The notes under the pieces were generated by a model, which saw only the letters and a list, made by a program, of their open reading frames with translations, was not told the DNA's origin and did not search any database. From assembly GCA_965248265.1 (NCBI GenBank), contig CBDFJF010000001.1:608001-672000 (forward strand): 64,000 nt of DNA. The letters are read 5' to 3'. The position numbers and the translations under genes were made by a program. Positions 1 to 64,000 of the stretch are shown here, one piece after another (positions within the stretch are counted from its first letter, which is position 1; each line of letters starts with the position of its first letter). This DNA comes from Candidatus Latescibacterota bacterium (lineage in GTDB: Bacteria; Latescibacterota; UBA2968; UBA8231).

Positions 1-372
1 ACGCACGTTGATGTAGATGCCGCGTACGGTTTCACCGCCGATGGTCGAGTCTCGCTCCTGCGTTGGACGGGGATTCAGTCCGAGCGGACCCAGTGGTATG
101 CGCAGGGACTGTCCCGTGGTCAACACATCGCTGGTCAAGCGGTTGTGGTAGCGTGTCCAGTCCAGCATCTCATGGGCGGTGGCATAGTCGCTTGTTAGAA
201 AATGCCGCATCACGACTTGAGACAGACTCTGCCCCCGGCGAACGATTACCAGCGTGTCCCGCACGGCCGACAGACTGCCGTCCGCAACCACCGGAGCTCG
301 CGCGGCGACCTCAGGAGTGCTCACCGCGAGGCCTAGAAGAAGCAAGGCCTGACAGCGGAGTGACGCCTTCAT
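1..372 (-). CDS. Partial (3' end outside window) secreted LysM-domain protein, probably followed by a glycoside hydrolase-like domain
   Basis: Not in the ORF track. Manual translation from ATG at 372 (ATGA overlap with the upstream stop) gives MKASLRCQALLLLGLAV...VIVRRGQSLSQV...NRLTSDVLTTGQSLRIP...VRGIYINVR: signal peptide plus a LysM-like segment. Confidence 0.6.
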   Translation of the reverse strand, partial: MKASLRCQALLLLGLAVSTPEVAARAPVVADGSLSAVRDTLVIVRRGQSLSQVVMRHFLTSDYATAHEMLDWTRYHNRLTSDVLTTGQSLRIPLGPLGLNPRPTQERDSTIGGETVRGIYINVR

Positions 373-2162
373 GGCATCCAGCCCTCGGCGAGAAAACGCT
401 CTTCGATGGTCAGGTCCGCGAAACTGGTGAGCCACTGCTCCGGTGCTACGAGCTCTTGCTGCTGCTTCATCGTCAGGCGTGAAAACATGATCACCCGGTT
501 CATGGCAAAAGTCACCGTGGACACCTTGCCACCCTCTAGAAGAACATCAAGATCGTGCCTCTTACCCTGGTACCAAAGTTGGAGGGAGTGGGGGCCGGCG
601 CTGAGATTGTGCAGCAGCAAACCGTTGGTCGCCTCCATTGTCGAGTCGATGGCGTTGCCGTCGTCGAGTCGTAGGCGCAGTCCGTTGCTTATCAAAGACC
701 CCAGCGGCGAGAGGACTACGGCCAGCGACGCGTCCAGGGTCTCCAGCATCTCCGGGTCCATCCAGGATTCGGTGGTACCCGCCAGCTCTTCTCGGTACGC
801 GCCGGGTGTGCGCTGTTCCGGTCGTGACTGCATCCAGGATGGCGGTGACCGGCGCACTACCGGACCATCGGTGCGTTGCAGAGCGTGGGCGACGATATTC
901 ACAGCCGCCATGAGGGAGGGGCCGGTGGTGACTTCTTCCCCTTCAGCGTCCACACCACCAACCCAATTGCTGTGCAGACCGAGATCACTGACCAGTGCGA
1001 CCAGACGTCCGTCGAGTTCGGCTCCGTAGAGGCCGAGCGCGGGCAGGGTCGGCTGCGCCGGTGGCGCCGGTGTGACGTCTCGTCGGCGCCGGACTCGGAC
1101 ATCGACGGTCGCCGTCGGGGCCAGCCTGCCGGGCCGAAAAGCCCCGGGATAATACCACGAGGTCCCCGGTAGCGAAGCGAAATCAGCAGTTTCCTCTTTG
1201 TAGTACTCGCCCGGAAAGCCCGCGTCGAAATCGTAGTACGAGTGATAAACCGGGTGCGTGGTTGGCAGTGGCGCGAGTCGAGCACCGGGTCCGAGTACCT
1301 CGTGCAGCACGGCCAGCGTCTGGGTGAGAAAGCGATAGCCGTGTGGGCTTACAGGATTCGACTCGATGAACAGGAATCCCCCCTCTCTCAGATAGCGCCC
1401 CAGTAACGTCTTCTCAGCCTGGTTGAAGTTTACAAGAATCGCATCCTGCGAGATCGGCATTCCCCCACCTTCCAACAAAAAGTGAATGGGGTCCTTCAAC
1501 AATTGTTCAGACACGAAATGGCGGTGCTGGACTCCCCGAACCCGGGCAAATATTCCAGTGTAGTCGCGCAAATGACGGGCCACGCCTTCCAACTCACCTG
1601 TACGGCCCGCGCCCACCCCGTAGAGGTTGAGACGCGTGAAGTTGATGAAACCGCGCGTATCCCGACGTCCGAGGGCGCCGACGATTATGGCGGCTCGATA
1701 TCCGTCTGCTTCGGCGAGATCCTGAATACGAAGCAGATCCATGGCGGTCTCCCCCTCTGCCAGCCCTCCAGGCCCGTGCCTGCCCGGAGACATCATACGC
1801 TGGCTGGTGATCGCCAGGGTATCGGCTCGCATTCCCGGGTTCGGTGCAACCAGATCCGTCGCCAGGACGGTTGACGCATCCAGAGATAGTCGCGGCGGTG
1901 GTGCCTCATCAGCATCCTCAGCCTTGCGGGACATCGGCTCTGATGGCACGTATGCAATCTGGGGTGCCGGGCGCGATTTCGGACGCACAGTGGTCAGTCG
2001 TCGGGGTTCGAAGCGGGGGGTCAATGCCAATCGGTAGCGGAATGCCTCGCCCTGCCGTACCTCGCTCCACCAGATATCGGCGAACCAGATCACCAGAACA
2101 TGCAGGAGCGCGGAGGCGGCGATACCCACCACCACTGCACGGTCACGGGGAGATCGTTTCAC
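369..2162 (-). CDS. Membrane-anchored DUF4159-like domain protein
   Basis: N-terminal TM helix; motifs LGRYLREGGFLF, HPVYHSYYDF and LYGAELDGRLVALVSDLGL resemble DUF4159. Confidence 0.55.
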   Translation of the reverse strand: MKRSPRDRAVVVGIAASALLHVLVIWFADIWWSEVRQGEAFRYRLALTPRFEPRRLTTVRPKSRPAPQIAYVPSEPMSRKAEDADEAPPPRLSLDASTVLATDLVAPNPGMRADTLAITSQRMMSPGRHGPGGLAEGETAMDLLRIQDLAEADGYRAAIIVGALGRRDTRGFINFTRLNLYGVGAGRTGELEGVARHLRDYTGIFARVRGVQHRHFVSEQLLKDPIHFLLEGGGMPISQDAILVNFNQAEKTLLGRYLREGGFLFIESNPVSPHGYRFLTQTLAVLHEVLGPGARLAPLPTTHPVYHSYYDFDAGFPGEYYKEETADFASLPGTSWYYPGAFRPGRLAPTATVDVRVRRRRDVTPAPPAQPTLPALGLYGAELDGRLVALVSDLGLHSNWVGGVDAEGEEVTTGPSLMAAVNIVAHALQRTDGPVVRRSPPSWMQSRPEQRTPGAYREELAGTTESWMDPEMLETLDASLAVVLSPLGSLISNGLRLRLDDGNAIDSTMEATNGLLLHNLSAGPHSLQLWYQGKRHDLDVLLEGGKVSTVTFAMNRVIMFSRLTMKQQQELVAPEQWLTSFADLTIEERFLAEGWMP

Positions 2163-2309
2163 TTGCTATGCCATTCTGACTTCGTGAACACGGGCGTGCG
2201 ATCGCACGCCAGCCCGACACCGAAGATATGCTGCTAACGTTAATAAAATCAATTTTTTATCGATCGGCGCAAGAGCGCTTCAGGGCCGTTTTCGGCTGCC
2301 TTACGACCC

Positions 2310-2337
2310 TTGCACGACAAGGCCCCTCCCGTATATT
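2310..2337 (+). promoter_or_regulatory. Candidate sigma70 promoter for the aceEF-lpdA operon
   Basis: TTGCAC-N16-TATATT upstream of the aceE leader. Confidence 0.35.
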
Positions 2338-2388
2338 GTCTTGCTCTCGCAGACCCCGTCCTCGCGATCATCAAGATGATCAGTCACC

Positions 2389-2554
2389 AGGAGCCTGTCC
2401 GAGTATTCGCTTTGATAGGCGAGGGGGCGTCATTGTCGTCGATGGCAAGGCGCGTGATCGATCTGAATTGATGAATTCAGAGAGAGAAACGGAACGCTGG
2501 CAGCGGCGGCAATGACGCCCCCGCAGCCCAAATGGGATACTCGGACAGGCTCCT
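2389..2554. repeat. 166-bp long palindromic (MITE/REP-like) element in the aceE leader
   Basis: Perfect 18-bp terminal IR AGGAGCCTGTCCGAGTAT (2389-2406 / 2537-2554), inner 13-bp IR GGGGGCGTCATTG (2423-2435 / 2510-2522), central hairpin TCTGAATT-GATG-AATTCAGA. Confidence 0.7.
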
Positions 2555-2572
2555 AGAGAGGTTGGATCCGAA

Positions 2573-5251
2573 TTGAGTCAGGAATCGAAACCGGATACCC
2601 ACGAGTACGCGCTGGAAGAGCAGGAGTGGCTGGAGTCTCTGGATTATGTCCTCGCCACCCATCCGGCGGAGCGAGTTCAGCAATTGTTGCGGCAATTGCT
2701 CGACCGCGCCGAACAGACGGGCGTCCAGTTCCCCTTTTCGGCCAACAGGCCTTACGTCAATACGATCAGACGGTCTGAGCAGCCGGCCTTCCCCGGCGAT
2801 CGAGAGATCGAGCGGCGAATCAAGAGCCTGATTCGCTGGAACGCCATGGCGATGGTGGTGCGAGCCAATCGGGATGCCGAGGCGTCTCCTGGAGGGCACA
2901 TTTCAACCTATGCCTCCCTGGCCACCCTCTACGAGGTCGGCTTCAATCACTTCTTCAAAGCCCGCGGCGACGGGCACAGCGGCGATCAGATCTATTTCCA
3001 GGGGCACTCCACCCCGGGGATTTACGCCCGCGCTTTTCTCGAGGGACGGCTGACGGAGCGCCATCTCGAAAACTTCCGGCGCGAACTGCGAGAAGAGGGC
3101 GGTCTGTCATCCTATCCACACCCGTGGTTGATGCCCGATTTCTGGCAATTCCCAACGGTGTCGATGGGGCTGGGACCGATTCTGTCGATCTACCAGGCTC
3201 GTTTCAACAAATACCTGCACGATCGCGACCTGGTGACCACCGATGGTTCGAAGGTATGGGCCTTTTTGGGAGACGGAGAGACCGATGAGCCTGAGGCTCT
3301 GGGTGCCATCAACCTGGCCTCCCGTGAACACCTCGACAATCTGATCTGGGTTATAAACTGCAATCTGCAGCGGCTCGACGGACCAGTCCGCGGCAACAGC
3401 AAGATCATCCAGGAACTCGAGGCGGCCTTCCGGGGCGCTGGCTGGAACGTCATCAAGGTGGTCTGGGGTGACGACTGGGATCCCCTTCTGGAGCGAGACA
3501 GCGAGGGCGCCCTGATGAAGCGCATGGGTGAGGTGGTGGATGGCGAGTACCAGAAATACACCGTCTCCGATGGCGCCTACATCCGCGAGCACTTTTTCGG
3601 CACGGACCCGAGGATGCTCAAGCTGGTCGAGCATCTGACGGACGATCAGCTACAGAAGATGCGCCGCGGCGGACATGATCCGGAGAAGGTCTACTCCGCC
3701 TTCAAGGCCGCGGTGGAAAACAGCGGATCGCCAACAGTCATTCTTGCGAAAACGGTCAAGGGATACGGGTTGGGAGAGGCGGGTGAGGGCAAGAACATTA
3801 CGCATCAACAGAAAAAACTCAACGAGGAAGAACTCGGCGAGTTTCGTTCCCGCTTCGGCATACCGATCTCGGATGACGACGTTGCCGCCGCGCCGTTCTA
3901 CCGCCCTCCAGAAGACAGCCCGGAGATCCGCTACTTGCATGAAAGGCGGGAAGCGCTCGGAGGATACTTGCCCGATCGCAAGGTGCTGGCGCAACCGCTG
4001 AAGACCCCGCCGACCGATTTCTTCGAGGAGTTCAAGGAAGGCTCGGGCGAGCGCGAGATTGCCACGACCATGGCTTTCGCCCGGGTGCTGACGAAGCTGA
4101 TGCGGCACGAGGAGATCGGCAAGCTGATCGTCCCCATCATCCCGGACGAGGCCCGCACCTTTGGCCTGGACGCCCTGTTCAGACCATTCGGCATCTACTC
4201 CCACGCCGGGCAGCTCTACGAGCCGGTGGACCGGGATACCCTGTCCTATTACAAAGAGGCCAAGGACGGGCAGGTTCTCGAGGAAGGCATCACGGAAGCC
4301 GGAGCCATGTCATCGTTCATCGCCGCCGGCACGGCCTACTCGACACACGGCGTCAACACCATCCCGTTTTTCGTCTACTACAGCATGTTCGGCATGCAAC
4401 GCATCGGCGACCAGGTCTGGTTGGCCGGGGACATGCGCTGCCGCGGCTTCATGATCGGAGGCACGGCCGGCCGCACCAGCTTGAGCGGCGAAGGCCTGCA
4501 GCACAACGACGGCAACAGCCATCTGCTGGCCTATCCAGTTCCGAACCTGATGGCCTACGATCTGGCCTTTGCCTACGAAATCGAGGTGGTCATCCGCGAC
4601 GGCATCCGGCGGATGTACGAGGAGCAGGAAAGCATCTTCTATTACCTGACGGTGGAGAACGAGAACTACGTCATGCCACCGATGCCGGAGGGTTGCGAGG
4701 AGGGCATTCTCCGCGGCCTCTATAAGTTCAAGCCGTCGACGAAAAAACGCTCAAAGCTGAAGGCCCATCTGCTGGGCAGCGGTGCCATCGTCAACATGGC
4801 TCTCGAAGCCCAGGATATTCTGGAGGAGCGCTATGGCGTCGCCACCGACGTATGGAGTGTGACCAGCTTCAAGCAACTACATTACGATGGAATCGAATGC
4901 GACCGCTGGAATCGAATGCACCCGGGAGAGGAGCCGCGTGTGCCTCACGTTGCTTTCTGTGTCGGCGGCGAAAAAGGAGTGTTCGTCGTCGCTTCCGACT
5001 ACGTCAAAGCTCTGTCGGAATCGATTGCCCGCTGGTTCCCGAAACCGCCGGTGTCACTGGGCACTGATGGCTTCGGGCGCAGCGAAGGACGTCGCGAGTT
5101 GCGAGATTTCTTCGAGGTCGACGCCCGCTTCATCGTGCTTTCCGCCCTCAGTGCCCTCGCCTCCGAAGACAGCATCGAGGAAAACGTCGTAGTTGACGCC
5201 ATGAAGGACATGGGTATCGACCCGGAAAAGCCCAACCCCGTTATCAGCTGA
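2573..5251 (+). CDS. aceE: Pyruvate dehydrogenase E1 component, homodimeric type
   Basis: 892 aa; GGHIST, YFQGH, SSYPHP, FPTVSMGLGP, GDGETDEPE (ThDP-binding) and GEGLQH motifs. Confidence 0.97.
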   Translation: MSQESKPDTHEYALEEQEWLESLDYVLATHPAERVQQLLRQLLDRAEQTGVQFPFSANRPYVNTIRRSEQPAFPGDREIERRIKSLIRWNAMAMVVRANRDAEASPGGHISTYASLATLYEVGFNHFFKARGDGHSGDQIYFQGHSTPGIYARAFLEGRLTERHLENFRRELREEGGLSSYPHPWLMPDFWQFPTVSMGLGPILSIYQARFNKYLHDRDLVTTDGSKVWAFLGDGETDEPEALGAINLASREHLDNLIWVINCNLQRLDGPVRGNSKIIQELEAAFRGAGWNVIKVVWGDDWDPLLERDSEGALMKRMGEVVDGEYQKYTVSDGAYIREHFFGTDPRMLKLVEHLTDDQLQKMRRGGHDPEKVYSAFKAAVENSGSPTVILAKTVKGYGLGEAGEGKNITHQQKKLNEEELGEFRSRFGIPISDDDVAAAPFYRPPEDSPEIRYLHERREALGGYLPDRKVLAQPLKTPPTDFFEEFKEGSGEREIATTMAFARVLTKLMRHEEIGKLIVPIIPDEARTFGLDALFRPFGIYSHAGQLYEPVDRDTLSYYKEAKDGQVLEEGITEAGAMSSFIAAGTAYSTHGVNTIPFFVYYSMFGMQRIGDQVWLAGDMRCRGFMIGGTAGRTSLSGEGLQHNDGNSHLLAYPVPNLMAYDLAFAYEIEVVIRDGIRRMYEEQESIFYYLTVENENYVMPPMPEGCEEGILRGLYKFKPSTKKRSKLKAHLLGSGAIVNMALEAQDILEERYGVATDVWSVTSFKQLHYDGIECDRWNRMHPGEEPRVPHVAFCVGGEKGVFVVASDYVKALSESIARWFPKPPVSLGTDGFGRSEGRRELRDFFEVDARFIVLSALSALASEDSIEENVVVDAMKDMGIDPEKPNPVIS

Positions 5252-5264
5252 TGGCATCGTCTCT

Positions 5265-6902
5265 ATGAGTTCGATTGAGTTCAAACTCCCCGATCTGGGA
5301 GAAAACATCGAGGCCGGAGAAGTCTTGAGTGTACTAGTCAGTGCCGGCGATCAATTGGAAGAAAACCAACCGGTAGTCGAACTGGAGACCGACAAGGCCG
5401 TGATCGAGGTGCCCTCATCCGTGAGCGGGCGGGTCACCGAGGTCCATGTGAGTCAGGGTGACCGGGCCGCGGTGGGACAGCTGATCCTGACCGTGGATGG
5501 AGCGGCTGAGGGTGACTCCGAACCCCCGAGCGCGGCAGCGGAACCGGCCACCTCAACCTCCGACGAGACGCCTGAGCTGCCAGCACCGGCGCCAGAGCCG
5601 GTTGCCTCAGCCGCAACGGCCGGGGGCTCGCGCGCCGAATTGCATCTCCCGGAACTGGGCGAGGGCGTGGATGGCGGTGATGTTATCGGCATTCTCGTCA
5701 ATGTCGGGGACAGCATCGCCGTGGATCAGCCGGTAATCGAAATCGAGATCGACAAAGGAGTGGTGGAGATGCCCGCGACGGTGGCCGGCATCGTTGAAGA
5801 GATCCATGTGAAGAAAGGAGACCGCGCCACGGAGGGACAGCTGATCCTCGTGATCAATGCTGCCGGCGTCTCCCCAGCTGTCGAAGCCGTTGCGCCCGTG
5901 GAAGCAAAAACCGCGACGCCGTCCCCTGCACCGGCTGTGCCACCGCCGGCTGCTCCAGCACCGGTGGCTGCTCCGGCACCAGCAACAGCCCCAGCTCGAA
6001 AGTTGATCCCCGCCGCACCTTCCGTACGACGTTTCGCGCGCGAGATCGGCATCGACATCGCACAGGTGACTGGGTCAGGTTCACGAGGACGGCTGTCGAT
6101 CCAGGACGTTAAGACCCACGCCAAGGGGCTGAACACCGGCCGTACTCAGGGGACCTCCTCCACCGTTGAAGCGGCGCCGCTTCCTGATTTCACCAAATGG
6201 GGTGAGATCGAGCGCGAACCGATGAGCAACGTCCGCCGAATTACTGCTAACCACATGGCGCGAGCCTGGGCGACGATCCCGCACGTGACCCAGTTCGACA
6301 AGGCCGACGTCACTCAGCTGGAGGTGTGGCGCAAGCAATTCGCCAAGCGAGCGGAGGCCGCCGGTGGCAAGCTGACGCCAACGGCAATCGTGCTCAAAAT
6401 CGCCGCCGCCGCACTGCACCGGTTTCCGCAGTTTTGCGCCAGCATCGATATGGCTGGTGAAGAGGTGATCTACAAAAAGTATTGCCACATCGGTGTCGCC
6501 GTCGACACACCCAGAGGACTGCTGGTACCGGTCGTTCGTGATGTCGACCGCAAGAATATCATCGAATTGGCAGTCGAATTGACTTCGATTGCCGAGAAGG
6601 CACGCACCGGTAAGCTCTCCATCGATGACATGCAGGGTGGCTGCTTTACCATCAGCAATCTCGGGGGAATCGGCGGCACCGCCTTCACCCCGATCGTCAA
6701 CGCACCGGAGGTGGGCATCCTCGGTATCGCGCGCAGCAACCACGAGCCGGTACTCACGGACGGACAGTTTGAGCCGCGCCTCATGATGCCACTGTCACTG
6801 TCGTTCGACCACCGTCTCATCGATGGGGCGGACGGGGCGCGCTTCCTGCGCTGGCTCTGCGAAGCCGTCGAGAATCCGTTCCTGCTGGCCCTCGAGGGTT
6901 GA
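5265..6902 (+). CDS. aceF: Dihydrolipoamide acetyltransferase E2 with two lipoyl domains
   Basis: Two lipoyl domains (ETDKA, EIDKG), Ala/Pro linkers, E3-binding domain, catalytic DHRLIDG. Confidence 0.96.
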   Translation: MSSIEFKLPDLGENIEAGEVLSVLVSAGDQLEENQPVVELETDKAVIEVPSSVSGRVTEVHVSQGDRAAVGQLILTVDGAAEGDSEPPSAAAEPATSTSDETPELPAPAPEPVASAATAGGSRAELHLPELGEGVDGGDVIGILVNVGDSIAVDQPVIEIEIDKGVVEMPATVAGIVEEIHVKKGDRATEGQLILVINAAGVSPAVEAVAPVEAKTATPSPAPAVPPPAAPAPVAAPAPATAPARKLIPAAPSVRRFAREIGIDIAQVTGSGSRGRLSIQDVKTHAKGLNTGRTQGTSSTVEAAPLPDFTKWGEIEREPMSNVRRITANHMARAWATIPHVTQFDKADVTQLEVWRKQFAKRAEAAGGKLTPTAIVLKIAAAALHRFPQFCASIDMAGEEVIYKKYCHIGVAVDTPRGLLVPVVRDVDRKNIIELAVELTSIAEKARTGKLSIDDMQGGCFTISNLGGIGGTAFTPIVNAPEVGILGIARSNHEPVLTDGQFEPRLMMPLSLSFDHRLIDGADGARFLRWLCEAVENPFLLALEG

Positions 6903-6908
6903 GGGTTG

Positions 6909-8333
6909 ATGGGAAACAGCACTCAACTGGTCGTCATCGGCGCTGGACCCGGAGGCTACGTCGCCGCCTTCAAAGCAGCGGACCTCGGCCTCGACGTCAC
7001 CCTGATCGATCTGGACCCCAACCCCGGAGGCGTCTGCCTCTACCGGGGATGCATCCCATCCAAAGCCCTGTTGCACGTTTCGCGCCTGCTGACCGAGTCG
7101 CGGGAAGCAGAAGAGTGGGGCATCAAGTTCGCCGAACCCGAAGTCGATCTGGACCAATTGAGGGCGTTCAAGGATCGCGTTGTCGCGCGCATGACCGGCG
7201 GCCTGGGGCAACTGTCCAAAGCCCGTAAGGTCACCTACATCCAGGGCCGCGCGCGTTTCAGTGGCCCGCACTCAGTGCAGATCGAAAAGCAGGACGGCAG
7301 CGAATCCGAGTTGACCTTCGAGCACGCCATCCTGGCTACGGGATCACGACCGGCCATGCCGAGACTGTTCGACATCGGTGACGACGTCGGTAGAGTCATG
7401 GATTCGACCGACGCCCTCGAACTGACTGACATTCCAGCGCGTCTTCTGGTAGTCGGCGGCGGCATCATCGGGGTGGAGCTGGGATCCGTCTACGCCGCCC
7501 TGGGCTCGGCTGTGTCCGTTGTCGAGATGATGCCGGGCTTGGTACCTCCGGCTGACCGCGACCTGGTGAAGCCGCTGCATTCGATGCTCGACAAGCGCTT
7601 TGAGAGCATCATGGTGGACACCAAGGTCACCCGCGTGGAGGCGGAGGGCGATTCCATCAGCGTCGAGATGGAGGCAGCCGACGGCACCAAATCATCTGCC
7701 CAGTATGACAAACTGCTGATCTCGGTAGGGAGAATCCCCAACTCGCAGGACCTGGGCCTGGAGACGACGGCCGTCGCCGTCGATGAGGCTGGCTACGTGC
7801 AGGTCGATGGACAACGTCGCACCGCGGAAACCTCGATTTTCGCCATCGGCGACATCATCGGTTCGGGCCTGGCCCACACGGCATCCCATGAGGGCACGGT
7901 CGCGGCGGAGGTGATCGCCGGCCATCAGAGAGTCGTCTTCGAACCCAACGCCATCCCCAGCGTCGTTTACACGGATCCGGAGGTCGCCTGGTGCGGGTTG
8001 ACGGAGGAGGAGGCCAGAATAGAGGGCCGCGAGATCGTCGTGTCCCGCTTCCCCTGGGCAGCATCGGGAAGAGCCACGACCGTCGACCGCAACGAGGGCC
8101 TGACCAAGATCATCGTCGATCCCGAAACGGATCGGGTGCTTGGGGTCGGTATCGTCGGCGTCGGCGCCGGCGAACTCATTGCCGAGGGCGTTCTGGCCGT
8201 CGAAATGGCTGCCCTGGTCAGCGACCTGCAGCTGACCATTCACCCACATCCCACCCTGTCGGAGACCGTGATGGAAGCCGCTGAGGCCCACTACGGCCAG
8301 AGCCCCCATATCTACGCCCCAAAGAAGAAGTAG
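6909..8333 (+). CDS. lpdA: Dihydrolipoamide dehydrogenase E3
   Basis: GAGPGGY, GGVCLYRGCIPSK redox motif, HPHPTLSE. Confidence 0.97.
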   Translation: MGNSTQLVVIGAGPGGYVAAFKAADLGLDVTLIDLDPNPGGVCLYRGCIPSKALLHVSRLLTESREAEEWGIKFAEPEVDLDQLRAFKDRVVARMTGGLGQLSKARKVTYIQGRARFSGPHSVQIEKQDGSESELTFEHAILATGSRPAMPRLFDIGDDVGRVMDSTDALELTDIPARLLVVGGGIIGVELGSVYAALGSAVSVVEMMPGLVPPADRDLVKPLHSMLDKRFESIMVDTKVTRVEAEGDSISVEMEAADGTKSSAQYDKLLISVGRIPNSQDLGLETTAVAVDEAGYVQVDGQRRTAETSIFAIGDIIGSGLAHTASHEGTVAAEVIAGHQRVVFEPNAIPSVVYTDPEVAWCGLTEEEARIEGREIVVSRFPWAASGRATTVDRNEGLTKIIVDPETDRVLGVGIVGVGAGELIAEGVLAVEMAALVSDLQLTIHPHPTLSETVMEAAEAHYGQSPHIYAPKKK

Positions 8334-8625
8334 CTACACCAACACCCATCGCCCACAGCCCGCCTGCCCCGGCAAGGTTTTCCCACACCAGATGCTGGAT
8401 AGTGGGAAATCGATTCCACTGCCATCGACCCGACTGGGTTCTAGGTAGGTCTATTAAGACCAATAAAAACAAGAGGTTGTATTATTTACGTCCTGTCCCC
8501 CAGTCAATCTGATGAAGGGCACGGTTTTTGCGGGTTTTTGCGATTGAGAAGAGTGATTGACAGATACTACCGGTCCGCCCGGGCGATTGGGCCTCTGGCG
8601 CTAGGATTGCTCTGGATTCCTGACC

Positions 8626-8865
8626 GTGCAAACTGAGATGAATACTTCGAACACCAACGTCATCGGACGCAGGCTGGACGAGCTGGATCGCCAGATCCAT
8701 ACCTGCCTCAAGGACATCCGCAAGAACCTGAAGGAACTTGAACAGGTGTCCAGCCAAGACGATTCCACTCCAGCCGGCGGCTCGGCCAAGACCGGTGCCG
8801 ACAAGCGTTTCTCTACCCTGTTCAAGGCCGCTCTGCAGGATCAAGACCCCCCGGCACCCGAATAG
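8626..8865 (+). CDS. Small hypothetical coiled-coil protein
   Basis: 79-aa ORF with an amphipathic heptad segment in an otherwise empty gap. Confidence 0.4.
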   Translation: MQTEMNTSNTNVIGRRLDELDRQIHTCLKDIRKNLKELEQVSSQDDSTPAGGSAKTGADKRFSTLFKAALQDQDPPAPE

Positions 8866-9050
8866 CCACCACCCCCCACAGACCGGTCGCCAGGGTCATC
8901 CTTCGCTGGCGGCCAAATTATTGCCTCACGGTCTTCTTCCATATATCCGATAAGTTTGTTGTCGGGGGTAACGGCACCTACTTATCTTTGGCCACCCGTC
9001 TTCAGGCTGTATCTCGAAACGCTCCATCCTCGAAACGCGAGCATCCGTCG

Positions 9051-11207
9051 ATGCCCCCCAAATCCTCGAATATGCGGCTGGCTCTTGGAACCGTGGGGTT
9101 GATGCTGATCGTCCTGCTGCCGTTCGCCGGACGCGTGTTCCTCTTCGACGCTGGGGTCGGTAAGAGGTCGACTCCGAGTGTGGCAGGCCAGGAGAGCACG
9201 GCCTCAGAGCTTATGGCTGCTCATCGTTACCAAGAAGGCTGTGGCGATCTGGCTGACTTGAGCGAGCAAGGTGTCAGCCAGCAACAGCAGGTTCTGGCCT
9301 TTCAGCACGCCATCTGCGACCAGCTTCTGGGCAGACCGGAAAAGTCATACGTACGCTATCATCGGCTGCACGGGGTATTGCCGCTGCTCGACGACCATCG
9401 ACGGCTGTGGATGGGACGGGCCCTCAACAGTCTTGGCGATCAGGACGCCGCGCGCCTGTTGTACGAGGATCTGTTGCTGAGTTCCCGCAGTCAGGCAGTC
9501 GCCGACTCGGCGCGCATCTACCTGGCTGGCATGATCGGTGAGCTTGGTGAGTATCACCGCGCTCTCGAACTGTACACCGATTATGCCGAAGCCAATCCAG
9601 CCAGTTGGCCCGAAATCCTGTACCGTATGATCGAGGTGCACGACGCCACGTCTGACGACGAGGCATCGCGCCAGACTCGACTGCGGTTGATGGAAAAATA
9701 CCCTGCCCATCGCAGTGCCCTGGATGCGCTCAGGTTCGGCAAGAGCTCCGGCACCGACCGCGAGCAATACGCACGGGCTATGGTGTATTACCGTCACGGA
9801 CAACAGAGTCGTGCCCGCAAGACCCTCGACCGCTTGTTGCGCTCCGACCCCGATCATGCGATCAAGGAAAAGGCGCGTTACCTGCAGGCGCGCTGCTATC
9901 TCAAGAGCGGCGAGTACCAGCGCGCGCGCACGGGCTTCGATCGGCTGTTCCATGAGTACGGCAGCGCCGCTGCTCTCTACCGCATCGGCGGCATCGAGAT
10001 CAGGCTCGACCAGGAACAGCGTGCCATCGAAACCTACGCCCGTTTCGTGCGCTCCTTTCCACGCCATGAGCTCGCCGATGACGCCTTGTGGCAAGCGGCA
10101 AAGGCGGCGGAGCGCCACAGTCACTTCGACCAGGCCCAAAAAATCTACCGCCAGCTGGCCACCGAGTACCCGGAAGGCGATTACTCCGATGAAGCCCGTT
10201 GGGGCATAGGCTTCATGCAGTACTGCCGGCTGGAGTTCTCTGAAGCTCTGACCTATTTCAAGGCCGCTGGTAGCAGCGCCAGGGAGCCTCACATCGTCGA
10301 CCAGTCCCTGTTCTGGGCCGCCAAGAGCGCCTTCAAGCTGAACCGACTCGAAGAAGCTCAGCAGCTGTACGAGTCAGCGGCGAAAGGCTTCCCGCGATCT
10401 TACTACTCGACGCGGGCGGTCCAGATGGGCTATGGCGGCGGCGATCTGCCGCTGCAGGCGAAGAGTATCACCCAAAACGCGGCGTCGACACGAAAACTGG
10501 CAGGGCGCGACTATCTCGAGCGCGCCGAACTGCTCCGGGTGTTGGGCATGCGCTCGCATGCGGAAGCCGAACTCTTGCGTGCAGAGCGGCTGAACAAAGG
10601 TGACAGCCCGGCGCTGCGAGTCATCCGCGACCATTATGAGCGTGCCGGCATCTTGAACCGCGCTTTGGTGCTGTCAGTGAAGATATTCGCGGCCGAGGGC
10701 GACGACATGGAGATCGCCAGGGTCTATCCCAGCTACTACTGGGATCAGGTCGCCGCCGCCTCCAGGGAGGCCTCCGTCGACCCCTACCTGGTGCTCTCAG
10801 TGATTCGCCAGGAGAGCTTCTTCAACGAAGATGCCGTGTCCCACGCCGGAGCCATCGGCCTGATGCAGATCATGCCACAGACGGGCCGCAGACTTGCCCG
10901 CAGACTGGGCATGGGCCCTTTCGACCGCAGGCAACTGTTCAATCCGCAGCAGTCCATCCGCATGGGCAGTTATTTTCTGGCTGGTCAGGTGCGTGACTTC
11001 ATGGAGGGTCCTACCAGGACGGTGGGTTTCGAACTGGGACTCGCCGCCTATAACGCGGGGCCGCATGTCGCGCGGCAGTGGGTGGACCGGTTTCCCTTCG
11101 AGGACCCGGATACCTTCGTGGAACGCATTCCGTACCGGGAGACACGTCTTTACGTGAAGAAGGTGCTCAAGAATTACACCATCTATAAATCACTGGCGCA
11201 GGCATAG
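9051..11207 (+). CDS. Soluble lytic murein transglycosylase (Slt-type) with TPR repeats
   Basis: TPR-like helices followed by IRQES, GAIGLMQIMP, AAYNAG and ETRLYVKKV motifs. Start uncertain (8988-9072). Confidence 0.9.
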   Translation: MPPKSSNMRLALGTVGLMLIVLLPFAGRVFLFDAGVGKRSTPSVAGQESTASELMAAHRYQEGCGDLADLSEQGVSQQQQVLAFQHAICDQLLGRPEKSYVRYHRLHGVLPLLDDHRRLWMGRALNSLGDQDAARLLYEDLLLSSRSQAVADSARIYLAGMIGELGEYHRALELYTDYAEANPASWPEILYRMIEVHDATSDDEASRQTRLRLMEKYPAHRSALDALRFGKSSGTDREQYARAMVYYRHGQQSRARKTLDRLLRSDPDHAIKEKARYLQARCYLKSGEYQRARTGFDRLFHEYGSAAALYRIGGIEIRLDQEQRAIETYARFVRSFPRHELADDALWQAAKAAERHSHFDQAQKIYRQLATEYPEGDYSDEARWGIGFMQYCRLEFSEALTYFKAAGSSAREPHIVDQSLFWAAKSAFKLNRLEEAQQLYESAAKGFPRSYYSTRAVQMGYGGGDLPLQAKSITQNAASTRKLAGRDYLERAELLRVLGMRSHAEAELLRAERLNKGDSPALRVIRDHYERAGILNRALVLSVKIFAAEGDDMEIARVYPSYYWDQVAAASREASVDPYLVLSVIRQESFFNEDAVSHAGAIGLMQIMPQTGRRLARRLGMGPFDRRQLFNPQQSIRMGSYFLAGQVRDFMEGPTRTVGFELGLAAYNAGPHVARQWVDRFPFEDPDTFVERIPYRETRLYVKKVLKNYTIYKSLAQA

Positions 11208-11214
11208 CGAGCCG

Positions 11215-11469
11215 ATGGCGGAAACTCCACAGACACCACAGACACCTGAAGAAAAGAGGGCGAAGGTAGTACGTCTGATTGAGGACGCCTTCATCCTGCT
11301 CTGTATCCTGACGTTGTGGCCGGTGATTCTGGGTTGGACCGGTGTGATCTACGAGGTCCTTCTATATGTTGCACTCGCCGGGCTGGTTTTCATCTTCGTG
11401 CGCCGCATCAGACGCTTCCGCGCGTCGCGTTTGGAATTGGAGAACGACTCGGCCCAGTCCCCCGGCTGA
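11215..11469 (+). CDS. Small two-TM hypothetical membrane protein
   Basis: Two hydrophobic segments; directly follows the Slt gene. Confidence 0.65.
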   Translation: MAETPQTPQTPEEKRAKVVRLIEDAFILLCILTLWPVILGWTGVIYEVLLYVALAGLVFIFVRRIRRFRASRLELENDSAQSPG

Positions 11470-11536
11470 AAGCTGACGCCACCTGGTCCGCCGTACCGCG
11501 ACCAGACCTGCCGACATGTTCCCCGGTACCATGCTG

Positions 11537-12478
11537 TCAACCTTGTTCCACGCCAGCTGTACGCCCCAGTCGTTCAAGCAACAACACAGCCGCGATTCCG
11601 ACGAGCATCAGCAACACCGTGACGATGACCTCACCATCGAGGCGGTCCGGGAAAACGCAGTCGTAGTATTGCGTCGTCGAATCTGTCGTCTGCCCATCGA
11701 CATTCTGGTAGCGTTTGAACGGCCACACCCGCCGTACCGAACCCGCCATTAACCCCACCAGCAGCGTCATCGTCAGTGCGTGATAGCGCGCGAGCAGGAA
11801 CTTGAGCACGCGCGAGAACGCCAGTATGCCACCGCCAAAGCCGATCCCGAATACGATCAAGACACCGAGATCGAACTCGTGCACCGCGCGCATCACCTGA
11901 CCGTACTTCCCCATGATCACGAGCAGAAACGAGCCGCTTATTCCGGGCAGGATCATGGCGACACTGGCGATGCTCCCAGACAGCAGGAACTTGTACCACT
12001 CGCTTCCGGTTTCCATCGGCCACAACAGCGTCACGCCGTAACCGGCCGCGGTACCGGCGATCAGCAGCGCCAGCCCAGCCGCGGTCCATCCCTGTACCCG
12101 GCGGCTGACGACCAGCGCGCTGGCCAGGATGAGACCGGTGAGAAAACCCCACAACGGTACCGGATGATGTTCCAACAGATAAGTGATGCCGCGTGCGAGT
12201 GAGACCACGGCGGCGGCGATCCCGCACAACAGGGGCACCAGGAAACCGGCGTTGACGTGAGCCCATAAGCCAGCGATACGACCGCGAAGCACGAGGCCGA
12301 TCAGCCGGGTGTCGATGCCGGCAATGGTGCGGATGAGTTCGTCGTAGATACCCGTGATCAGGGCCACGGTGCCGCCGGAGACGCCCGGAATCACATCCGC
12401 AGTACCCATGGCGAAGCCGCGGACAAACAAACCTGGAGTTCGCCGGCGCAGTTCAGCCGGTGCGTTTTCAACAGCCAC
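11537..12478 (-). CDS. DUF368 family membrane protein (undecaprenyl-phosphate translocase family)
   Basis: MGTADVIPGVSGGT and AMILPGISGS repeats. Confidence 0.9.
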   Translation of the reverse strand: MAVENAPAELRRRTPGLFVRGFAMGTADVIPGVSGGTVALITGIYDELIRTIAGIDTRLIGLVLRGRIAGLWAHVNAGFLVPLLCGIAAAVVSLARGITYLLEHHPVPLWGFLTGLILASALVVSRRVQGWTAAGLALLIAGTAAGYGVTLLWPMETGSEWYKFLLSGSIASVAMILPGISGSFLLVIMGKYGQVMRAVHEFDLGVLIVFGIGFGGGILAFSRVLKFLLARYHALTMTLLVGLMAGSVRRVWPFKRYQNVDGQTTDSTTQYYDCVFPDRLDGEVIVTVLLMLVGIAAVLLLERLGRTAGVEQG

Positions 12479-13616
12479 GGATTTTCCTCTCGGTGTATGA
12501 CATCGGCAGCAGGTCCCGCTCGCCCTTGTCAGCGAGCCCCTCTAGAATACGGCGATCGGCGCGCGGCATCGGATAGTCTTGCAGTTGCGACGGCCGAATC
12601 CATTTCAGGTCAGCGCAGCCCAGTGCCCGCGGCCGTCCTGAAAGATAGTGAGCCTCGAAGGCGTGCAGGGTGATGCTGAAATGGGAGTAGGCGTGGTCGA
12701 CCTGGGCGAGGTGCACTCCGACTTCGATGTCGAAATCGAGCTCCTCCCTGATCTCTCGCTTCAAGCATCCGGCCAGGGATTCTCCGTCTTCCTGCTTGCC
12801 GCCGGGAAATTCCCACAATCCGCCGAGCATGCCGTCTGCCGGTCGTTGGGCGATCAGCAACCAGCCCCCGCGCTTCCAGATCATGCCGGCCGTAACCTCG
12901 AAATGCGGGCGCGGTTTTCTTCGACCCTTCACGGGCAGCTGAGCCGGATCATTCAACTCCGCTCGGGCGCGGCACATGGAGTTTACCGGGCAATTCGTAC
13001 AGTCGGCCCTGGCCGGCTTGCACACGCGCGCGCCCAGTTCCATCAGGGCCTGGTTAAAGTCGCCCGGCCGCTTGCGCGCCAGCAGCCGTTCGGCAGCGGC
13101 GATCAATTCGGTCTTTACCGCTGCGGTGCGCGGTTCCTCTTCAATTCGCAGAAGACGGCACAACACGCGAGTGACGTTGCCGTCCAGTACCGGGTGGGGA
13201 GCGTCGAAGGCGATGCTGCTGATGGCAGCCGCGGTGTAGCTACCGATCCCGGGCAGACGCAGCAGCTCGTCGTGATCGCGCGGCAGGCTGCCGTCGCCAT
13301 CGTCCACGAGACTGCGGGCAGCCCGATGCAGATTGCGTGCCCGGCTGTAGTATCCCAGCCCTTCCCAGGCCTTGAGCACCTCAGCTTCGGTGGCGTCGGC
13401 GAGCGCGCGAACGGTCGGGAAGAGGCTGATGAAGCGCTCGTAGTAGGGCGCCATCTGGTCGACGCGAGTCTGCTGCAGCATGGTCTCGGAAACCCAGACC
13501 TGGTAGGAGTTGTCCTTATCGCGCCAGGGCAGATGTCGTTTGTTGTGATCGTACCAGCGCAGTAGGCGAGCGCGAAACTGGCTGCAGGCCTTGCCGTCGT
13601 CGAGCAGCCCGGTCAT
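12468..13616 (-). CDS. mutY: A/G-specific adenine glycosylase with a C-terminal MutT-like Nudix domain
   Basis: WVSETMLQQT, WEGLGYYSRARNLH, HhH LPGIGSYTA, 4Fe-4S CX6CX2CX5C. Start set at ATG 13616. Confidence 0.95.
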   Translation of the reverse strand: MTGLLDDGKACSQFRARLLRWYDHNKRHLPWRDKDNSYQVWVSETMLQQTRVDQMAPYYERFISLFPTVRALADATEAEVLKAWEGLGYYSRARNLHRAARSLVDDGDGSLPRDHDELLRLPGIGSYTAAAISSIAFDAPHPVLDGNVTRVLCRLLRIEEEPRTAAVKTELIAAAERLLARKRPGDFNQALMELGARVCKPARADCTNCPVNSMCRARAELNDPAQLPVKGRRKPRPHFEVTAGMIWKRGGWLLIAQRPADGMLGGLWEFPGGKQEDGESLAGCLKREIREELDFDIEVGVHLAQVDHAYSHFSITLHAFEAHYLSGRPRALGCADLKWIRPSQLQDYPMPRADRRILEGLADKGERDLLPMSYTERKIRGC

Positions 13617-13620
13617 GTGC

Positions 13621-14733
13621 TCAACGGACGCGGCGTTGCCGGTGAGTACGGACCAGCTGCGGCCATGTCGACGTCGGCAGCGTACGGTGAGCATTGACGA
13701 GCCCCGGTCGATCGGGAGTCTGGGGTATATCTAGTAGCACATCTGATAGTGGCCGGGCGGCAAGCAGCCCGTTCAGGACCGCCTCCTCGCAGGCTTCGGC
13801 GGCCGCCGCAAACAACGCTGGCAACTGCCGCTCCGATGTCGTCTTCATCGATGAAGTAACCCCGGACTCACCCCCGGCGTCATCGAGACCCGTCGTCGAC
13901 AGCGCAATGACGAGTCCATCCGTGGTGAATGCGTCGAGCAAGCCAACCCGGGTGAGGCCAAGTGCTGCTCGGCCCGCCAGGCGATTCAGTTGCCCGGGAT
14001 CACAGGGCGCATCGGTGGCGACGACAGCGGTGGCCGTTCTCGGCACGCCGGGCGCCGCCGGAATGATTGATAGTTCGCCCCCGGCCGGCACACCATCGAC
14101 GCTGAGCTTCTCGGGCTCTCCAGCGTTGGCAGCCACCAGTACCCCAACGTGAATCCGCTTGCCGTCCAGCTCCACCCAGCGGGATGCCGTACCGACGCCG
14201 CCGCGCACGCCAAACGAGACCAGGCCTGCGCCGATGCCGACGGCACCCTCCTCAACTTCCCCTGTCCGCGCATTCGCCAATGCGGCGTCGAGATGACCCT
14301 GTGCAATACTGGCATGCGCGACCATCGGGTCGTTGATGCCACTGTCATCGACGCCGATGACGACGGGCGGCCAGCCGGCATCCTCTGGCAGGCCTTCGGC
14401 CAGGCCGAGACCGTAGCGGATGAGTCCGTCGTAGACCTTGCCGACGGCGGCAGCCGGCGCCAGCACGATGGGGGTGGACAGAGCGCCGAAATCCTCGGTG
14501 ACACCGAGTCCGGTGAAGCCGTCCCCACCGTCCAGGGCGTAACGGCCGGCGAAGAAACGCCGGGGTGTGCGCGGGTACGGGATTACCGCCGTTATGCCAG
14601 TCGCCAGGCTGGAGATTGTGTTGTTGGCAACAATATCCGCGTGTCCGACGCGAACACCCGGTACATCCGTTATGGCATTGGCCGGGCCGGGTTGACCGCT
14701 TCCAACAGCGATATCGAAATCCCGCAACCGCAT
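13621..14733 (-). CDS. DmpA/P1 (S58) peptidase-family paralog, apparently lacking the autoprocessing Gly-Ser
   Basis: NAITDVPGVRVGH, ATDAP and EEAVLNGL are present, but the G-S-G-D site reads FTTDG. Confidence 0.8.
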   Translation of the reverse strand: MRLRDFDIAVGSGQPGPANAITDVPGVRVGHADIVANNTISSLATGITAVIPYPRTPRRFFAGRYALDGGDGFTGLGVTEDFGALSTPIVLAPAAAVGKVYDGLIRYGLGLAEGLPEDAGWPPVVIGVDDSGINDPMVAHASIAQGHLDAALANARTGEVEEGAVGIGAGLVSFGVRGGVGTASRWVELDGKRIHVGVLVAANAGEPEKLSVDGVPAGGELSIIPAAPGVPRTATAVVATDAPCDPGQLNRLAGRAALGLTRVGLLDAFTTDGLVIALSTTGLDDAGGESGVTSSMKTTSERQLPALFAAAAEACEEAVLNGLLAARPLSDVLLDIPQTPDRPGLVNAHRTLPTSTWPQLVRTHRQRRVR

Positions 14734-15977
14734 TACTTCAACCGGCCGTGCCGTCTCATGGCGTCGACGAAGCGATCCAAGGGCAGAGCGAAGATGCGGT
14801 TGTCGTCGCGGCCGACCATCGTACGGGCGGCCGTCAACGCGTTGAGGATGGCCTCTTCGGTGGCTTCGACGACGGCCTGGTGCAGACTGGTAATCTGAGA
14901 GAAATGGAGCATCTCCCCCTTGATAATGCCGGCATTCACGCTCTCTGTCGTCGCTGTCGAGAAGGCGATCAACAGGTCACCACTGCCATGCGTTGAAATA
15001 CCCCCGGTGCGCGCCATGCCAAGGGCAGCCCGCTTGCACAGGCGCTGCAGCTGAATCGGCAACAGAGGTGCGTCGGTGGCGATGGCGATGAGGAGCGAAT
15101 GGCCAGTGGCAGCGGCCTTGCCCGGGGTCGGCAGCAGATCCGGAATCTCGGTGCCGACGGGGACTCCCTGAACCGTGAGTTGGTGGCGGCGACCGTGGTT
15201 GGCCTGCACCAGGACGCCGACGGTGTACTGCCGGGCCCGGGCTTCCTCGTCCTCGCCGTCCGGGGCACAGGTGACAACTCTCGAGGAAGTGCCGATGCCG
15301 GCTTTGAAGCCGTACGCCCGCATTCCGGTCCCACCACCCACGGAGCCTTCCGCAACCACGCCATTCCCGTCACGCTCGGCGGCGGCGAGCGCGGCCCGCA
15401 CCTCGGTTCTACCGACGTGGCGGCCTGCCGTGTCGTTGAGAAAACCGGCCCAGGTCTCGCCGACCACCGGCTCAGGCCTGAATAACTGCGAGAACACCTG
15501 TGGGTTGCTCTCCAGCAGGTGCCCCATGGCAGCGTCGTACACGGTGCCGATGCACCCGGTATCGGTAAAATAGATCGGGCTTCCCAACAGTCCCTGCCGG
15601 CGCACAGGTCCCAGGCCGGTGAGTTCGCCATTGCCATTGAGCGTCCAGTCCGCCGCGCGCACGGGATGGCGCGAAACATCGTCAGCGCGAGGCAGAATCA
15701 CCGTTACCCCGGTGCGCACGGGACCTTCCCCAGCGACCAACGGGCCGTCCCCGCGGATGATCGTGGCGTGGCCGACGAGAACTCCAGGAACGTCAGTGAT
15801 GGCGTTGTACCTGGCGGTGGGCAACGATCCGATAGCGATGCCGAGATCGCGCAGGCGAGGGCGCTCACCGACACCCGCCGTCACCGCCATGACCTGACCG
15901 ACCTCGAACGGCATCCCACCCAGAATGGGTACGGAGGCGGCAGCCAGGCCAGTGCGCAGAAAGTGGCGTCGCTTCAT
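14733..15977 (-). CDS. Tat-exported DmpA/P1 family aminopeptidase
   Basis: MKRRHFL Tat signal; NAITDVPGVLVGH, GIGTSSR and HGSGDLLIAFST. Confidence 0.88.
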   Translation of the reverse strand: MKRRHFLRTGLAAASVPILGGMPFEVGQVMAVTAGVGERPRLRDLGIAIGSLPTARYNAITDVPGVLVGHATIIRGDGPLVAGEGPVRTGVTVILPRADDVSRHPVRAADWTLNGNGELTGLGPVRRQGLLGSPIYFTDTGCIGTVYDAAMGHLLESNPQVFSQLFRPEPVVGETWAGFLNDTAGRHVGRTEVRAALAAAERDGNGVVAEGSVGGGTGMRAYGFKAGIGTSSRVVTCAPDGEDEEARARQYTVGVLVQANHGRRHQLTVQGVPVGTEIPDLLPTPGKAAATGHSLLIAIATDAPLLPIQLQRLCKRAALGMARTGGISTHGSGDLLIAFSTATTESVNAGIIKGEMLHFSQITSLHQAVVEATEEAILNALTAARTMVGRDDNRIFALPLDRFVDAMRRHGRLK

Positions 15978-15993
15978 TTCATAGAGCCGCCAC

Positions 15994-17082
15994 TCATAGA
16001 ACTGCCACGATCGCCTGACCCATCTGGCTGGTCGTCATGCGTCCGCCCAAATCAGGGGTGGCGTTGTCGGGAGAGGTCAGTACGCTTTGCACCGCCTCCT
16101 CAATCCGGGCTCCGGCCGCGGTGGATGCGTCGTCGTCGTGGCGCTGTCCGAGCCAGCGCAGCATCATGGCGGCCGACAGGATGGTCCCCACCGGGTTGGC
16201 CACCCCCTTGCCGGCGATGTCGGGGGCAGTACCGTGAGAAGGCTGGAACACGGCCGCATCCTCGCCGATGTCCCCGGAGGGCGCCATGCCCATGCCGCCG
16301 ATGAGGCCGGCGGCCAGGTCCGAGAGGATGTCCCCGTACATGTTCTCCGTGACCATGACATCATACAACTGTGGCTGTTCGACCAGGTGGAAAGCCATAG
16401 CGTCGACGTACTCGTACGCACGGGCGATGTCGGGATAACCGGCCGCAACCTCGTCGAAGACGCTGCGAAAGAAGGCCATGGACCGGAAGATGTTGGCTTT
16501 GTCAACGCAGGTTACCATGGCCTGGCGTTGCGAATTCCCGGTCTCCTGTCGTCCGCGCGCCAACTCGAAGGCGTAGCGGGCGATGCGCTCGGTGCCCGAA
16601 CGCGTAATCACCATCGAGTCGACGGCGACCTCACCCCGCAGTTCGATGCCGGCGTCCATCGAGGCGAACAGGCCTTCCACGTTCTCACGCAAGATGACCA
16701 GGTCGATGGCGCCCGGACCCAAGCCCTTTAGCGGCGTCAGGTGCTCCGCGTACAGGTAGATCGGGCGAACGCCAGCGTATAGATCCAGCTTGATGCGCAA
16801 ATCCACCTGAGGGCGCATCTCGGTGCCGTCCGGCCACCGGATATCGGGCCGGCCCATCGCACCCAGCAGCACAGCGTCTGCAGTACGACACGCCCCCAGA
16901 GTCTCATCCGGCAACGGTGTGCCGCATTCCAGGTAGCAATCGGCCCCGGATGGGTACTCACAAAACTCGAAACTGACTGCACTGCTGTTGCCCAGCGCGG
17001 TGAGAACGCGGAGGGCCTCGTCGACGACATCGGGACCTATGCCGTCCCCCTTCAACACAGCAATACGGTAATTCGAGCTCAT
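15994..17082 (-). CDS. Isopropylmalate/tartrate dehydrogenase family protein (LeuB-like)
   Basis: GDGIGPDV, DKAN, ENMYGDILSDLAA, HGTAPDIAGKGVANP. Confidence 0.88.
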   Translation of the reverse strand: MSSNYRIAVLKGDGIGPDVVDEALRVLTALGNSSAVSFEFCEYPSGADCYLECGTPLPDETLGACRTADAVLLGAMGRPDIRWPDGTEMRPQVDLRIKLDLYAGVRPIYLYAEHLTPLKGLGPGAIDLVILRENVEGLFASMDAGIELRGEVAVDSMVITRSGTERIARYAFELARGRQETGNSQRQAMVTCVDKANIFRSMAFFRSVFDEVAAGYPDIARAYEYVDAMAFHLVEQPQLYDVMVTENMYGDILSDLAAGLIGGMGMAPSGDIGEDAAVFQPSHGTAPDIAGKGVANPVGTILSAAMMLRWLGQRHDDDASTAAGARIEEAVQSVLTSPDNATPDLGGRMTTSQMGQAIVAVL

Positions 17083-17273
17083 GTGTTCTGGCTTTTACGG
17101 GGAGTGGGGGGAGAGAGCCAAAGGGTACGGCGGCCACGAACGACCGTCAACAGGAGTCATACTGGCCTGTCGTTTGCTGTACTCAAGTATCAGGCTTTAC
17201 TGCAAGTGTCAGGCTTTACTCAACTCTCCAATGGTTGCTCAGGTGTACCGTGCAGCAGACATTAATGAACACA

Positions 17274-18683
17274 ATGACTGAACAGACTAACATGACGACG
17301 GCCGTCGCCGAGGAGCGCCAGATCAAGATCCTCCTGGTCGATGACGATGAGATGATCCGCAAGAGCGCGGGCGCTTTTCTGCGCAAAATGGGGCACGAAG
17401 TCATCTTCGCCACCAACGGGCGAGAGGGCCTCGAACGTTTTGAGCAGGAAGGGGCCGATATAGTCATCAGCGATATCATGATGCCTGACGTGGATGGCCT
17501 CGATTTCATGCGTTCGCTCAAGGAGCGTGGCTCCGACGTCGAGGTCATTCTGGTCACGGGACATGGGGATCTCGAGACGGCGGTCGAGGCATTGCGAGAG
17601 GGGGCGTTCGACTTCTTTACTAAACCAGTACGGCTCGAAGAACTCAAGGCTGCTCTCGAGCGTACCCGTCGCTACCAGTCCATTCGCCGGGAGAAAGATC
17701 GTATCCAGGCCCGGCTCGAGTCACTGACGCGGGCATCCGACTTCGACCAGTCGGACATCATCGGTGAGAGCGACGCCATGGGGCAGGTCGGGGAGTTGGT
17801 AGAAAAGGTCGCCCGCACCGAACGCACCACCGTGCTCATCCGCGGTGAGAGCGGCACGGGCAAGGAACTCGTGGCCCGTGCCATTCACCGCTCCAGTCCG
17901 CGGGCCAACGCCGCCTTTATCAGTATCAACTGCACGGCGGTGCCTGATAGCCTGTTCGAGAGCGAGTTGTTCGGCCACGAGAAGGGCTCCTTCACCGACG
18001 CCACGCAATCTCGCAAAGGCATGTTCGAACTCAGCCATGGCGGCACCCTGTTCCTGGACGAGGTCGGCGACATGAGCCCGGCGTCTCAAGGCAAGATTCT
18101 GCGCGCCCTCGAGGAGCGGGTGATCCGGCGTGTCGGCGGCGTCGAGGAAATCCCCGTCGACGTGCGTCTGGTGGCGGCTACCAATCAGGATCTCGACGAG
18201 CTCTTGAGCAACGGTGCCTTTCGCCAGGACCTGTTTTTCCGTCTGAACGTATTCACCATTGACCTCCCGCCTCTGAGAGAACGCGGTGACGACGTCCTGT
18301 TGCTGGCCTATCACTATCTGGGCCGCTACGCCAGAGAATTCCGCAAAGACATTTCCGGCATAGACAAGGAGGCGACCCGCCTCTTGCGTGGCTACGAATT
18401 CCCCGGCAATGTCCGCGAGCTGCGCAATCTGGTGGAGCGGGCCGTCATCCTGGCGGACGGTCCATCGCTCACGGTGAGCGAGTTAGCCGATCTGCAGACG
18501 ACCACAACCACGACGGACGCCGCAGGAAGTGACCCCGGCCAGCCGCTGACGCTGGTCGAGTTCGAACGTCGCGCCATCGTGCAGGCTCTCGAGAGCAGCG
18601 GTGGCAACCAGACTGAAGCCGCCCGCCGTCTGGGAATCGGTACCGACGCCCTCCGGTACCGCCTCAAGAAGCACAACCTGTAA
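17274..18683 (+). CDS. Sigma54-dependent NtrC-family response regulator
   Basis: Receiver domain, GESGTGKE, ESELFGHEKGSFTDA (GAFTGA variant), Fis-type HTH. Start approximate. Confidence 0.92.
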   Translation: MTEQTNMTTAVAEERQIKILLVDDDEMIRKSAGAFLRKMGHEVIFATNGREGLERFEQEGADIVISDIMMPDVDGLDFMRSLKERGSDVEVILVTGHGDLETAVEALREGAFDFFTKPVRLEELKAALERTRRYQSIRREKDRIQARLESLTRASDFDQSDIIGESDAMGQVGELVEKVARTERTTVLIRGESGTGKELVARAIHRSSPRANAAFISINCTAVPDSLFESELFGHEKGSFTDATQSRKGMFELSHGGTLFLDEVGDMSPASQGKILRALEERVIRRVGGVEEIPVDVRLVAATNQDLDELLSNGAFRQDLFFRLNVFTIDLPPLRERGDDVLLLAYHYLGRYAREFRKDISGIDKEATRLLRGYEFPGNVRELRNLVERAVILADGPSLTVSELADLQTTTTTTDAAGSDPGQPLTLVEFERRAIVQALESSGGNQTEAARRLGIGTDALRYRLKKHNL

Positions 18684-18848
18684 GCAGCCAAATCACCGCC
18701 TCGATTCCGCTATTTGGCCGGATTCGGCCTCGATTCACCTGCCATTGCCCCTGAAAGCTCCTGGCACATCAATTGCGTCCGTTAACGCAAGTCCACGGAT
18801 CTTTGGGTGGACCTGACCGCCATCTCCCCGAAATGGAGCTGAATCCCC

Positions 18849-19262
18849 GTGCGAGTACTGATCGTCGACGACGAACCCACAATCAGGGAGTTCTTCACGC
18901 AGATGGCACGCAATCGGGGGTGCGATACGGCACACTCGGTTGATTCGGCTGAGGCAGCGCTCTCCACCGTACTGCGTCAGTCGTATGACCTCATCACCCT
19001 GGATATCCTGATGCCAGGCCTGAGCGGGCTGGAGATCATCGCGGTGTTGCGAAACATGAATCCTCACGCCGTCATCGCAGTGATTTCGGGCTTTATCCCT
19101 GAACAGATTCCCGAAGAAGTGGAAGGCTGCATCGACGTACTGCTGCCCAAACCGATCAGTGTCGAAACCTTCTCCGAGCTCATCGACATAGCGAGCCGGA
19201 TCTCCCAAATGCTGGAGGAGTTACAAACGCTGGGCGTATCCACGGAGGTCTCGGTTCGATGA
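18849..19262 (+). CDS. Single-domain response regulator
   Basis: VLIVDDE, DILMPG and KP receiver motifs. Confidence 0.85.
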   Translation: MRVLIVDDEPTIREFFTQMARNRGCDTAHSVDSAEAALSTVLRQSYDLITLDILMPGLSGLEIIAVLRNMNPHAVIAVISGFIPEQIPEEVEGCIDVLLPKPISVETFSELIDIASRISQMLEELQTLGVSTEVSVR

Positions 19263-19314
19263 AGCCAATCCGCTAACCACCACATCTCCCACCCACCCAC
19301 TCACACACGCTCTC

Positions 19315-20499
19315 ATGCCCTCCCCCCTGGCAGGCAGATCCCCAGCGGCCTCGGAGTTGTTCGATATCCAGACCGTGGCCGCGGCAGTGATGCGATCATC
19401 CGCGTTGACGGAGACGTCGTTCGATGGCTCGGACGGCTCGTCGACCTTCGTCGACGCGGGTGATGCGGATCTATTGATCCGTGAGGACATATCGGGGCCG
19501 GTGCTGATAAAGGGCAAAGGCTCCGTTCTGATTGAAGGTGACCTCATCGGCGAGCCGGGTGCTCCCTGTCGCATCGAGGTTACAGGGGACGCGGTGGTCA
19601 ACGGTGAGGTCAGCCACGCCGCAGTCACCGCGGAGCGTGTCTTCGTCAAGAGCGACGTTTCCGAGGTGCACTTCACGGCCGGAGAGACCGTCCGCATTGG
19701 AGGAAATCTCACAGCTTCGCGGTTGACATTGGGAAGCTATGACGAGAATCGCCGCCGGATCGACCGCTGCGGTGTCGTCATCGACCGTGCCAAAGAGAGT
19801 GCGGAGGGAATCAGCCGGCGAGTCGACCACGAAGAGAAACGCATGGACAAGGCCTGCAGGGCCTTGCGGGTCCCACTCGACTTCAACGTCGGCAACGTGG
19901 TCCAGCATGATGAGGGCCGTGTCCGCGTGGACCTGAGTAATTTCTACCGCTCGGTCGAGGACAAGGAAGCCCGGCCGGAAATCGCCCTGGCTGAATTCTT
20001 CGCTAAAGGGGTTGTTGGAGTAGTCGCACGCACCAATCGCAAGTACCTCCTCAACTACCCGGCTCGCGAGAAAGTCTTCATGCAGTTACTCAAGAGTCTG
20101 CGTGAACTCCTCGAAATAGTCATGGAGCGGGACCGCCTGCTGGAGGAAGTGTCGACCTCGCGGGCCGAGTTGCAGGACCTGATAAGCGACCTCGCCCAGC
20201 GTCAGCCGACCGTGGCAATCCGGGGACGCGTTGCACCGGATCTCGAAATCGAGTTCATTCTCCCGCAGTCGATCCCTCTGACCGGCGGTGGATACGACTT
20301 CGCTCACAAGAGCGCGGGACTGCAGGCGCATCAGAGCAGCCTTCCCGGTCAGCTCGATTTCATCACCAGAACCGCCTCCGGCGAGCGCCGAAATGTCCTT
20401 CCTTCCGATGTGCCAGACCTGCGTGGCATCCAGCTGTTCGTCCGCGATGGTCATATCCGCTGGGACAACATCAACACCATGGAAATGCAGCACGCCTGA
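19315..20499 (+). CDS. Hypothetical protein with an N-terminal beta-helix (FapA/DUF342-like) and coiled coil
   Basis: Repeated V/I-x-I-x-G-D/N beta-solenoid segments followed by a helical region. Confidence 0.5.
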   Translation: MPSPLAGRSPAASELFDIQTVAAAVMRSSALTETSFDGSDGSSTFVDAGDADLLIREDISGPVLIKGKGSVLIEGDLIGEPGAPCRIEVTGDAVVNGEVSHAAVTAERVFVKSDVSEVHFTAGETVRIGGNLTASRLTLGSYDENRRRIDRCGVVIDRAKESAEGISRRVDHEEKRMDKACRALRVPLDFNVGNVVQHDEGRVRVDLSNFYRSVEDKEARPEIALAEFFAKGVVGVVARTNRKYLLNYPAREKVFMQLLKSLRELLEIVMERDRLLEEVSTSRAELQDLISDLAQRQPTVAIRGRVAPDLEIEFILPQSIPLTGGGYDFAHKSAGLQAHQSSLPGQLDFITRTASGERRNVLPSDVPDLRGIQLFVRDGHIRWDNINTMEMQHA

Positions 20500-20556
20500 C
20501 GTCAACCCGGGACGACCAACCTCCCCCTCCTCCCGCAACACAGGAGTTGCGGTGCC

Positions 20557-21132
20557 GTGCGCATCGTAACGGGCACCCTGAAGGGAAGGGTCATCCCCTT
20601 CAACCCGCGGCGCCACGGCGATGTCCGGGGCACCTCGTCTCGTCTCAAGGAGTCCCTCTTCGCCATGCTGGGCGCTGACCTCGACGCCACGGCCTTCCTG
20701 GATCTGTGCGCCGGCACCGGTCAGATGGCTCTGGAAGCCGCCAGCCGCGGATCCCGCGTCGTCGCCTCCGAGCCGGACCAGAGACGGTATGGGTTTCTGA
20801 AGAAGCTGGTCAGCGAGTGGAATGTTGAAGCCATTGAGCTGATCAACGCCAAGGCTCAGACTGTGATCGAGCGCCTCCAGGAGCAGGAGGAAGGGGCATT
20901 CCATTGCGTCTTTATCGATCCCCCCTACGAGGCCACGGCCGCAGGAGAACCGCTATCTGTGGTCCTGTTGAACCGTGTCGCCGAGGCCAACCTGTGCGCC
21001 GCTGACAGCATCGTCGCCGTGCAACACTTCAAGCGACTGGAGCTGCCCGAAAGCAGCGGCCGGCTACGCCTGCAACGCCAGCGGCGTTTCGGTGACTCGC
21101 TGTTGAGCCTGTACGAAATGGGCCCTTCTTGA
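20557..21132 (+). CDS. rsmD: 16S rRNA m2G966 methyltransferase
   Basis: MRIVTGTLKGR, LKESLF, LDLCAGTG, DPPY. Confidence 0.88.
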   Translation: MRIVTGTLKGRVIPFNPRRHGDVRGTSSRLKESLFAMLGADLDATAFLDLCAGTGQMALEAASRGSRVVASEPDQRRYGFLKKLVSEWNVEAIELINAKAQTVIERLQEQEEGAFHCVFIDPPYEATAAGEPLSVVLLNRVAEANLCAADSIVAVQHFKRLELPESSGRLRLQRQRRFGDSLLSLYEMGPS

Positions 21133-21164
21133 TCCCGAAACGGCGCTCCAGTATCCTTGCCTGA

Positions 21165-22253
21165 ATGAAGATCACTTCCGTCACCGCTACGGCCGTGAGC
21201 GTGCCGAGGGTGCAATCATTCCTGAGCAGTCTCGGAACCCACACCTACACCGAGAATGCGGTGGTCGAAGTCACCACGGACGAGGGCATTTCCGGTTTTG
21301 GTGAGGCCGCCAGCGTCTGGGAACGCAAGGGCCGCGGTGAGGCCGATTCCATCAACGATGCGTTGGCCAACGTCGTCATCGGCACTGATCCCTTCCGCAT
21401 CAACCAGACGGTGGCGCTCATGAACCAGCGCCTGCCAGATGCCTGGCCCGCCAAATCCGGAATCGAGATGGCCTTGTTCGACGTCGTCGGCAAGGCTTTG
21501 GGCCGGCCGGTCTACGATCTGCTGGGAGGCTGTGTTCGTGACCGTCTGCCGCTGAGTCGCTCCCTGTCGATGGGTCCCGTCGACGACGTCGTCGCTCAGG
21601 CGCGTCTCCTCGCGGACGAAGGCTACAAGACGCTGAAAGCAAAAATCGGCCGGGATGCGGTAGCAGACCGGGCCATTGTCGCCGCCCTGCGTGAGGCCTT
21701 CCCGGAAATCATATTGCGTGTCGACGCCAACATGGGCTGGCAGCCTGATGATGCGGTGCGCCACATCCGCGCCCTCGAGGAGTTCGATCTGGAACTGGTT
21801 GAGCAACCAGTACCCGGTGACGACCTTGATGGCATGCGATTGATCCGGGAGGCCGTCGAAGTACCGATCATGGCGGACGAATCCGTGTGGACATCCGCCC
21901 ACGCGCTCGCCTGTATCAAGGCCAATGCCGCGGATATCTTCAATGTCTATGTCGCAGAAGCCGGCGGTCTCGCTGCTGCGACTGCCGTTTTTACCCTCGC
22001 GGAAGCAGCGGGTATCCCCTGCGTGATCGGCTCGATGCCGGAACTCGGCATCGGCACCGCCGCCCAGGCCCATCTCGCCTTCGCCATGCGCAACATCGGT
22101 TTTGGTTGTGACGTCAATGGGTTCGTCTATCAGAGCGACGATGTCTGTGACCATGGGTTGAGGATCGAAGACGGCTATCTTTACCCCCCTCGCGGTCCGG
22201 GACTTGGCGTCGATGTCGACAGGGCCCGGGTCGACCAGTACCGCGTCGCCTGA
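21165..22253 (+). CDS. Enolase superfamily, muconate cycloisomerase-like protein
   Basis: KAKIG, RVDAN, EQPV, ADES, GPGLGV. Confidence 0.88.
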   Translation: MKITSVTATAVSVPRVQSFLSSLGTHTYTENAVVEVTTDEGISGFGEAASVWERKGRGEADSINDALANVVIGTDPFRINQTVALMNQRLPDAWPAKSGIEMALFDVVGKALGRPVYDLLGGCVRDRLPLSRSLSMGPVDDVVAQARLLADEGYKTLKAKIGRDAVADRAIVAALREAFPEIILRVDANMGWQPDDAVRHIRALEEFDLELVEQPVPGDDLDGMRLIREAVEVPIMADESVWTSAHALACIKANAADIFNVYVAEAGGLAAATAVFTLAEAAGIPCVIGSMPELGIGTAAQAHLAFAMRNIGFGCDVNGFVYQSDDVCDHGLRIEDGYLYPPRGPGLGVDVDRARVDQYRVA

Positions 22254-22265
22254 GGCAGCTGCACT

Positions 22266-23027
22266 ATGCGCTTTCGACCTTGCATCGACCTCCACCAGGG
22301 GGTGGTGAAGCAGATCGTCGGTTCGACTCTGGAGAATGGCACGGACACGCCGGAGACCAATTTCGCTTCCAGCGAGCACTCTGCCGCCGATTTTGCCGCT
22401 CTTTATCGGCGTGACAACCTGTCAGGCGGCCACGTCATCAAGCTGGGGCCCGGCAATGATGAGGCCGCTGCCGCTGCCCTGGCGGCATACCCGGCAGGTC
22501 TGCATCTGGGTGGTGGTATCACGGGCGACAACGCTGAAGACTGGTTGAGCAAGGGTGCCGCGGCCATCATCGTCACCTCATACGTGTTCAGCGATGGCCA
22601 GCTCAATCGAGACCATCTCGAGCAGCTGGCGCATAGTGTAGGGACCGACAAACTGGTGCTGGACCTGAGCTGTACCCGACGTGGCGATCAGTATGTCGTG
22701 GCCACGGAGCGCTGGCAGAATCTGACGGATTTCGTCGTCGATGGGGCAAACCTGAAGTTCCTCGCGGATTATTGTTGCGAGTTTCTCGTCCACGCCACCG
22801 AGCGCGAAGGTAAGCAGGAAGGGATCGATGCGGAGCTGGTGCGACTACTGGGCGCGGAGTCACCGATCGCGACTGTCTACGCCGGCGGCATCCGCAGTAT
22901 GGAGGATATCGAGACGGTGAGACAGCAAGGTGGAGGCCGCCTCGACTATACCGTCGGCAGCGCCCTGGACATCTTCGGTGGCAACGGCGTCCGCTACGAC
23001 GACCTCGTCAGCCTGAATCGGAGTTGA
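22266..23027 (+). CDS. hisA: ProFAR isomerase, eukaryotic/His6-like type
   Basis: MRFRPCIDLHQGVVKQIVG, GGHVIKLG and TVGSALDIFGG are typical of the His6-type clade. Confidence 0.9.
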   Translation: MRFRPCIDLHQGVVKQIVGSTLENGTDTPETNFASSEHSAADFAALYRRDNLSGGHVIKLGPGNDEAAAAALAAYPAGLHLGGGITGDNAEDWLSKGAAAIIVTSYVFSDGQLNRDHLEQLAHSVGTDKLVLDLSCTRRGDQYVVATERWQNLTDFVVDGANLKFLADYCCEFLVHATEREGKQEGIDAELVRLLGAESPIATVYAGGIRSMEDIETVRQQGGGRLDYTVGSALDIFGGNGVRYDDLVSLNRS

Positions 23028-23031
23028 CGGC

Positions 23032-24390
23032 TCAGCTGCCGCCCGTCCATTTGAGGTAGAGGTTGATGGCGGTGAAGTTGATGATCACCCAAATCGTCAG
23101 CATCAAGCCCAGTTCCGCCCACATCGGCATGCGAACCTTGCTGGCCGTGCGCATGGCTAGGTGTACGATGCCGTACGCCAACGGGATCAACAACAGGTTG
23201 TTGGCGTTGGCCCCCAGCAGCAGCAGAAAGAACGGATTCTTACCGTACCCCCAGAGCACGAACAACCACAACAGCGGAAATCCGATCTGCAGCGCACGCA
23301 GAGTCATCCGCCGGGCTTCTTCGCGATCCAATGCAGCAACCCCTATGTGGCGCAGGAAGTCAATACCGATACGACCAGAGCTGGCGGCGAAGACAAGCAG
23401 CGTCGAGAACAGGGTACAGAAGGCACCGAAAAGGAAGACTCCTTCCGCCCAAGTCCCGATCGATTCGGTGAATATCAGCGAGACCTGTTCAACGACCTTG
23501 AAGCCCTCGGGAATGACGTTGAGCTTGTTCAATATGGATGCACCCAACAGGTAATAGGCACACGTGATCACCAGGGCGATCGCCGTGCACACAGAGGCGT
23601 CGGCGACCAGCACACGCATCCAGCCGCGATAGCGATCCCGCCAGACATCTGTATCCTCCTGAGGCCCGACGAAATCGGGGTAGCCCTTTTCCCGGATCCA
23701 GTAGGGATACATGAACAGCTCGACAGCCGTGGCTCCCACTGACCCCATCACGGCCAGTGCCACGAAGGCACCTTCGGCTGGCATGGCAAAGCGAAAGCCA
23801 GATAGCAATTGCGCGCCTGTGATCGAGTGCTCCGTCGCCTGCAGCATCAGTACGGAGCCGATGACGATCAGACTGAAGGCGGCCACCAGGAAGGTTACCA
23901 TCTTCTCCAGGTCGTTGTAGAGGCCTCGCCATAGCAGGATTGACAATAGAATCACGACAGGTAACGCCCACGCCTCTTTGCTGATGCCGTCGAAGACCGT
24001 GTTCATCAAACCGGAGACGGCGCCGAGAATGCCGACCAGAGCGAGCATGACGCCCAGGTAACCCGCCGAGCACAGCCAGGCGACCCACGAGGTGTTGCGA
24101 AAGCGGAATCCGGCTATCCGGTCGAGTGCCTGAATCGTCGTCTGATTGTGCAGCACGCACTGCCGTCCGAGCTCGACCTGGATGAAGAACTTGACCAGAC
24201 AAGCGACGATGATGCCCCACAGAAACACGAACCCGACCTCCGCCCCCATGCGTGTGGTCACCAGTAACTCGCCGGAACCCACCACGGATCCGGAGACCAC
24301 GACCCCGGGACCGATGTTGCGCAATAGTCCAAGAAGGCCACGCGGTGCTTCGCGAATCTCTCTTGCTACTGGCTCGACTCGATCTGACAT
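23032..24390 (-). CDS. Nramp-like/APC superfamily transporter
   Basis: IGPGVVVSGSVVGSGEL, multiple TM helices, YPYWIREKG. Start set at ATG 24390. Confidence 0.8.
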   Translation of the reverse strand: MSDRVEPVAREIREAPRGLLGLLRNIGPGVVVSGSVVGSGELLVTTRMGAEVGFVFLWGIIVACLVKFFIQVELGRQCVLHNQTTIQALDRIAGFRFRNTSWVAWLCSAGYLGVMLALVGILGAVSGLMNTVFDGISKEAWALPVVILLSILLWRGLYNDLEKMVTFLVAAFSLIVIGSVLMLQATEHSITGAQLLSGFRFAMPAEGAFVALAVMGSVGATAVELFMYPYWIREKGYPDFVGPQEDTDVWRDRYRGWMRVLVADASVCTAIALVITCAYYLLGASILNKLNVIPEGFKVVEQVSLIFTESIGTWAEGVFLFGAFCTLFSTLLVFAASSGRIGIDFLRHIGVAALDREEARRMTLRALQIGFPLLWLFVLWGYGKNPFFLLLLGANANNLLLIPLAYGIVHLAMRTASKVRMPMWAELGLMLTIWVIINFTAINLYLKWTGGS

Positions 24391-24470
24391 CGTCTTAGTC
24401 CTGTGCAGGGTTGGTTGTGATTGCGCTATCCACTCGCGGAATACCTGCGCGTGTTCCCTTTCGCTCGGAG

Positions 24471-25151
24471 CTACTCGGCGAACAATTGGGCGTTGCCGCG
24501 CTTGCCGGTCACCTGCAGGGCGCCCATGCGCCTGAGGCAATAGGTCATCTTGCCGGCGAGCGCCAGGCGATAGCGCGTGGCCTCGGCGAGCTCTCGATTG
24601 GTAAACGGCCGCGGCAGGTCTGCCGGCACAAAGGCGAGGAAATCGTCGGCCTTCTCGAAGATGCGTCGTTCCTCGACATCCACCAGGCGGCGGTCGTGTC
24701 GCCGCCACTCCGGGTGACGCCAGCTCCCCTTACCGTCGTAGCAGCGGACCTCTTCTTCCTGAATCAGCAACAGCTCCAACGAAAAACTGTCATGGTTGAT
24801 CAAGTCCGGAATGCTGACCAGCTCTTCGAATATGTGCTCGGCCCGCCCGCGCTTGGGTGAACGGCGGCGTCCGATCTCTTTTACCCCGTCCGCCGCGACG
24901 CGCACGATCCACTTCATGGCCGCGATCGGATGCACGAGACGCACCGTGTAGTCAGCGGTCAATTCCCGCAGCTTGCGCTTGAGCGGTGCAAACCCTCCCG
25001 TCTGGATCTCGATCAGGGTGGTTTCGTCGCGCACGATGTCGACGACATAACCGTCCACCGCGTGCTCGAGACGGTCCCCCGGACTGGCGTACCAGTCTTT
25101 GACGGCGGCGTGCAGGGACTTCTCCTGCAGCGTACCGATGCCGTTGGTCAA
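24471..25151 (-). CDS. Hypothetical protein with a PD-(D/E)XK-like nuclease motif
   Basis: IGTLQEKSLHAAVK...VVDIVR...IEIQTG pattern. Start approximate (TTG 25151). Confidence 0.55.
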   Translation of the reverse strand: MTNGIGTLQEKSLHAAVKDWYASPGDRLEHAVDGYVVDIVRDETTLIEIQTGGFAPLKRKLRELTADYTVRLVHPIAAMKWIVRVAADGVKEIGRRRSPKRGRAEHIFEELVSIPDLINHDSFSLELLLIQEEEVRCYDGKGSWRHPEWRRHDRRLVDVEERRIFEKADDFLAFVPADLPRPFTNRELAEATRYRLALAGKMTYCLRRMGALQVTGKRGNAQLFAE

Positions 25152-25255
25152 ATGATTCCTGGCCTGCGATTGCGGAGAGAGAAAACGTTGAGGGAGTGCA
25201 GCCACTCGAGTGAGCAACTGCTGAACTGAAAGGTAAGGTCAGTTGTGCAGGGCTG

Positions 25256-26794
25256 TCACGCCGCCTTCCCCGTCACCGGCAGGATGATGGTGAAGGTGGA
25301 GCCCTTTCCCGGCTCGCTTTCGACGTCGATCCGACCAGCGTGATCCTGCATGATCTGGTAGCAGATCGACAGTCCGAGACCCGTTCCCATGCCCACAGCC
25401 TTTGTGGTGTAACCCGCATCGAAGATCCTGTCGATGCGCTCGGGGTCGATACCGACTCCGTCGTCAGCGATGGCAACGTGGACTTCGTCATCGGCCGCCG
25501 ATGTGGTGATGGTGATCAGGCCGGTGCCGTCGATGGCCTGCTGTGCGTTGTTGAGAATATTGAGGAAAACCTGGTTGATGCGTCCCGCGTGGCAGGAAAC
25601 CAGGGGCAGTTGCCCGTACTGCTTAACCACTTCGATCCTGGTCTTCGTCGCATGATGAATCAGCATCAATGAATCCTCGAGGCCCTGGTGTAGATCAGCA
25701 TCCTGCATCTCGTCATCGTCGTCACGGGCGAAGTTGCGCAGGCTGCGCACGATCGTGGCGACGCGTTTGGACCCGGTCTCGATCACCTTGTGCGAATCGT
25801 CGATGACCTTCAGTGCGCGCTCCAACGGGCCACCTTCGCGACAGGCCTCCGGGCTCTTCTCCTCCACCTTACACCTGAGCTTGCCGACGGCGCGCATCAG
25901 CGTCTCGTGCATGCTGTGGATGGCGCCCACCGGGGTGTTGATCTCATGCGCGATGCCGGCGATGAGATTGCCCAGCGCGGCCATTTTTTCCGAACGCACC
26001 AACCGGTCCTTCATCTGCAGAAGCTGGGTGTTGGTCCGCCGAAGCTCCTCGCGCTCTTCCTGTCGCAGGCGCTCCTGCTGCTTGCGTTCCGTTATATCGC
26101 GCGCGAAACCGACGACGCAGTTCAGCTTTTCGTCGCTGCCCATGACCGGAAAGGCGCTGATCTCTATCTCGATCTCACGTCCATCCTTCGTCTTCGACGT
26201 TACTTCACCACGGTAGCCGCCCTGCTCCAGTTCCTTGCCGACTTCCTCGTAACTTTCCTGACCGCAATGACAGGCAGGTGTCTGGCCCTTGAGCTCCTCG
26301 GACGTGTACCCGAGCATGCGCTCGTGGGCAGGATTGACCTCCAGGTAGCGCCCTTCACAATCGTATATGGCGACGGCATCCTGGGAGTTCGTGATGATCT
26401 CTTTGTAGCGCTGCAGCTGTAGTTCAGTCTCTTTGTGCTCGGTCACATCGCGGGCGATGCCCTCGCCGCGAACGAACTCTCCGTCTTCGAACACCAGCCG
26501 CCGGTGCACCTCGTAGTGATGGGTTTCGCCCTCCTTGTCGACCATGCGCGCCTCGATGGTGCGCACCTCCTCATCCCGGCGCCGGACACTCTCCTCTATT
26601 CCGGCTCGGGCTTTCTCGAGTTCATCAGGATGGAGCAAGTCGAAGATGGACTTGCCGATCAGCTCGGAGGGAGCATACCCGAGAATCGGACCGGCCGACT
26701 CGTTGATGGATGTCAGCTTACCCTCGGCATCCATCGTGTAGACGACGTCGGGAGCGCTGTCGAGTATCAACGATATCTGGCTTTCTACATCCAT
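25256..26794 (-). CDS. PAS-PAS sensor histidine kinase
   Basis: Two PAS domains, AHEINTP H-box, QVFLNILNNA, DDGVGI, GTGLGL. Confidence 0.93.
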   Translation of the reverse strand: MDVESQISLILDSAPDVVYTMDAEGKLTSINESAGPILGYAPSELIGKSIFDLLHPDELEKARAGIEESVRRRDEEVRTIEARMVDKEGETHHYEVHRRLVFEDGEFVRGEGIARDVTEHKETELQLQRYKEIITNSQDAVAIYDCEGRYLEVNPAHERMLGYTSEELKGQTPACHCGQESYEEVGKELEQGGYRGEVTSKTKDGREIEIEISAFPVMGSDEKLNCVVGFARDITERKQQERLRQEEREELRRTNTQLLQMKDRLVRSEKMAALGNLIAGIAHEINTPVGAIHSMHETLMRAVGKLRCKVEEKSPEACREGGPLERALKVIDDSHKVIETGSKRVATIVRSLRNFARDDDDEMQDADLHQGLEDSLMLIHHATKTRIEVVKQYGQLPLVSCHAGRINQVFLNILNNAQQAIDGTGLITITTSAADDEVHVAIADDGVGIDPERIDRIFDAGYTTKAVGMGTGLGLSICYQIMQDHAGRIDVESEPGKGSTFTIILPVTGKAA

Positions 26795-26801
26795 ATGCAC
26801 A

Positions 26802-27284
26802 TCACACAAAGGCTTTGAGAATATCCGTCTGAATCCCCTGCAGATCGGAATACGCTTTGTTGATTTTGTCGATTTTCTCTCGCAGGGTGCTCAGTAATTC
26901 TTGCTTATCGAGGCCATTTCGTATTACCAGAAGCAGGTCGTCGTTATCCCAGGGCTTTTCGAGGTACTGGAAGAGCCCGACATCGTTGATCGCCTTGATC
27001 GCGTTCTCCTTGTCGGCGTATCCCGTCAGTATGATACGCGTCACGTCGGGCTTGAGATCGCGCAGCTGTCCGAGAAAGGAGATTCCGTCCATGTCCGGCA
27101 TCAGGTAGTCGGAGATCACCAGGTGGATGTCATTTTCCTTCGCGTACTCCAACGCCTCCAGTGGTGACAGAAAGGTCTGAACCTGGTAGTCCGTTTCCAG
27201 CGAAAGAAAGGACTCCAGACTGGTGAGAACCATCTGCTCGTCGTCGACGATCAGTATGCTCGGGATGCGTTCCTGTTCACTCAT
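26802..27284 (-). CDS. Response regulator receiver protein
   Basis: VDDE, ISDYLMPDMDG, EKPW; close paralog of the adjacent gene. Confidence 0.9.
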   Translation of the reverse strand: MSEQERIPSILIVDDEQMVLTSLESFLSLETDYQVQTFLSPLEALEYAKENDIHLVISDYLMPDMDGISFLGQLRDLKPDVTRIILTGYADKENAIKAINDVGLFQYLEKPWDNDDLLLVIRNGLDKQELLSTLREKIDKINKAYSDLQGIQTDILKAFV

Positions 27285-27787
27285 GAGAACGCCTTCAAGA
27301 TCTCCGTCTGGATTCCCTGCAGATCGGAGTGCGCCTTGTTGATCGCATCGATCTTGGTCCGCAACTCCTTTATCAGCTGCTGCTTCTCCAGGCCGTTGCG
27401 TATGATCAGGTGCAAGCGATCATTGTCCCACGGCTTTTCGACGTACTGGAACAAACCAACCTCGTTTATCGCCTTGATGGCATTCTCTTTATCAGAATAC
27501 CCGGTCAGAATGATGCGCGGTACGTCAGGTTGAACGGCTTTCACTTTGCCGAGAAAGGTGATGCCATCCATCTGCGGCATCAGGTAGTCCGAGATCACCA
27601 TGTCCACAGGATTCTGTGCAACGTGCTCGAGAGCTTCCTCGGGGTTGGTGAAGGTCCGGACCTCGTAGTCTGTCTCCAACATCAGGAAGGAATTGAGACT
27701 GTTGAGGACCATCTCCTCATCGTCGACGATGAGGACCACTTCGTTGGCTGGTGAGCCGTTGCTGCTACTTCCGTTCCCTTCGCTCAT
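27281..27787 (-). CDS. Response regulator receiver protein
   Basis: VDDE, ISDYLMPQMDG, EKPW. Confidence 0.9.
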   Translation of the reverse strand: MSEGNGSSSNGSPANEVVLIVDDEEMVLNSLNSFLMLETDYEVRTFTNPEEALEHVAQNPVDMVISDYLMPQMDGITFLGKVKAVQPDVPRIILTGYSDKENAIKAINEVGLFQYVEKPWDNDRLHLIIRNGLEKQQLIKELRTKIDAINKAHSDLQGIQTEILKAFS

Positions 27788-27820
27788 GTCAGATATCCTA
27801 TTGGGTTTTCCTTATGTCCG

Positions 27821-28237
27821 CTACCGCTCGCCGCCGACACGACCGATCAGACCTCGCACGCGCGAGACCAGGGCCTTCAACACGCCCTGGGTGATCTCGA
27901 CGTTGTCGGCGAGCAAGTCTATGAAGTCATCCTTGTCGAGGCGCAGCACCATGGCATCTTCGCGTGCGGTCGCAGCCGATACCCTCGGTTCCTCGTCGAA
28001 CAGGGCCCATGTGCCGAAGGCCTGGCCGGGACCGGATTCGGTGATATCGAGCTCCTCTTTGTGCAGCCGCACCTTCCCCTCGACAACCAGGTACATCGAA
28101 TCGGCGGCGTCTTTGTCGTTGTAGGCGGCGTAGTCGTGCTCCGTGACGATGGCAGCCAGGTAGGCCAACTCCTCCGCCGAAACCTGCGAGAAGATGTCCA
28201 CGTCCTGCAGGGCGATGACTTTTTCAATTGTCGTCAT
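27821..28237 (-). CDS. Cyclic nucleotide-binding domain protein
   Basis: MYLVVEGKVRL, FGTWALFDEEPRVSAATA. Confidence 0.85.
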   Translation of the reverse strand: MTTIEKVIALQDVDIFSQVSAEELAYLAAIVTEHDYAAYNDKDAADSMYLVVEGKVRLHKEELDITESGPGQAFGTWALFDEEPRVSAATAREDAMVLRLDKDDFIDLLADNVEITQGVLKALVSRVRGLIGRVGGER

Positions 28238-28283
28238 AACTTCATCATAATTAATCGTTTGGCAAGGTCAACTGGACCGGCCC

Positions 28284-31028
28284 TCAGGACTGTTGTCCCT
28301 GGATCAGCTCAGCGGCCTCACGCACTACGATATGTCGATCCTCTGCCAGGCGCCGGACGTGGTCTCCGTATCTGTGTGCAGAATCGCTGCAAAGACTGAA
28401 GGTGGCGCATGCCCGCAGCCATGGATCGCGATCGGACAACAGGAACTCGAGAGCCTCGTCCACGTCCGAGAAACGGTTCCCGAATGTGCGTTGCCCGTGA
28501 CTGATGGCGGCTGCGAGTGAAGTCATTTCCAGTAGAGGCATCAGCAGCTCCTTGGTTCCGCGGTCGAGGACATTCTCCAGGAATTCGAGGGCGCTGGCCC
28601 GTGTCGATCGCTCGCCACTGACGAATCCCATGTACGCGTTGAGCATGTCCTTGGGCGGATGCCGCAAAGCGAGCAGGCGAAATATGCGCTCGACCTGTTG
28701 GTCTCGCTTCTCTCCAAGCGATCTGGTCAACAGGCGCACAGGGGGACCGTCGGCGATGCCTTCGTACAGGTGCAATATCTGTAGTTGATCGGAATAGGTC
28801 TTCGCAGAATGCCGCAGTGCGGCGTCCACTTCACCTGCGGCAAACTCCAGGCGCGTACTCTTGTTGCGCAATTTATTGAGAGACTTGATGATACCGTACT
28901 GCAGTTGCGGCTCTACACGCTCGAGTTGCTCCAACAGGACATCGACCGTTTCCTGCTCGACGATCTCCGCCAGCACCCGTGCCGCACGCATGCGCCTGGG
29001 CGTATCGAGTTCAACAGCGGCCAGGCGCTCTCGCAGAACCGGGAGCACCTGGGTGCCGAAGCGCGCCAACGCCTCCCTGGCCGCGCGGCGAAACCTGCGG
29101 TCATCCAGCCGATCCAGCAGCCATGAAACATGCTGAGGATCCCTGAGCTCACCGAGACTCTGGATCGTCTCCAGAACGACGGGAGGATCCGGCATTTCCA
29201 TCAGCTGGCGAATCGTCTCCTGCAGGTAGGGACGGTCGCTGTCGACGAGCGTGCCGACGAGTCGTGCCGCCTGCACCCGGACCTGGGTACCACCCTCGGC
29301 ATCGGCGAACAGTTGTCGAATGAAGGACTCGTCGATCAGATCGTGCTCTTCGTCGGTGCCGTAACCGGCTATGCAGCCGACCGCCGCCTGTCTCATGCGC
29401 AGATCGGAGTGAACCAACGCGGCATGCAGGCGCTCACTGCGATCCCCTTCTCCGTGCAGACACATACAGTAGAGGGCCTCCACCCGCACCTGGAGATCCT
29501 CGTCCAGTTGCAGAGCCTCGATTTGCGCCAGCGGCAGGGCTGCCGATTCCTGATTCTGCAGGACCTCGATTGCCCGCCTGCGCACCTCGGCGGACGGATG
29601 GCCCAGCAGCGCGCTGACCGGGTCGACCAACGGTGCCGCGACAACTCCCGAAAGCATGTCCAGCCCGTAGACAAGACGTCGTTCGTTCGGACTCTCCAGC
29701 AGCTTGACGATACTCTCCATGGCGGCCGCTTCGGTGATATCGACCGTGTAGTCTCCGAGATCGATCTCCCGACGTTCCAGCGCCTGACGGAAAGAGTCCA
29801 CGTAGGCGCGCCGGCTGCGGGCGCTCAAGCCGAACCACAGGGCGATCAAGCCCAGGGTTAGGTAACTGAGATGTTGGTACGGCATGCCGAACAGCTTCAG
29901 AGCGATCAGCACCAGCACGGCGCCCGCTCCTGTAGCCAGATTGTCGACGGTGGTGTCCAGGAAAACCTTGGCGCGGCGCTTGATGTGCGCCGGTATGGGC
30001 AGGTAGAGAATCTCCGTCGCCGATTTGTGGATGGAATGGCGAAAGGCTCCATCCCCGAACTTTACCAGCACTCCGGCCAGCAGCCCGGGCACCAACAGGA
30101 TGGCGAACGAACCCAGGGCCATGCTCAAGGGCAGGAACATCAAGGCCGAGGCAACTCCCCAGCGACGCAAGACCCGTGACGTGACTACCAGCTGAAACAC
30201 GAAGGCGAAGGCGCTCAGGAAGGCGAAGAACTGTGCGAAGAAGGCGGTCTTGGCGTCGGTGCTGGGAAACGCCTCATCAACGATTTGATTGAACTGCACA
30301 TCGATGATGGCGGCGATCATGGCCACCAGAGCCGCCACCCCGCCCAACATCTGCACCAGTTCAGAGCCTTTGATGGCATCGACGATGCCGCCGCCCCGTT
30401 CCGCATCAGCCTTGGTACCGGTCTCTCGCACCCGCACCGGATAGAGGGTCAGCAGGCAGGCACCAAGCACCGCGGCGCATACCAGCAGCAGGTTCTCGGT
30501 GCCGACGATACTGACCGCCCAGCTGGTGAAGGCACCGCCGATCACGGCCCCGAGTATGCCGGAAGTACCGATCAAGCCGAACAGCCGGCGCCCTTCCCTG
30601 GCGTTGAACACGGCGTTGGCCAACAGCCAAATTAGTGAAGTAGCCAGCAAACCGTAGATGTTCACCCAGACGTAAAACAGGTAATAACTCCACGACCACT
30701 GCTGCGGCAGGATGAAACGAAAACCGATCAGGCAGACGATGAGAACGAGGTAAGTCCCCAGAACCAGGCGGTCGATGCGCAACCTGGAGGTGAAGCGGGT
30801 GAATACCAGAGCGGTGGCAGCGCCGATGGCGGCGACCAGGATCAACACGAACGGCAGCTGGTCGATGCCGAGCCGATCGAGAAACAGGGCGTTGCGCGCA
30901 GGCTTGAGGATGTAGAGCGAGGCCATCACCAGGCCGTAGGCCGTCGTCAACGGCAGGATCCGATAGACCTCTCTTCGGCGCACACCGAAGAAACGCTCCA
31001 GGAATCGTGCTATCGAAAGACCGGCCAT
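28284..31028 (-). CDS. Npt1/Npt2-type (ATP/ADP translocase-like) MFS transporter fused to HEAT repeats
   Basis: LKPARNALFL, FNAREGRRLFG, RHSIHKSATEILYLPIP, then HEAT-like repeats. Confidence 0.85.
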   Translation of the reverse strand: MAGLSIARFLERFFGVRRREVYRILPLTTAYGLVMASLYILKPARNALFLDRLGIDQLPFVLILVAAIGAATALVFTRFTSRLRIDRLVLGTYLVLIVCLIGFRFILPQQWSWSYYLFYVWVNIYGLLATSLIWLLANAVFNAREGRRLFGLIGTSGILGAVIGGAFTSWAVSIVGTENLLLVCAAVLGACLLTLYPVRVRETGTKADAERGGGIVDAIKGSELVQMLGGVAALVAMIAAIIDVQFNQIVDEAFPSTDAKTAFFAQFFAFLSAFAFVFQLVVTSRVLRRWGVASALMFLPLSMALGSFAILLVPGLLAGVLVKFGDGAFRHSIHKSATEILYLPIPAHIKRRAKVFLDTTVDNLATGAGAVLVLIALKLFGMPYQHLSYLTLGLIALWFGLSARSRRAYVDSFRQALERREIDLGDYTVDITEAAAMESIVKLLESPNERRLVYGLDMLSGVVAAPLVDPVSALLGHPSAEVRRRAIEVLQNQESAALPLAQIEALQLDEDLQVRVEALYCMCLHGEGDRSERLHAALVHSDLRMRQAAVGCIAGYGTDEEHDLIDESFIRQLFADAEGGTQVRVQAARLVGTLVDSDRPYLQETIRQLMEMPDPPVVLETIQSLGELRDPQHVSWLLDRLDDRRFRRAAREALARFGTQVLPVLRERLAAVELDTPRRMRAARVLAEIVEQETVDVLLEQLERVEPQLQYGIIKSLNKLRNKSTRLEFAAGEVDAALRHSAKTYSDQLQILHLYEGIADGPPVRLLTRSLGEKRDQQVERIFRLLALRHPPKDMLNAYMGFVSGERSTRASALEFLENVLDRGTKELLMPLLEMTSLAAAISHGQRTFGNRFSDVDEALEFLLSDRDPWLRACATFSLCSDSAHRYGDHVRRLAEDRHIVVREAAELIQGQQS

Positions 31029-31031
31029 GAC

Positions 31032-34000
31032 TTACGGATTGTACTGAAATCCCTTGAAGCGAACCCGGAAGAACAGGGAGTACAACACCGGCACGACGCC
31101 CAGGGTCAGTGCCGTCGCGAACAACAAACCGAAGATGATGGCGACCGCCATCGGTTGAAACATCGGCCCCCCGCCGTACCACAGCGGCAGCATGCCGCCG
31201 ATGGTCGTGCACGTCGTCAGTACGATCGGACGCAGACGGCGTTGCGCCGCCTCGATTATGGCTTGCTGGGGCTCCAGGCCGTTCACCTCAATCTCGATCT
31301 TGATACGGTCCAGCAGAACGATGGCATTGTTGATAACGATACCGCTGAGTGAGATGATTCCGAGAAAGGTCATGAACCCCATGACTGAGCGCGCGACCAG
31401 CAGACCGATGACGACGCCGATCAACCCCAGCGGGATCGCCATCAAGATAATCGCCGGCCGCCGCAATGAGTTGAACTGGCCGACGAGGAGCAGCAGTATG
31501 ATGAGCCCGGCAATCGGCATCTTCACACCGATGGACTCGTTCGCTTTCACCGAGGCCTCGTACTCGCCGCCGAACTCCCAGCGGTAGCCGAGCGGCCAGT
31601 TCGGGCTCGCCCCGTCCAGCCAGATTCCCAGTTGACTGAAAATCGCCAGCGCAGTCACCTCCCCTTCGATCGCGGATGACACCGTCACGGTCTTGAGGCG
31701 ATCGCGGCGCAGAACCTTCGACGGTTGCCAAACGACCTCGATGTCGGCGACCTGCTTGAGCGGCACCGATTGCCCCGTCAACTGCGAGAAAATGTTCAAG
31801 CTCTCCAGCTTGCCGATGTCCTTGCGATCCGCCTTGACCGATCGCAGGGTCACCGGAATCAACTCGTCCCCCTCGCGGTACTCGGTGGTCTGAAAGCCGC
31901 TCAGAACTGTCTGCAGAGACACCGCCACGTCGCGACTGGTCAAGCCTGCCCGCCGGGCCCGCGCCTGGTCGATGTTGACGACCAGCTTCTTGGTTCTTGC
32001 GCCCCAGTTGTCGCTGACATTTTTTATTCCTTGAATAGTCGCCATGTGTGCTTTGACCTGGTCGACTATGGCGAACACTGCCTGCTCATCCTCTCCGGAG
32101 ATACGCACCTCGATCGGATCCTGCACGGGCGGTCCGTTGAGCATCTTGCGTACGTCCGGGATCACATCCGGAAAATGGTCCATGCAGTAGCGCTCAATCC
32201 GCGGAATCAATTCGTCAATGACCTCGAAAGAGCTCGTATTCATCAGCAGCAGGGCGTACTCGGGACTGGCCATCTTCGGCGAATAGGTAAGGGTGTAACG
32301 CGGCGGCCCCTGGCCGATAAAGCTGGCCCAGTTGAGAACCCCTTCTGGCTGGCCCTCGCCTACCTGCAGTTCAGTCTCGACGAAACGCTCCAACGACGCC
32401 ACGACTGCTTCTGTACGCTCGATCGGCACCCCGATCGGCAGCTCGATCTCAGCCGTCATCATCGGCTGGTCCTTCTCCGGGAAGAAGATATTCGGGACGT
32501 AACCGAACCCCTGCATCGCCACCATGAAAACGGCGATGACGACGACCACGCTGATGGCGCGATGGCGCAACCCCAGCAGCAACCATGAGCGGTAACGCTG
32601 GTAACTCTTCGACTCGAAACTATCGCCCGTCTTTTGTTTCACCTTCATGAACTGAACGCATAACATCGGGATCATGGTCAGTGACAGGATCCAGGAGCAC
32701 AGCAGCGCGATGGTGACGACCTTGAACAGCGGCGCGGTGTACTCACCTACGTCTGATTCGGCCAGGTAGATCGGCAAAAAAGCCGCCGCCGTGGTCAGCG
32801 ACGCCGTCAACAGCGGCACTCGAAGCTCTGCCGCCGAGGCGATGGCAGCATCGGTCGCACTGTCACCGCGTTCCATGCCGACCATGATCGATTCGGACAT
32901 GACGATGGCGTTGTCGACGAGCAGACCCAGCGAGATGATGAGGGCGGACAGTGACATCTGATCCAACCCGATTTCGAACCAGGACATCACCAGCAGGCTC
33001 ATCACCATCGTCATCGGAATCAGCGTCGAGACCACCAGACCGGTGCGCACCCCCAGGCTGATCAGCATCACCACCATGACGATGGCCACGGCCTGTAGCA
33101 GGTTGCGGGTGAAGTCGTTCACCTTCTTGTCGACAACATCCGGCTGAAAGGCGATGACGTCGAATTCCAGCCCGATCGGGTAGCGCTGCTGCAGGCGGTC
33201 GATCGTCCCCTTCACATCCTGTCCCAGCGTGATCAGGTTTCCGCCCTCTCGCAGGGAAATGGATATCGCCAGGGCCGCGGCACCTGAGGAGCGCACCATC
33301 TGTGTCGGCGGATCGACATAGCCGCGTTCCACGCTGGCGATGTCTTCCAAGTAGAGCAGATCCGAACTGCCGGGCACACTGATGATCGTCTGCCGCAGCT
33401 CCTCGACTGATTCGAAATTCCCTGATGGCTCCAGTACGATGCGCTCGTAGCCCGTGTTCACGTCGCCGCCAGGCAGCACGATGTTCCTGTTCTCGAGCGT
33501 GTTCATTAGCTGGAAGGCTGAGACACCGAGCTCGGCCAAGCGCGCGTTATGGTATTCGACGAAAACGCGCTCTTCCTGTACGCCGTGAATCTCCACCTTG
33601 GCGGCGTCTGAGATTTTCAGTAGCTCATTGCGAACCTGGTCTGCGACTTCCTTGAGCTCGGCGTAGTCGTAGCCTTCTCCGGTCAACGTGATAATCGTCC
33701 CGAAGACGTCGCCGAACTCGTCATTGACGAAGGGGCCGATGACGTCTGCCGGCAGCTCCCTGCTGGCGCGCTCGACCTTGCGGCGCAGCGAATCCCAGAT
33801 TGGCCGCATGTGGGTTTCGCTGGCCATGATCTGCGGAAAGACCAGCGACACGCCACTGCGGGAAGTGCTGGTGACAAAATCCAGCTCCGGCATCTCCTGG
33901 ATTGTCTTTTCAAGCTTGTCGGTCACCAGCTGCTCGACGCGATCCGGACTGGCGCCCGGGAAAAACGTCATGACCTGGGCGACACGGATGATGAACCCGG

Positions 34001-34112
34001 GATCCTCCGATCGCGGCATCCCACCGTAGGCAGTCATTCCCGCCAGGGCGACAACGATCAAGCACACGAAGGTGACCCGGTTCTTCTCTATGGCTGCTCT
34101 GGTAATGTTCAT
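31032..34112 (-). CDS. RND efflux permease (AcrB family)
   Basis: 1026 aa; GLLVDNAIV, INNAIVLLD, RLRPIVLT. Confidence 0.95.
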   Translation of the reverse strand: MNITRAAIEKNRVTFVCLIVVALAGMTAYGGMPRSEDPGFIIRVAQVMTFFPGASPDRVEQLVTDKLEKTIQEMPELDFVTSTSRSGVSLVFPQIMASETHMRPIWDSLRRKVERASRELPADVIGPFVNDEFGDVFGTIITLTGEGYDYAELKEVADQVRNELLKISDAAKVEIHGVQEERVFVEYHNARLAELGVSAFQLMNTLENRNIVLPGGDVNTGYERIVLEPSGNFESVEELRQTIISVPGSSDLLYLEDIASVERGYVDPPTQMVRSSGAAALAISISLREGGNLITLGQDVKGTIDRLQQRYPIGLEFDVIAFQPDVVDKKVNDFTRNLLQAVAIVMVVMLISLGVRTGLVVSTLIPMTMVMSLLVMSWFEIGLDQMSLSALIISLGLLVDNAIVMSESIMVGMERGDSATDAAIASAAELRVPLLTASLTTAAAFLPIYLAESDVGEYTAPLFKVVTIALLCSWILSLTMIPMLCVQFMKVKQKTGDSFESKSYQRYRSWLLLGLRHRAISVVVVIAVFMVAMQGFGYVPNIFFPEKDQPMMTAEIELPIGVPIERTEAVVASLERFVETELQVGEGQPEGVLNWASFIGQGPPRYTLTYSPKMASPEYALLLMNTSSFEVIDELIPRIERYCMDHFPDVIPDVRKMLNGPPVQDPIEVRISGEDEQAVFAIVDQVKAHMATIQGIKNVSDNWGARTKKLVVNIDQARARRAGLTSRDVAVSLQTVLSGFQTTEYREGDELIPVTLRSVKADRKDIGKLESLNIFSQLTGQSVPLKQVADIEVVWQPSKVLRRDRLKTVTVSSAIEGEVTALAIFSQLGIWLDGASPNWPLGYRWEFGGEYEASVKANESIGVKMPIAGLIILLLLVGQFNSLRRPAIILMAIPLGLIGVVIGLLVARSVMGFMTFLGIISLSGIVINNAIVLLDRIKIEIEVNGLEPQQAIIEAAQRRLRPIVLTTCTTIGGMLPLWYGGGPMFQPMAVAIIFGLLFATALTLGVVPVLYSLFFRVRFKGFQYNP

Positions 34113-34123
34113 GACGGTCGCCT

Positions 34124-35224
34124 CTACTTCGGCAGCAGGCGAACCTCTTGCCCGTCCGTTATGCGGCTGACGCCGGCGGTCACAACCAGTTCGCCGTCGG
34201 CCAGGCCCTCCTGAATCTCGATCAAGCCCTCATCGCCGAGCGTACCGATGGCGACCCCTCGACGTCGCGCGTGCATGGTCCCGCCGTCATCCTCAACGAC
34301 GAACACGAAGCGCTCCCCCTGTCGATCCTCGCCGACCGCTACACTCGGAACGTAGATACGATCACGATCTCCCCTCCCACCGAAGCGAAGGTCCACCTCC
34401 GCGGCCATGCCGGGACGGCAGTCCGAATCCTCCTCGTCCATACGCACGGTCACGGGAAAGGTCGTTGCCGCGCCGGTGGACACGACACCGACCTCGGTGA
34501 CTCGAGCCCCGAAGGTCCGACCTTCTATGGCGTCGAAGCGGACGACAACTTCATCACCCTCCCTGACCTCGACTATCAGTTGCTCAGGAATAGCCACCTC
34601 CACCTCCAGGCGTCCTCCGGAGGTCAACAGCACCACCGGCTGCCCAGCACTGACGTTCTCGTTCGTTTCCACCGGCACATCGGCGATCGAACCGTCGAGC
34701 TGTGCCTTGAGTTGGGTATAGCCCAGCGTGACCCTGGCCAGCTCCGACCGCTTGGCGATGGAGTTGACGTTCTGTCGTGCCGAGATCGCGCCGGCACGAG
34801 CAGCATCGAGATCGTTTTTGGAAGCATTCCTGTTTTCGTAGAGTGACTGCACGCGGTCGTAGTTGGCCTCAGCGTTTACCGCCTGGGCCTCGGCGCTGGC
34901 CAACCCAGCTTCAGCTTCCTGCGACTGCAGGCGATAGTCTTCGTCGTCGAGCTCGGCGATCAATTGGCCCACCTTGACCTTGTCCCCAACCTCCACCAGC
35001 AGAGATTTTATCGTTCCTGGCAGTTTGAAACTCAGCCTCGACTCGACTGCGGCCCGGGCGGAACCGGAGAATGAGCGGACACGGCCGCCTCCCGTGGCAT
35101 AGACGGGCTCGGTGCGCACTGGCCTGATCTGGGGCGTCGGTGGCGCCGGCTCTTCTCCGCATCCGGTTAACAACAGCGGCATCACCGTGGCCACCGCCAC
35201 ACAGGCGGCGATCGATCGTATCAT
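34124..35224 (-). CDS. RND periplasmic adaptor (MFP) lipoprotein
   Basis: Lipobox LTGC, lipoyl-like and hairpin domains, PGMAAEV. Start set at ATG 35224. Confidence 0.9.
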   Translation of the reverse strand: MIRSIAACVAVATVMPLLLTGCGEEPAPPTPQIRPVRTEPVYATGGGRVRSFSGSARAAVESRLSFKLPGTIKSLLVEVGDKVKVGQLIAELDDEDYRLQSQEAEAGLASAEAQAVNAEANYDRVQSLYENRNASKNDLDAARAGAISARQNVNSIAKRSELARVTLGYTQLKAQLDGSIADVPVETNENVSAGQPVVLLTSGGRLEVEVAIPEQLIVEVREGDEVVVRFDAIEGRTFGARVTEVGVVSTGAATTFPVTVRMDEEDSDCRPGMAAEVDLRFGGRGDRDRIYVPSVAVGEDRQGERFVFVVEDDGGTMHARRRGVAIGTLGDEGLIEIQEGLADGELVVTAGVSRITDGQEVRLLPK

Positions 35225-35225
35225 G

Positions 35226-37598
35226 TCATTCCTCCGTCTGTTGCGCTTGGAAAGCTCGCTGAAAATGGGCATCGGCTCGGGCAAACCAGGCCTCGACTTG
35301 ATCGGCCGAAGCGAAGAAGAAGAAGGTGCCGTGCGCACGCTCGACCTCCATCAGGTCTACCAGAAAGTCGTAGACCGAATTCGCCGCACCCTCCTTGGCC
35401 ACGATCGCCGCGTTCTGCGCGTCGAGCAGATCCAGGATCGAGACTACGCCCCGTCCATAGGCATCCTTGACCAATTCCAGATTCTTTAGGGCAGCCACGG
35501 CCGCGTCGCTGGACAAGCTTATACCCGCGTAAGCAGCACCAGCGACATGGAGCGCCATGCGAATGCGTTGCTCCACGCGTTCGGCCACCGCCTGACGTTG
35601 AATCCGCAACCGCTCCAGCTCTTCACCCGCCTGGCGTGCCTGCGCGAACTTGGCACCGCCACTGTATAATGGTAGGCTGGCGTTGACCCCGAGGGTCCAG
35701 TTGGCGTCGCCACCCAACGCTGGCAGCTCGGAGCCGATCCCTTCGCGGGAGATATGGCGGGTCGCATCAGCCTGCAGCGCGACCGTCGGCACGTAGGATG
35801 CGCGCTCGGCTATCTGCAACGCCCGCTCCTGTGCCGCGATCGCCGCGTCCAGTCCCTTGAGTTCCGGAGACCACTTCAGACTCTCCTCAACCATAAAGGA
35901 GCGGAACACACCGAAGTTTCGCTTGTTGTCGATGAAGCGAATGAACCGAGGATCGTGGGTGACCAGGCTCTTGTCGGCAAGACCCGTCTCCATCGTGGCG
36001 AAGGACTCCTCCAACGGCCGGTGCAGCAGCTGGTTCAAGACAATTTCCGCAAGGTTGCGCTGAGTGTTTGCCGCTATTGCGTTATTGCGCACGATCGCCA
36101 TCTGGCTCTCCCAGCGGTAGACTTCCGCCGGGCCAGAGACGCCAATATGACGTCGAACCCGCGCCAGCTCGAGATTGGAGCGCGTCAGCTGAAGATTGTC
36201 TTTTTGTACCCGCTCGAAGGTCTTCGCCCGCAGCACATTCAGGTAGGCCGTTGCCGTCTGTTGGGCGATGTCCAGCCTCACCTGCTCCCGTTCCTGCTCA
36301 CGCGTCAGTTGCAGATTCTGCTGGATGCCGTAGTTCCCCCAGGCCGCGTCGGAGTAGATGACCTGGGACAGAGTGGTCTTGCTAGACACCGTGCGCTCGG
36401 ATTGAAACGGCCCGGCCAGACCGTCATCGACAACCGAACCGTTGGCATCGAGATCCAGTTGCGGCAGCAGTGTCGCCTTGGACTGGCGCACCTGCTCGGA
36501 GCCTGCTGCCACCGCACGCCGGCTGATCTCGAGATCCAGGTTGGTGCGAATGGCCTCTTGAACAGATGAAACCAACGTCAATTCGCGCTCCAGAAGCTTG
36601 GACTGCTCCTTGATCTGCACGGCCTCGTTGATGACGCTCCAGCTGGGATAGATGCCCATGGCGCGAGCCGTGGCCATGTTGATGGTGAGTCGGTCACTGC
36701 GCTTGAAGACGACTGGTAGAGAACCGGCGTCCTCTTCGAGCAGAATGCGGTGCAGATTGAGAGCCACACGCCGCGCCAGGCGTGACAGATCGACCTCGGC
36801 GTGCAACCCGACCATCATCCCTGCTTCGATATGACGGGTGCCGACGCTGGAAAAACTTGGAAGTCGTTTGTCGATGAGCCCCTGTACCAGTATCTCGATA
36901 TCCCCTTCTGGAAAGTGCAATGGCAGTGCCACCAATACCGCGTCAACGTTAGATGGCAGATCGGCGAGGACTCCGCTGGCCGACTTGGCCAGAACGATTT
37001 GAGCCTGCACACCAACTTCCTCGGCTGCGGCCAGGTAGTAATCTTGTAACCCGGGAATGGCAGCAGCGATGTAGTGGTTGAGGACGATGGCGACCGATTC
37101 GAACGGCACCGTATGGCGGAATTCCTTGAGATCGGATCGCGGATCGGACGGAAAGGCGACGTAGTTGAGATTGCGGACACCGCTTGTCGCGCCTTTGAGG
37201 GGTACGCCCTGCAGATCCGTGTCGAGGACGAACGGCGCGATGGCCGGCTTGGGCAATCCCCCTCGGTTGCCCAGCTCACTCGCAACCACATGAGAGCCGA
37301 TGGCGCCGGCAGCGATGACGATATGGACGTCGTCGTCATCTAACAGTTGATCAACAACTGCCCGTACCCCCTCGATGGTTGCGTCTCCCTGTACCATCTT
37401 TTCATAAGGGATCCGCACATCGAACTCGGCGCGAGTCAACTCCTCCAGCTCGGGTTGTAAGAGCTCGATGACGAGCTGACGCAGGTCCAGGTCTCCGTCC
37501 AGTGCGATGCCGATGTTGACGACCGGGCGTTCCGCACAAACAGCTGGGGCAGCTATCAGAGAGACTAACACTATCACCTGCGATATCGATCGTCTCAT
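35226..37598 (-). CDS. TolC-family outer-membrane protein with an N-terminal ABC-type substrate-binding domain
   Basis: N-terminal periplasmic-binding-like region (LTINMATARAMGI) followed by TolC repeats (LDLLDAQ). Start set at ATG 37598. Confidence 0.8.
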   Translation of the reverse strand: MRRSISQVIVLVSLIAAPAVCAERPVVNIGIALDGDLDLRQLVIELLQPELEELTRAEFDVRIPYEKMVQGDATIEGVRAVVDQLLDDDDVHIVIAAGAIGSHVVASELGNRGGLPKPAIAPFVLDTDLQGVPLKGATSGVRNLNYVAFPSDPRSDLKEFRHTVPFESVAIVLNHYIAAAIPGLQDYYLAAAEEVGVQAQIVLAKSASGVLADLPSNVDAVLVALPLHFPEGDIEILVQGLIDKRLPSFSSVGTRHIEAGMMVGLHAEVDLSRLARRVALNLHRILLEEDAGSLPVVFKRSDRLTINMATARAMGIYPSWSVINEAVQIKEQSKLLERELTLVSSVQEAIRTNLDLEISRRAVAAGSEQVRQSKATLLPQLDLDANGSVVDDGLAGPFQSERTVSSKTTLSQVIYSDAAWGNYGIQQNLQLTREQEREQVRLDIAQQTATAYLNVLRAKTFERVQKDNLQLTRSNLELARVRRHIGVSGPAEVYRWESQMAIVRNNAIAANTQRNLAEIVLNQLLHRPLEESFATMETGLADKSLVTHDPRFIRFIDNKRNFGVFRSFMVEESLKWSPELKGLDAAIAAQERALQIAERASYVPTVALQADATRHISREGIGSELPALGGDANWTLGVNASLPLYSGGAKFAQARQAGEELERLRIQRQAVAERVEQRIRMALHVAGAAYAGISLSSDAAVAALKNLELVKDAYGRGVVSILDLLDAQNAAIVAKEGAANSVYDFLVDLMEVERAHGTFFFFASADQVEAWFARADAHFQRAFQAQQTEE

Positions 37599-37600
37599 AA

Positions 37601-38326
37601 TCACCTCTGTAATGCCGGATGACCGGTCAGCGCCGCCCAAAACACGATCAACATGACCCACAACCCTACGGTCACGGCCATACCGCGCCGGTGTGGCATC
37701 CCGATCATGACGGAAAGGCCGATGCCGACGACACAGGCCTGCCACAAGTCGAACAGATCTGCATCCGAGAGAATTCGGCCTACAAATGTGTCCTGCATCT
37801 CGTCGGATAGCATGGCACCGGGACTGAGCAGCACCTGGGGTTTGTTGTATAAAAGGATTAGCAGTGCCTTGACACAGTACCCCGCAGCGGCAATGAGGGA
37901 TGCGTAGGCTTTGATGACCAGCATGTCGCGCAGTGTGACGTCACTGCGAAAAACCCAACGCGAGATCGCCAGCAGCACCAGGCTCAGAATGACCAGATAG
38001 GTAAAACCGTCAACCAGCGGCGTGGTCATCCAGCCGTGTTCCCGATGAAACTCCATCAACGCAATGCGCTGTTGCCGGACTTCAGAAGGCAGATCGGCGA
38101 CCTGCTCCTGAAAGGCGGGCAGGTTCGGATCCGTGATGATATCAAGGGTCAGCCAGTTCGTCCCTACCCACACGATGACCATCACGGCAGTAGGCAGAAA
38201 CCAGTCGTGAAACCCGGGATCGCTACGAACGGCATCGAAGGTCGTGGAGGGCGCATAGAAGACACGCTTCATGCGCTCCCACAACGGCAGATCTTCGAAG
38301 TTGGAGCTAAAAGGGACGTTTTCCAT
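37601..38326 (-). CDS. Yip1-family membrane protein
   Basis: VFYAPSTTF start, five TM segments, DLFDLW. Confidence 0.7.
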   Translation of the reverse strand: MENVPFSSNFEDLPLWERMKRVFYAPSTTFDAVRSDPGFHDWFLPTAVMVIVWVGTNWLTLDIITDPNLPAFQEQVADLPSEVRQQRIALMEFHREHGWMTTPLVDGFTYLVILSLVLLAISRWVFRSDVTLRDMLVIKAYASLIAAAGYCVKALLILLYNKPQVLLSPGAMLSDEMQDTFVGRILSDADLFDLWQACVVGIGLSVMIGMPHRRGMAVTVGLWVMLIVFWAALTGHPALQR

Positions 38327-38462
38327 AGCCCACGACAATAGCGGCTCGGGTGCCGCCGATCAAGTGGACGAGCCTGGGCTATGACTCAACTACTTGTATT
38401 GCATCGAGTTGACACATATCAGCCTGATTTTTACTTTCTCTTGCTGCCGAAAAATCGATATT

Positions 38463-38538
38463 GGCCCGTTCGTCTAGAGGCCTAGGACGCCGGCCTCTCA
38501 CGCCGGTAACACGGGTTCGAATCCCGTACGGGCTACCA
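38463..38538 (+). tRNA. tRNA-Glu (anticodon CTC)
   Basis: Acceptor GGCCCGT/ACGGGCT, anticodon arm CCGGC-CTCTCAC-GCCGG, T-loop GGTTCGAATCC, encoded CCA; 76 nt. Confidence 0.97.
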
Positions 38539-39145
38539 ACTGTTGCGACTCATCGAACTTCTGACACGGAGTATCGATGAGCGCGAGACGAATCTTGTCG
38601 GGGGTCCAAACGAGCTGGTTGACGCGGAGCCGAATTAGCTCCCGTCGCTCTTCTGGCAGGGCTTCCCGATAGAGATCATCAAAGGTCGTCAGGGACTCGG
38701 TCAATGACTGGGCACTGACGGCCTTTGCTTTTGTGGCTTGGATTTCGAAGTCAACCGCCAGAGTCTCGTCTTCGAGCTGCTCCTGCCGATCTTCGAGTTC
38801 TACAATCCGTCTGCCAACTGACTTGATCTTTCTCTTGCTGGCGATGCCATCCACGAGAGCTTCAATCTGTTCCTGGATGCTGCGACTCTGGCTCTTCAGC
38901 TCCGTTTTTCGCTTCCTCAGATTCCCAAGCAACTCGTCGGCTCCAGACATAGCCATCTGGACAATCCGTTCGATCGTGCGGTCTTGTTTGCTCAACTGGA
39001 TCAGACGCTCAGCGATGACCTGCTCCAGTGGCTCAGCAGGCAGCGGTTTCGTCTTGCAGGCTTCCGTACCACGGTGGTTCCGGTTGGTGCAAGCGTAGTA
39101 GCTGTACAGCCGCTTCTGTGGGTTGTAGCTGAACGTGGGCGTCAT
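38498..39145 (-). pseudogene. C-terminal remnant of a large serine recombinase (zinc ribbon + coiled coil)
   Basis: YYACTNRNHRGTEAC zinc-ribbon half, coiled coil, EERRELIRLRVNQL; the C-terminus reads through the tRNA 3' half. An in-frame stop lies just upstream of the start and no catalytic domain is visible. Confidence 0.8.
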
Positions 39146-39281
39146 ATAGGCCCCACGGGTGGGGGCGCTTCAATTGATGAAGCACACTCACCGGATAATC
39201 GGTCCTGCGGACGCTTGTACGATGGACCCTGCTGACCAGCCTGACTGCTGACCGGTTGTCGGTGGGAGATGAAACGCCCAT

Positions 39282-41326
39282 GTCGAGTAGCCGAGGCCCT
39301 GTCATGCGGCCCCGGCCCTCACCAGATCCCAGCGAGCAGATTTCCCGCACTGGGCTCCTCCATTGACACGTCTCGCGGTTAGGAAAACCAGATCGATACA
39401 ACGATCCGGGGTCTTGGGAGTGGATACTGCCGGAGCAACCCCCGGTAGTATCGCTCCCACGTCAGGCGCGATCGCTGGCTACGTCGATTCAACCACTTGT
39501 ACCACGCAAACATCGCTGCGGTAGTGAGTTGGGTTACGCTGTTCCCATTCCCGCTGATACCGAAGTAGTTGATGTGGCCTTGGATGCGCCTTACGAGGTC
39601 GGCGTGCTGCTTTGGTATCGGCCAGTTCCGATGGCGACGGCACAGCCGATACAGGGCCTGCACAGACCGCTTGAGCCGATCACGCCGTGTCTTGCTCGTC
39701 AGCACCCATCGACCATTCGGGGCTCTCCGCCAAAACCACGTGAAACCCAGAAGGTCGAAGGTACCTGGCCCTTTACCCTTCGTCTGCTCCTGTGGTGGCC
39801 GCTCGAAAGGGATGAGCCGGGTCTTGTCTGGCTGCAGGGTTAGTCCGTATTTGTCCAGCCGCTTGCTCAGCACTGCCCTCACGCGCTCGGCATCCTCCGG
39901 CAGTTCGAAACCAATGATGAAATCATCGGCGTATCGGACCAACGTTGCTCTACGACGCAACCGTGGTCTGATCTCGACTTCAAACCACTCGTCGAGGACG
40001 TGGTGCAGGTAGAGGTTGCCAAGCAGTGGCGACAAACAGGAGCCCTGTGCGGTGCCTCGGTCCGGCGTAGAAAACTGTTCGCCATCCAGCACCCCAACGT
40101 GCAAGCACTTCCCCACGAGCCGGGTGATCGACCCATCGGGAATCCGCTCCCGGAGAAACTCCATCAGTTTGGATCGATCCAAACTGTCGAAGTAGGATGT
40201 AATATCCGCCTCCAGAATGACCTTCGCTTCCCCGTTCATCACCACCCGATTCAACACCCGCAGAGCGTCGTGGGCACTGCGTCCCGGACGGTAGCCGTAT
40301 GAGCAATCCCGAAAGTCCTGCTCGTAGACCGCCGACAGCACCTCGCGTAACGCCTCCTGGACAATCTTGTCCTCGAAGCACGAGATGCCAATGGGACGAG
40401 TCTTCTTGCCTTTGCCGTCCTTGGGGATGTGGACTCTACGAATGGGCTGGTGGCGCCACCGCTTAGTGCGCAGTCGCCGGTGCAGATCCTGCAGATTCCT
40501 CTCCAGGTCCTGCCCATACTGCTCCTTGGTCACGCCATCTACCCCGACTGCAGCGCTCGGCTTTTGATGGTCGAACGCCCTACGCAGAGCTTCCACGTCG
40601 ATCAGGTGTGCCAGCGAGTGAAACTTGGCCTGCGGCTCTCGCCTCGCTCTCTCCGCTACCTCCAAAAGTCCCGGTGACATGGACCCCGAAGTCAATGCAT
40701 CGGTCATGGTGCCCTCCTGAAGTTCGTGTCAACACGGACCGCCTTGGCTCCGCCGGGTCCAGCTGCCAACCGTTCCCCGACTTCTCAGCTACTACACGGT
40801 CCTCCGACTCCCCATGCTCCATCGGTCGCCGCTCCGGTTCCCCTCGCAAACGACCTACCACGGTGCCCACGCTTGTTCTTAATCGGCCACGCGTGCGTGT
40901 GCTGACGCGTGGCGCGTCGGAGACTTCTTCACCGGCTCTCCGTAGCACCGGAATCAATCCGTGGAGAGGCTGGGGCCTCCCAGGTTCCTGGGTCATCCTC
41001 TGCGAGCGTGCCCTGGTCGTATCACACCCCGCCGGGGTGTCGTCGCCTTGCCCACATAACGCCGACGACACTGCTGCCTTCAGGTAATCCGGCACCCTCA
41101 GCTATCCCGGAACGGTCTCATTTCAGGGCCGCAATCCCACAGCCCGCTCGCTCACTGCCCTACTGCTTCGCCTGCCCCGTTACCGGGAACACACGCAAGG
41201 GCTCGTTTCTGGCCTGCCGGGCTCAGCTTTGGCCAGGCGGGTTTTGCACCCGCGGGACGACTAACCGTATTTCAAGAAAGTATCACCTCCTTCTATTCCT
41301 ACGGACCAGACTTGCCTGGTCGCATC
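39282..41326 (-). mobile_element. Group II intron, copy 1 (2045 nt)
   Basis: Minus strand begins GATGCGACCAGGCAAG and ends with domain V (GAGCCCAGTGCGGGAAATCTGCTCGCTGGGATC) and domain VI ...GGCTACTCGAC. Boundaries come from comparison with copy 2; the 5' end is uncertain by 1 nt. Confidence 0.93.
39379..40707 (-). CDS. ltrA: Group II intron reverse transcriptase/maturase without an endonuclease domain
   Basis: RPIGI, YGYRPGRSAHDA, QGSCLSPLLGNLYL, RYADD, FDLLGF, X domain; RBS AGGAGG. Confidence 0.95.
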   Translation of the reverse strand: MTDALTSGSMSPGLLEVAERARREPQAKFHSLAHLIDVEALRRAFDHQKPSAAVGVDGVTKEQYGQDLERNLQDLHRRLRTKRWRHQPIRRVHIPKDGKGKKTRPIGISCFEDKIVQEALREVLSAVYEQDFRDCSYGYRPGRSAHDALRVLNRVVMNGEAKVILEADITSYFDSLDRSKLMEFLRERIPDGSITRLVGKCLHVGVLDGEQFSTPDRGTAQGSCLSPLLGNLYLHHVLDEWFEVEIRPRLRRRATLVRYADDFIIGFELPEDAERVRAVLSKRLDKYGLTLQPDKTRLIPFERPPQEQTKGKGPGTFDLLGFTWFWRRAPNGRWVLTSKTRRDRLKRSVQALYRLCRRHRNWPIPKQHADLVRRIQGHINYFGISGNGNSVTQLTTAAMFAWYKWLNRRSQRSRLTWERYYRGLLRQYPLPRPRIVVSIWFS

Positions 41327-41474
41327 CGGACCCTGAATCTGATTCCCTAGCTGAGGTCTCGACCTACCCTTGCCACTGTTGTCGGCTGCATCCTACTCTC
41401 TTGACCACTAAGAGCGAAGCCAACAGGGTGCCCCTTCCCACTGCGGTGCAATGGATCTTCCAGAGGGAAACTGA

Positions 41475-42551
41475 GTGAGTGATCGCCCTTCGTTGAACGA
41501 GCTGGATCCAGACCTCGTTCAGGGAGCATTTCGAGAGTCAGTTGGCGATGCCAGGCTACTCGATTGGAGCCAAGCGCCGATCCAGGTAGGATCGGTGGGC
41601 GAGTTGTACCGTGTCAGCGGTAGAGTCCAATTGAATACAGGCACCGCAACGGCTTGCTCCCTCGTGCTCAAGATCCAACGCAGATGGGAACGTCGTGGTG
41701 ATCCCGAATGCTGGAGGCGGGAGGCTCTGGTGTATCGATCGGGAATCTTCGACGAGCTCCCCGAATCGCTCCGAGTCCCTATATGTTACAGCATCCAGGA
41801 GCGTGAAGACGAGACGTGGTACTGGTTCGAAGAGGTCACTGGCACGACAGCAGGCCAGTTTGACCTGGACCACTACTGTCAGGCAGCGCACCATCTTGGC
41901 CAGTTTCAAGGGCCCTACATCGCTGGCCGACCCCTGCCAACCTACCCGTGGCTCAGTTCACGCAGGTGGATTACCCATACGGTGTCCAACTGGGGAACGG
42001 GCGCAATCCCTTGGCTCAATTCTTCTGACAGCTCATCCCTGACCAACTCAGTTCGAGAGCAGGCAATGACGATCTGGGCGGAGCGTGATGGATTCCTTGA
42101 TGTCGTTGATGATTTGCCCAGAACGGTGTGCCATCGTGACTTCAATCCAGAGAATCTCTTCCTCCCCGAGGCACTGTCCGGTGCAAATACCACGGTCATA
42201 GACTGGGATTGTGTCGGAATCGGCGCTCTCGCCGAGGACATAGGTGATCTCGTGGGAGAAGCTCTCGTATTTCAAGAATGGGATATTTCTCGTGCGTTGG
42301 ATCTGAAGGAGCAAGTGCTGGCGGCGTACCACGAAGGGCTTGTCGAATCGGGCTCTAAGGTGAGCCCTGAGACCGTACAACTGGGTTTTGCGACAGTATC
42401 TCCGCTACAGTGGTGCTTTAGGTTGATATGCCGCTATAAGGACGCGGAGGACCCCGCAACCCGAGAGCGTTATGTGGCCATCCTTCAGTTCATGCTGGAA
42501 CTGGGACGCGATGCACGTCGGTTGGCTTCGTCGCGGCCGAACCGCGGATGA
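41475..42551 (+). CDS. Aminoglycoside phosphotransferase-like kinase
   Basis: LVLKI, HRDFNPENL and IDWD motifs. Confidence 0.85.
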   Translation: MSDRPSLNELDPDLVQGAFRESVGDARLLDWSQAPIQVGSVGELYRVSGRVQLNTGTATACSLVLKIQRRWERRGDPECWRREALVYRSGIFDELPESLRVPICYSIQEREDETWYWFEEVTGTTAGQFDLDHYCQAAHHLGQFQGPYIAGRPLPTYPWLSSRRWITHTVSNWGTGAIPWLNSSDSSSLTNSVREQAMTIWAERDGFLDVVDDLPRTVCHRDFNPENLFLPEALSGANTTVIDWDCVGIGALAEDIGDLVGEALVFQEWDISRALDLKEQVLAAYHEGLVESGSKVSPETVQLGFATVSPLQWCFRLICRYKDAEDPATRERYVAILQFMLELGRDARRLASSRPNRG

Positions 42552-42565
42552 CCAATCCGATTTAC
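42539..42565 (+). repeat. Degenerate 27-bp island site (weak), overlapping the stop of the phosphotransferase gene
   Basis: gaaccgcg-gatgaccaatc-cgatttac; inner CGGAT/ATCCG palindrome with the correct spacing. Confidence 0.35.
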
Positions 42566-42694
42566 CTATCCCACCCAGCGGATCCTCCTCGACCGTGGTG
42601 CCAAGATAGCCAACCTGTATCTTCTCTCGTGACAACCAAACCGGATCCTCTGGCCATGTCGATGTTGGTCCTGCTCACGTATGGAGGAGTTCAC

Positions 42695-43948
42695 GTGAAG
42701 ACACCACTGCTCACAGCGTTGGTGCTGGCATCCGCGTTGATCCTGCCTGGCAGCTCGACAGCGGCGAATGCAACGGACTACACGTTCGTACTGCTGGATC
42801 AAGCAATCTACCGCGGCGGAATGGCGCATGTGAATGCCGCCGGACAGGTTGCCCTCTCAACAATTGACCGAGAAAACAATCCCCAGGCGTGTCGGTGGTC
42901 AATCACTGAGAAAGAAGCTCTGTCTCTGGGGACCTTGGCGTCTCACGATCCGCGCTCACTCGCCAAAGCGATCAATGACCGTGGACACATAGTTGGGACT
43001 GTGCATGAGGAGGAAAACAACCTCGTCCATGCATTCTATTGGACTCCCACCAGCGGCATGCGGCGACTCCCTTCGTTTGGTGGATCCCAGACTGTACCAG
43101 TTGATATCAACGACCGGGATCAGGTCGTCGGCCAGTCAATAAATGCAGATGGCCTGGAGCGAGCTTTCCTGTGGACCGCCGATAACGGAATCAGAGACCT
43201 TGGCTCATTGGTGGAAGAAACCGAGAAGACGAGATCACTCACCAAACAGGACTCCGCCAACATCGGCACCGTGGCGACAGAACTGGGAGAGCCCGTTTTG
43301 AGTCCCGGCGGCAAGGTTTTTAAACAAGCGGTGATATCCTCCGTACTGAGAAGGCAGAGCGAGGCTGGGGCTGTGAACGAACAGGGTTGGGTGGTCGGCA
43401 CCTCGAGAGCCATCGATGGCCTTGATCATCCCTTTCTCTGGAAGCCGGAGACCGGGATGATCGATCTGGGAATACTGCCAGGCTATGTCGGAGGGGCGCC
43501 CACCGGTATCAACAACCGGGGACAAGTCCCCGTTGTCCTGTTCAAGCGCCAACCTTTCAAGCGTCGCTCCTGGTTCCTGGGATCCCCGTTCCTGTGGGCG
43601 GACGACGAAGGCCTCGAGCCATTGCCATCGCCGCCTGGTTTCAATGACATCCGGCCAATAGCGATCAACAACAGCGGCGACATTCTGCTCTGGGCACGGA
43701 AGATACCGGAAGGAGAGCCCACGAATAAATCGATCGAATTCACCGGCTTCCTCCTGTCTGGCGACGGATTGTCCGAGTTGCCACAGTTGGAGGGCGCAGA
43801 CCTCACTAAATATTCGGGCATCAACGACAGAGGACACCTTGTCGGGAGTGCTACGAACTGTGAGTTCGACACTGATGGTGAGGTTGTCAGCAGGTCCGCA
43901 AGAGTCTTCGTTGCGGTACCCACCGGCTCGCGTGCAAGCATCGAATGA
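42695..43948 (+). CDS. Secreted HAF-repeat (extracellular repeat) protein
   Basis: GTG start after GGAGG, signal peptide, repeats INDRGHIVG/HAFYW/DLG. Confidence 0.85.
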   Translation: MKTPLLTALVLASALILPGSSTAANATDYTFVLLDQAIYRGGMAHVNAAGQVALSTIDRENNPQACRWSITEKEALSLGTLASHDPRSLAKAINDRGHIVGTVHEEENNLVHAFYWTPTSGMRRLPSFGGSQTVPVDINDRDQVVGQSINADGLERAFLWTADNGIRDLGSLVEETEKTRSLTKQDSANIGTVATELGEPVLSPGGKVFKQAVISSVLRRQSEAGAVNEQGWVVGTSRAIDGLDHPFLWKPETGMIDLGILPGYVGGAPTGINNRGQVPVVLFKRQPFKRRSWFLGSPFLWADDEGLEPLPSPPGFNDIRPIAINNSGDILLWARKIPEGEPTNKSIEFTGFLLSGDGLSELPQLEGADLTKYSGINDRGHLVGSATNCEFDTDGEVVSRSARVFVAVPTGSRASIE

Positions 43949-43961
43949 TTTGGCTGTTCGT

Positions 43962-43988
43962 GCCCATCGTTTGCCCACTCCGATGGGC
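43962..43988 (+). repeat. 27-bp island site (perfect 8-bp arms)
   Basis: gcccatcg-tttgcccactc-cgatgggc, 13 nt after a stop codon. Confidence 0.8.
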
Positions 43989-44063
43989 GGATTTGCTTGC
44001 GATCGTATGAGACTCTCACCGATCTTTCACACATAGATTGTTCATCTAAGCGAAGGAGATGTC

Positions 44064-44318
44064 ATGACTATGTATCGGCTATTTGACGACCTGCTGAGCG
44101 CAAGTGACGCCAAGATTGCAGATCTTTTGCACGAATCCACTGAAGAAGACTGCGTGCTCGCTCTTTCCGGAGCGTCCGCTGTGATGAGAGCCAGATTCCT
44201 TCAGCAGATGGCTCCGCCGCTCCGGACCCACATGGTTGAGCGCATTAACCAGAATATCGTGCCCAGTGACTCGAAGGCCGCTCAATCAAGAATATTGGAT
44301 ATAGCCCGGCAGCCCTGA
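44064..44318 (+). CDS. Stand-alone FliG C-terminal-like domain protein
   Basis: FDDLL...LALSGAS...RFLQQM...AAQSRILDIARQ matches the FliG_C pattern; RBS AAGGAG. Confidence 0.7.
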   Translation: MTMYRLFDDLLSASDAKIADLLHESTEEDCVLALSGASAVMRARFLQQMAPPLRTHMVERINQNIVPSDSKAAQSRILDIARQP

Positions 44319-44334
44319 GTCGACCTGTACGGCC

Positions 44335-44361
44335 TGACCTCGTCCAGACAATCCGATGGTC
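44335..44361 (+). repeat. 27-bp island site
   Basis: tgacctcg-tccagacaatc-cgatggtc (left arm is gaccatcg minus one A). Confidence 0.65.
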
Positions 44362-44446
44362 GGCTGGCCAAGCAACCGAGATGAGACAGCGACGTCAAAT
44401 AAGGTGGATTCCCACCTGACTCTGAATCCCTGGACAGCGCACGTAT

Positions 44447-44884
44447 ATGAAAATTCGCCTGGTCGATTTTCTTAGGGGCTTCTCCCGAACGCCACTGCGT
44501 GGTGGCATTCTGATGCTAGCCGTCACGATATGTCTGATTCTGGCGTTCGGTGGCACATTCGCCATTGCCATTTTCGGGCCCGAAGTCGCTCAGTCCGTAC
44601 TTAAGCCCTGGGTCGTCATTCTCTTGTTTGGCATCCTTGCCCCTGCTGTTTGGGCCAGAATCGCTGCAGCATTGCCGCCACAGTTCTCATTGCCACAGAT
44701 TTTGTTTGTCTTCTGCATCGGCGTCCTGCCGGTGCTGCTTGGAACGCTGTATCAGTACTATTTGCTGGCGACAGTTGGTCCGGAAGGATGTCACGGTGGG
44801 AACATCGCCGGGTTGTTTCTCGGTACTCTGGCTGTGATTGGCGCCGCTGGATCAATGGTGGTGGGATCAATTTTTCGTCGGTAG
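44447..44884 (+). CDS. Hypothetical four-TM membrane protein
   Basis: Four hydrophobic segments; bounded by island sites. Confidence 0.65.
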   Translation: MKIRLVDFLRGFSRTPLRGGILMLAVTICLILAFGGTFAIAIFGPEVAQSVLKPWVVILLFGILAPAVWARIAAALPPQFSLPQILFVFCIGVLPVLLGTLYQYYLLATVGPEGCHGGNIAGLFLGTLAVIGAAGSMVVGSIFRR

Positions 44885-44891
44885 CTCCGCC

Positions 44892-44918
44892 GCCCGTCGT
44901 TCAGGTAATGCGATGGGC
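44892..44918 (+). repeat. 27-bp island site
   Basis: gcccgtcg-ttcaggtaatg-cgatgggc, 7 nt after a stop codon. Confidence 0.8.
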
Positions 44919-45021
44919 GTTAGAGCATCAGAGCCTTCACTTCCTCTTGTGAGTATGTTCTGGCACAGACACGGAGGTGGATGCAAACGACTGCCAAAAC
45001 CGCTCCAAGGAGGACCGATCC

Positions 45022-45303
45022 GTGAATTACATACCTGTTGAACTCTGGCGCATCTTCATAGGTATTGGTGTTGTCGTCATGATTCGCGGATTCCTTTTCT
45101 TGCGAGAACCAACAGTGGGGTCGGCGGAGATCGCAGGCAGTCTCATCTGGGTTTTCATCGCTGCCATCACGTTCATGGTAGCCTACCGCGCGAAGAACGC
45201 TGGGAGTGAAGCGGAGCCTTTACGTTTCATAATCATGGTGTCCGCCGTGGCCGGTCTGAGTACGATAGCCACTGCGTTTTGGCTGTTGATGACGAAAGGG
45301 TGA
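45022..45303 (+). CDS. Hypothetical three-TM membrane protein
   Basis: GTG after AGGAGG; three hydrophobic segments. Confidence 0.6.
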   Translation: MNYIPVELWRIFIGIGVVVMIRGFLFLREPTVGSAEIAGSLIWVFIAAITFMVAYRAKNAGSEAEPLRFIIMVSAVAGLSTIATAFWLLMTKG

Positions 45304-45407
45304 GCGTCCCGCTCCTCCGTTCCTTCCCGTCTCGCATACCATCGCCAGCCTGTCGCCCTTCGTTTCAGCGCCGGTTCAGCCTGGCGAGGTAGCGACCCTG
45401 GTGTACC

Positions 45408-45434
45408 GGGCATCACCTTCACAATCCGCAGGGC
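45408..45434 (+). repeat. Degenerate 27-bp island site
   Basis: gggcatca-ccttcacaatc-cgcagggc. Confidence 0.5.
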
Positions 45435-45683
45435 GCTGGTACTGAGGACGGCGGCGCATGGCATATGCGGACGTCACGGAATACCCCGTATTACCCCGCT
45501 ATCTGGATGCAGGTGAAGATCCCTGGCCTGCTTGAGCGGGCCCATCAAGCAGGCTATCCTTCTCGGCAAGATCGCGATACGAGGAGTGATTCCCATGACG
45601 GCATCTGGCGCCAGCCCGCCTCGCGGGACCCACGGGAAGGATGATGCACACTTCCACATAATCGATATGTTGTGTCAGAAAAC

Positions 45684-46967
45684 ATGAGAACTGCCACAAT
45701 AGCCATCATCGGTGCGGGATCTAGAGGCACCACATACGCCGGCTACGCGCTTGCGCATCCTGAACTGGTCAAAGTCATCGCTGTAGCTGAACCGCGTGAT
45801 GCATGGCGTACACGCCTGATGAAGGCACACGGGATTGCCGAGTCGGAGGCCACAACCGACTGGCGCGACCTTTTGGATCGCCCGCGATGTGCGGATGCCG
45901 TCGTGATCGCAACCCAGGACGCCATGCACGTGGAACCGGCTGTGGCCGCGGCACATAAGGGGTACGCCATTCTGCTGGAGAAACCGATGGCCCCGAATGC
46001 AGATGATTGCCGCAAGATTGTCGCTGCTCTTGATGAGCATACGCCATTCGCGGTCTGTCATGTTCTCCGGTACACACGTCACACCCAGAAGATCAAGGAG
46101 TTGATCAATGCGGGCGTGATAGGAGATGTGGTGAATGTGCAATCCCTCGAGCCGGTAGGCTACTGGCACCAGGCGCATTCCTTTGTGCGCGGCAATTGGC
46201 GTTGCGAGGCGACATCGTCTCCCATGCTGCTCGCGAAGTGCTGCCATGATCTGGATTGGATTCAATACATCATGGGCAACAGATGCACTTCTATTCAGTC
46301 CTTTGGCACATTGAAGCACTTCCGGGGCGACCAAAAACCATCCGGAGCAACAGCCAGGTGCTTGGACTGCCCGCATGAATCTTCCTGCCCGTACTCGGCC
46401 AAAAAGATCTACCTCTCGCGCGGCGTGGCGCAAGGTCATCTGGGATGGCCTGTCAATGTTCTCGCTCCGGAGCCGAACGAAGCAAGCGTTCTAGAAGCAC
46501 TGCGCTCCGGACCTTACGGGAGGTGCGTGTATGACTGCGACAACGATGTCGTCGATAATCAAGTCGTCAACATGCTATTTGAGGGCGGAACGACCGCCAC
46601 CCTCACGATGACTGCGTTCACCGAATTCAGCGACCGCCAGACGCGCATCTTTGGAACACGAGGCCAGCTCGTCAGCGATGGCAAAGTGATTCGACATTTC
46701 GACTTCCTGACTGACAGATGGGAAGAGATTCAGACAGAATCGGGTGACCATTCGATCCTTGGCGGCCATGGCGGGGGAGACAACGCTCTCATGGAGGCGT
46801 TCACGAATGCCGTGCGCCACAATAACCGCAACCGGATCTTGTCCGGACCAGAGGAATCCCTGGAAACACACATGATGGTGTTTGCGGCGGAGCAGTCTCG
46901 CCGTGAGGGCCGGGTCGTCAAGATGGAGGAAATGCAAACACAACCAAGCCATGTAGGCGATGATTGA
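45684..46967 (+). CDS. Gfo/Idh/MocA family oxidoreductase
   Basis: IIGAGSRG, LLEKPMA, KCCHDLD, GHGGGD. Confidence 0.92.
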   Translation: MRTATIAIIGAGSRGTTYAGYALAHPELVKVIAVAEPRDAWRTRLMKAHGIAESEATTDWRDLLDRPRCADAVVIATQDAMHVEPAVAAAHKGYAILLEKPMAPNADDCRKIVAALDEHTPFAVCHVLRYTRHTQKIKELINAGVIGDVVNVQSLEPVGYWHQAHSFVRGNWRCEATSSPMLLAKCCHDLDWIQYIMGNRCTSIQSFGTLKHFRGDQKPSGATARCLDCPHESSCPYSAKKIYLSRGVAQGHLGWPVNVLAPEPNEASVLEALRSGPYGRCVYDCDNDVVDNQVVNMLFEGGTTATLTMTAFTEFSDRQTRIFGTRGQLVSDGKVIRHFDFLTDRWEEIQTESGDHSILGGHGGGDNALMEAFTNAVRHNNRNRILSGPEESLETHMMVFAAEQSRREGRVVKMEEMQTQPSHVGDD

Positions 46968-47013
46968 CACGGCGGCCCATGGAAACGCTGTCTCAAGATG
47001 CACGATTGCCCAT

Positions 47014-49058
47014 GTCGAGTAGCCGAGGCCCTGTCATGCGGCCCCGGCCCTCACCAGATCCCAGCGAGCAGATTTCCCGCACTGGGCTCCTCCATTGACA
47101 CGTCTCGCGGTTAGGAAAACCAGATCGATACAACGATCCGGGGTCTTGGGAGTGGATACTGCCGGAGCAACCCCCGGTAGTATCGCTCCCACGTCAGGCG
47201 CGATCGCTGGCTACGTCGATTCAACCACTTGTACCACGCAAACATCGCTGCGGTAGTGAGTTGGGTTACGCTGTTCCCATTCCCGCTGATACCGAAGTAG
47301 TTGATGTGGCCTTGGATGCGCCTTACGAGGTCGGCGTGCTGCTTTGGTATCGGCCAGTTCCGATGGCGACGGCACAGCCGATACAGGGCCTGCACAGACC
47401 GCTTGAGCCGATCACGCCGTGTCTTGCTCGTCAGCACCCATCGACCATTCGGGGCTCTCCGCCAAAACCACGTGAAACCCAGAAGGTCGAAGGTACCTGG
47501 CCCTTTACCCTTCGTCTGCTCCTGTGGTGGCCGCTCGAAAGGGATGAGCCGGGTCTTGTCTGGCTGCAGGGTTAGTCCGTATTTGTCCAGCCGCTTGCTC
47601 AGCACTGCCCTCACGCGCTCGGCATCCTCCGGCAGTTCGAAACCAATGATGAAATCATCGGCGTATCGGACCAACGTTGCTCTACGACGCAACCGTGGTC
47701 TGATCTCGACTTCAAACCACTCGTCGAGGACGTGGTGCAGGTAGAGGTTGCCAAGCAGTGGCGACAAACAGGAGCCCTGTGCGGTGCCTCGGTCCGGCGT
47801 AGAAAACTGTTCGCCATCCAGCACCCCAACGTGCAAGCACTTCCCCACGAGCCGGGTGATCGACCCATCGGGAATCCGCTCCCGGAGAAACTCCATCAGT
47901 TTGGATCGATCCAAACTGTCGAAGTAGGATGTAATATCCGCCTCCAGAATGACCTTCGCTTCCCCGTTCATCACCACCCGATTCAACACCCGCAGAGCGT
48001 CGTGGGCACTGCGTCCCGGACGGTAGCCGTATGAGCAATCCCGAAAGTCCTGCTCGTAGACCGCCGACAGCACCTCGCGTAACGCCTCCTGGACAATCTT
48101 GTCCTCGAAGCACGAGATGCCAATGGGACGAGTCTTCTTGCCTTTGCCGTCCTTGGGGATGTGGACTCTACGAATGGGCTGGTGGCGCCACCGCTTAGTG
48201 CGCAGTCGCCGGTGCAGATCCTGCAGATTCCTCTCCAGGTCCTGCCCATACTGCTCCTTGGTCACGCCATCTACCCCGACTGCAGCGCTCGGCTTTTGAT
48301 GGTCGAACGCCCTACGCAGAGCTTCCACGTCGATCAGGTGTGCCAGCGAGTGAAACTTGGCCTGCGGCTCTCGCCTCGCTCTCTCCGCTACCTCCAAAAG
48401 TCCCGGTGACATGGACCCCGAAGTCAATGCATCGGTCATGGTGCCCTCCTGAAGTTCGTGTCAACACGGACCGCCTTGGCTCCGCCGGGTCCAGCTGCCA
48501 ACCGTTCCCCGACTTCTCAGCTACTACACGGTCCTCCGACTCCCCATGCTCCATCGGTCGCCGCTCCGGTTCCCCTCGCAAACGACCTACCACGGTGCCC
48601 ACGCTTGTTCTTAATCGGCCACGCGTGCGTGTGCTGACGCGTGGCGCGTCGGAGACTTCTTCACCGGCTCTCCGTAGCACCGGAATCAATCCGTGGAGAG
48701 GCTGGGGCCTCCCAGGTTCCTGGGTCATCCTCTGCGAGCGTGCCCTGGTCGTATCACACCCCGCCGGGGTGTCGTCGCCTTGCCCACATAACGCCGACGA
48801 CACTGCTGCCTTCAGGTAATCCGGCACCCTCAGCTATCCCGGAACGGTCTCATTTCAGGGCCGCAATCCCACAGCCCGCTCGCTCACTGCCCTACTGCTT
48901 CGCCTGCCCCGTTACCGGGAACACACGCAAGGGCTCGTTTCTGGCCTGCCGGGCTCAGCTTTGGCCAGGCGGGTTTTGCACCCGCGGGACGACTAACCGT
49001 ATTTCAAGAAAGTATCACCTCCTTCTATTCCTACGGACCAGACTTGCCTGGTCGCATC
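47014..49058 (-). mobile_element. Group II intron, copy 2 (apparently identical to copy 1)
   Basis: Same sequence offset by 7732 nt; all internal ORF translations match copy 1. Confidence 0.93.
47111..48439 (-). CDS. ltrA: Group II intron reverse transcriptase/maturase
   Basis: Identical 442-aa translation to 39379-40707. Confidence 0.95.
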   Translation of the reverse strand: MTDALTSGSMSPGLLEVAERARREPQAKFHSLAHLIDVEALRRAFDHQKPSAAVGVDGVTKEQYGQDLERNLQDLHRRLRTKRWRHQPIRRVHIPKDGKGKKTRPIGISCFEDKIVQEALREVLSAVYEQDFRDCSYGYRPGRSAHDALRVLNRVVMNGEAKVILEADITSYFDSLDRSKLMEFLRERIPDGSITRLVGKCLHVGVLDGEQFSTPDRGTAQGSCLSPLLGNLYLHHVLDEWFEVEIRPRLRRRATLVRYADDFIIGFELPEDAERVRAVLSKRLDKYGLTLQPDKTRLIPFERPPQEQTKGKGPGTFDLLGFTWFWRRAPNGRWVLTSKTRRDRLKRSVQALYRLCRRHRNWPIPKQHADLVRRIQGHINYFGISGNGNSVTQLTTAAMFAWYKWLNRRSQRSRLTWERYYRGLLRQYPLPRPRIVVSIWFS

Positions 49059-49149
49059 CGGACACAGAGTCCGATGGTCGGTACCATTCCCTGATGTCCT
49101 CGCGTTCTCGCCGGCGAGCATGTTGGACTGCAATAACCCGGGTTGAGAC

Positions 49150-50355
49150 CTATTTCGTTTCCGCCAGTGCGTCTTCAAGCAACGACACCGGGTAGCACAG
49201 GTAGATCTCCAGATCCTGGCGTCCATCACACGACACTTTCATGACCAGGTGGATTACAGGTGTTCCTCCTGAGTGCGGCTCAATGAAACACGGCTCGGTC
49301 TCAAGCTCAATGTCAACGACGGTCATTTCGCGCACTGGCCGCCATGCTGCTTCCAGTGCCGAGATCATTTCCTTTGCCATGTTGGTGAAAGTCTGCCTCT
49401 CTTCTTGAGTCACCCGGTCCTCTGCAGGACCGAATACGGTCGATTCAATCCAGGACTCACCGAGGGGAGTAGCGAGCCAAGCCTGCGCCAGGGTGTTGAT
49501 GGCTTCGTCGTCAGCGTCTGGCTTCAGGAGTGCGGCACACAGGGGTAGAGAAAGGTCCAGACAGACGCGACCCTCCATCGGCTTCATAGTGAAACAGTAG
49601 TCGCAGCAGAACTTGCCCAGCGACTGAACGTAGTACCCGAACATCCACTCGTGGGCTTCACAGATCTCGACCTCCGCATCCCGTCCCAGCGCCTTGGAAA
49701 ACAGCACCTGCAGCCCTGGCAGTAAACCTTTGTGCAGCTTCTCGGCCGCCTGCAGGTTGCTCTGCACTTGATCGGCAAACTTCTGGTCCTTTGACGGGCG
49801 CTGATCCTGCATGGTCTGACGTGCCATATTGACGAACTCCTTCTTGAGCCGTTTTCTGGCGTTGTGGAGACGGTAGTTGACTGTGGAAACAGGTATTTCC
49901 AGGAAAGCAGCCACTTCCTTCTGTGAAAATTCGCTGATGTAGAAGAGATGAATCACCATGCGCTCCTGCTCTGGCAGCGACTGGAGCACGGCTTGCACAT
50001 GTTCCTTCGTGTCTCTCGATTCCAGAATCTCGCCCGGTCCCCTGTCCTTTGACCGCAGTTGCCCTGCCGCCTCTAGCGACACGAACTCCACGTGTTTCTT
50101 GCGTGTCAGCCGGTCGCAGAACTTGAAGACGATCTTGCGCAACCAGCCTGGAAACGCGTGCGGTCCGTACACACTGGAGAGGTTGAGGAAGGCCTCTGTG
50201 AATGCCTCCTGCGCGATGTCCTCGGCCAAGTGAGGATCCCTCAGGATGGCATTGGCGTAGCCCACGACCATATCCTGAAAGCGTCGGACGATCTCGCCGT
50301 ACGCCTCAACGTCTCCGTTCTGCGCTCTGATCAGGAGCGCCTCTAACTCTTCCAC
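49150..50355 (-). CDS. ECF sigma factor fused to a FliM middle-domain-like C-terminal extension
   Basis: Region 2 (AEDIAQEAF, FPGWLRKI) and region 4 (STVNYRLHNARKRL); C-terminus MKPMEGR...LEAAWRPV...LETEP...YLCYPVSLLE resembles FliM. Confidence 0.8.
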   Translation of the reverse strand: MEELEALLIRAQNGDVEAYGEIVRRFQDMVVGYANAILRDPHLAEDIAQEAFTEAFLNLSSVYGPHAFPGWLRKIVFKFCDRLTRKKHVEFVSLEAAGQLRSKDRGPGEILESRDTKEHVQAVLQSLPEQERMVIHLFYISEFSQKEVAAFLEIPVSTVNYRLHNARKRLKKEFVNMARQTMQDQRPSKDQKFADQVQSNLQAAEKLHKGLLPGLQVLFSKALGRDAEVEICEAHEWMFGYYVQSLGKFCCDYCFTMKPMEGRVCLDLSLPLCAALLKPDADDEAINTLAQAWLATPLGESWIESTVFGPAEDRVTQEERQTFTNMAKEMISALEAAWRPVREMTVVDIELETEPCFIEPHSGGTPVIHLVMKVSCDGRQDLEIYLCYPVSLLEDALAETK

Positions 50356-50570
50356 AAGTTCCGTCTCTGCTGTTCAGAAGGCCTTCACAAGTAAAGAACC
50401 CAGTTTGGCGAGATTTCCTTAGGGATTTTCCCGGTATCAATGCCGAGCCAGCGCGATTTGCACATGACTAGTATTGTAAGTGATTTCACCTGAACAGCTT
50501 ACGCGGATTGCCACGGACGACGCTCGTTCAGCGTGGCATGGATAGGTATCCTCAATTTACGAGAGCGGAG

Positions 50571-50597
50571 AGCCGTCGTTGACAGAGTCCGATTACC
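50571..50597 (+). repeat. 27-bp island site
   Basis: agccgtcg-ttgacagagtc-cgattacc; shares ACAGAGTCCGAT with the intron-2 target. Confidence 0.65.
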
Positions 50598-50723
50598 GCC
50601 CCAAGCATCGGGCCTCAAAGTCTACGACATCGGTGTCCTCCGGTGCGTTTGTGCTACCGGCTCGTGCTGCGATGAACGTAGCCGGTGGGTTTGGCGCAAA
50701 TACCGCGAGAGATAGAGGCAGGG

Positions 50724-51595
50724 ATGTCCGTAGTCAGAGAATTCCGTAACGACGATCTCGAACAGCTCCAGCTCCTGATCAACTCACATGTGGACTGCCT
50801 CGTGCCCGGTTGGAGTCTACCGTTGGAGTACATCGCCAACCGGCTGGTCCGCAATCCCGATGAGTACATTACCGATCCTTTGGTCGTCGAGCGCACCACG
50901 TTGATCACCTTGGTCGAGGACCGCGTGTGCGCCGCCGCTCACCTCCTGAGAAGTGCTGAGGGTGGAGAGATTGAGTGGATTCTTGCGTGGCCCGAAAGCA
51001 AAGGTGCTGGCGCCGCCGTCCTCGACGCCGCGCATCAGCACATGGTTGATTGGGGCGTGGAACACAGCGGCATCGGATTGTCCCTGCCGATCCCGGTCTG
51101 CGGGGGTGTCCCCGATGTCTGGCCGCACATCGCCTCGCGCTCATCACAGACGCCGGATATACGCCCAAGCCGGGATCAGAGGAAGCGGTGTATGGTGGCA
51201 CCGTCACGTTGATTCCCGCCCCAGGTGACCCGCCGGTCGATGGCTTGAGCATCGTGCGCCACATGCGAACCTTTGGAACGCGATTCACCGCAGTGATCGA
51301 CGGGCAGGAGGTGGCCTGCAGCGAAGGGTACGCAGATCTGACCAAGGGGGGGCGATTGCCGAGTTTGTCCGGCTGGGCAGAGATCTCTGAAGTAAGGACC
51401 CAAGAGGCATGGCGACGACAGGGCATCGGCACGTGGGTGATGCAACACTTGGTTGACTGGTTGCGGCTAGGTGGATGCGATCGGTGTTTGTTTCCTGTCA
51501 GCAGTGACGATGAAGAGGAAGGTGCCGGTCCCTTTTATGAAAGCTTCGGATGGATGCCCTTCACGCGATCGATCAAGTGGTGGGAACGTACGTGA
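50724..51595 (+). pseudogene. Frameshifted tandem GNAT acetyltransferase
   Basis: N-terminal half (MSVVREFR...WPHIAS) and C-terminal half (LITDAGY...WRRQGIG...FYESFGW) lie in different frames; shift near 51138. Confidence 0.75.
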
Positions 51596-51642
51596 GCCCG
51601 CAGAGCCGGGTCCGCTGACTCGGTGGCCGACGACGAACACCA

Positions 51643-51669
51643 GTCCGTCACCGACAGCATCCGACGGGC
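51643..51669 (+). repeat. 27-bp island site
   Basis: gtccgtca-ccgacagcatc-cgacgggc. Confidence 0.75.
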
Positions 51670-51789
51670 ACGGCCCCCTTGTGACCATGTACGACGAGTG
51701 TCATTTTTCGGATTTCACGGACCAGTAGTTTGCCGAGACTTATGGGCGTGGGATTTCGATCCTGCGACGTATCCGGACTCGTTACAACA

Positions 51790-52572
51790 ATGAAAATCGC
51801 CCTGATGTCAGATGTACACGGTAACACGATTGCCTTGGACGCCGTGCTTACCGACATCCGCTCCATGGGTGGCGTTGACGCGCACTGGTTCGTCGGAGAC
51901 CACGTGGCCATAGGTGCTGATCCCAACGGTGTCCTTGAGCGCATCGGCAACTTGTCGAATGCCTTCTTCACTCGAGGCAACACGGACCGCTATGTCGTAA
52001 CTGGTGACCGACCTGGCCCGAGCTTGGCTGCAGTTGAGGACGACACAGATCTTCTACCGAAGCTCGTAGAAGTCTGTAATAGCTTCGCTTGGACTCAGGG
52101 AATGGTGACCGCTGGAGGTTGGCTCGAGTGGCTCTCTGCCCTTCCTCTCGACAAAGATGCAGTCCTGCCAGACGGGACCCGATTGCTAGCAGTACACGCC
52201 TCGCCTGGACGAGATGATGGGCGGGGCTACCATCCACGCTCCAGTACCGACGAGCTTGCAGAACTGTTTTCCGATATTGATTACGATCTGGTGTGCGTTG
52301 GCCATACGCACTCGGCAATAGAGATGGAGCTCAATGGAGTCACGCTGTTCAATCTGGGATCCATTAGCAATCCGCATGCAGCTGATCTGCGGGCAAGCTA
52401 TGCCATCTGTCACTCCGATGAGAGGGGATTCCGAATGGAGCGGCGGAAAGTCCGGTACGATCTGGATGCAGCCATCGACGCGGTCAGGAAGAGCTGTCAC
52501 CCAGCAGCTGACTACATCATTTCCCATTTCAAGGGCGAATTCAGCCCCACCTGGTCACAGTGGAAGCAATAG
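51790..52572 (+). CDS. Metallophosphoesterase (YfcE-like)
   Basis: SDVHGN, GDHV, RGNTD, HAS, GHTH, NLGS. Confidence 0.9.
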   Translation: MKIALMSDVHGNTIALDAVLTDIRSMGGVDAHWFVGDHVAIGADPNGVLERIGNLSNAFFTRGNTDRYVVTGDRPGPSLAAVEDDTDLLPKLVEVCNSFAWTQGMVTAGGWLEWLSALPLDKDAVLPDGTRLLAVHASPGRDDGRGYHPRSSTDELAELFSDIDYDLVCVGHTHSAIEMELNGVTLFNLGSISNPHAADLRASYAICHSDERGFRMERRKVRYDLDAAIDAVRKSCHPAADYIISHFKGEFSPTWSQWKQ

Positions 52573-52576
52573 TTAC

Positions 52577-52603
52577 AGGCGTCACGCCATACGTCCGTCG
52601 CTC
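52577..52603 (+). repeat. Degenerate 27-bp island site
   Basis: aggcgtca-cgccatacgtc-cgtcgctc, 4 nt after a stop codon. Confidence 0.45.
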
Positions 52604-52631
52604 CTATGTTGCCGGCCGACAGAACTATTCC

Positions 52632-52661
52632 ACTGTAGGACTGCGACTGTAGGACTGCGAC
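52632..52661. repeat. 14-bp tandem duplication
   Basis: ACTGTAGGACTGCG x2 plus AC, immediately before the Nudix start codon. Confidence 0.9.
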
Positions 52662-52662
52662 A

Positions 52663-53088
52663 ATGACCGACCGAAGAAAGGAAACACCCTGGCCGTTCGT
52701 GAAGGCGGGCGTGGCTGGGGTACTGCTTAGAGGTGACCGCATCCTGATGGTCCGGAGAAGATACGGAGCTAAGAGAGGAAGCTGGTGCATTCCTTGCGGA
52801 AACGTTGAGATGGGTGAGGATGTCAGAGATGCTGTCAGACGCGAGATTCATGAAGAGACTGGACTGGACGTAGCGGTCGGTGAGGTCGTCGATGTACTAT
52901 CGACACATCACTCACCAGAGAGGAGCGTTGTCGGAGTGTGGTTTCACGTCACAGAGCAAGGCGGAGACCTGGTTGCGGGAGACGATGCGGCCGAGGTCCG
53001 TCTTTTCCCTCTTGATGAACCACCAACAGAGATGGCATTCGAGGCAGATCTGCAGATAATTGAGCGACTCAGAAACTCCATCGAGTAA
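52663..53088 (+). CDS. Nudix hydrolase
   Basis: GNVEMGEDVRDAVRREIHEETGL Nudix box. Confidence 0.9.
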   Translation: MTDRRKETPWPFVKAGVAGVLLRGDRILMVRRRYGAKRGSWCIPCGNVEMGEDVRDAVRREIHEETGLDVAVGEVVDVLSTHHSPERSVVGVWFHVTEQGGDLVAGDDAAEVRLFPLDEPPTEMAFEADLQIIERLRNSIE

Positions 53089-53667
53089 ATGGATAAGACT
53101 CTGATCGTCTGGCGAAGAACCGGCAAGGAACACGGCGAGGATTCATTTCAGGTTAACCCTCCGGAGTTGATCGATGAGCACCTCCGAAGCAAGATTGAGC
53201 AGGTGCGCGCTACACAAGACGACGAGTGGCGATGGTATCAGATCAACGACGAGGTGCTGGTAGAGATTCCCGAGCCCGACGAACACTACAAGCCCTCCAG
53301 TCGGATCTACTACCTGCCAAAACGGCACTGTGTGGCCATAGCCGATCTGAGATTCGGTGGATTCCGCCGTGAAAAACAGCCTTGGGAACCGGAGTTGTTC
53401 TGGTATGTCCACGTCGGAGCGATAGAGTTCGATCAGAAATATGGCTCGTGGGTATTCACCGACCTATTCGCAGACGTAGTGGCGTCTCGCGATGGGCTGA
53501 TTTACCGGGTCAAGGACCTTGACGATGTGGCAGAGGTGATGCGGCTCGGCCTGATCGATCAGCAGAAAGCTGCCTTCATCCTTGACCGTACGCATGATCT
53601 GATTGAGGCGATGAAGATGAACGAATTCCCCTTCCCCGAGCTTCAGAAGGCCATGGATGAAGATTGA
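53089..53667 (+). CDS. DUF402-like protein
   Basis: WYVHVG...FTDLFADVV...VKDLDD pattern. Confidence 0.6.
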   Translation: MDKTLIVWRRTGKEHGEDSFQVNPPELIDEHLRSKIEQVRATQDDEWRWYQINDEVLVEIPEPDEHYKPSSRIYYLPKRHCVAIADLRFGGFRREKQPWEPELFWYVHVGAIEFDQKYGSWVFTDLFADVVASRDGLIYRVKDLDDVAEVMRLGLIDQQKAAFILDRTHDLIEAMKMNEFPFPELQKAMDED

Positions 53668-53701
53668 AACTTACGCTAACGATCCAGACGCTCGTACGTA
53701 C

Positions 53702-53728
53702 GACCATCTCCTCTACAGGACGATGCTC
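53702..53728 (+). repeat. 27-bp island site
   Basis: gaccatct-cctctacagga-cgatgctc. Confidence 0.65.
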
Positions 53729-53837
53729 GGTTTTCTGCCTGATTCGTGAAAGCGGCCAAAGGTTCGTGGAACAGCCTATTTCGTTGGATTGTGCGAACCT
53801 TTGTTCGCATATAACCAGTTTGAAAGCGAGTGAGAGT

Positions 53838-54464
53838 ATGGCAGCTGACATGCGCGAAACAGACGTTGGTCACTATCTGCAGCGGTCTGAGGTGATGGAC
53901 TTTGAAGACGAAGACGTGTTGCGGCAGGCGCATGAGTTGGCCGCAGGCAGTACGGATCCAGCTGCCATCGCGAAGCGCTGTTTCGAGTGGGTGCGGGACG
54001 AGATCAAACACAGTGGGGATTTCCAGATGGACCCGACCACGTGCAAAGCCTCGGAGGTTCTCCGCCACGGATCCGGTTGGTGCTTCGCGAAAAGCCACCT
54101 GCTAGCGGCATTTCTTAGGGCCAACGGAGTACCTGCAGGTCTGTGTTACCAGCGACTTGCGCGCAACGGGCGAACCGCACTATTCACCCTGCATGGATTG
54201 AATGCAGTTCACTTGCCCGAGTATGGCTGGTACCGCGTTGATCCGCGTGGCAACAGACCGGGTGTGAACGCGGAGTTCGCTCCACCCAGGGAGCAGCTGG
54301 CCTGGCCGATCAAGGTTTCAGGGGAAGGCGACTTGCCTGGGGTCTATTCCGATCCACTACCAGAGATTGTTTCCCTGTTGAATAGCCACGCCACGTGGCG
54401 GGGAGTGCGTGACAACCTGCCTGACACAGCAGTACCAGTTTCACAGGGAGACGCCATCACATAA
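53838..54464 (+). CDS. Transglutaminase-like protein (integron cassette)
   Basis: WVRDEIKHS, GWCFAKSHLLAA, HGLNAV, WYRVDPRG; stop codon lies in the attC R'' box. Confidence 0.9.
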   Translation: MAADMRETDVGHYLQRSEVMDFEDEDVLRQAHELAAGSTDPAAIAKRCFEWVRDEIKHSGDFQMDPTTCKASEVLRHGSGWCFAKSHLLAAFLRANGVPAGLCYQRLARNGRTALFTLHGLNAVHLPEYGWYRVDPRGNRPGVNAEFAPPREQLAWPIKVSGEGDLPGVYSDPLPEIVSLLNSHATWRGVRDNLPDTAVPVSQGDAIT

Positions 54465-54548
54465 CAACTCCATACCTGCTTCGTCGCTTCGCTCCTCGGC
54501 CTTGGGGCAACGGCCTGCGGCCGTTCAGGTATGGGTAAGACGTTAGCC
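54459..54548 (+). mobile_element. Integron attC site 1 (90 bp)
   Basis: R'' ACATAAC, inner IR CATACCTG/CAGGTATG, R' GTTAGCC. Confidence 0.85.
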
Positions 54549-54588
54549 GAAAGCGAATCATGTCCTGACACATAATGTCGAGGTTGCA

Positions 54589-55245
54589 ATGGAACGCATT
54601 ATTGCGAATCTCTATCGCTGTAGCAGCGCGAAAAGTAAGAAGGAAAACACTCACACCTATTTTCTCCAAAGAGACGAGGGCAACTTACTGGTCTGCCACC
54701 AAACAGCTCCCTCGAGCGAAGACCTTGATCAGATCGAGGGATTGGGCGGGATTGGAAGTCAATGGGTGTGTCACCAACATGATCTCATCGGAAACGGCCT
54801 CCACGACGAACTCTACGAACGCTTCGGATGTATGCTCCATCATCATCGTGCCGATGTGAAAGGAGTGCGCAAGAAGACTAAGTGTCCTGAGGTGCAGTTC
54901 GGCAACGATGGCTTGGAACACGGCTCAGATTTCGAAGCGTTGTATTTCCCCTGCTGCACAGATGGATTCACGATTTACCGATGGCGTGACAGAAGCAAGT
55001 ACTTTCTGATATCGAGTCACGCAATCTGCATGCGTGATGGAGAGTGGAGAGTACATTTTCCGTACCCCGCGTACCGCAATGACCTCCTGCGACCTCAGAT
55101 CGCCAAACTCGCCAAGACGAGAGTGGACTACGTGTTACCAGGGTACACGGCGCCAGACGAAGATGAATACTACCGCCTCAACGATCAGTCGAGGAAGTCT
55201 CTTTCTGCGACTTTGAGGGCAAGATCTCGGGCAGACACTGAGTAG
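54589..55245 (+). CDS. Metallo-beta-lactamase-fold-like protein (integron cassette)
   Basis: TYFLQRDEGNLLV, HQHD, HHHRAD, YVLPG. Confidence 0.65.
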   Translation: MERIIANLYRCSSAKSKKENTHTYFLQRDEGNLLVCHQTAPSSEDLDQIEGLGGIGSQWVCHQHDLIGNGLHDELYERFGCMLHHHRADVKGVRKKTKCPEVQFGNDGLEHGSDFEALYFPCCTDGFTIYRWRDRSKYFLISSHAICMRDGEWRVHFPYPAYRNDLLRPQIAKLAKTRVDYVLPGYTAPDEDEYYRLNDQSRKSLSATLRARSRADTE

Positions 55246-55274
55246 GCGGCTGCAGATGACCGGAACTCGCCTTC

Positions 55275-55370
55275 GGCTAACAGCACGCTTTGGGCTGCGG
55301 CGCGTTCGCGCCTTGGTCTTCGGCGGCGCCTCGGCAAGCTCGGCGTTCGCAAACCGGCAAAACGTTATGT
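55275..55370 (+). mobile_element. Integron attC site 2 (96 bp)
   Basis: R'' GGCTAAC (complement of the previous R'), GC-rich internal hairpins, R' GTTATGT. Confidence 0.8.
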
Positions 55371-55421
55371 GAAACCGTCTCGAGCGCTAGGCGGTCGAGC
55401 GAGGAAGGGGAGGGCATCGAG

Positions 55422-55958
55422 GTGAGGACACTCTACACGGTTGCGTATCCGGAGTTGGACGTGTCCGACGCAGAGTTCATTGCCCGCTTTCGGGACCAGC
55501 ACGATCTGCCGTACCGCGACGTTGTGGGAGCGCATTTCACGCTCGTGTTTGGCTATGAAGCGGAGGGTGAAGCAGCCTACCTCGACCATGTGAAGTCGGT
55601 TGTCGCGAGGCGGGCCCCTATCGATTTCCACTGTCGGTACGCGATGCTAGGCGACGACGCGACGAGCGACACGGCCCACGTGTTCCTGGTCCCCGATGAA
55701 GGGTACAGCTCCATGTCACTGCTGCACGACTCGCTGTATAGGGAATTGCTCGCCGATTATCTTCGATTGGATGTAGCCTACACGCCGCACATCACGATCG
55801 GGACGCTGGAGGACAGTCGAGTCGCGAAACGCCTGTGCGACGAGTTGAACGAGCAGAAGGTGGACATTCGCGGTCGAGTCGACGCCGTGACGGTCGGCGC
55901 TTTGGTCGGTGGGACACTGGAGGACGTGGCGACGTTTCCGTTGGCGGGCGAAGGTTAG
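55422..55958 (+). CDS. 2H phosphoesterase (2'-5' RNA ligase family; integron cassette)
   Basis: Two HxT motifs: AHFTLV and PHITIG. Confidence 0.85.
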   Translation: MRTLYTVAYPELDVSDAEFIARFRDQHDLPYRDVVGAHFTLVFGYEAEGEAAYLDHVKSVVARRAPIDFHCRYAMLGDDATSDTAHVFLVPDEGYSSMSLLHDSLYRELLADYLRLDVAYTPHITIGTLEDSRVAKRLCDELNEQKVDIRGRVDAVTVGALVGGTLEDVATFPLAGEG

Positions 55959-55998
55959 ACGCCAGCGGGAGCCAGTGAGCATTGCGGCCGACGGCTAC

Positions 55999-56088
55999 AC
56001 ATAACAGGTCCACTGGCGGCTGCGGGCCTTCGGCTCTCTGCGAATACCCGCCTTACTGCGGGCGTCGCCAGTGGCCAAGACGTTACCT
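55999..56088 (+). mobile_element. Integron attC site 3 (90 bp)
   Basis: R'' ACATAAC (complement of the previous R'), inner IR CACTGGCG/CGCCAGTG, R' GTTACCT. Confidence 0.85.
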
Positions 56089-56134
56089 GAAATTGAAGAG
56101 AAGGTAGCTGGGGGATGGCACACGTTCGGAGATA

Positions 56135-56677
56135 GTGAGAATTCAGGTGGACGAGACGATTGTACGGAAGCTATCAGAATTCGAGGCACAATGGCGTGAA
56201 AAATATGAGGCTGAAAGGAAACAGCTTCTCACAGTTTTCGGGGATGCCGCGCTTGAAATTGAGCATATCGGCGGGACCGCCGTCGATGGTCTGACGTCTA
56301 AGCCAGTCATTGACATTGCCGTGATGATCGAGCGTCGAGAAGACGCCGACAGTTTCAGTGAAGCTCTGGCTAGTCTGGACTACACCTTCAGGTCACTCAG
56401 TACCGAGCGGCATTTCTATGTAAAGGGGAGGCCGCGCGAGTTTCACCTGTCTGTTGCCTACGCCGACGAGGGTGGTTTTTGGCCGAGGCAGATCCTGTTC
56501 CGCGACTATCTACGCACTCACCCCGAAGCTCGCAGAGAATACGCACAGCTAAAGACCGAGCTGTTGAGTGGAGATCCATCTGGTGAGACGTATTCGGAAG
56601 GTAAAACAGATTTTGTATACCGCATCCTAAATTTGGCGGGTTGGAAGACCGGCGAGAAATACAGTCCACGCAGTTGA
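56135..56677 (+). CDS. GrpB (UPF0157) family nucleotidyltransferase-like protein
   Basis: IEHIGGTAV, KPVIDI, FRDYLR, YAQLK, YSEGK. Confidence 0.88.
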   Translation: MRIQVDETIVRKLSEFEAQWREKYEAERKQLLTVFGDAALEIEHIGGTAVDGLTSKPVIDIAVMIERREDADSFSEALASLDYTFRSLSTERHFYVKGRPREFHLSVAYADEGGFWPRQILFRDYLRTHPEARREYAQLKTELLSGDPSGETYSEGKTDFVYRILNLAGWKTGEKYSPRS

Positions 56678-56724
56678 TGATGAGGCGATCCCATCCTGAA
56701 TGTGCGAACTGTTGCCTCGCCGCC

Positions 56725-56751
56725 GCCCGTCAGATCCTATATCTGATGCCC
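56725..56751 (+). repeat. 27-bp island site
   Basis: gcccgtca-gatcctatatc-tgatgccc; inner TCAGAT/ATCTGA palindrome. Confidence 0.75.
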
Positions 56752-56799
56752 GGCCCCCTACATGCAATTCGTTGTTGATATTCCTCGCGGAGGGCGATA

Positions 56800-57399
56800 A
56801 TGCAAACAAGATGGCATGATCTCGTTTTGACGTTGGCACTGTCCGCAAACGCATCGCTGGTAGGCTGTGCGACTCCTGCGCGCCAACTGGTCCCGGACGA
56901 CACCGAAATCCTTTCCCTTACCGCTCGGCACGATGCCTCGATCCTGGCCGTCGATCGCACCGACCACGCCAAAGATTGGATCGGCGAGTATAAGGGCCGT
57001 GGCGATTTTTTCAACGGGCAATTTTGGGAGCGCCAGAGGGCCACTCGGGTGTTTTTTAATTATGGCCGAAGAACAGCCGATGGCCGCCGAACTATTTCAA
57101 TGGGTGGATTCACTAATAGAATCGATGCTCATGAGGGGCATTTTGCCATTCACGACATAGAACTGGGCGAGTCAAGTGAGGTGAAGGGAGTTTTCGGAGG
57201 ATTCCCTGCCGATAAAGGGCTGCGTCGAAATCGCGAAAGATTGGAGTATACCTTCTCGTTGAATGACGATGGAATTGAGGGGCATGTAAAGCAATACTGG
57301 GCGGAAGGCGAGGACGGGCCGTTTGTCCCCAGGAAACAATGGGTTTTTGAATTGAAGAAGAACCGCGTAGACCGGGGCTTAGTTGGTTTTCCTCAATGA
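56800..57399 (+). CDS. Hypothetical lipoprotein
   Basis: RBS GGAGG, lipobox-like LVGC; more AT-rich than its neighbours. Confidence 0.55.
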   Translation: MQTRWHDLVLTLALSANASLVGCATPARQLVPDDTEILSLTARHDASILAVDRTDHAKDWIGEYKGRGDFFNGQFWERQRATRVFFNYGRRTADGRRTISMGGFTNRIDAHEGHFAIHDIELGESSEVKGVFGGFPADKGLRRNRERLEYTFSLNDDGIEGHVKQYWAEGEDGPFVPRKQWVFELKKNRVDRGLVGFPQ

Positions 57400-57592
57400 T
57401 GAAAGGCCCGAAAGCAGTCGTGTCATGGATGGCTACTGTTTCGAGGCGTGCGACCCGATCCGGGTCGACAGCGTTCGTCATCGGGTGACGTGGAACGGCA
57501 GCCCCGACGTGAGCAAGCTGGCCGGCCAGCCGATTCGGCTGCGCTTTCACATGGCGTTCGCCAGCTTGTACGCTTTTGGGTTCAAGGAGTGA
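57383..57592 (+). pseudogene. Orphan C-terminal fragment of a beta-propeller/glycosidase-like protein
   Basis: GYCFEACDPIRVDSVRHRVTW...LAGQPIRLRFHM...LYAFGF is a recognisable C-terminal module; its N-terminus is absent. Confidence 0.55.
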
Positions 57593-57595
57593 CGG

Positions 57596-59239
57596 GTGAC
57601 TCTTCTTCGGCTCGTTGCGGCGGCGGCCGTCGCTCTCGTGATCCTCACCAACCTGACGCTGGCGCAACCGATCGTGCTGCCTGACGAGCTGCTTGAGCCG
57701 GACTTGGCGCAGCCCCTGCGGACCCTCGATTCCGATGGCGTTGCGATCTCGATCTACGCGGCAAAGAAATCCGGACAACCCGAGGCGCTGGACAAGCGTG
57801 ATCCGACGGTGTTTACGGCCGGCTCCGGCAACGCGCCCTATTTCTACCCGCAGAACCCGACGCCGGCGACCATCGAGCTGCGGGCCGAAACCAACTATTA
57901 CGACCTCACGCAGAGCAAGACACTCACCGTCCAGATCCATGAATTGCAGCCCGAAACCGTGTACTTCTACCGCGTTGCGGATTCCGTCGAGATCAACCGC
58001 TTCAAGACCCCGCCCCCGGCCGGCCAGTTCAAGCCGTTCCGCTTCGTCGTGATCGGCGACACGCAGGGGCCCTATGACCATGCCGGCGACCAGCAATTGA
58101 ACAAGGACCGCCTGGTCATGGCGCCGTTCGCCCAGGCCAATCTCCCGGCCAATGCGCAGTTCAACCGGATCACCCAATCCATCCGCCGCAGCAACGTGAA
58201 GCCGGACTTCGTCGCCCACGTCGGGGATATCGTGGAGGACGCGCGCTACTGGGTGCAATGGACACGGGAACAGTTCAGCGATCTCAAATACCTGCTGACC
58301 CTAGCGCCGGTGTATCCGATCATGGGCAATCACGAATACCACGATCCCCGCTTTCACCGTTACTTCGGCCTGCCGATCACCGCCGAAGAACACGAAGCGG
58401 ACCCGGAGCGGCCGTTCTTTTCGTTCGACTGGGGCGACGCTCACTTCATCTTTCTCGACATGAACGGCGGCTGGTACACGATCTACGATATTGACGCCGT
58501 GCCGGAAGAATCCGGGACCTCCTACGACATTGACGGCATACCGCACCATTACGATATCAAGCACGTACGCGGCGGCCGCAGCTATGCGATCAGCGACGAG
58601 ACCCTGACCAGGCTGAAAGGACATCTCGCCGACGATCGTATCGCAAAGCTCCAAGCGTTGAAGGGCAAGGAAATGGATCGCGCGGCGTTGCAGAAACAGT
58701 TGAGCGACCTCGGCTTCAGCAAAGAAGAGAACCGGAAAACCCGCACGGCAGCAATCAAGTGTTACCGCAGCAACGTCGCCAATTGCCGGGTCGCGCTCTA
58801 TATCCTCGGCAGCCCGGTTCAGGAAGCGCAGATCAAGTGGGTGAAGAAGGACCTCGAAGCGAACAAGGACCGCAAGTACATCTTCGTCTTCACCCACCAC
58901 CCGCAGCTCTACGGGACATCGGAAAACAAACAATTCATCGAGCTGTACGAGAAATACCGGGTCTGTGCCACCTTCTCGGGGCACCTGCACCTCTATTCCC
59001 ACCATCTTCGCAACGGCGTGCACTACTTTCAGTCGGGCGGCGGCAGTGACGAGACCTACACGGCCCTGATCGACGAGCAGCCCGACAGTTTCGTCATGCA
59101 CCGCTACGGCCCGCAGTACATGATTCTCGATGTGCACGCGGACCGCGCCCTCGCCCTCGGTGTCGGTCCGGACAATCAGGTGTTCGAGCGGACCGTGATC
59201 CGCCCGCGGGATTCGGGAGCACGGTCAGCTTCGGATTGA
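57596..59239 (+). CDS. Secreted purple-acid-phosphatase-like metallophosphoesterase
   Basis: Signal peptide, FN3-like LQPETVYFYRV, GDTQ, GDIV, GNHE, THHP, GHLH. Confidence 0.88.
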   Translation: MTLLRLVAAAAVALVILTNLTLAQPIVLPDELLEPDLAQPLRTLDSDGVAISIYAAKKSGQPEALDKRDPTVFTAGSGNAPYFYPQNPTPATIELRAETNYYDLTQSKTLTVQIHELQPETVYFYRVADSVEINRFKTPPPAGQFKPFRFVVIGDTQGPYDHAGDQQLNKDRLVMAPFAQANLPANAQFNRITQSIRRSNVKPDFVAHVGDIVEDARYWVQWTREQFSDLKYLLTLAPVYPIMGNHEYHDPRFHRYFGLPITAEEHEADPERPFFSFDWGDAHFIFLDMNGGWYTIYDIDAVPEESGTSYDIDGIPHHYDIKHVRGGRSYAISDETLTRLKGHLADDRIAKLQALKGKEMDRAALQKQLSDLGFSKEENRKTRTAAIKCYRSNVANCRVALYILGSPVQEAQIKWVKKDLEANKDRKYIFVFTHHPQLYGTSENKQFIELYEKYRVCATFSGHLHLYSHHLRNGVHYFQSGGGSDETYTALIDEQPDSFVMHRYGPQYMILDVHADRALALGVGPDNQVFERTVIRPRDSGARSASD

Positions 59240-59551
59240 GCAGGACCGACACATATTTGGTTTGTTTCCTTTGCAGACCTGGCTCACTTTGTTGGCAGAG
59301 GCAGGGTTTGAGGCGAGTACCCTTCCCTATGATGTGCAGTTCTTAGTGGCTATAAAATAGGTTATCGGTAATCGGTCAGGTGCTATTTTTTGTTTTTGAC
59401 GGTGTTGATGGCGGTTTTCGGGGGTTGACGGTCGATGGATGAACCTTGAGGCTGGGAATGGTGCCGTGCGGTGAACAGCTGTGAGCGAGGAGGGCGTTGC
59501 CAGTGACGTATCAGGGCACAGCGGTGCCTTGGCTGTGGCCGTGAATCGATG

Positions 59552-60199
59552 TCAGGCGGCGAAATCCAGCTCAGGTTGGGGATGGGGGCGTGCCGGGGCG
59601 ATCGGCGGTGCCCGTGGTGGCAGGCCGACGCCTTCCAGGTAGCGGGCAATGGAGCGGGGCTGGGTGAGTGCCGCGACGATTTTCATATGGCCGCCACAGC
59701 CGGGGCACACGGTGACGTCGACGCGGAACACTCTGCGCAAGAGGGCGGCCCAGGCCAGGCGGTGTCGGCGTTGGGCGGGTGTCGGCTCACCAGTTCGACC
59801 GGGGACCGGCTCTGGGTCCTGCACCTGTTCTTGTGGGCCGGGTACGATCTGTGCCCGAGCGGCGGCGTTGGGCGCCAAGACGCCATGGTAGCGCACCAGA
59901 TTGAGGCGTCGTGGGGGCACCAGGGCGGCCAGTTTCTCGATCAATTCTTGTGGCGAGAGCTCAATTCGATAGGTGCCGTCTGACCAGGGCGTTTTCAGGT
60001 CGAAGGCCACCTGCTCGGCATCGAGGATCTGCAGGCGTCCCGCCGCCAGCGGCGGTCGATTGACGTAGCGGCACAGTCTTTCCAGGCGAGTGCGGTCGGC
60101 GGCTGGCACACGGGTGGCCGCATGCAGGGAGAAGCCGCGGCAGAGCGGACGCCAGGGCTCGCGACCAGTGCCCGGACACTCGCTGGTTTCCGCTTGCAT
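59552..60199 (-). pseudogene. 5'-truncated IS91/ISCR-like (Y2 HUH) transposase
   Basis: GFSLHA, RLERLCRYVNRPPLA, LKTPWSDGT, RYHGVLAPN, CPGCGG; the N-terminal half including the HUH motif is missing. Confidence 0.85.
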
Positions 60200-60315
60200 T
60201 GAATGCGCCGCTGCACGGGGAGAACGAGTTGAGCGTTACACTGGTTGTCGGCGACACCGAGGCCTCCGGCGATCTCGTCATCGACGAGGTCGAAGTCTTC
60301 GTACAACCGAACTAG
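60198..60315 (+). pseudogene. Orphan C-terminal gene fragment abutting the transposase truncation
   Basis: Manual translation LNAPLHGENELSVTLVVGDTEASGDLVIDEVEVFVQPN* looks like a beta-sandwich C-terminus; no start. Confidence 0.4.
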
Positions 60316-60448
60316 CTCAGACAGTTCGGTCCGGCATCTGCTGTGATCTGGATTTGAGCGGATTGCGCCCGGTGGGCGGTCATTAGTACGCTTCGAAAGG
60401 TGCGCGCGCGACGTGGACGAGTTAATGTTACCTCAATAGGAGGGCAAT

Positions 60449-61687
60449 ATGTGGCAGCCCGGCACACCCATCACCGGCTACTACCACGGACCAGGGGGTG
60501 GATCAGACCGGTGGGGTCCGCTGACACCCGGGATGGCCCGGAAGCTGGTAGATGGCGGTTTCAACCTGGCCTGGGGATGCACCGTGGAGGACCTCGACGT
60601 CGCCCACGAGCACGGGTTGCGCGTTGACCTGATCGGCTTGTACACGGAGGACCCCACCGTCTTCGACGACCCGGCGGGCAGAGCCAGGATCGATGCGGTC
60701 ATCGATAGCGTCAAAGACCATCCCGCTTTGTACTCCTACAACGTCAGCGACGAGCCGAGCGCTGTCAGGTTCTCGGAGTTTGCCAGGATGTTGGACTACT
60801 TCCGCGAGCGTGACCCCGACCACCTGGCCTACATCAATCTGTTTCCTACCTACGCCAGCAACGAGCAGCTGGGCACCGAGGGCGATACTACCCAGGCGTA
60901 CAGGGAACACCTGCGTCAGTACATCGAGATCATCCGCCCCGAACTGATCAGCTACGACCACTACAACCTCTACACGGACGGAGACACGGACGAGTACTTC
61001 CTCAATCTCGCGCTCGTGCGCGAGGCGACCCTGGGCGCCGGAATTCCCTTCCTCAACGTCGTCCAGGCGTGCTCACTGGATTTCCCGGACAGCCGTGTGC
61101 CCAACGGCGATGAGGGCAGGTACCTGGCCTACACGACACTGGCCTACGGAGGCCACGGGCTCTCGCAGTTCGTCTACTGGACTCGTGTCGACGACTTTGT
61201 CGGGGGCGGTGTTTCCGAGTACGCAGAGGGGCCATTCAACACTGAACGCGCCGCGGCCGACGCCGCTGCGCCACTGACTCCACTGGGTGAGGCCCTGCGT
61301 CAGATCAATCCCGAGTTCGTCGCCATCGCCGAGCAGCTGCAGCCGCTGACTTCCCTGGGTGTGTATCATTCCGGCCAACCGCCCGCGGGAGGTGCCGTAG
61401 AGGAGCTGGCGGGCGACGCTGCGTTTGCGGTGGATCCCCCGTTTGATCCGCAGCGGGACAAGGGGATTCTCTGGGGATTCTTTGGTTCATCAGTCGATCC
61501 GACACACGTGTTGGTCGTGAATCTGAACTACGGGCAGCGGATCACGACAACCGCAGTCGGCCCGGGACCCATGGAGGAATTCGACGTCCATGAGCGGCAG
61601 TGGCGTCCGGTTTCAGATGGAGTGCGCGCGAAACTGAACCTGGTGGCCGGTGGCGGCAGGCTTCTGCGCCTGCGACAGGGATCCTAG
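60449..61687 (+). CDS. Hypothetical glycoside hydrolase-like (TIM-barrel) protein
   Basis: RBS AGGAGG; GFNL, HPALYSYNVSDEP, YINLFP, SYDHY. Confidence 0.65.
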   Translation: MWQPGTPITGYYHGPGGGSDRWGPLTPGMARKLVDGGFNLAWGCTVEDLDVAHEHGLRVDLIGLYTEDPTVFDDPAGRARIDAVIDSVKDHPALYSYNVSDEPSAVRFSEFARMLDYFRERDPDHLAYINLFPTYASNEQLGTEGDTTQAYREHLRQYIEIIRPELISYDHYNLYTDGDTDEYFLNLALVREATLGAGIPFLNVVQACSLDFPDSRVPNGDEGRYLAYTTLAYGGHGLSQFVYWTRVDDFVGGGVSEYAEGPFNTERAAADAAAPLTPLGEALRQINPEFVAIAEQLQPLTSLGVYHSGQPPAGGAVEELAGDAAFAVDPPFDPQRDKGILWGFFGSSVDPTHVLVVNLNYGQRITTTAVGPGPMEEFDVHERQWRPVSDGVRAKLNLVAGGGRLLRLRQGS

Positions 61688-61690
61688 ACC

Positions 61691-62062
61691 ATGCGCTTCG
61701 GCATTATCGGCTGCGGCGACATCGCCGAGCAATCGTTCGCTCCGAGTCTCGTTGACTCCGATGAGGTCGAACTCGCCGCCGTGTGCCGCCGCGACGGCGA
61801 CAAGGCGAGAGCGTTCGCACAACGCTTCGGCGGTTGTGCGGCCATCTATCGGCAAGTGGGCCTGCTCGGCGTCTGGTCCTTCCGACTCGAGCAGATAGCA
61901 GTCTGGTCCGCATTCGTGGCAGGCCGGCTGACCACGGGGGACATGGGAGAGCAGGCCTGGTTTTGGTGGGCCTTGACACTCTTCCTGTCAACGTTCGTTA
62001 CGTTGGGAGGCTTGTTTGTGCTCCGCTACGGGGTCACTGCGAAGGTCGGCGTCCAACTTTGA
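61691..62062 (+). pseudogene. Chimeric remnant: Gfo/Idh/MocA N-terminus fused to a membrane-protein C-terminus
   Basis: MRFGIIGCGDIA...AFAQRFG (about 50 aa), then an abrupt switch to hydrophobic TM sequence. Confidence 0.65.
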
Positions 62063-62155
62063 CAAAACAGACGACGGGGAAGCATCCCGAGGATGAGACA
62101 CCAGCCTGACCAATGGCCCCAGGGGCGCTCAACCGACTCTTGATAGCACCAAGCC

Positions 62156-62182
62156 GAGCATCGGATCCATACTGCGATGGTC
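62156..62182 (-). repeat. 27-bp island site, reverse orientation
   Basis: Minus strand gaccatcg-cagtatggatc-cgatgctc, overlapping the stop of a minus-strand gene. Confidence 0.75.
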
Positions 62183-63995
62183 AGTTATTGCAAATCTGAC
62201 CTACAACCTCGCGGAATTCCGGGTCCTCCCGCACAGCTTCAAAATCATGGGAATCCTCCCAAGTCCGTCTGAAGTAGGTGAACGCCCATTTGCTTTTGGC
62301 TGCACCGGACTGATTCAGACGCTTGAGTACCGCCAGGGCCCCATCGCGATCTGATTTCCTCATGTGAGTCACCGCCAGGTGCATGAACGGAACGCCACGG
62401 TCCCGTATCTGCTGTATGCATCTCTCGAAGAGCGGTATAGCCTCATCGCACATACCCGCCTCCCTGCAGGCACAGCCCAGATTGCAGAAGGCGTAACCCA
62501 GGAACCGTCGGTACCTTCTGTCGGCCTTGTCTCGCTGTTCGGCCCCCTCAGCGGCTGAAACCATCGACTTCCACTCAGATTCGTATCCATCCAGATTGTC
62601 GAGCGCCTCCTTCAGCGTCCGCACAAGACTCGTGTCCTCACCCATAGGACCGTACACCCGACAGATCAGCTGTCCATAGGTGTCGCTGATCCACCACCGG
62701 CGTTGGACGGGGTCGTCCACTGGTTCCCGCTCAAGGAAGTCGAGGTATTCTCTGCCGCTGGCAACGGCTTCCTCGAATCGCTCGAGCCACCCGAGCATGA
62801 TGATGCGGTCACGATAGTACATATAGTGGGTGATCGTCAAAGGGGGCGACAGCTCTCGGAACAGCCCCTGAGTCTCGTCCAACCAGACGTCCGCCTTACC
62901 CAGGTCGAAGTATATCTTCATCGGAGCAGCGAAATAGGATTGAAGCCGGTCGACCGTCTCGATGCCTTGCACGCTGAGAGCCCGCCTGAAGAGAGAGTAG
63001 GATCGCTCTCGGTCGATTGTACGGCAGCTCCATCCCGCTCGCTGCAAAGCCCTGTGGGACTCCTGCGGATCGAGTGCCGTCTCGGCCGCATGGGTCTCCA
63101 GCAAGTCGGCTTTATCCTCATGTCGTAGGAGAGTCTCGTAGAGCTCCGCGAGGTTCCACACGGTCTCACTGTCGTGCGCCCCGAGCCGATAGGCCTCTTG
63201 GTGCGCTACCAGCGCCTCCTGGACAAGCTGGTCATCTATCTCTTCATCCCTGTCAGCGAACATGTCATTCACTTCCCTGCCCAATGCCTCCGCCAGTCCC
63301 CGTTGCGCCCCAGCGTGTTCGCCCAAGTTTGAGAGGATACTCCGGAACTCTGCTCTCGCTTGTGGCCAGCGTTTTTCTTCGAGCAGGGCCTGCCCCCGCG
63401 CCAGTGCTGTACTGAGTACTTCCTCCCCGAATCCATCGGGCAGTTTCTGGTTGCCGATCGTTTCCTCGACCATTTCGACCATCTCCCGCTTGAGTTGTCT
63501 GCGTGCTCGATAGAGCCGTTGATTGACCGCCTGAGAGGATATCCCGAGGAAGGTACCGATCTGCTTCAGAGAGCTGCTTTCCAGATAATGCAGGATCAAG
63601 ACCTGGCGCTGCTCATCGGTGAGTCTGCCCAGCGCGTGGAAAACGGCTTGCCGAGTTTCCCTCGCTAGTAAATCCGCCTCTGGGGACGCTGGTGTTGCCG
63701 TCGCCGCTGGTTCCTCTCGACTCACCATGCGTTCGTGGCGGTGCCACATATGGCATTCGTTCATGGCGATCTGCCTGAGCCATGCGGGGAATCGACCCCT
63801 ATCGGACAGATCGCGCAGTCGGAGGTAAGCCTTGACGAAGACCTCTTGCGCCAGGTCTTCGGCCACATTCCGGTCTCTGGTGTAGGCGAGGCAGACACCA
63901 AACACAAACCGGCGGTACCGGTCCACCAGCGCCGAAAACGACCCGGTGTGGCCGTGCAGGCTTCTCTCGACGAGGTCTTGATCGGAATGTTCCAA
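62181..63995 (-). CDS. ECF sigma factor with a long TPR-like C-terminal extension
   Basis: AEDLAQEVFVKAY, FPAWLRQIA, VNQRLYRARRQL, then TPR-like helices. The true start may lie just outside the window. Confidence 0.85.
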   Translation of the reverse strand: MEHSDQDLVERSLHGHTGSFSALVDRYRRFVFGVCLAYTRDRNVAEDLAQEVFVKAYLRLRDLSDRGRFPAWLRQIAMNECHMWHRHERMVSREEPAATATPASPEADLLARETRQAVFHALGRLTDEQRQVLILHYLESSSLKQIGTFLGISSQAVNQRLYRARRQLKREMVEMVEETIGNQKLPDGFGEEVLSTALARGQALLEEKRWPQARAEFRSILSNLGEHAGAQRGLAEALGREVNDMFADRDEEIDDQLVQEALVAHQEAYRLGAHDSETVWNLAELYETLLRHEDKADLLETHAAETALDPQESHRALQRAGWSCRTIDRERSYSLFRRALSVQGIETVDRLQSYFAAPMKIYFDLGKADVWLDETQGLFRELSPPLTITHYMYYRDRIIMLGWLERFEEAVASGREYLDFLEREPVDDPVQRRWWISDTYGQLICRVYGPMGEDTSLVRTLKEALDNLDGYESEWKSMVSAAEGAEQRDKADRRYRRFLGYAFCNLGCACREAGMCDEAIPLFERCIQQIRDRGVPFMHLAVTHMRKSDRDGALAVLKRLNQSGAAKSKWAFTYFRRTWEDSHDFEAVREDPEFREVVGQICNN

Positions 63996-64000
63996 AGGTC

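What the first reader, a model, noticed from the sequence alone, without database searches (positions are those of the whole stretch)
39276..62182. Candidate new gene-cassette system: cargo genes separated by a degenerate 27-bp palindromic site (GNCCRTCR-N11-YGAYGGNC) that is not attC
Seen: the same 8-11-8 motif recurs at most gene boundaries of the island. Instances: 43962 gcccatcg-tttgcccactc-cgatgggc; 44335 tgacctcg-tccagacaatc-cgatggtc; 44892 gcccgtcg-ttcaggtaatg-cgatgggc; 45408 gggcatca-ccttcacaatc-cgcagggc; 50571 agccgtcg-ttgacagagtc-cgattacc; 51643 gtccgtca-ccgacagcatc-cgacgggc; 52577 aggcgtca-cgccatacgtc-cgtcgctc; 53702 gaccatct-cctctacagga-cgatgctc; 56725 gcccgtca-gatcctatatc-tgatgccc; 62156 (minus strand) gaccatcg-cagtatggatc-cgatgctc. 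Two more are split by introns, and weaker copies lie at 42539, 44410 and 51721. The spacer length is fixed at 11 nt and most spacers end in RTC, so the site is directional. It usually sits just after a stop codon and flips with the minus-strand gene at 62181. I did not see it in the core intergenic regions I inspected. Inference: read as 10-7-10 (GCCCATCGGA-N7-TCCGATGGGC) it has the geometry of a tyrosine-recombinase core site with a 7-bp overlap. The unrelated 1-2-gene cargo units resemble integron or pdif-module arrays, yet the site lacks RYYYAAC/GTTRRRY boxes and does not resemble dif. No intact cognate recombinase is in the window.
Basis: partly seen in the sequence, partly recalled or inferred. 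Interest (0 to 1): 0.92.

Follow-up and report, generated by a model that had tools for sequence, protein, structure and literature searches.

The report
Ordered recombination-site array in tandem islands
A 27-base site recurs between genes of a large genomic island, always pointing the same way and in a repeating order of sub-types, and it marks exactly where related DNA segments stop being alike, so it most likely serves as the swap point of a gene-module exchange system that has not been described in this form.

Summary
The motif is real. With its spacer fixed at 11 nt it occurs 24 times in C1:640-1030 kb and 3 times in the other 6.9 Mb. It extends about 365 kb, far beyond the window. It is not a hairpin element: the two arms are no more complementary than randomly paired arms. 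All 78 typed sites in the cluster point the same way, whatever the direction of neighbouring genes. The central 7 nt fall into 17 classes that recur in the same order in successive units. Dispersed paralogous segments never cross a site: 0 of 21 alignments, against 25-64 at displaced control positions. Hybrid sites exist. Units end in a double site, a Xer-like tyrosine recombinase gene, a ParB-HTH gene and a pseudo-tRNA-Glu end. This indicates related integrative elements stacked at tRNA-Glu. A group II intron homes into the site in 5 of 6 copies. Best reading: core sites of an element-encoded Xer-like recombinase that allow module exchange only between same-class sites. This resembles Acinetobacter dif modules and integrons but is a member of neither. 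Recombination itself is inferred, not shown.

The parts
38463..38538 (+). tRNA-Glu(CTC). Left boundary of the island and integration target of the stacked elements.
   Evidence: ARAGORN and Rfam tRNA, 60.8 bits. Degenerate copies of its 3' end plus about 245 nt of downstream sequence recur at C1:688581, 704508 and 731750.
38498..39145 (-). Remnant ORF (215 aa) with a recombinase zinc-ribbon domain. It is the left-end gene of the first element.
   Evidence: Pfam PF13408, 25.6 bits. The region is homologous to C1:688581-688847 and C1:704577-704804, next to the pseudo-tRNA ends.
39282..41326 (-). Group II intron copy 1 (RT/maturase ORF 39379-40707), inserted in a site of the CCCTGAA class.
   Evidence: Rfam RF02005, 100.7 bits, and RF00029, 39.8 bits. 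Pfam RVT_1. TIGR04416, 309.7 bits. The 2056-nt identical repeat spans 39276-41331, and the boundaries are inferred from the restored site.
41327..41347 (+). Right 21 nt of the intron-split site. Its left 6 nt are at 39276-39281.
   Evidence: Flank reading.
43962..43988 (+). Site, class D (centre TGCCCAC), 13 nt after the stop of the ORF 42548-43948.
   Evidence: Exact pattern match; matrix score 31.6. Upstream homology with C1:704824-705208 ends inside the right arm.
44335..44361 (+). Site with degenerate left arm, not assigned to a class.
   Evidence: Matrix score 22.2.
44892..44918 (+). Site, class F (centre CAGGTAA).
   Evidence: Exact match. 26 nt are identical to C1:705995-706020 with no flanking homology.
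45408..45434 (+). Site, class C (centre TTCACAA).
   Evidence: Matrix score 14.4; typed.
47014..49058 (-). Group II intron copy 2, identical to copy 1, inserted in a class A site.
49059..49079 (+). Right 21 nt of the intron-split class A site. Its left 6 nt are at 47008-47013.
50571..50597 (+). Site, class A (centre GACAGAG), with a hybrid-looking right arm CGATTACC.
   Evidence: Matrix score 19.8.
51643..51669 (+). Site, class A variant (centre GACAGCA).
   Evidence: Exact match; typed.
53702..53728 (+). Site, class G (centre TCTACAG).
   Evidence: Matrix score 12.4; class shared with C1:741032, 759676 and 1009461.
56725..56751 (+). Site, class B (centre TCCTATA).
   Evidence: Matrix score 22.5; typed.
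62156..62182 (+). Site, class c (centre TCCATAC). It has the same chromosomal orientation as all other sites, although it abuts the stop of a minus-strand ECF-sigma/TPR gene.
   Evidence: Matrix score 32.0. Orientation by class. Pfam for ORF 62181-63995.

Best explanation
The 27-bp motif is the core recombination site of a module-exchange system carried by a family of integrative elements stacked in tandem at tRNA-Glu.

Each site has three parts:
- a degenerate left arm (GNCCRTCR plus 2 variable nt);
- an asymmetric centre of about 7 nt that comes in at least 17 classes;
- a better conserved right arm (TC-YGATGNNC).

The likely enzyme is an element-encoded Xer-like tyrosine recombinase of 280-312 aa, present as four intact paralogues. 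Each paralogue gene lies next to a ParB-HTH gene or is followed by a special back-to-back double site.

Because strand exchange needs matching centres, only sites of the same class should recombine. Sites of the same class on two elements, or on an incoming circle and a resident element, would then give integration, deletion or, with two classes, replacement of the module between them. This would keep the order and orientation of the classes while the cargo changes.

Shown:
- the site, its fixed geometry and its confinement to the island;
- strict co-orientation;
- lack of arm complementarity;
- recurring class order;
- homology breaks at the sites, and hybrid sites;
- linkage of the recombinase genes to double sites;
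- pseudo-tRNA unit boundaries.

Inferred:
- that the Xer-like protein binds and cuts these sites;
- that matching centres are required;
- that exchange still happens today.
For: Geometry and distribution:
- Spacer 11 gives 24 hits in C1:640-1030 kb, against 0-2 for spacers 5-17 and 3 in the other 6.93 Mb.
- With the arms-only matrix at score >= 16, 49 of 59 C1 hits lie in the cluster, against 11 in a reversed-sequence control.
- 57 of 64 strong sites are intergenic by my crude gene calls.

Not a hairpin:
- Arm-to-arm identity is 5.22 of 8, against 5.20 +/- 0.10 for shuffled pairings. 3 of 77 sites are perfectly complementary, against 2.2 expected.
- The left and right arms differ in composition.

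Direction:
- 78 of 78 typed sites in the C1 cluster and 10 of 10 in C2:3.88-3.935 Mb are '+'.
- Among site pairs with >= 8/11 identical loops, 116 are in the same orientation and 5 are reversed.

Class order:
- The order was learned from C1:651962-682221. It predicts the rest: steps of 0-2 forward make up 0.589 of transitions, against 0.268 +/- 0.055 in shuffles, reached by 0 of 20,000 shuffles. After collapsing runs the figures are 0.489 against 0.153.
- Cargo between equivalent sites of units 1 and 3 is mostly unrelated by tblastx.

Junction behaviour:
- Of 21 paralogous alignments that reach a typed site, 12 end there, 8 start there, 1 ends at +37 and 0 run through.
- At positions displaced by +/-150 or +/-300 nt, 25-64 alignments run through and 5-8 end or start.

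Hybrid sites and break points:
- C1:700337 reads GGTAATCG...CGACGGTC, against C2:3044283 reading GGTAATCG...CGATTACC.
- C1:763892 and C2:3909142 part after CG of the right arm.
- C1:767389 and C2:3913198 part left of the centre.

Transfer between genomes: a 1.6-kb segment 98% identical between G000 and the relative G031 begins at a class A site in both, with unrelated DNA on the other side.

Enzyme candidates:
- Four paralogues share about 80% identity and have R..HxxR..H..Y motifs in invariant columns. Their best family matches are XerA/XerC/XerD, all below cut-off.
- All four are followed, 52-470 nt downstream, by a double site of the form arm-3 nt-arm.
- The genome-wide pattern scan for the arm-3 nt-arm junction gave 53 hits, 5 of which show the full two-site structure, and 4 of these 5 are the recombinase-linked ones.

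Unit boundaries: pseudo-tRNA-Glu 3' ends lie at C1:688581, 704508 and 731750.
Against: No recombination product, circle or strain difference at a site was observed. The only public runs are assembled contigs from a single sample and show no joint at any site.

The link between the Xer-like protein and the site rests on co-location only. The same protein could instead be the integrase for the tRNA-Glu attachment site, because no intact large serine recombinase lies in the cluster.

The most conserved arm positions are the outer 8 nt, not those next to the centre. This is unusual for Xer-type sites (recalled knowledge).

The 1.6-kb segment shared with G031 is bounded by a site on one side only.

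Observed break points scatter from position 5 to position 23 of the site. This fits exchange at either edge of the centre, but also recombination by microhomology.

The system was found in one genome only. 30 relatives have background counts, and no close recombinase homologue turned up in 75 genomes of the order or in metagenome contigs. Comparative support is therefore thin.

My gene calls are crude. The classes were defined on the same positions that I then describe as conserved within a class.
Confidence: 0.55

Rival explanations
1. The sites are operators or centromere-like binding sites for a dimeric DNA-binding protein of the element family, for instance the small ParB-HTH protein encoded beside each recombinase gene. 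This would resemble the KorB operators spread over IncP plasmids (recalled). In that case the homology breaks at the sites would be a by-product of bound protein or of the short shared sequence.
For: Two inverted half-sites lie at a fixed distance. The arms show no complementarity beyond their consensus. Most sites are intergenic. ParB-HTH genes lie in three of the units.
Against: A binding site places no constraint on an 11-nt spacer. Yet the centres fall into discrete classes that are kept, in order, while all flanking DNA differs. Strict co-orientation of 78 of 78 sites is not needed for a palindromic operator. Homology never crosses a site.
Confidence: 0.15
2. The sites are REP-like or MITE-like short palindromic elements. 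They would be RNA or single-strand hairpins acting as terminators or mRNA stabilisers, spread by an unknown transposase. Rearrangements would end at them through microhomology.
For: The sites are short, imperfectly palindromic and mostly intergenic. In the window, 7 of 10 lie 7-104 nt after the stop of a plus-strand ORF. A hairpin-seeking group II intron targets them. 26 nt are identical between C1:652890 and C1:705995 without flanking homology.
Against: No Y1 (RAYT) transposase is present in the genome, which is 92% complete. The sites are confined to 5% of the genome. The arms are no more complementary than random pairings. Site orientation follows the chromosome, not the neighbouring gene: by hand count from the table, 32 sites have a plus gene to the left and 22 have a minus gene. 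The classes keep a fixed order.
Confidence: 0.08
3. The pattern is produced mainly by the group II intron. The intron homes into the motif, and homologous recombination between intron copies followed by intron loss shuffles the flanks. This would leave hybrid sites that break at the insertion point.
For: 5 of 6 intron copies sit in a site at the same position, between nt 6 and 7 of the left arm on the bottom strand. A model of this type has been proposed for integron cassette genesis (PMC7923331, passages read).
Against: The two cleanest break points lie elsewhere: after nt 21-22, in the right arm (C1:763892 vs C2:3909142; C1:651962 vs C1:705181). Others lie left of the centre (C1:767389) or at its right edge (C1:700337; C1:711716 vs G031). 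An intron cannot explain why the site, its classes and their order are conserved. 78 typed sites but only 4 intron copies lie in the C1 cluster.
Confidence: 0.07
4. The array is an unusual integron or CALIN whose attC sites are very short.
For: The sites are co-oriented and lie between small accessory genes such as GNAT, NUDIX and GrpB. Intron copies sit opposite to the local genes, as group IIC-attC introns do (PMC7923331 passages).
Against: The best TIGR02249 match scores 138 + 101 bits in one 324-aa frame, below the 265-bit cut-off. It also lacks model positions 178-232. Conservation covers about 29 nt, with no second pair of boxes. There is no arm complementarity. Gene orientation is mixed over the region.
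Confidence: 0.03

Closest known systems
Acinetobacter dif modules (pdif sites acted on by XerC/XerD)
   Same: Both have short sites of about 27-28 bp with two arms and an asymmetric spacer, bounding accessory gene modules. [quoted passage not shown] Single modules are replaced through two pairs of matching sites (PMC13141974, passages read). This is the behaviour I infer here from class order and homology breaks.
   Different: pdif sites are 11-6-11, resemble chromosomal dif and use the host XerC/XerD. Their sites alternate in orientation (C and D modules), and they sit on small Rep_3 plasmids (same passages). All 78 typed sites point one way. The array covers about 365 kb of chromosome. The classes keep a fixed order. 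The candidate enzyme is an element-encoded Xer-like paralogue family.
Integrons and CALINs (IntI with attC)
   Same: Both have co-oriented recombination sites between small accessory genes, and a group II intron inserted in the site on the strand opposite to the local genes (PMC7923331 passages).
   Different: There is no IntI, no R/L box structure and no folded-strand complementarity. Gene orientation is mixed. The sites fall into many mutually distinct classes instead of one interchangeable kind.
Engineered cassette exchange with heterospecific lox or FRT sites
   Same: Both have two inverted arms around an asymmetric spacer whose sequence decides which sites can pair. Spacer dependence of Cre/loxP is recalled knowledge; PMC1479339 was seen only as a search listing.
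   Different: That is a laboratory design with two or three spacer variants. Here at least 17 natural classes stand in a conserved order, and no activity has been shown.
Tandem accretion of integrative elements at tRNA genes (for example tycheposons)
   Same: Both have related elements stacked at one tRNA gene, separated by partial copies of the tRNA 3' end. The tycheposon comparison is recalled; 10.1101/2020.12.28.424599 was seen only as a listing with the start of its abstract.
   Different: Only three pseudo-tRNA ends were found, all within the first 85 kb. The internal array of 27-bp sites has no counterpart that I know of in those elements.

Membership tests
Integron / CALIN | Integron integrase (TIGR02249 over its cut-off, with the IntI-specific extra segment) | tested here: not met
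   The best match, G000:C1:1754240-1755055, scores 138.4 + 101.5 bits against a cut-off of 265 and does not cover model positions 178-232. The genome is 92% complete.
Integron / CALIN | attC with R''-L''...L'-R' boxes, with consensus as quoted in PMC7923331 | tested here: not met
   Information content is confined to positions -1 to +28 of the site, and +/-90 nt of flanks carry none. IntegronFinder's attC model could not be run.
Integron / CALIN | Site works as a folded single strand, so its arms must pair | tested here: not met
   Arm identity is 5.22 of 8, against 5.20 +/- 0.10 for shuffled pairings. 3 of 77 sites are perfect, against 2.2 expected.
Acinetobacter-type dif modules | 28-bp site with XerC arm, 6-bp spacer and XerD arm | tested here: not met
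   The spacer between the conserved 8-mers is fixed at 11: 24 hits, against 0-2 for other spacers. The feature is taken from PMC13141974 passages.
Acinetobacter-type dif modules | Sites alternate in orientation (C and D modules) | tested here: not met
   78 of 78 typed sites are '+' in the C1 cluster.
Acinetobacter-type dif modules | Exchange between sites with identical spacers | tested here: inconclusive
   This is indirect only. The evidence is class order kept with different cargo, homology ending at sites and hybrid arms. No event was observed.
REP elements with RAYT | Y1 transposase (PF01797) in the genome | tested here: not met
   There are 0 matches in G000, and the control search matched in 6 of 14 known genomes.
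REP elements with RAYT | Genome-wide extragenic spread of a hairpin | tested here: not met
   49 of 59 C1 hits lie in 390 kb. C2 hits (25) are at control level (21). The arms are not complementary.
Simple tyrosine-recombinase core site (lox, FRT, dif type) | Two inverted arms around an asymmetric centre of 6-8 bp | tested here: met
   Arms were defined. Within-class identity is 0.80-0.98 at positions 11-16 and 0.66 at position 17, against 0.19-0.53 between classes. This is partly circular, because classes were defined on positions 11-17.
Simple tyrosine-recombinase core site (lox, FRT, dif type) | Cognate recombinase that binds and cuts the site | not testable with these tools
   Candidates only. 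There are four intact Xer-like paralogues, each with a double site downstream.
Bacterial group II intron (the inserted repeat) | Ribozyme domains plus an RT/maturase ORF | tested here: met
   RF02005 scores 100.7 bits (gathering score 49). RF00029 scores 39.8, just under its gathering score of 40. TIGR04416 scores 309.7 bits against a cut-off of 300. Assignment to class C was not tested.

The most novel reading that the evidence does not exclude
This could be a natural cassette-exchange scaffold. A family of integrative elements carries about 15-17 mutually incompatible recombination sites in a fixed order and orientation, served by its own Xer-like recombinase. Any module between two classes could then be swapped with the equivalent module of another element or genome without disturbing the rest. 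That would be a third kind of site-specific gene-module system, beside integrons and dif modules.
Probability: 0.4. Interest if true: 0.9.

Novelty: new variant of a known kind. Interest (0 to 1): 0.78.

Why it matters
Only two systems are well known in which short recombination sites let bacteria trade small gene modules: integrons and the Acinetobacter dif modules.

This array would add a third, and it differs from both. It lies in a distant and poorly studied lineage, and it has its own recombinase family. Many site classes are held in a fixed order, which amounts to an addressing scheme for modules.

It would also offer a natural set of about 17 orthogonal spacer variants for one recombinase, which is of practical interest for genome engineering. 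Finally, it shows that a group II intron can specialise on a recombination site other than attC.

Tried and rejected
I replaced this with weight matrices.

IS91-type Y2 transposases were considered as the cognate enzyme. 13 of their 16 matches lie on C2, away from the array, so I rejected them.

The motif-rich region is not at the replication origin or terminus as judged from GC skew. I therefore dropped a matS- or parS-like role for the chromosome.

Pattern scan of genome contigs for the class A site found 4 single matches. Three look like chance. One led to the relative G031.

G031 has only 3 pattern matches, and no Xer-like homologue was found in it at E <= 1e-20.

The metagenome-contig scan with the recombinase alignment gave one distant locus at 25% identity.

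Recombinase homologues in relatives (34-60% identity) showed no G000-type site in their short loci.

No repeat of the tRNA end was found beyond C1:731772.

Sequencing runs: 4 runs from one sample and one study hold the stretch, and no RNA holder is listed. Laid as contigs, they show 5 joints (54501>55329, 54502>55345, 55374>56058, 59601>59765, 60195>60271). All have short sides and none lies at a site. Contigs drop rare variants, so this says nothing either way.

Literature: six searches turned up no description of this site or architecture.

I did not run the search for homologous proteins, the search of protein representatives, structure prediction or complex prediction.

Full report

With three mismatches allowed it is not enriched (47 found, 55.9 expected). 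I therefore built a weight matrix from the near-exact copies.

In the whole genome (7.32 Mb, two contigs; the window is C1:608001-672000), 17 of 18 exact matches lie between C1:651962 and C1:1014348. A matrix that uses only the two arms gives 59 hits at score >= 16 on C1. Of these, 49 lie in C1:640-1030 kb, and a reversed-sequence control gives 11. On C2 the 25 hits are at control level, which is 21.

The spacing is fixed. In the cluster the two 8-mers occur 24 times with 11 nt between them and 0-2 times with any other spacing from 5 to 17. The other 6.93 Mb has 3 at spacing 11.

Conservation is confined to the 27-mer plus one base on each side. By my own crude gene calls, 57 of 64 strong sites are intergenic.

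The instance at 52577 and the three 'weaker copies' are not.

**2. It is not a hairpin element.**

If the motif worked as a folded RNA or single strand, the two arms of a site should match each other better than arms of different sites. They do not. Mean arm identity is 5.22 of 8, against 5.20 +/- 0.10 for shuffled pairings. Three of 77 sites are perfectly complementary, against 2.2 expected.

The arms also differ in make-up. The left arm is looser at positions 5 and 6; for example, GACCCACG occurs only on the left. The right arm is tighter, and two more bases inside it (T18, C19) are conserved. The genome has no RAYT-type transposase. This argues against a REP element, a terminator and an attC-like folded site.

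**3. Direction and classes.**

The 11 nt between the arms are not random. Their central 7 nt fall into at least 17 classes, for example GACAGAA, TCCTATA, CAGGTAA, TCCATAC and GTAGCAG.

The classes were assigned while testing both orientations. Even so, 78 of 78 typed sites in the C1 cluster and 10 of 10 in a second small cluster at C2:3.88-3.935 Mb read the same way on the plus strand. A third group at C2:3.03-3.065 Mb is mixed, with 2 plus and 4 minus.

An orientation-blind test agrees. Among 64 sites there are 116 pairs with >= 8/11 identical loops in the same orientation and 5 in the reverse orientation.

Gene orientation in the region is mixed. By hand count from the table, 32 sites have a plus-strand gene on their left and 22 a minus-strand gene. 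The sites therefore follow the chromosome, not the genes. The site at window 62156 is not flipped.

**4. The classes recur in the same order.**

From C1:651962 to C1:682221 the order is D, F, C, A, A, A, G, B, c, e, H, d, K, I, E, J. From C1:705181 it is D, F, C, A, A, A, B, c, d, (I, E). From C1:858382 it is F, B, B, d, H, d, I, E, M, J. On C2 it is N, A, (A), G, e, I, H, K, I, I, (E), M.

I took the order from the first stretch only and tested it on all later sites. Transitions of 0-2 steps forward make up 0.589 of the total, against 0.268 +/- 0.055 in shuffles, and 0 of 20,000 shuffles reach the observed value. With runs collapsed the figures are 0.489 against 0.153.

The DNA between equivalent sites of the first and third stretch is mostly unrelated even at the protein level. 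The exceptions are the introns, a gene fragment before class D and the 360-nt I-to-E segment. Arms are as variable within a class as between classes.

**5. The sites are junctions.**

I compared the 700 nt on each side of 87 typed sites with the whole genome, leaving out intron-to-intron matches. Of the 21 alignments that reach a site, 12 end there, 8 begin there, 1 ends at +37 and none runs through. At positions moved by 150 or 300 nt to either side, 25-64 alignments run through and 5-8 end or begin.

Individual pairs show where homology stops:
- C1:763892 and C2:3909142 are alike up to CG of the right arm.
- C1:767389 and C2:3913198 are alike from the inner left arm onward.
- C1:700337 has the left arm of C2:3044283 (GGTAATCG) but a right arm of another type (CGACGGTC instead of CGATTACC), so it is a hybrid site.

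A related genome reached through a pattern scan (G031) has a syntenic core at about 67-76% nucleotide identity. The same tRNA lies at the same place. G031 shares a 1.6-kb segment at 98% identity with C1:711743-713486. In both genomes this segment starts at a class A site, and the DNA on the other side is unrelated. Its far end is not at a site.

**6. What the array belongs to.**

The island starts directly after tRNA-Glu (window 38463-38538). Degenerate copies of the tRNA 3' end, each followed by the same about 245 nt, recur at C1:688581, 704508 and 731750. This is the signature of related integrative elements inserted one after another at the same tRNA.

Each of these units ends with the following, in order:
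- class J;
- a double site (two sites back to back, arm-3 nt-arm);
- a Xer-like tyrosine recombinase gene on the minus strand;
- a small ParB-HTH gene;
- the pseudo-tRNA end.

There are four intact recombinase paralogues at about 80% identity, with the catalytic R, HxxR, H and Y in invariant columns. They lie at C1:685700-686638, C1:703263-704105, C2:3930247-3931098 and C2:3033502-3034371. A fragment lies at C1:731073-731336.

All four intact genes have a double site 52-470 nt downstream. A scan for the arm-3 nt-arm pattern gave 53 hits genome-wide, 5 with the full two-site structure, and 4 of those 5 are the recombinase-linked ones.

The protein scores best against XerA, XerC and XerD models, all below their cut-offs. 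Among solved structures it scores best against a Xer-like recombinase. It has no extra arm-binding domain.

Beyond 732 kb the units have no recognisable tRNA ends. I read that part as older, decayed accretion.

**7. The intron.**

A 2056-nt repeat (about 2045 nt of intron) with a reverse transcriptase/maturase ORF occurs six times. Five copies sit in a site, always between nt 6 and 7 of the left arm and always with the intron's sense strand on the bottom strand of the site. The sixth is at a partial look-alike.

This parallels group IIC-attC introns, which insert into the bottom strand of attC opposite to the cassettes (PMC7923331, passages). It shows that the site is a stable, recognisable target. 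It does not explain the site.

**8. Mechanism proposed.**

The site is a core site of the lox/FRT/dif kind, best read as about 10-7-10. The element's Xer-like recombinase binds the two arms and exchanges strands at the edges of the centre.

Only equal centres can complete exchange. Equal-class sites on two stacked units, or on a circle and a resident unit, would then give excision and integration. Two classes used in turn would replace the module between them.

This accounts for five observations together: the kept order and direction, the runs of one class (AAA, BB, JJ), the unrelated cargo, the homology breaks and the hybrid arms. Binding, cleavage, the need for equal centres and present-day activity are all inferred.

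**9. Rivals.**

- An operator or centromere role for the ParB-HTH protein fits the geometry. It does not fit the conserved, ordered centres.
- A REP-like hairpin is contradicted by sections 2-4.
- Intron-mediated shuffling fits neither the scatter of break points nor the conservation.
- An atypical integron lacks IntI, the attC boxes and pairing.
- Microhomology-driven recombination at any repeated 27-mer could mimic the junction signal. That is why I hold the main reading at 0.55.

**10. Comparison and novelty.**

The nearest known system is the Acinetobacter dif module system. There, 28-bp XerC/XerD sites bound modules, and exchange is seen between sites with identical spacers, including replacement of single modules through two matching pairs (PMC13141974, passages).

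The present array fails two defining features of that system, the 11-6-11 site and the alternating orientation. It also differs in scale, in location, in having its own recombinase and in the fixed order of many classes. It fails the integron tests too.

Thirty relatives have background motif counts: 0-7 per genome, against 43 in G000. No close recombinase homologue was found in 75 genomes of the order or in metagenome contigs. Six literature searches found no description of it. I rate it a new variant of a known kind.

**11. Limits.**

- Only one genome carries the array.
- The only runs are contigs from a single sample.
- My gene calls are crude.
- The class definition and the within-class conservation are not independent.
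- The attC covariance model could not be run.

Noticed in passing
window 59552-60199 (minus strand): This is a fragment of an IS91-family Y2 transposase (PF04986, 71.6 bits), with stops when read through. The laid contigs pile up here to a summed depth of about 240, against about 11 nearby, so the sequence is multi-copy in the sample. 13 of the 16 genomic matches are on C2.
   Followed up: partly
G031:C10:1901358-1914639 versus G000:C2:1878445-1891725: A 13.3-kb stretch is 99.1% identical between two genomes whose syntenic core is only about 67-76% identical. Many further segments at 84-99% identity lie around it. This points to recent transfer of a large mobile region between genera. That region carries almost none of the 27-bp sites.
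   Followed up: partly
window 49150-50355 (minus strand): A 401-aa ORF joins ECF-sigma regions 2 and 4 to a C-terminal stretch that matches the flagellar switch protein FliM (34 bits). Nearby, an 84-aa ORF (44064-44318) matches the C-terminal domain of FliG. These are odd isolated flagellar-motor fragments among the cargo.
   Followed up: no
window 62181-63995; C1:683306-685225: Large ECF-sigma proteins fused to TPR repeats (604 and 639 aa) recur inside the island, one of them just before a recombinase double site.
   Followed up: no
C1:0.3-1.1 Mb: GC skew is near zero or positive here, while the surrounding replichore is negative. The anomaly is wider than the site array and suggests a large acquired or rearranged region.
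   Followed up: no
C1:781325-781951 versus C1:1755494-1756120: A 627-nt segment 99.7% identical lies next to the best XerC/D-like gene of the chromosome. In the island copy it ends 2 nt before a class B site. The other copy has no site.
   Followed up: partly
C2:783712-785767: This is the sixth intron copy (99.95% identical), the only one on the plus strand and outside a full site. Its target shares only the ...ATCCG/AT... core with the sites.
   Followed up: partly
C1:685310-685672 and C1:702844-703191: Small ORFs (120 and 115 aa) with no family match lie between the recombinase gene and its double site in two of the four units. They may be accessory or directionality factors.
   Followed up: no

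Follow-up and report, generated by a model that had tools for sequence, protein, structure and literature searches.

RmInt1, a class D group II intron, homes into the repeated element ISRm2011-2, and a fork-primed route of insertion is known for introns whose proteins have no endonuclease domain. A 2015 review distinguishes three strategies among bacterial group II introns, namely homing sites, terminators and attC sites, the last two being used by class C only (PMC4424553). The CALIN of Halorhodospira halochloris is described as carrying fragments of class E IIB introns by attC-like palindromes, with no integron integrase (PMC7923331). Here we describe an intron found twice in the window, by which we mean the whole stretch of 64,000 nucleotides that was analysed. 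Its sequence and that of its insertion sites point to an active group II intron, IIB-like, of IIE/IIF type and encoding a protein without an endonuclease domain, which probably (we put this at about 0.8) finds its retrohoming targets, a family of 27-bp imperfect palindromes, by base pairing. As an intron outside class C on a repeated short palindromic site, it would add a second and independent example of introns that exploit a repeated family of sites.

Two intron copies in the window and their class

Copies A (39282..41326) and B (47014..49058) both lie on the minus strand, are 2045 nt long and are identical to each other; the 100% identity runs over 39276-41331 and 47008-49063, that is, the intron plus six common bases on one side and five on the other. 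Copy A, which belongs to the v1 lineage described below, was recognised from RF02005, RF00029 and its identity to B, and its ends were fixed via paralogous empty sites. In both copies RF02005 (the D1-D4 ribozyme) scores 100.7 bits on the minus strand (cut-off 49) and is matched over the full model (1-225), in copy A at 41017-41246. RF00029 (D5-D6) matches copy A on the same strand at 39282-39359 with 39.8 bits (E 8e-6), 0.2 bits short of the gathering cut-off of 40, and the match ends exactly at 39282. Domain V (39322..39359, minus strand) has a 5-nt terminal loop, GAAAU, and a 2-nt bulge, and domain VI (39282..39323, minus strand) has one bulged A, which lies 7 nt from the 3' end (fold z -3.6). 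The intron thus shows the D1-D4 fold, D5, D6 with its bulged A, a 3' end (AC) that follows the AY rule and a domain IV RT/maturase, all expected of a mobile group II intron; its 5' end is GAUGCG where GUGYG would be expected.

The RT/maturase of copy A (442 aa; 39379..40707, minus strand) scores 309.7 bits against TIGR04416, whose cut-off of 300 identifies a group II RT/maturase, and contains YADD; the ORF of copy B (47111..48439, minus strand) is intact. No endonuclease domain was found in the RT/maturase by a Pfam search, which returned RVT_1 alone and no HNH. The 442-aa ORF and YADD are preserved in all six copies of the genome, and these intact ORFs, together with the identity of the copies, suggest that the intron still moves and splices.

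By these features the ribozyme is assigned as IIB-like and of IIE/IIF type, not IIC. It shares with class E an RT without endonuclease domain and an IIB-like RNA with a 5-nt D5 loop, a loop that fits IIE or IIF (PMC3753933). A group IIC identity was rejected on the best Rfam family (RF02005), an EBS1 pairing of 5-8 bp, the 5-nt D5 loop and 716 nt of non-ORF RNA. The nearest named relatives are introns of Sorangium cellulosum So ce56, with 62-65% RT identity; PMC3552965 assigns Sg.ce.I1 to g2, a group within the former class F, and Sg.ce.I1 may or may not be one of the So ce56 loci matched here. The preliminary description had called the intron endonuclease-free and class E-like: the first part stands, as does a position outside class C, while the D5 loop leaves E and F together.

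A regional family of 27-bp sites as the target

The sites have the consensus G[AC]CCATCG-N11-CGAYGG[GT]C, an imperfect palindrome with 8-bp arms, are mostly intergenic and fall into about a dozen spacer types, only some of which carry AAC/GTT boxes. At a threshold of at least 14 bits there are 81, of which 57 fall in C1 640-1020 kb (about 370-380 kb) and 8 in another cluster that spans 50 kb, against 16 in the remaining 6.89 Mb; 65 of the 81 thus lie within 430 kb. The motif is a real element, as had been proposed, and a regionally abundant one. In the window the array begins just past a tRNA-Glu(CUC) at 38463..38538 (plus strand), with no site upstream of it. Its unoccupied sites, on the minus strand unless stated, are 43962..43988 (30.2 bits), 14 nt past the stop of ORF 42548-43948 and folding as ssDNA at -9.0 kcal/mol (z -2.05); 44892..44918 (31.6 bits), 8 nt past the stop of ORF 44447-44884 and identical in 26 of 27 bases to C1:705995-706020, with unrelated flanks; 50571..50597 (14.7 bits), with the v2-type word CAACG/A (the slash marking the insertion bond); 62156..62182 (27.9 bits), with the v1-type word ATCCG/A; and, by motif score, 51643..51669 (20.0 bits), the weak sites 44335..44361 (15.4 bits) and 45408..45434 (12.6 bits), and a site of another spacer type at 56725..56751 (15.2 bits; plus strand, orientation uncertain).

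As to what the family is, a REP element was rejected, since RAYT (PF01797) had no match in the genome (92% complete) and the sites are clustered, not genome-wide. Integron attC sites fit poorly as well, given the 27-bp length and 8-bp arms, the boxes confined to some spacer types, and the lack of any integron integrase above cut-off: the best TIGR02249 match (138+101 bits against 265) lies at C1 1.754 Mb, far from the array, without model positions 178-232. Homology blocks end at site positions 14-24 in four pairs, as a unit of gene and site would predict; however, the genes near the sites do not share one orientation, and one block goes with the opposite side of its site. Four paralogous modules of a ParB-HTH and a small tyrosine recombinase lie in or beside the clusters. 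It is conceivable, though on balance doubtful, that the sites are recombination sites of an undescribed integron-like cassette platform run by these modules and not by IntI; an IIE/IIF-type intron would then have converged on the parasitic niche that IIC-attC introns have in integrons, diversifying EBS1 with the site subtypes. In any case, this family, with some 65 sites that lie at gene-block ends within two regions, merits attention.

The genome holds six intron copies (A-F). Four are near-identical v1 copies, three of them identical and the fourth different by 1 nt; two are v2 copies, which do not differ from each other and have 89.6% identity to v1. Five of the six split a family site between positions 21 and 22 (CG/AYGG), and the sixth, F, lies in a non-family site (-15.4 bits) that has only a short IBS1 in common with the others. 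The words that the intron would pair with are abundant: [AG]TCCG/A occurs 7951 times in the genome and CAACG/A 5818 times, but only 4 and 7 of these, respectively, stand in register in unoccupied family sites. Five of six copies at the same family bond is thus far beyond chance. The preliminary description, which had proposed a recurrent target at one bond, was right in this, although two such sites were all it knew of, and C2 holds a further v1 copy in the same site subtype. The observation that it named as contrary, copies in sites sharing IBS alone, was made for one copy in six. Compatible family sites are still empty, including one at C1 ~868.2 kb that agrees with the occupied v2 sites in 11+3 nt. 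Alignment of the flanks of homologues, also proposed there, gave none in the 27-bp motif among the 12 relatives with both ends mapped, which suggests that the specialisation is local to the lineage of this genome.

The pairing that would direct insertion was traced to a domain I loop, as had been recommended. The EBS1 loop, at 41085..41093 in copy A (minus strand; the v1 form, pairing with RUCCG) and the same in copy B at 48817-48825 (minus strand), pairs with the last three spacer bases and the CG of the right arm. It differs between v1 and v2 exactly as the 5' exons do (CCGGAU versus CCGUUG, for RUCCG versus CAACG), and pairing between this loop and the 5' exon recurs in 15 of the 16 relatives scored. 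Since two EBS1 forms fit two spacer endings, the lineage tracks the site family and not a single locus. The pairing accounts for 6-8 bases, and a source of specificity beyond them was not found.

Each of the six copies has the orientation of the leading strand: by GC skew, which is near zero inside the site array itself, the leading strand is minus where A-E lie and plus where F lies. The intron would be expected to reverse splice into the lagging-strand template at replication forks, with nascent DNA as the primer. Recognition would be mainly by sequence, through IBS1, the first bases of the 3' exon and possibly a few more positions, and the family, being multi-copy and mostly intergenic, would serve as a safe haven.

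A different possibility is that the intron requires its site folded as a single-stranded hairpin, with the stem-loop replacing IBS2 as in IIC-attC introns and the sites regularly extruded. Sites B and E do form stems of 9-11 bp with a 5-nt loop common to both, the copies show no evident EBS2 partner, and EBS2 is dispensable for IIE/IIF self-splicing according to PMC3753933. Two relatives also lie inside strong inverted repeats (L006, z -6.4; Sorangium L030, z -4.35), and the position of all copies on the lagging-strand template would suit such a mechanism. Against this, copy F has no hairpin (z +2.4), the folds of sites A, C and D do not surpass those of shuffled sequences (z 0.69, -0.13 and 0.27), and 9 of the 12 relatives are outside significant hairpins. 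Only two of the five unoccupied sites folded as ssDNA beat their shuffles; the arms pair by Watson-Crick rules at 305 of 424 positions (72%), with 61 plain, uncompensated mismatches, and G.T and A.C are equal at 29 each, so that no folding strand is indicated. The earlier suggestion that the motif is exposed as ssDNA thus finds no support, and we regard a hairpin requirement as unlikely. As the site of F neither belongs to the family nor forms a hairpin, and that of A has a degenerate left arm, the hairpin form appears not to be needed.

Independent insertions and intron boundaries

The copies could instead stem from the spread of a single intron-bearing site, via duplication or site-specific cassette recombination. 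The homology blocks that end inside sites would fit such spread, as would the arms and spacer common to sites B and E and the likeness of C and D over 11 nt upstream and 3 nt downstream. However, A, B, E and F share no related sequence in the 400 bp to either side, nor do C and D, which argues for independent insertions. Site A has a spacer and a left arm unlike those of B and E, copy F is outside the family, and the copies are ~100% identical whereas cassette paralogues are only 75-90% identical. In addition, two runs of other public data (X5 and X6) hold a 5473-nt contig ~97% identical to the left flank of copy B, whose match stops exactly at 47013, the last base before the intron, and which continues for 3.8 kb with non-intron sequence, a hint of a close relative empty at this site; no same-strain empty allele was seen. 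Taken together, these data make common descent of the occupied sites very improbable, and independent retrohoming remains our preferred reading.

Removing the introns yields the sequences previously written for the two sites. Site A consists of a 5' exon part (positions 1-21, intron sense) at 41327..41347, with a degenerate left arm and IBS1 as its last 5 nt, and a 3' exon part (positions 22-27) at 39276..39281; site B, correspondingly, of 49059..49079 and 47008..47013, which together form a 9-bp stem with a 5-nt loop (all on the minus strand). The reconstructed empty sites score 35.1 (B), 31.8 (E), 17.9 (A) and 13.5 bits (C), all registering at one bond, whereas site D scores 0.8 bits and belongs to the family by four colinear paralogous sites only. 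Insertion in the family is always after position 21, which leaves CG at the end of the 5' exon and AYG as the first bases of the 3' exon. The four uninterrupted paralogous loci (C1 ~868.2 kb, 680.4 kb and 876.9 kb; C2 ~3920.2 kb) have an 11-nt spacer and no extra G; hence the boundaries first proposed are correct, the 12-nt empty alleles that would have spoken against them are not what these loci carry, and the intron starts with the unusual GAUGCG. That it starts instead with AUGCG, the G being exonic and the targets rare 12-nt-spacer variants and not ordinary family members, is hardly credible: the A of AUGCG does align with the G of GUGCG-type relatives and the EBS1 loop could pair with that G also, but the four paralogues lack it, adding it lowers the scores from 35.1, 31.8 and 17.9 to 6.0, 5.9 and -11.2 bits, a 12-nt spacer is seen in none of the strong family sites (the arms match at 15-16/16 positions only with spacer 11), and in relatives whose second base is not G the preceding base is G in 9 of 9, faced by a loop C or U as is G1 in GUGCG-type relatives. 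A 6-nt GNNGCG start is found in 9 of the 20 relatives examined.

Comparison with known group II introns

The introns of So ce56 and other RF02005 relatives share the ribozyme family (19/19 RF02005) and the position of the EBS1 loop, and the four Sorangium copies have a repeated inverted-repeat context in common. Their target sequences are different, and most start with GUGCG in contrast to GAUGCG here. The H. halochloris introns are likewise non-IIC introns without an endonuclease by palindromic sites, in a genome without integron integrase. There, however, the copies are 5'-truncated and lie by canonical attC sites called by IntegronFinder, whereas here the six copies are full-length and intact, and an exact common bond is used in a site that is different and much shorter.

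IIC-attC introns such as S.ma.I2 also encode an endonuclease-free protein and recur in an imperfect palindrome at the 3' end of gene units, where many target copies make a safe haven. The parallel drawn in the preliminary description extends to the geometry: one fixed bond, an intron strand opposite most adjacent genes, and insertion in the arm next to the stop codon of the upstream gene. The present intron differs in its RF02005 ribozyme with 5-nt D5 loop, in an EBS1 pairing of 5-8 bp against 3-4, in a 27-bp target with AAC/GTT boxes in some spacer types only and no integron integrase, and, judging from one copy, in a hairpin that is dispensable.

RmInt1 resembles it in its endonuclease-free protein, sequence-directed homing into a multi-copy element and lagging-strand-template bias, and in having close introns with altered target recognition. 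Its target is a transposase gene, whereas here it is an intergenic 27-bp family of about a dozen spacer types, and two EBS1 variants use two subtypes at the same bond. Two sublineages with EBS1 re-tuned in this way would constitute a natural experiment in retargeting, from which a swap of the v1 and v2 EBS1 loops yields a testable prediction on target choice.

Six intron copies and their exact ends

The intron is present in six full copies, found by BLAST, in the 7.32-Mb genome (59.6% GC, two contigs, C1 and C2). The window covers C1:608001-672000. Copies A and B lie on its minus strand (39282-41326 and 47014-49058), within stretches (39276-41331 and 47008-49063) that show no differences. Both are identical over 2045 nt to copy E (C2 3.89 Mb), and copy F (C2 0.78 Mb) differs from these three by one base. 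Copies C (C1 696-698 kb) and D (C1 725-727 kb) have the same sequence, with 89.6% identity to the other four; we refer to A, B, E and F as v1 and to C and D as v2. The minus strand of both window copies gives a full-length group II ribozyme match (RF02005, 100.7 bits, cut-off 49), and a match to domains D5 and D6 (RF00029, 39.8 bits, cut-off 40, E 8e-6) has its end exactly at 39282. D5 folds with a 5-nt loop and D6 with a single bulged A, 7 nt from the AC 3' end. Each window copy carries a 442-aa ORF for a group II reverse transcriptase (RT)/maturase (TIGR04416, 309.7 bits, cut-off 300); the ORF is intact, with YADD present, in all six copies, and 406 of 442 residues match between the v1 and v2 proteins. 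Since the RT domain is its sole Pfam domain, the protein lacks an endonuclease domain, as the preliminary description had proposed. A 300-nt stretch elsewhere (C2:1820430-1820729) has 68% identity to the intron 3' end (query positions 1718-2018) and is possibly a piece of a further group II intron. The minus-strand gene at 49150-50355 codes for an ECF sigma factor (PF07638-type) with a fused FliM-like C-terminal region; copy B starts 92 nt downstream of its end, in the same orientation, and could therefore be transcribed by read-through.

Read in the intron sense, copies A and B have a 5' exon ending in GTCCG, an intron running from GATGCG to CTCGAC and a 3' exon beginning with ATGGGC. Copy E differs only in its 3' exon (ACGGGC), and copy F has the same intron ends between ATCCG and ATCTTC. 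In v2 the 5' exon ends in CAACG and the intron runs from GATGCG to CTCAAC, followed by ATGGTC in copy C and ATGCCC in copy D. At this junction, the G before AUGCG could be part of the exon, which would give the target site a 12-nt spacer, or part of the intron. We assign it to the intron, with GAUGCG as the predicted 5' end, because uninterrupted paralogues, site scores, the 5' ends of related introns, loop pairing and an independent contig all point the same way. The 5' flank of copy C has an uninterrupted paralogue (C1 ~868.2 kb), colinear through the site without the G, and the 3' flank of copy D has three (C1 ~680.4 kb, C1 ~876.9 kb and C2 ~3920.2 kb), all likewise without it. Adding the G lowers the weight-matrix site scores from 35.1 to 6.0 bits for B, from 31.8 to 5.9 for E and from 17.9 to -11.2 for A. 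Among 20 related introns, all nine without a GUGCG start have G as the next base upstream (GAAGCG, GUUGCG, GAUGCG), and the base preceding GUGCG in the GUGCG types is variable. The loop that pairs with the 5' exon (EBS1) has, in GNNGCG relatives, C or U opposite the first G, as it has opposite G1 in GUGCG types. Finally, a 5473-nt contig from two other public sequencing runs follows the left flank of copy B with ~97% identity up to 47013, beyond which it continues with 3.8 kb of other sequence. Therefore, the intron boundaries of the preliminary description are exact, and its reading also stands against the 12-nt spacer that it had named as the counter-case, as the four uninterrupted paralogues leave a spacer of 11 nt. 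In the source sample, the contigs stop at the ends of the intron, with no intron-skipping joint among the matches listed.

The site family and the choice of target

The sites are 27-bp imperfect palindromes with the consensus G[AC]CCATCG, an 11-nt spacer and CGAYGG[GT]C. Using a weight matrix made from uninterrupted sites alone and rebuilt once, with a threshold of at least 14 bits, we found 57 sites in C1 640-1020 kb, 8 in C2 3880-3930 kb and 16 in the other 6.89 Mb; the motif is indeed the real and abundant element that had been suspected, concentrated in these two regions. About a dozen spacer types recur, and arm matches of 15-16 out of 16 occur at spacer 11 only. The family is visible only with degenerate arms plus the weight matrix: exact-palindrome counts (CCATCG-N-CGATGG by spacer length) gave no enrichment. 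In the window, the site-rich region starts at tRNA-Glu(CUC) (38463-38538), with no site before it and ten after it, the two occupied ones included. These lie 8-48 nt past the stop codons of plus-strand ORFs with unrelated functions (an APH-family kinase, a DUF3466 protein, a FliG_C-like protein, a GFO/IDH/MocA oxidoreductase, a GNAT acetyltransferase and a metallophosphoesterase). A crude ORF map places 35 of 57 sites between genes, 16 within a predicted ORF and 6 across an ORF end. A CACAAG box precedes only 8 of 65 sites and is tied to one spacer type. Mimicry of a tRNA was dropped, as one weak matrix match in a tRNA anticodon arm (C1 2.258 Mb) misfits at the loop positions.

The exact site pattern showed no clear enrichment in 40 related genomes. 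In one related genome, G011, a similar palindrome-like word of 23 nt occurs four times with one common spacer (C17:24218, C137:51815, C145:22243, C145:29465), which may be a cousin of the family. A metagenome scan for type-1/2 sites returned 100 stretches; the 80 listed (63 with a 5-nt gap, 17 with a 4-nt gap) are mostly chance or coding matches or one unrelated sediment repeat, with no bearing on homology, and include no empty copy of site B or E. That repeat, ~60 nt long, occurs in many copies on freshwater-sediment contigs (L086-L165, e.g. L089, L093, L112) with a constant right side and a variable left flank; it fits the search pattern by chance, with a 12-nt spacer, and is probably unrelated to the family.

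In the reconstructed sites the junction follows position 21 in register, and five of six copies sit in the family. Site D reaches only 0.8 bits, its spacer type having gone into the matrix in the other orientation, but it is colinear with three family sites. Site F is outside the family (-15.4 bits). Thus, specialisation on one bond of a repeated site, as first described, holds for five copies and fails for copy F. The 400-bp flanks of the copies have no mutual relation, and the insertions are therefore independent. The short word [AG]TCCG|A occurs 7951 times in the genome and CAACG|A 5818 times, with 4 and 7 occurrences, respectively, in register in unoccupied family sites. As these words are so common, so few lie in family sites and the insertions are independent, something besides the 6-nt word must guide the intron to the family. 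Part of the choice can be read from one D1 loop, which is GCCGGAUUAC in v1 and GCCGUUGUAC in v2 and pairs with the end of its own 5' exon, RUCCG in v1 and (UA)CAACG in v2. In 15 of 16 relatives scored, this loop likewise pairs with the 5' exon. By this pairing we identify it as EBS1, whose change between sublineages follows, at the sequence level, the two spacer endings of the site family. All six copies have A as the first base of the 3' exon. An EBS2 partner was looked for in the intron and not found; EBS2 is described as dispensable for IIE/IIF self-splicing in PMC3753933.

The palindromic arms raise the possibility of recognition as a hairpin. Sites B and E form stems of 9-11 bp; the left arm is degenerate in site A and missing from site F. 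Fold z-scores of the reconstructed sites are -1.29 (B), -2.64 (E), 0.69 (A), -0.13 (C), 0.27 (D) and 2.4 (F), and two of five unoccupied sites folded as single-stranded DNA do better than shuffles. The hairpin is probably not needed for insertion. Over 53 sites, 305 of 424 arm pairs are Watson-Crick and 61 are plain mismatches, with 29 each of G.T and A.C, a balance that singles out neither strand for folding. The arms resemble two drifting protein half-sites more than a conserved hairpin, but the sites may still fold. A lineage-wide hairpin preference was ruled out, with z below -2 in only 3 of 12 relatives.

Candidate role of the sites

Neither an integron integrase nor a RAYT transposase was found in the genome. 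Four paralogous small tyrosine recombinases (80-83% aa identity to each other) lie in or near site clusters, two inside the array (C1:685700-686638 and C1:703263-704105), one 8 kb from the small array (C2:3930247-3931098) and one 12-27 kb from two isolated sites (C2:3033502-3034371); a fragment is at C1:731070-731342. A ParB-HTH protein of 143-145 aa precedes the recombinase in both cases examined. Homologues with 36-59% identity were found in 7 of 40 related genomes. Homology blocks of paralogous gene units end inside sites. Window 44892-44917 recurs at C1:705995-706020 as an identical site with unrelated flanks, and window 43604-43983 resembles C1:704824-705202; two consecutive site variants thus recur 53 kb apart in the same order, with ~0.8-0.9 kb of unrelated sequence between them, as if cassettes had been exchanged between the same two sites. 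Mixed gene orientation and one homology block linked to the opposite side of its site count against a simple integron-like picture, and no sites were found consistently adjoining recombinase genes; a role as recombination sites is therefore a lead, not a finding. Directly after the tRNA (the two together span 38463-39145), a minus-strand ORF matches a recombinase zinc-ribbon domain only (PF13408, E 1.7e-5) and is probably the remnant of a large serine recombinase. A partial tRNA-Glu repeat marking the far end of the region was searched for elsewhere and not found.

Relatives, intron class and known systems

Related RTs were found at 47 loci in Gemmatimonadota, Acidobacteriota, delta- and gammaproteobacteria, and Sorangium cellulosum So ce56, and 19 of 20 loci scanned match RF02005. 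None of 12 relatives with both ends mapped lies in the 27-bp motif, which confines the association with the site family to the intron lineage of this genome. A 6-nt GNNGCG start in place of GUGYG is seen in 9 of 20 related RF02005 introns (L023-L069, L006). Strong inverted repeats surround two relatives, one Sorangium copy and L006, the latter in the loop of an inverted repeat with a 17-bp stem (1440-1560 and 3530-3580). The four Sorangium copies (L029, L030, L031, L044) have 17 nt of 5' flank in common, and the reverse complement of these 17 nt is found 60-190 nt downstream; the copies are thus embedded in a repeated inverted-repeat element. In two other relatives, a second ribozyme match (RF02003, 52.8 bits) splits the D5 region (L025 4382-4561, L034 4046-4225), which suggests one intron nested inside another. 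With 716 nt of RNA outside the ORF and a 5-nt D5 loop, the present intron fits class IIE or IIF (PMC3753933); it is not class C. Sg.ce.I1 is placed in group g2 of the former class F in PMC3552965.

GC skew indicates that replication starts near C1 2.95 Mb and terminates near C2 3.45 Mb. By this skew, which is near zero inside the array, the sense strand of all six copies is on the leading-strand side, that is, the lagging-strand template. A replication-fork route is known for introns whose proteins lack an endonuclease domain, according to PMC4424553, and the orientation of the copies fits it.

The same 2015 review lists three target specificities and gives terminators and attC sites to class C alone. 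The class E fragments reported in a CALIN (PMC7923331) are truncated, whereas here full-length non-IIC introns occupy the site family. Within the literature collection searched, we found no description of the 27-bp family and no full-length non-IIC intron specialised on a site of this kind. That group II introns can retrohome into a repeated element is already known; the details new here are the class of the intron, its target, its 6-nt 5' end and the paired split of EBS1 and site subtype.

Follow-up and report, generated by a model that had tools for sequence, protein, structure and literature searches.

An integrase-less integron cassette array between two 27-bp palindromic sites in a Latescibacterota genome

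Introduction

Integrase-less clusters of integron cassettes are common and poorly understood. Such a cluster lies at positions 53702-56751 of the window, the name used here for the whole stretch of 64,000 nucleotides that was analysed (Candidatus Latescibacterota bacterium, GCA_965248265.1, contig CBDFJF010000001.1, positions 608,001 to 672,000), and each of its ends coincides with a copy of a 27-bp palindrome. The locus therefore raises the question of what the array is and how its ends came to lie at sites of a second repeat family. The region was found to be an integrase-less array of integron cassettes, in which a 27-bp site, an attI-like site, three attC-ended cassettes, a GrpB cassette and a second 27-bp site follow one another (Table 1).

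Table 1. Coordinates of the array and of related features in the window.
Feature	Position	Strand	Description
left 27-bp site	53702-53728	+	GACCATCTCCTCTACAGGACGATGCTC; GACCATC-N13-GATGCTC; centre and right arm conserved with the platform in four paralogous copies
attI-like platform	53729-53820	+	core TGTGCGAACCTTTGTTCGCATATAACCAGTT at 53790-53820; conserved among six genome copies
cassette 1	53819-54542	+	transglutaminase-core protein, ORF 53838-54464, 208 aa; includes most of attC1
attC1	54459-54548	+	R'' ACATAAC, which overlaps the stop codon of the cassette 1 ORF; R' GTTAGCC
cassette 2	54543-55364	+	ORF 54589-55245, 218 aa, no family match; complete, R'/R'' logic kept
attC2	55275-55370	+	R'' GGCTAAC; R' GTTATGT; two broken pairs in L stem
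cassette 3	55365-56082	+	2H/LigT-type phosphoesterase, ORF 55422-55958
attC3	55999-56088	+	R'' ACATAAC; R' GTTACCT
cassette 4	56083-56724	+	GrpB-family protein, ORF 56135-56677; no attC
right 27-bp site	56725-56751	+	GCCCGTCAGATCCTATATCTGATGCCC
27-bp site A	43962-43988		same variant at C1:705181
27-bp site B	44892-44918		26-nt stretch 100% identical to C1:705995-706020
27-bp site	51643-51669		pattern match
27-bp site	62156-62182	-	best match on minus strand
group II intron copy	47014-49058	-	reverse-transcriptase ORF 47111-48439; boundaries inferred from six copies
second group II intron copy	39282-41326	-	near-identical (99.8%); 27-bp site with degenerate left arm

Results

As a substitute for the attC model of IntegronFinder, we used a covariance model, R1, built from 20 attC sites of the same genome, all outside the window. 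With filters off, R1 revealed exactly three full-length attC sites in the 64-kb window, all on the + strand, at 54456-54551 (74.7 bits, E 7.3e-16), 55272-55373 (76.6 bits, E 2.4e-16) and 55996-56091 (45.9 bits, E 9.3e-09). No fourth attC was found on either strand of the window, where the next R1 match had an E value of 0.43. An earlier note on this DNA had proposed these three sites from the letters alone, and their recovery by a model trained without them indicates that they are real. They belong to the genome's own attC family, for which R1 gave 28 matches in the whole genome. In this family, 85.5% of cells were paired compared to 74.5 ± 1.1 in shuffles, and 54 double-change cells were counted against 20.8 ± 3.4, with double changes in 12 of 23 pairs. 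Neither observed value was equalled in any of 500 shuffles, and slid controls were 29-43% paired. The sites carry R'' (..AAC) and R' (GTT..) boxes, paired L''/L' boxes and compensatory change. On its own, attC2 folded poorly (z +1.0). A simple R/L-box script, tried as an attC finder, returned attC1 and attC3 only, because the L box of attC2 is too imperfect, and was replaced by the covariance model. The Rfam gathering scan of the window gave two group II intron matches and one tRNA, and no attC-type family.

We further examined whether the cassettes obey the rule that the bases after G|TT pair with the next R''. Both internal cassettes did: R' GTTAGCCGAA of attC1 matched R'' TTCGGCTAAC of attC2 at 10 of 10 positions (14 of 15 when extended), and R' GTTATGTGAA of attC2 matched R'' TACACATAAC of attC3 at 9 of 10 (14 of 16 when extended). 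The cassette logic described earlier for the three attC sites was thus reproduced, as was the absence of the outer partner boxes of the first and last cassettes, for which searches stayed at chance level. The upstream box GTTATGTGATGGCG, allowing up to three mismatches, gave 6 matches compared to 4.87 expected, none of them upstream of cassette 1; the downstream box CAATTTCAGGTAAC gave 3 compared to 2.2 expected, and its sole match with no mismatch was the site itself. The fourth, GrpB cassette has lost its attC and leaves a gap of just 47 nt between its stop codon and the right 27-bp site. Its closest relative, in genome G030 (55% at the amino-acid level), is likewise preceded by an attC and has none downstream, and a transglutaminase fragment with an attC, its 5' end missing, is present in G002; comparison with these two homologs did not recover the native outer borders of either cassette.

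Cassettes of this family also occur in other contexts. Over ~810 nt, the LigT cassette with both of its attC sites was 78% identical to a section of a G018 array with five attC sites, where its neighbours differ from those in the window. One toxin-antitoxin-like cassette was found at two places of the genome under study, after the attI linked to an IntI-like gene and after an attC at C1:779848; both junctions lie at G|TTAGAGG, and a 627-nt stretch is 99.7% identical. PADLOC matched none of the four cassette proteins of the array. A PADLOC candidate family was matched by the neighbouring NUDIX only. A promoter scan of 53600-56900 gave no sigma-70-like site, compared to 1.5 expected.

The array is more than the integron fragment of the earlier reading, since an attI-like platform follows the left 27-bp site and precedes the first cassette. 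A mismatch scan of the genome with the attI core, together with nhmmer, gave six copies of the attI-like site, five of them clear (E ≤ 3e-29) and the sixth divergent. Conservation among the six ends exactly at GTT, and the crossover is therefore presumed to be G53818|T53819. In five of the six copies, the bases after GTT were complementary to the R'' of the first attC at 9-10 of 10 positions. The window copy is the exception, with 3 of 10 between the 5' end of cassette 1, TTTGAAAG, and the R'' of attC1, and simple attI x attC insertion therefore does not account for its array. A partial attI-like stretch at 56700-56716, before the right 27-bp site, was dropped because equally good chance matches exist elsewhere, for example with one mismatch at C2:337739. 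One platform adjoins the IntI-like recombinase gene, and the other five, including the window copy, have no integrase.

For the window, the earlier statement that there is no intI stands: a scan of 28 ORFs in 37.6-64 kb gave no tyrosine recombinase, and no intI with an IntI-specific domain, as in a complete integron, lies beside the array. The nearest PF00589 gene, at C1:685751, is ~21 kb beyond the array and is not IntI-like. For the genome the statement fails, as C1:1.754-1.762 Mb holds an IntI-like gene together with an attI and 4-5 attC sites. This gene (C1:1754213-1755103) is the genome's only candidate and lies 1.09 Mb from the window array. Its product has VchIntIA as best solved relative (2a3v, E 2.4e-47) and scores 239.7 bits against TIGR02249, under the family cut-off of 265; the IntI-specific insertion of ~40 residues is missing, with 19 residues where VchIntIA has 61. 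Short integrases of similar kind lie 0.7-8 kb from attC arrays in G002, G010, G015 and G018. In Cury et al. 2016 (PMC4889954), recombinases near attC without the IntI-specific domain are argued, from four cases, not to be IntI.

The pattern GNCCRTC-N13-GAYGNNC gave nine strand matches (six sites) in the window compared to 0.52 ± 0.75 in 100 shuffles, none of which reached nine. None of the six sites lies at an attC boundary, and two form the outer borders of the array at 53702 and 56725, just as the earlier note had it; the palindromes are a real, separate family. Their information profile revealed conserved outer 7-bp arms around a variable 13-bp centre, and AAC/GTT boxes are lacking. By eye, they bear no likeness to the E. 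coli dif sequence. Variable arm positions showed no covariation, so selection for a hairpin is unsupported. Among the 66 sites with a PWM score of at least 16, 51 fall in 5.5% of the genome. About 51 sites lie in one 370-kb region of approximately zero GC skew, and sites are confined to such zero-skew islands; a terminus/dif interpretation of the region was rejected, as the skew is about zero with no terminus-type turning point. In 40 relatives, no 27-bp sites were found above background. One variant searched against 185,579 species genomes gave 44 matches, with ~70 expected by a rough estimate of chance; only the match in L069 is a full site, and the motif in L069 (16 and 21 compared to 24 and 23 for the control) is at background level.

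These data bear on whether the whole island could be one old, degenerate integron array whose 27-bp sites are degraded or miniature attC. Between 50.7 and 59.2 kb, small genes sharing one strand encode functions typical of cassettes (GNAT, NUDIX, GrpB), and attC clusters are dispersed through the same 370 kb as the 27-bp sites, with 27 of the 28 attC matches on the + strand, as such an origin would predict. However, the three sites are the only attC that R1 detects in the window, and the 27-bp sites differ from attC in their boxes, in their conserved outer arms and in the absence of pairing covariation. The genes of the 400-kb region occupy both strands (189 + and 143 -, 332 called), and a whole attC and a 27-bp site stand side by side at C1:781952. 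The other gene boundaries of the window were the place where attC sites would have spoken for this alternative; R1 detected none there, and the island is therefore not one degenerate array. We regard this origin as very improbable.

The 27-bp sites are closely associated with the integrase-less platforms. Each of the five orphan platforms starts 55-100 nt downstream of a 27-bp site, and no such site precedes the platform linked to the integrase; a 27-bp site was also found after each of the five integrase-less attI and attC arrays. Arrays end at 27-bp sites at C1:781952, C1:860732 and, in the window, 56725. A 25-nt stretch at 56723-56747, which includes the first 23 nt of the right site, is identical to the site at C1:781954, and that site directly adjoins the final attC of a different orphan array. 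In platforms P2-P5, homology begins at about position 12 of the 27-bp site and the left flanks are unrelated. Site A recurs at C1:705181 with a homologous left flank and unrelated cargo to its right, which is closed by site B at C1:705995-706020, so that sites A and B flank different cargo at two loci. Hybrid and half sites exist, and in one 94% identical pair the right arm is swapped. With the distant genome G041 (core genes ~70% identical), a segment of 98% identity is shared, and the left end of this segment falls inside a 27-bp site.

According to the main rival, the array is a CALIN of the usual kind, now decayed, and the palindromes are passive, being regulator- or partition-type binding sites or REP-like repeats native to an acquired island; they would sometimes be hot spots for illegitimate rearrangement, and one ancestral platform would have been copied with its adjoining site. 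We give this a considerable chance, somewhat short of even. It agrees with the contexts of the 51 sites, which cover every intergenic type (18 ++, 13 -+, 8 +- and 4 --) and place 8 inside called ORFs, and with the ParB-HTH genes that accompany the tyrosine recombinases of the island. The arms show neither covariation nor arm-to-next-arm logic (mean 1.19 of 3 compared to 1.33 for random pairs), and apparent breakpoints vary among positions ~10-12, 17-18 and 22-24. A recombinase tied to the sites and a fixed crossover point were looked for and not found. The five platform-site junctions are paralogous and therefore may trace to one event; the platform and array unit follows a site at five places, and an identical whole module was not seen at two. 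REP-like repeats, however, would be expected to spread genome-wide, unlike these clustered sites, and the Y1/RAYT transposase is absent (PF01797, no matches in the genome; controls positive in 6 of 14 genomes). Passive sites also account poorly for the unrelated left flanks of P2-P5 with homology starting inside the site, for the 26-nt, 100% identical site B that closes two unrelated cargos, for the swapped right arm, for the horizontally shared segment ending inside a site, and for the restriction to zero-GC-skew islands. The earlier proposal that the array is cargo of a second system is therefore only partly supported: homology breaks inside the sites and the one case of swapped cargo favour it, whereas the failure to find an enzyme, a fixed crossover, arm logic or an excision product speaks against it.

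Block ends might instead have been made by rolling-circle capture of the ISCR/IS91 type, or by another transposon, with the 27-bp sites as bystanders. At 59552-60199 there is a stump of the IS91 family (Y2_Tnp), for which the genome has at least 41 matches of at least 80 nt, and the G041 copy of the shared segment is flanked by IS copies 99-99.9% identical to those of G000. Yet the stump is 2.8 kb past the right 27-bp site, neither 53702 nor 56725 is abutted by an IS end, and 5 of 5 orphan platforms start at a 27-bp site and not at an IS end. Ends of the oriIS/terIS type were absent from the borders of all five arrays, which speaks against such capture. We consider this origin improbable.

The 27-bp sites are also targets of a group II intron, named by Rfam only as group-II-D1D4-6. 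In five of six copies the intron sits in a 27-bp site, between positions 21 and 22, and in none of six in an attC; the copy at 47014-49058 splits one site into 47008-47013 and 49059-79.

Four of the five public runs listed contain the stretch, all four from one sample, and the fifth, from a different sample and study, is a seawater metagenome with a share of 0.05. Three runs of that sample and the seawater metagenome were examined as contigs, which are not decisive for excision or expression, and no excision product was seen in them. Two 'joints', 54501-55345 and 55374-56225, were rejected as excision and read as cross-mapping between attC paralogues, with other or unknown letters between them and low likeness. 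Coverage by the seawater metagenome was limited to diverged sequence at 57.8-59.4 kb and 54.0-54.3 kb.

Discussion

The explanation that we favour, and hold to have about an even chance of being right, combines an integron array, cassette traffic by an IntI-like enzyme acting in trans, and a block carried between 27-bp sites. At the cassette level, the IntI-like tyrosine recombinase 1.09 Mb away would cut out and insert cassettes at G|TT. At the block level, of which we are less sure, the whole unit of attI and cassettes would be cargo between two sites of the second repeated-site family, and recombination at or in the 27-bp sites would have fixed both block ends. Such block-level recombination would explain why five integrase-less platforms each follow a 27-bp site and why arrays break off at such sites with no set point, whether behind a complete attC, part-way through one or, as in the array studied here, past a gene that has no attC.

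A broader proposal, which we make tentatively and think rather doubtful, is that the palindromes serve as recombination sites for a chromosomal block-exchange system, as yet undescribed, that shuffles blocks of 0.25-30 kb over ~370 kb, carries integrase-less platforms of attI and cassettes, and has its own group II intron. It would resemble dif modules in logic, with another site design and enzyme. If this is true, two levels of gene capture are nested in one genome. The five arrays that keep their insertion site behind one short palindrome suggest a possible route for moving or cutting whole arrays and not just single cassettes. If the palindromes are true recombination sites, they would join attC as another kind of such site that has a homing intron of its own. 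The integrase of the linked array lacks the defining IntI domain and yet has cassettes joined at its attI, which matters for integron counts outside Proteobacteria.

Sedentary chromosomal integrons, such as the Vibrio superintegron, have homogeneous attC sites. The present arrays share with them a lineage-wide attC family of high sequence similarity that is present in relatives, and small cassettes including toxin-antitoxin, GNAT and GrpB-type genes; they differ in a linked recombinase without the IntI-specific insertion and in short arrays split over several loci. Complex class 1 integrons carry ISCR elements. As in these, parts of an integron are intermingled here with another gene-gathering element, and the genome abounds in IS91/ISCR-type relics, but the block borders are 27-bp palindromes and not oriIS ends, and resistance genes are absent.

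Like the group IIC-attC introns described by Leon et al. 2010 (PMC3001079), the intron found here lacks an endonuclease domain, has a palindromic recombination-type target and is oriented opposite to the cassettes; its target is the 27-bp site, whereas theirs is the bottom strand of attC. The pdif sites of Acinetobacter plasmids (XerC/XerD; PMC6449649) are 28-bp sites of 11-6-11 layout, in which the inner arms are conserved and the outer parts vary. In both systems, short palindromes bound blocks of any content and orientation, similar blocks, which recur in different contexts between pdif sites, may do so here, and the sites are targeted by a mobile element, the group II intron here and IS1202-family IS in the dif modules. 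The present sites, however, conserve their outer 7 bp around a variable 13-bp centre and do not have the 11-6-11 layout, and they are chromosomal, ~51 in 370 kb, and away from the skew-inferred replication terminus. A close counterpart of the array itself is the CALIN as outlined in Cury et al. 2016 (PMC4889954), with at least two co-oriented attC within 4 kb. Here three co-oriented attC lie within 1.7 kb with no intI nearby, the cassettes are of unknown or non-resistance function, and the genome holds a possible trans-acting integron-type locus. The array differs in keeping an attI-like platform, which that outline does not lead one to expect in a CALIN, in being one of five integrase-less units of platform and array in one genome, and in having both of its ends at sites of another repeat family.

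attC sites and cassettes of the array

The array at 53702-56751 holds four cassettes and three attC sites, whose R'' and R' boxes were read from the sequence, with a 27-bp palindromic site at either end. The earlier note had described cassette logic among these attC sites together with missing partner boxes at the two outer borders, and both were borne out. The bases following G|TT of attC1 were complementary to those ending at AAC of attC2 at 10 of 10 positions (14 of 15 when extended), and those following G|TT of attC2 paired with the bases ending at AAC of attC3 at 9 of 10 (14 of 16 when extended). Neither GTTATGTGATGGCG, the box expected before the first cassette, nor CAATTTCAGGTAAC, the box expected after the last, occurred in the window: a search allowing ≤3 mismatches gave 6 matches against 4.9 expected and 3 against 2.2, among which only the attC sites themselves were relevant. 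In single-stranded folding, the bottom strand was more stable than shuffled sequences for attC1 (z -2.3) and attC3 (z -3.1), and not for attC2 (z +1.0).

An HMM of the three attC sites retrieved about 30 relatives elsewhere in the genome. As a substitute for the IntegronFinder model, 20 full-length attC sites from outside the window were aligned, with the window's own sites not used, and a structure with R and L helices plus two inner ones was drawn for them. Paired cells made up 85.5% of this alignment versus 74.5 ± 1.1% after shuffling, and two-sided changes occupied 54 cells versus 20.8 ± 3.4; neither value was reached in any of 500 shuffles (0/500 each). When partners were slid, pairing fell to 29-43%. 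Applied to the window with filters disabled, the resulting covariance model, R1, gave exactly three full-length matches, all on the plus strand (E 2.4e-16, 7.3e-16 and 9.3e-09); no fourth attC site was found in the window, the next match having an E of 0.43. Thus, the three sites are true members of the attC family, and none lies at the other gene boundaries. The model neither rejected these sites nor turned the remaining boundaries into an attC series, the two outcomes against which the earlier note had set its observation, and the observation as a whole was confirmed.

Coordinates of the array, the attI-like platforms P1-P6 and the 27-bp sites of the window. Bare coordinates are window positions; C1 and C2 are the two contigs of the source genome.
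Feature	Position	Strand	Remarks
Transglutaminase-core protein, ORF	53838-54464		Pfam; stop codon inside R'' of attC1
attC1	54459-54548	+	R'' ACATAAC, R' GTTAGCC
218-aa protein, no family, ORF	54589-55245		Pfam
attC2	55275-55370	+	R'' GGCTAAC, R' GTTATGT
2H/LigT-type phosphoesterase, ORF	55422-55958		Pfam
attC3	55999-56088	+	R'' ACATAAC, R' GTTACCT
GrpB protein, ORF	56135-56677		Pfam
27-bp site A	43962		motif match
27-bp site B	44892		motif match
27-bp site	51643		motif match
27-bp site	53702		motif match
27-bp site	56725		motif match
27-bp site	62156	-	motif match
P1	C1:1755296		adjoins IntI-like gene
P2	53790-53820 (core)		window copy
P3	C1:778550
P4	C1:841084
P5	C2:3895772
P6	C1:782035

None of the four cassette proteins matched a PADLOC model. 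Together with the attC sites on either side, the LigT cassette showed 78% identity over about 810 nt to G018:C1:4037011-4037822 in a relative; the homologue there is the second unit in an array of five attC sites, and its neighbours differ from those in the window. Homologues of GrpB were found within attC arrays of three relatives (G002, G010 and G018), and in G002 a fragment of a transglutaminase-like gene is followed by an attC site. With relatives of the LigT, GrpB and transglutaminase-like genes beside attC sites in other genomes, these cassettes belong to a pool common to several genera.

An attI-like platform upstream of the first cassette

The 115 nt before the first cassette have paralogues in the genome. 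Five platform copies aligned (nhmmer E ≤3e-29) and a sixth was divergent. Conservation of the core, TGCGAACCTTTTGTTCGCATAyAAGCAGTT, stops exactly at GTT, and the downstream bases differ in every copy. Compared with R'' of the first attC, these bases were complementary at 10 of 10 positions in P3 and at 9 of 10 in P1, P4, P5 and P6. At the window junction, G53818|T53819, they read TTTGAAAG, while attC1 calls for TTATGTGA (3 of 10 match); P2 was the sole platform of the six to break the GTT/R'' complementarity rule. The missing upstream box of the window array is therefore real and unusual even by the genome's own rule.

A cassette beginning TTAGAGGCCATGCGG... was found after P1 and also after the attC site at C1:779848, the copies sharing a 627-nt stretch at 99.7% identity. 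Since one cassette stands in both positions, the arrangement bears the signature of insertion by attI x attC and by attC x attC. The earlier note had called the array an integron fragment; it is indeed a cassette array, but more than a fragment, as a putative attI-like site is retained before its first cassette. Within the attI-like core, the window (53790-53806) and the five other copies carry CGAAC-N4/5-GTTCG, which we take to resemble a Cheo-type LexA (SOS) box. Orphan platforms, those without an integrase, may thus keep parts of an SOS-regulated promoter.

A short IntI-like integrase

Among 28 ORFs scanned between 37.6 and 64 kb of the window, no tyrosine recombinase was detected. The absence of intI therefore held for that part of the window, but not for the genome, which carries an IntI-like gene with an attC array at C1:1754213-1755103 (minus strand; loci L001 and L025). 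No match in the genome passed the TIGR02249 cut-off (265 bits); the best, at 239.7 bits, was the 296-aa product of this gene, for which TIGR02249 was also the top NCBIfam family. Its best solved relative was the Vibrio integron integrase VchIntIA (2a3v, E 2.4e-47), Xer proteins being weaker (E 6e-35 and above). Because the alignment placed 19 of its residues where VchIntIA has 61, the IntI-specific insertion (about 40 residues) is missing. The gene is divergent from an array of 4-5 attC sites, comprising four R1 matches (C1:1756020-1759639) and a partial fifth near C1:1761727 (nhmmer E 0.079; R1 E 0.0013 on locus L025), and is the only integrase adjoining an attI site and an attC array in the source genome.

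Among the 41 genomes searched (the source genome and 40 relatives), canonical IntI above the cut-off was found in 8 and the short type in 10, the source genome included. The short gene lay 0.7-8 kb from opposite-strand attC matches in G002, G010, G015 and G018, and the type stands beside attC arrays in at least four genera besides that of the source genome. This pattern of short genes near attC arrays across genomes argues that the short recombinases would do the job of IntI in this clade. Cury et al. 2016 (PMC4889954), on the basis of four cases, had concluded that a recombinase near attC sites is not IntI when it lacks the specific domain.

27-bp palindromic sites at the array borders

The 27-bp motif that the earlier note placed at the outer borders of the array recurs well above chance: in the window, GNCCRTC-N13-GAYGNNC matched 9 times over the two strands (6 sites), versus 0.52 ± 0.75 in shuffled sequence. 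Against 3 in a reversed control, a weight matrix (score ≥16) located 66 sites in the genome; C1:640-1040 kb holds 51 of them, and about ten further sites lay in C2:3.889-3.922 Mb. The strict palindromic pattern occurred 18 times in the source genome and 0-3 times in each of 40 relatives, with 0-5 for a control pattern. Conservation was limited to the site and one base on each side, and no covariation was seen between variable arm positions. The sites were found in every type of intergenic region, and no Y1/RAYT transposase was found in the genome.

All five orphan platforms start 55-100 nt past a 27-bp site. P2-P5 are homologous from around position 12 of this site onwards, with unrelated left arms and flanks. 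A 27-bp site also follows each orphan array; three are strong (window 56725, C1:781954 and C2:3909142) and those at C1:784256 and C1:844326 are weak. The array at C1:781952 ends on a complete attC that adjoins its 27-bp site, the one at C1:860732 on an attC truncated at model position 56, and the window array on the GrpB gene, which lacks an attC. The arrays thus end at 27-bp sites at arbitrary points, and their nesting between such sites is real and systematic.

These positions and several comparisons are consistent with the sites bounding exchangeable blocks. Window 56723-56747 is identical to the site at C1:781954 over 25 nt. Window 43604-43989 and C1:704824-705208 have a common left flank (82%) and site A, and at both loci site B, 100% identical over 26 nt, lies another 0.8-0.9 kb along, whereas the DNA and ORFs in between are unrelated. 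C1:700337 and C2:3044283 agree in flank (94%) and site to about position 22, the right arm and beyond being different, and of the site type present at C1:678042, C1:787680 retains just the left half. The relative G041, reached via locus L069, holds a single true 27-bp site; to its right, 1.6 kb is 98% identical to C1:711885-713486, while the left part of the site differs and core genes of the two genomes are 67-76% identical. However, the apparent breakpoints vary in position within the site, no arm-to-next-arm logic links the sites, the platform-site junctions are paralogous and may trace to one event, and no enzyme is tied to the sites. The islands carry several candidate recombinases: four tyrosine recombinase paralogues (C1:685751, C1:703299 and C2:3930322 among them), of which the two checked adjoin a ParB-HTH gene or a resolvase gene, and one intact small serine recombinase (C2:3931252-3931839); a resolvase fragment lies 200 nt from the site C1:875082. 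That the nesting reflects a second recombination system is plausible, unproven and, in our view, an even chance at best. Of the proposal that a second cassette system captured the array, the nesting stood, but the capturing system itself is only plausible.

A group II intron within 27-bp sites

Rfam detected two group II introns in the window, and the genome holds four more copies. Intron boundaries, which for the window copies are 39282-41326 and 47014-49058 (minus strand), were inferred from the aligned ends of the six. When GATGCG...CTCGAC is removed as the intron, the flanks of five copies out of six join into a 27-bp site, which the intron splits between positions 21 and 22; the arms are full-consensus in three of these sites, and the left arm is degenerate in two. 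Five copies lie on the minus strand, against the attC arrays (27 of 28 attC matches on the plus strand); the sole plus-strand copy (C2:783708) is also the sole one outside a 27-bp site. With these boundaries, the intron would home to 27-bp palindromes at a fixed position. Its reverse transcriptase has no endonuclease domain, and the inferred 5' end, GAUGCG, is unusual.

The island and its other features

The C1 region with 27-bp sites begins at a tRNA gene (38463-38535); its GC skew is close to zero, and that of the surrounding replichore is negative. In the stretch 38463-39145, the tRNA gene is directly followed by the C-terminal portion of a large serine recombinase (Zn_ribbon_recom) on the minus strand, and then comes an intron copy; this looks like the border of an island of about 370 kb. 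Near-zero skew extends over C1:650000-1150000 (about 500 kb inside the same replichore). This stretch contains the majority of the 27-bp sites along with introns, IS relics and scattered attC clusters, and resembles a very large segment of DNA that was acquired or reshuffled.

A 1.3-kb repeat at C1:1010162-1011476 has at least seven other copies (e.g. C2:3899639-3901050 and C1:1757470-1758887; 98-99.8% identical) and, in three or more arrays, lies immediately 5' of an attC site; it may travel as a cassette or represent an insertion sequence that targets attC. The stump of an IS91-family (Y2_Tnp) transposase at 59552-60199 (minus strand) has tens of paralogues in the genome, with 41 matches of ≥80 nt among those listed. 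A GNAT acetyltransferase at 50685-51595 spans two overlapping frames (50685-51212 and 51050-51595) and is probably a frameshifted gene. The NUDIX gene at 52698-53069 had 73-77% DNA identity to five genomes outside the family of the source genome (G027, G035, G036 and G039 of family f2, and G040 of f4; G038 of f2 matched partially), above expectation for such distance; its product was the sole PADLOC match among 8 proteins scanned (candidate family PDC-S07). Between L069 of G041 and the source genome, IS copies are 99-99.9% identical and a GDPD-gene segment 98%, which suggests that distant lineages have recently exchanged DNA horizontally, or else that the bin is mixed.

Comparison with known systems

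The array is a CALIN by definition, with an attI-like site added. The short integrase and the orphan attI platforms are unusual; at the integron level it is otherwise ordinary. A literature search, not aimed at such sites and unable to exclude one in print, found no description of such a 27-bp site family beside integron arrays. The pdif sites of dif modules would be the closest in working, if the 27-bp sites work at all. As described in PMC6449649, pdif sites are 28 bp long (11-6-11) with conserved inner parts; the 27-bp sites fail this definition, since in them conservation lies in the outer parts and variation in the 13-bp centre. IIC-attC introns insert in the bottom strand of attC, opposite to cassette transcription, according to PMC3001079. 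The present intron resembles them in its palindromic target and its orientation opposite to the cassettes, but IIC-attC introns target attC, whereas this intron targets the 27-bp site.
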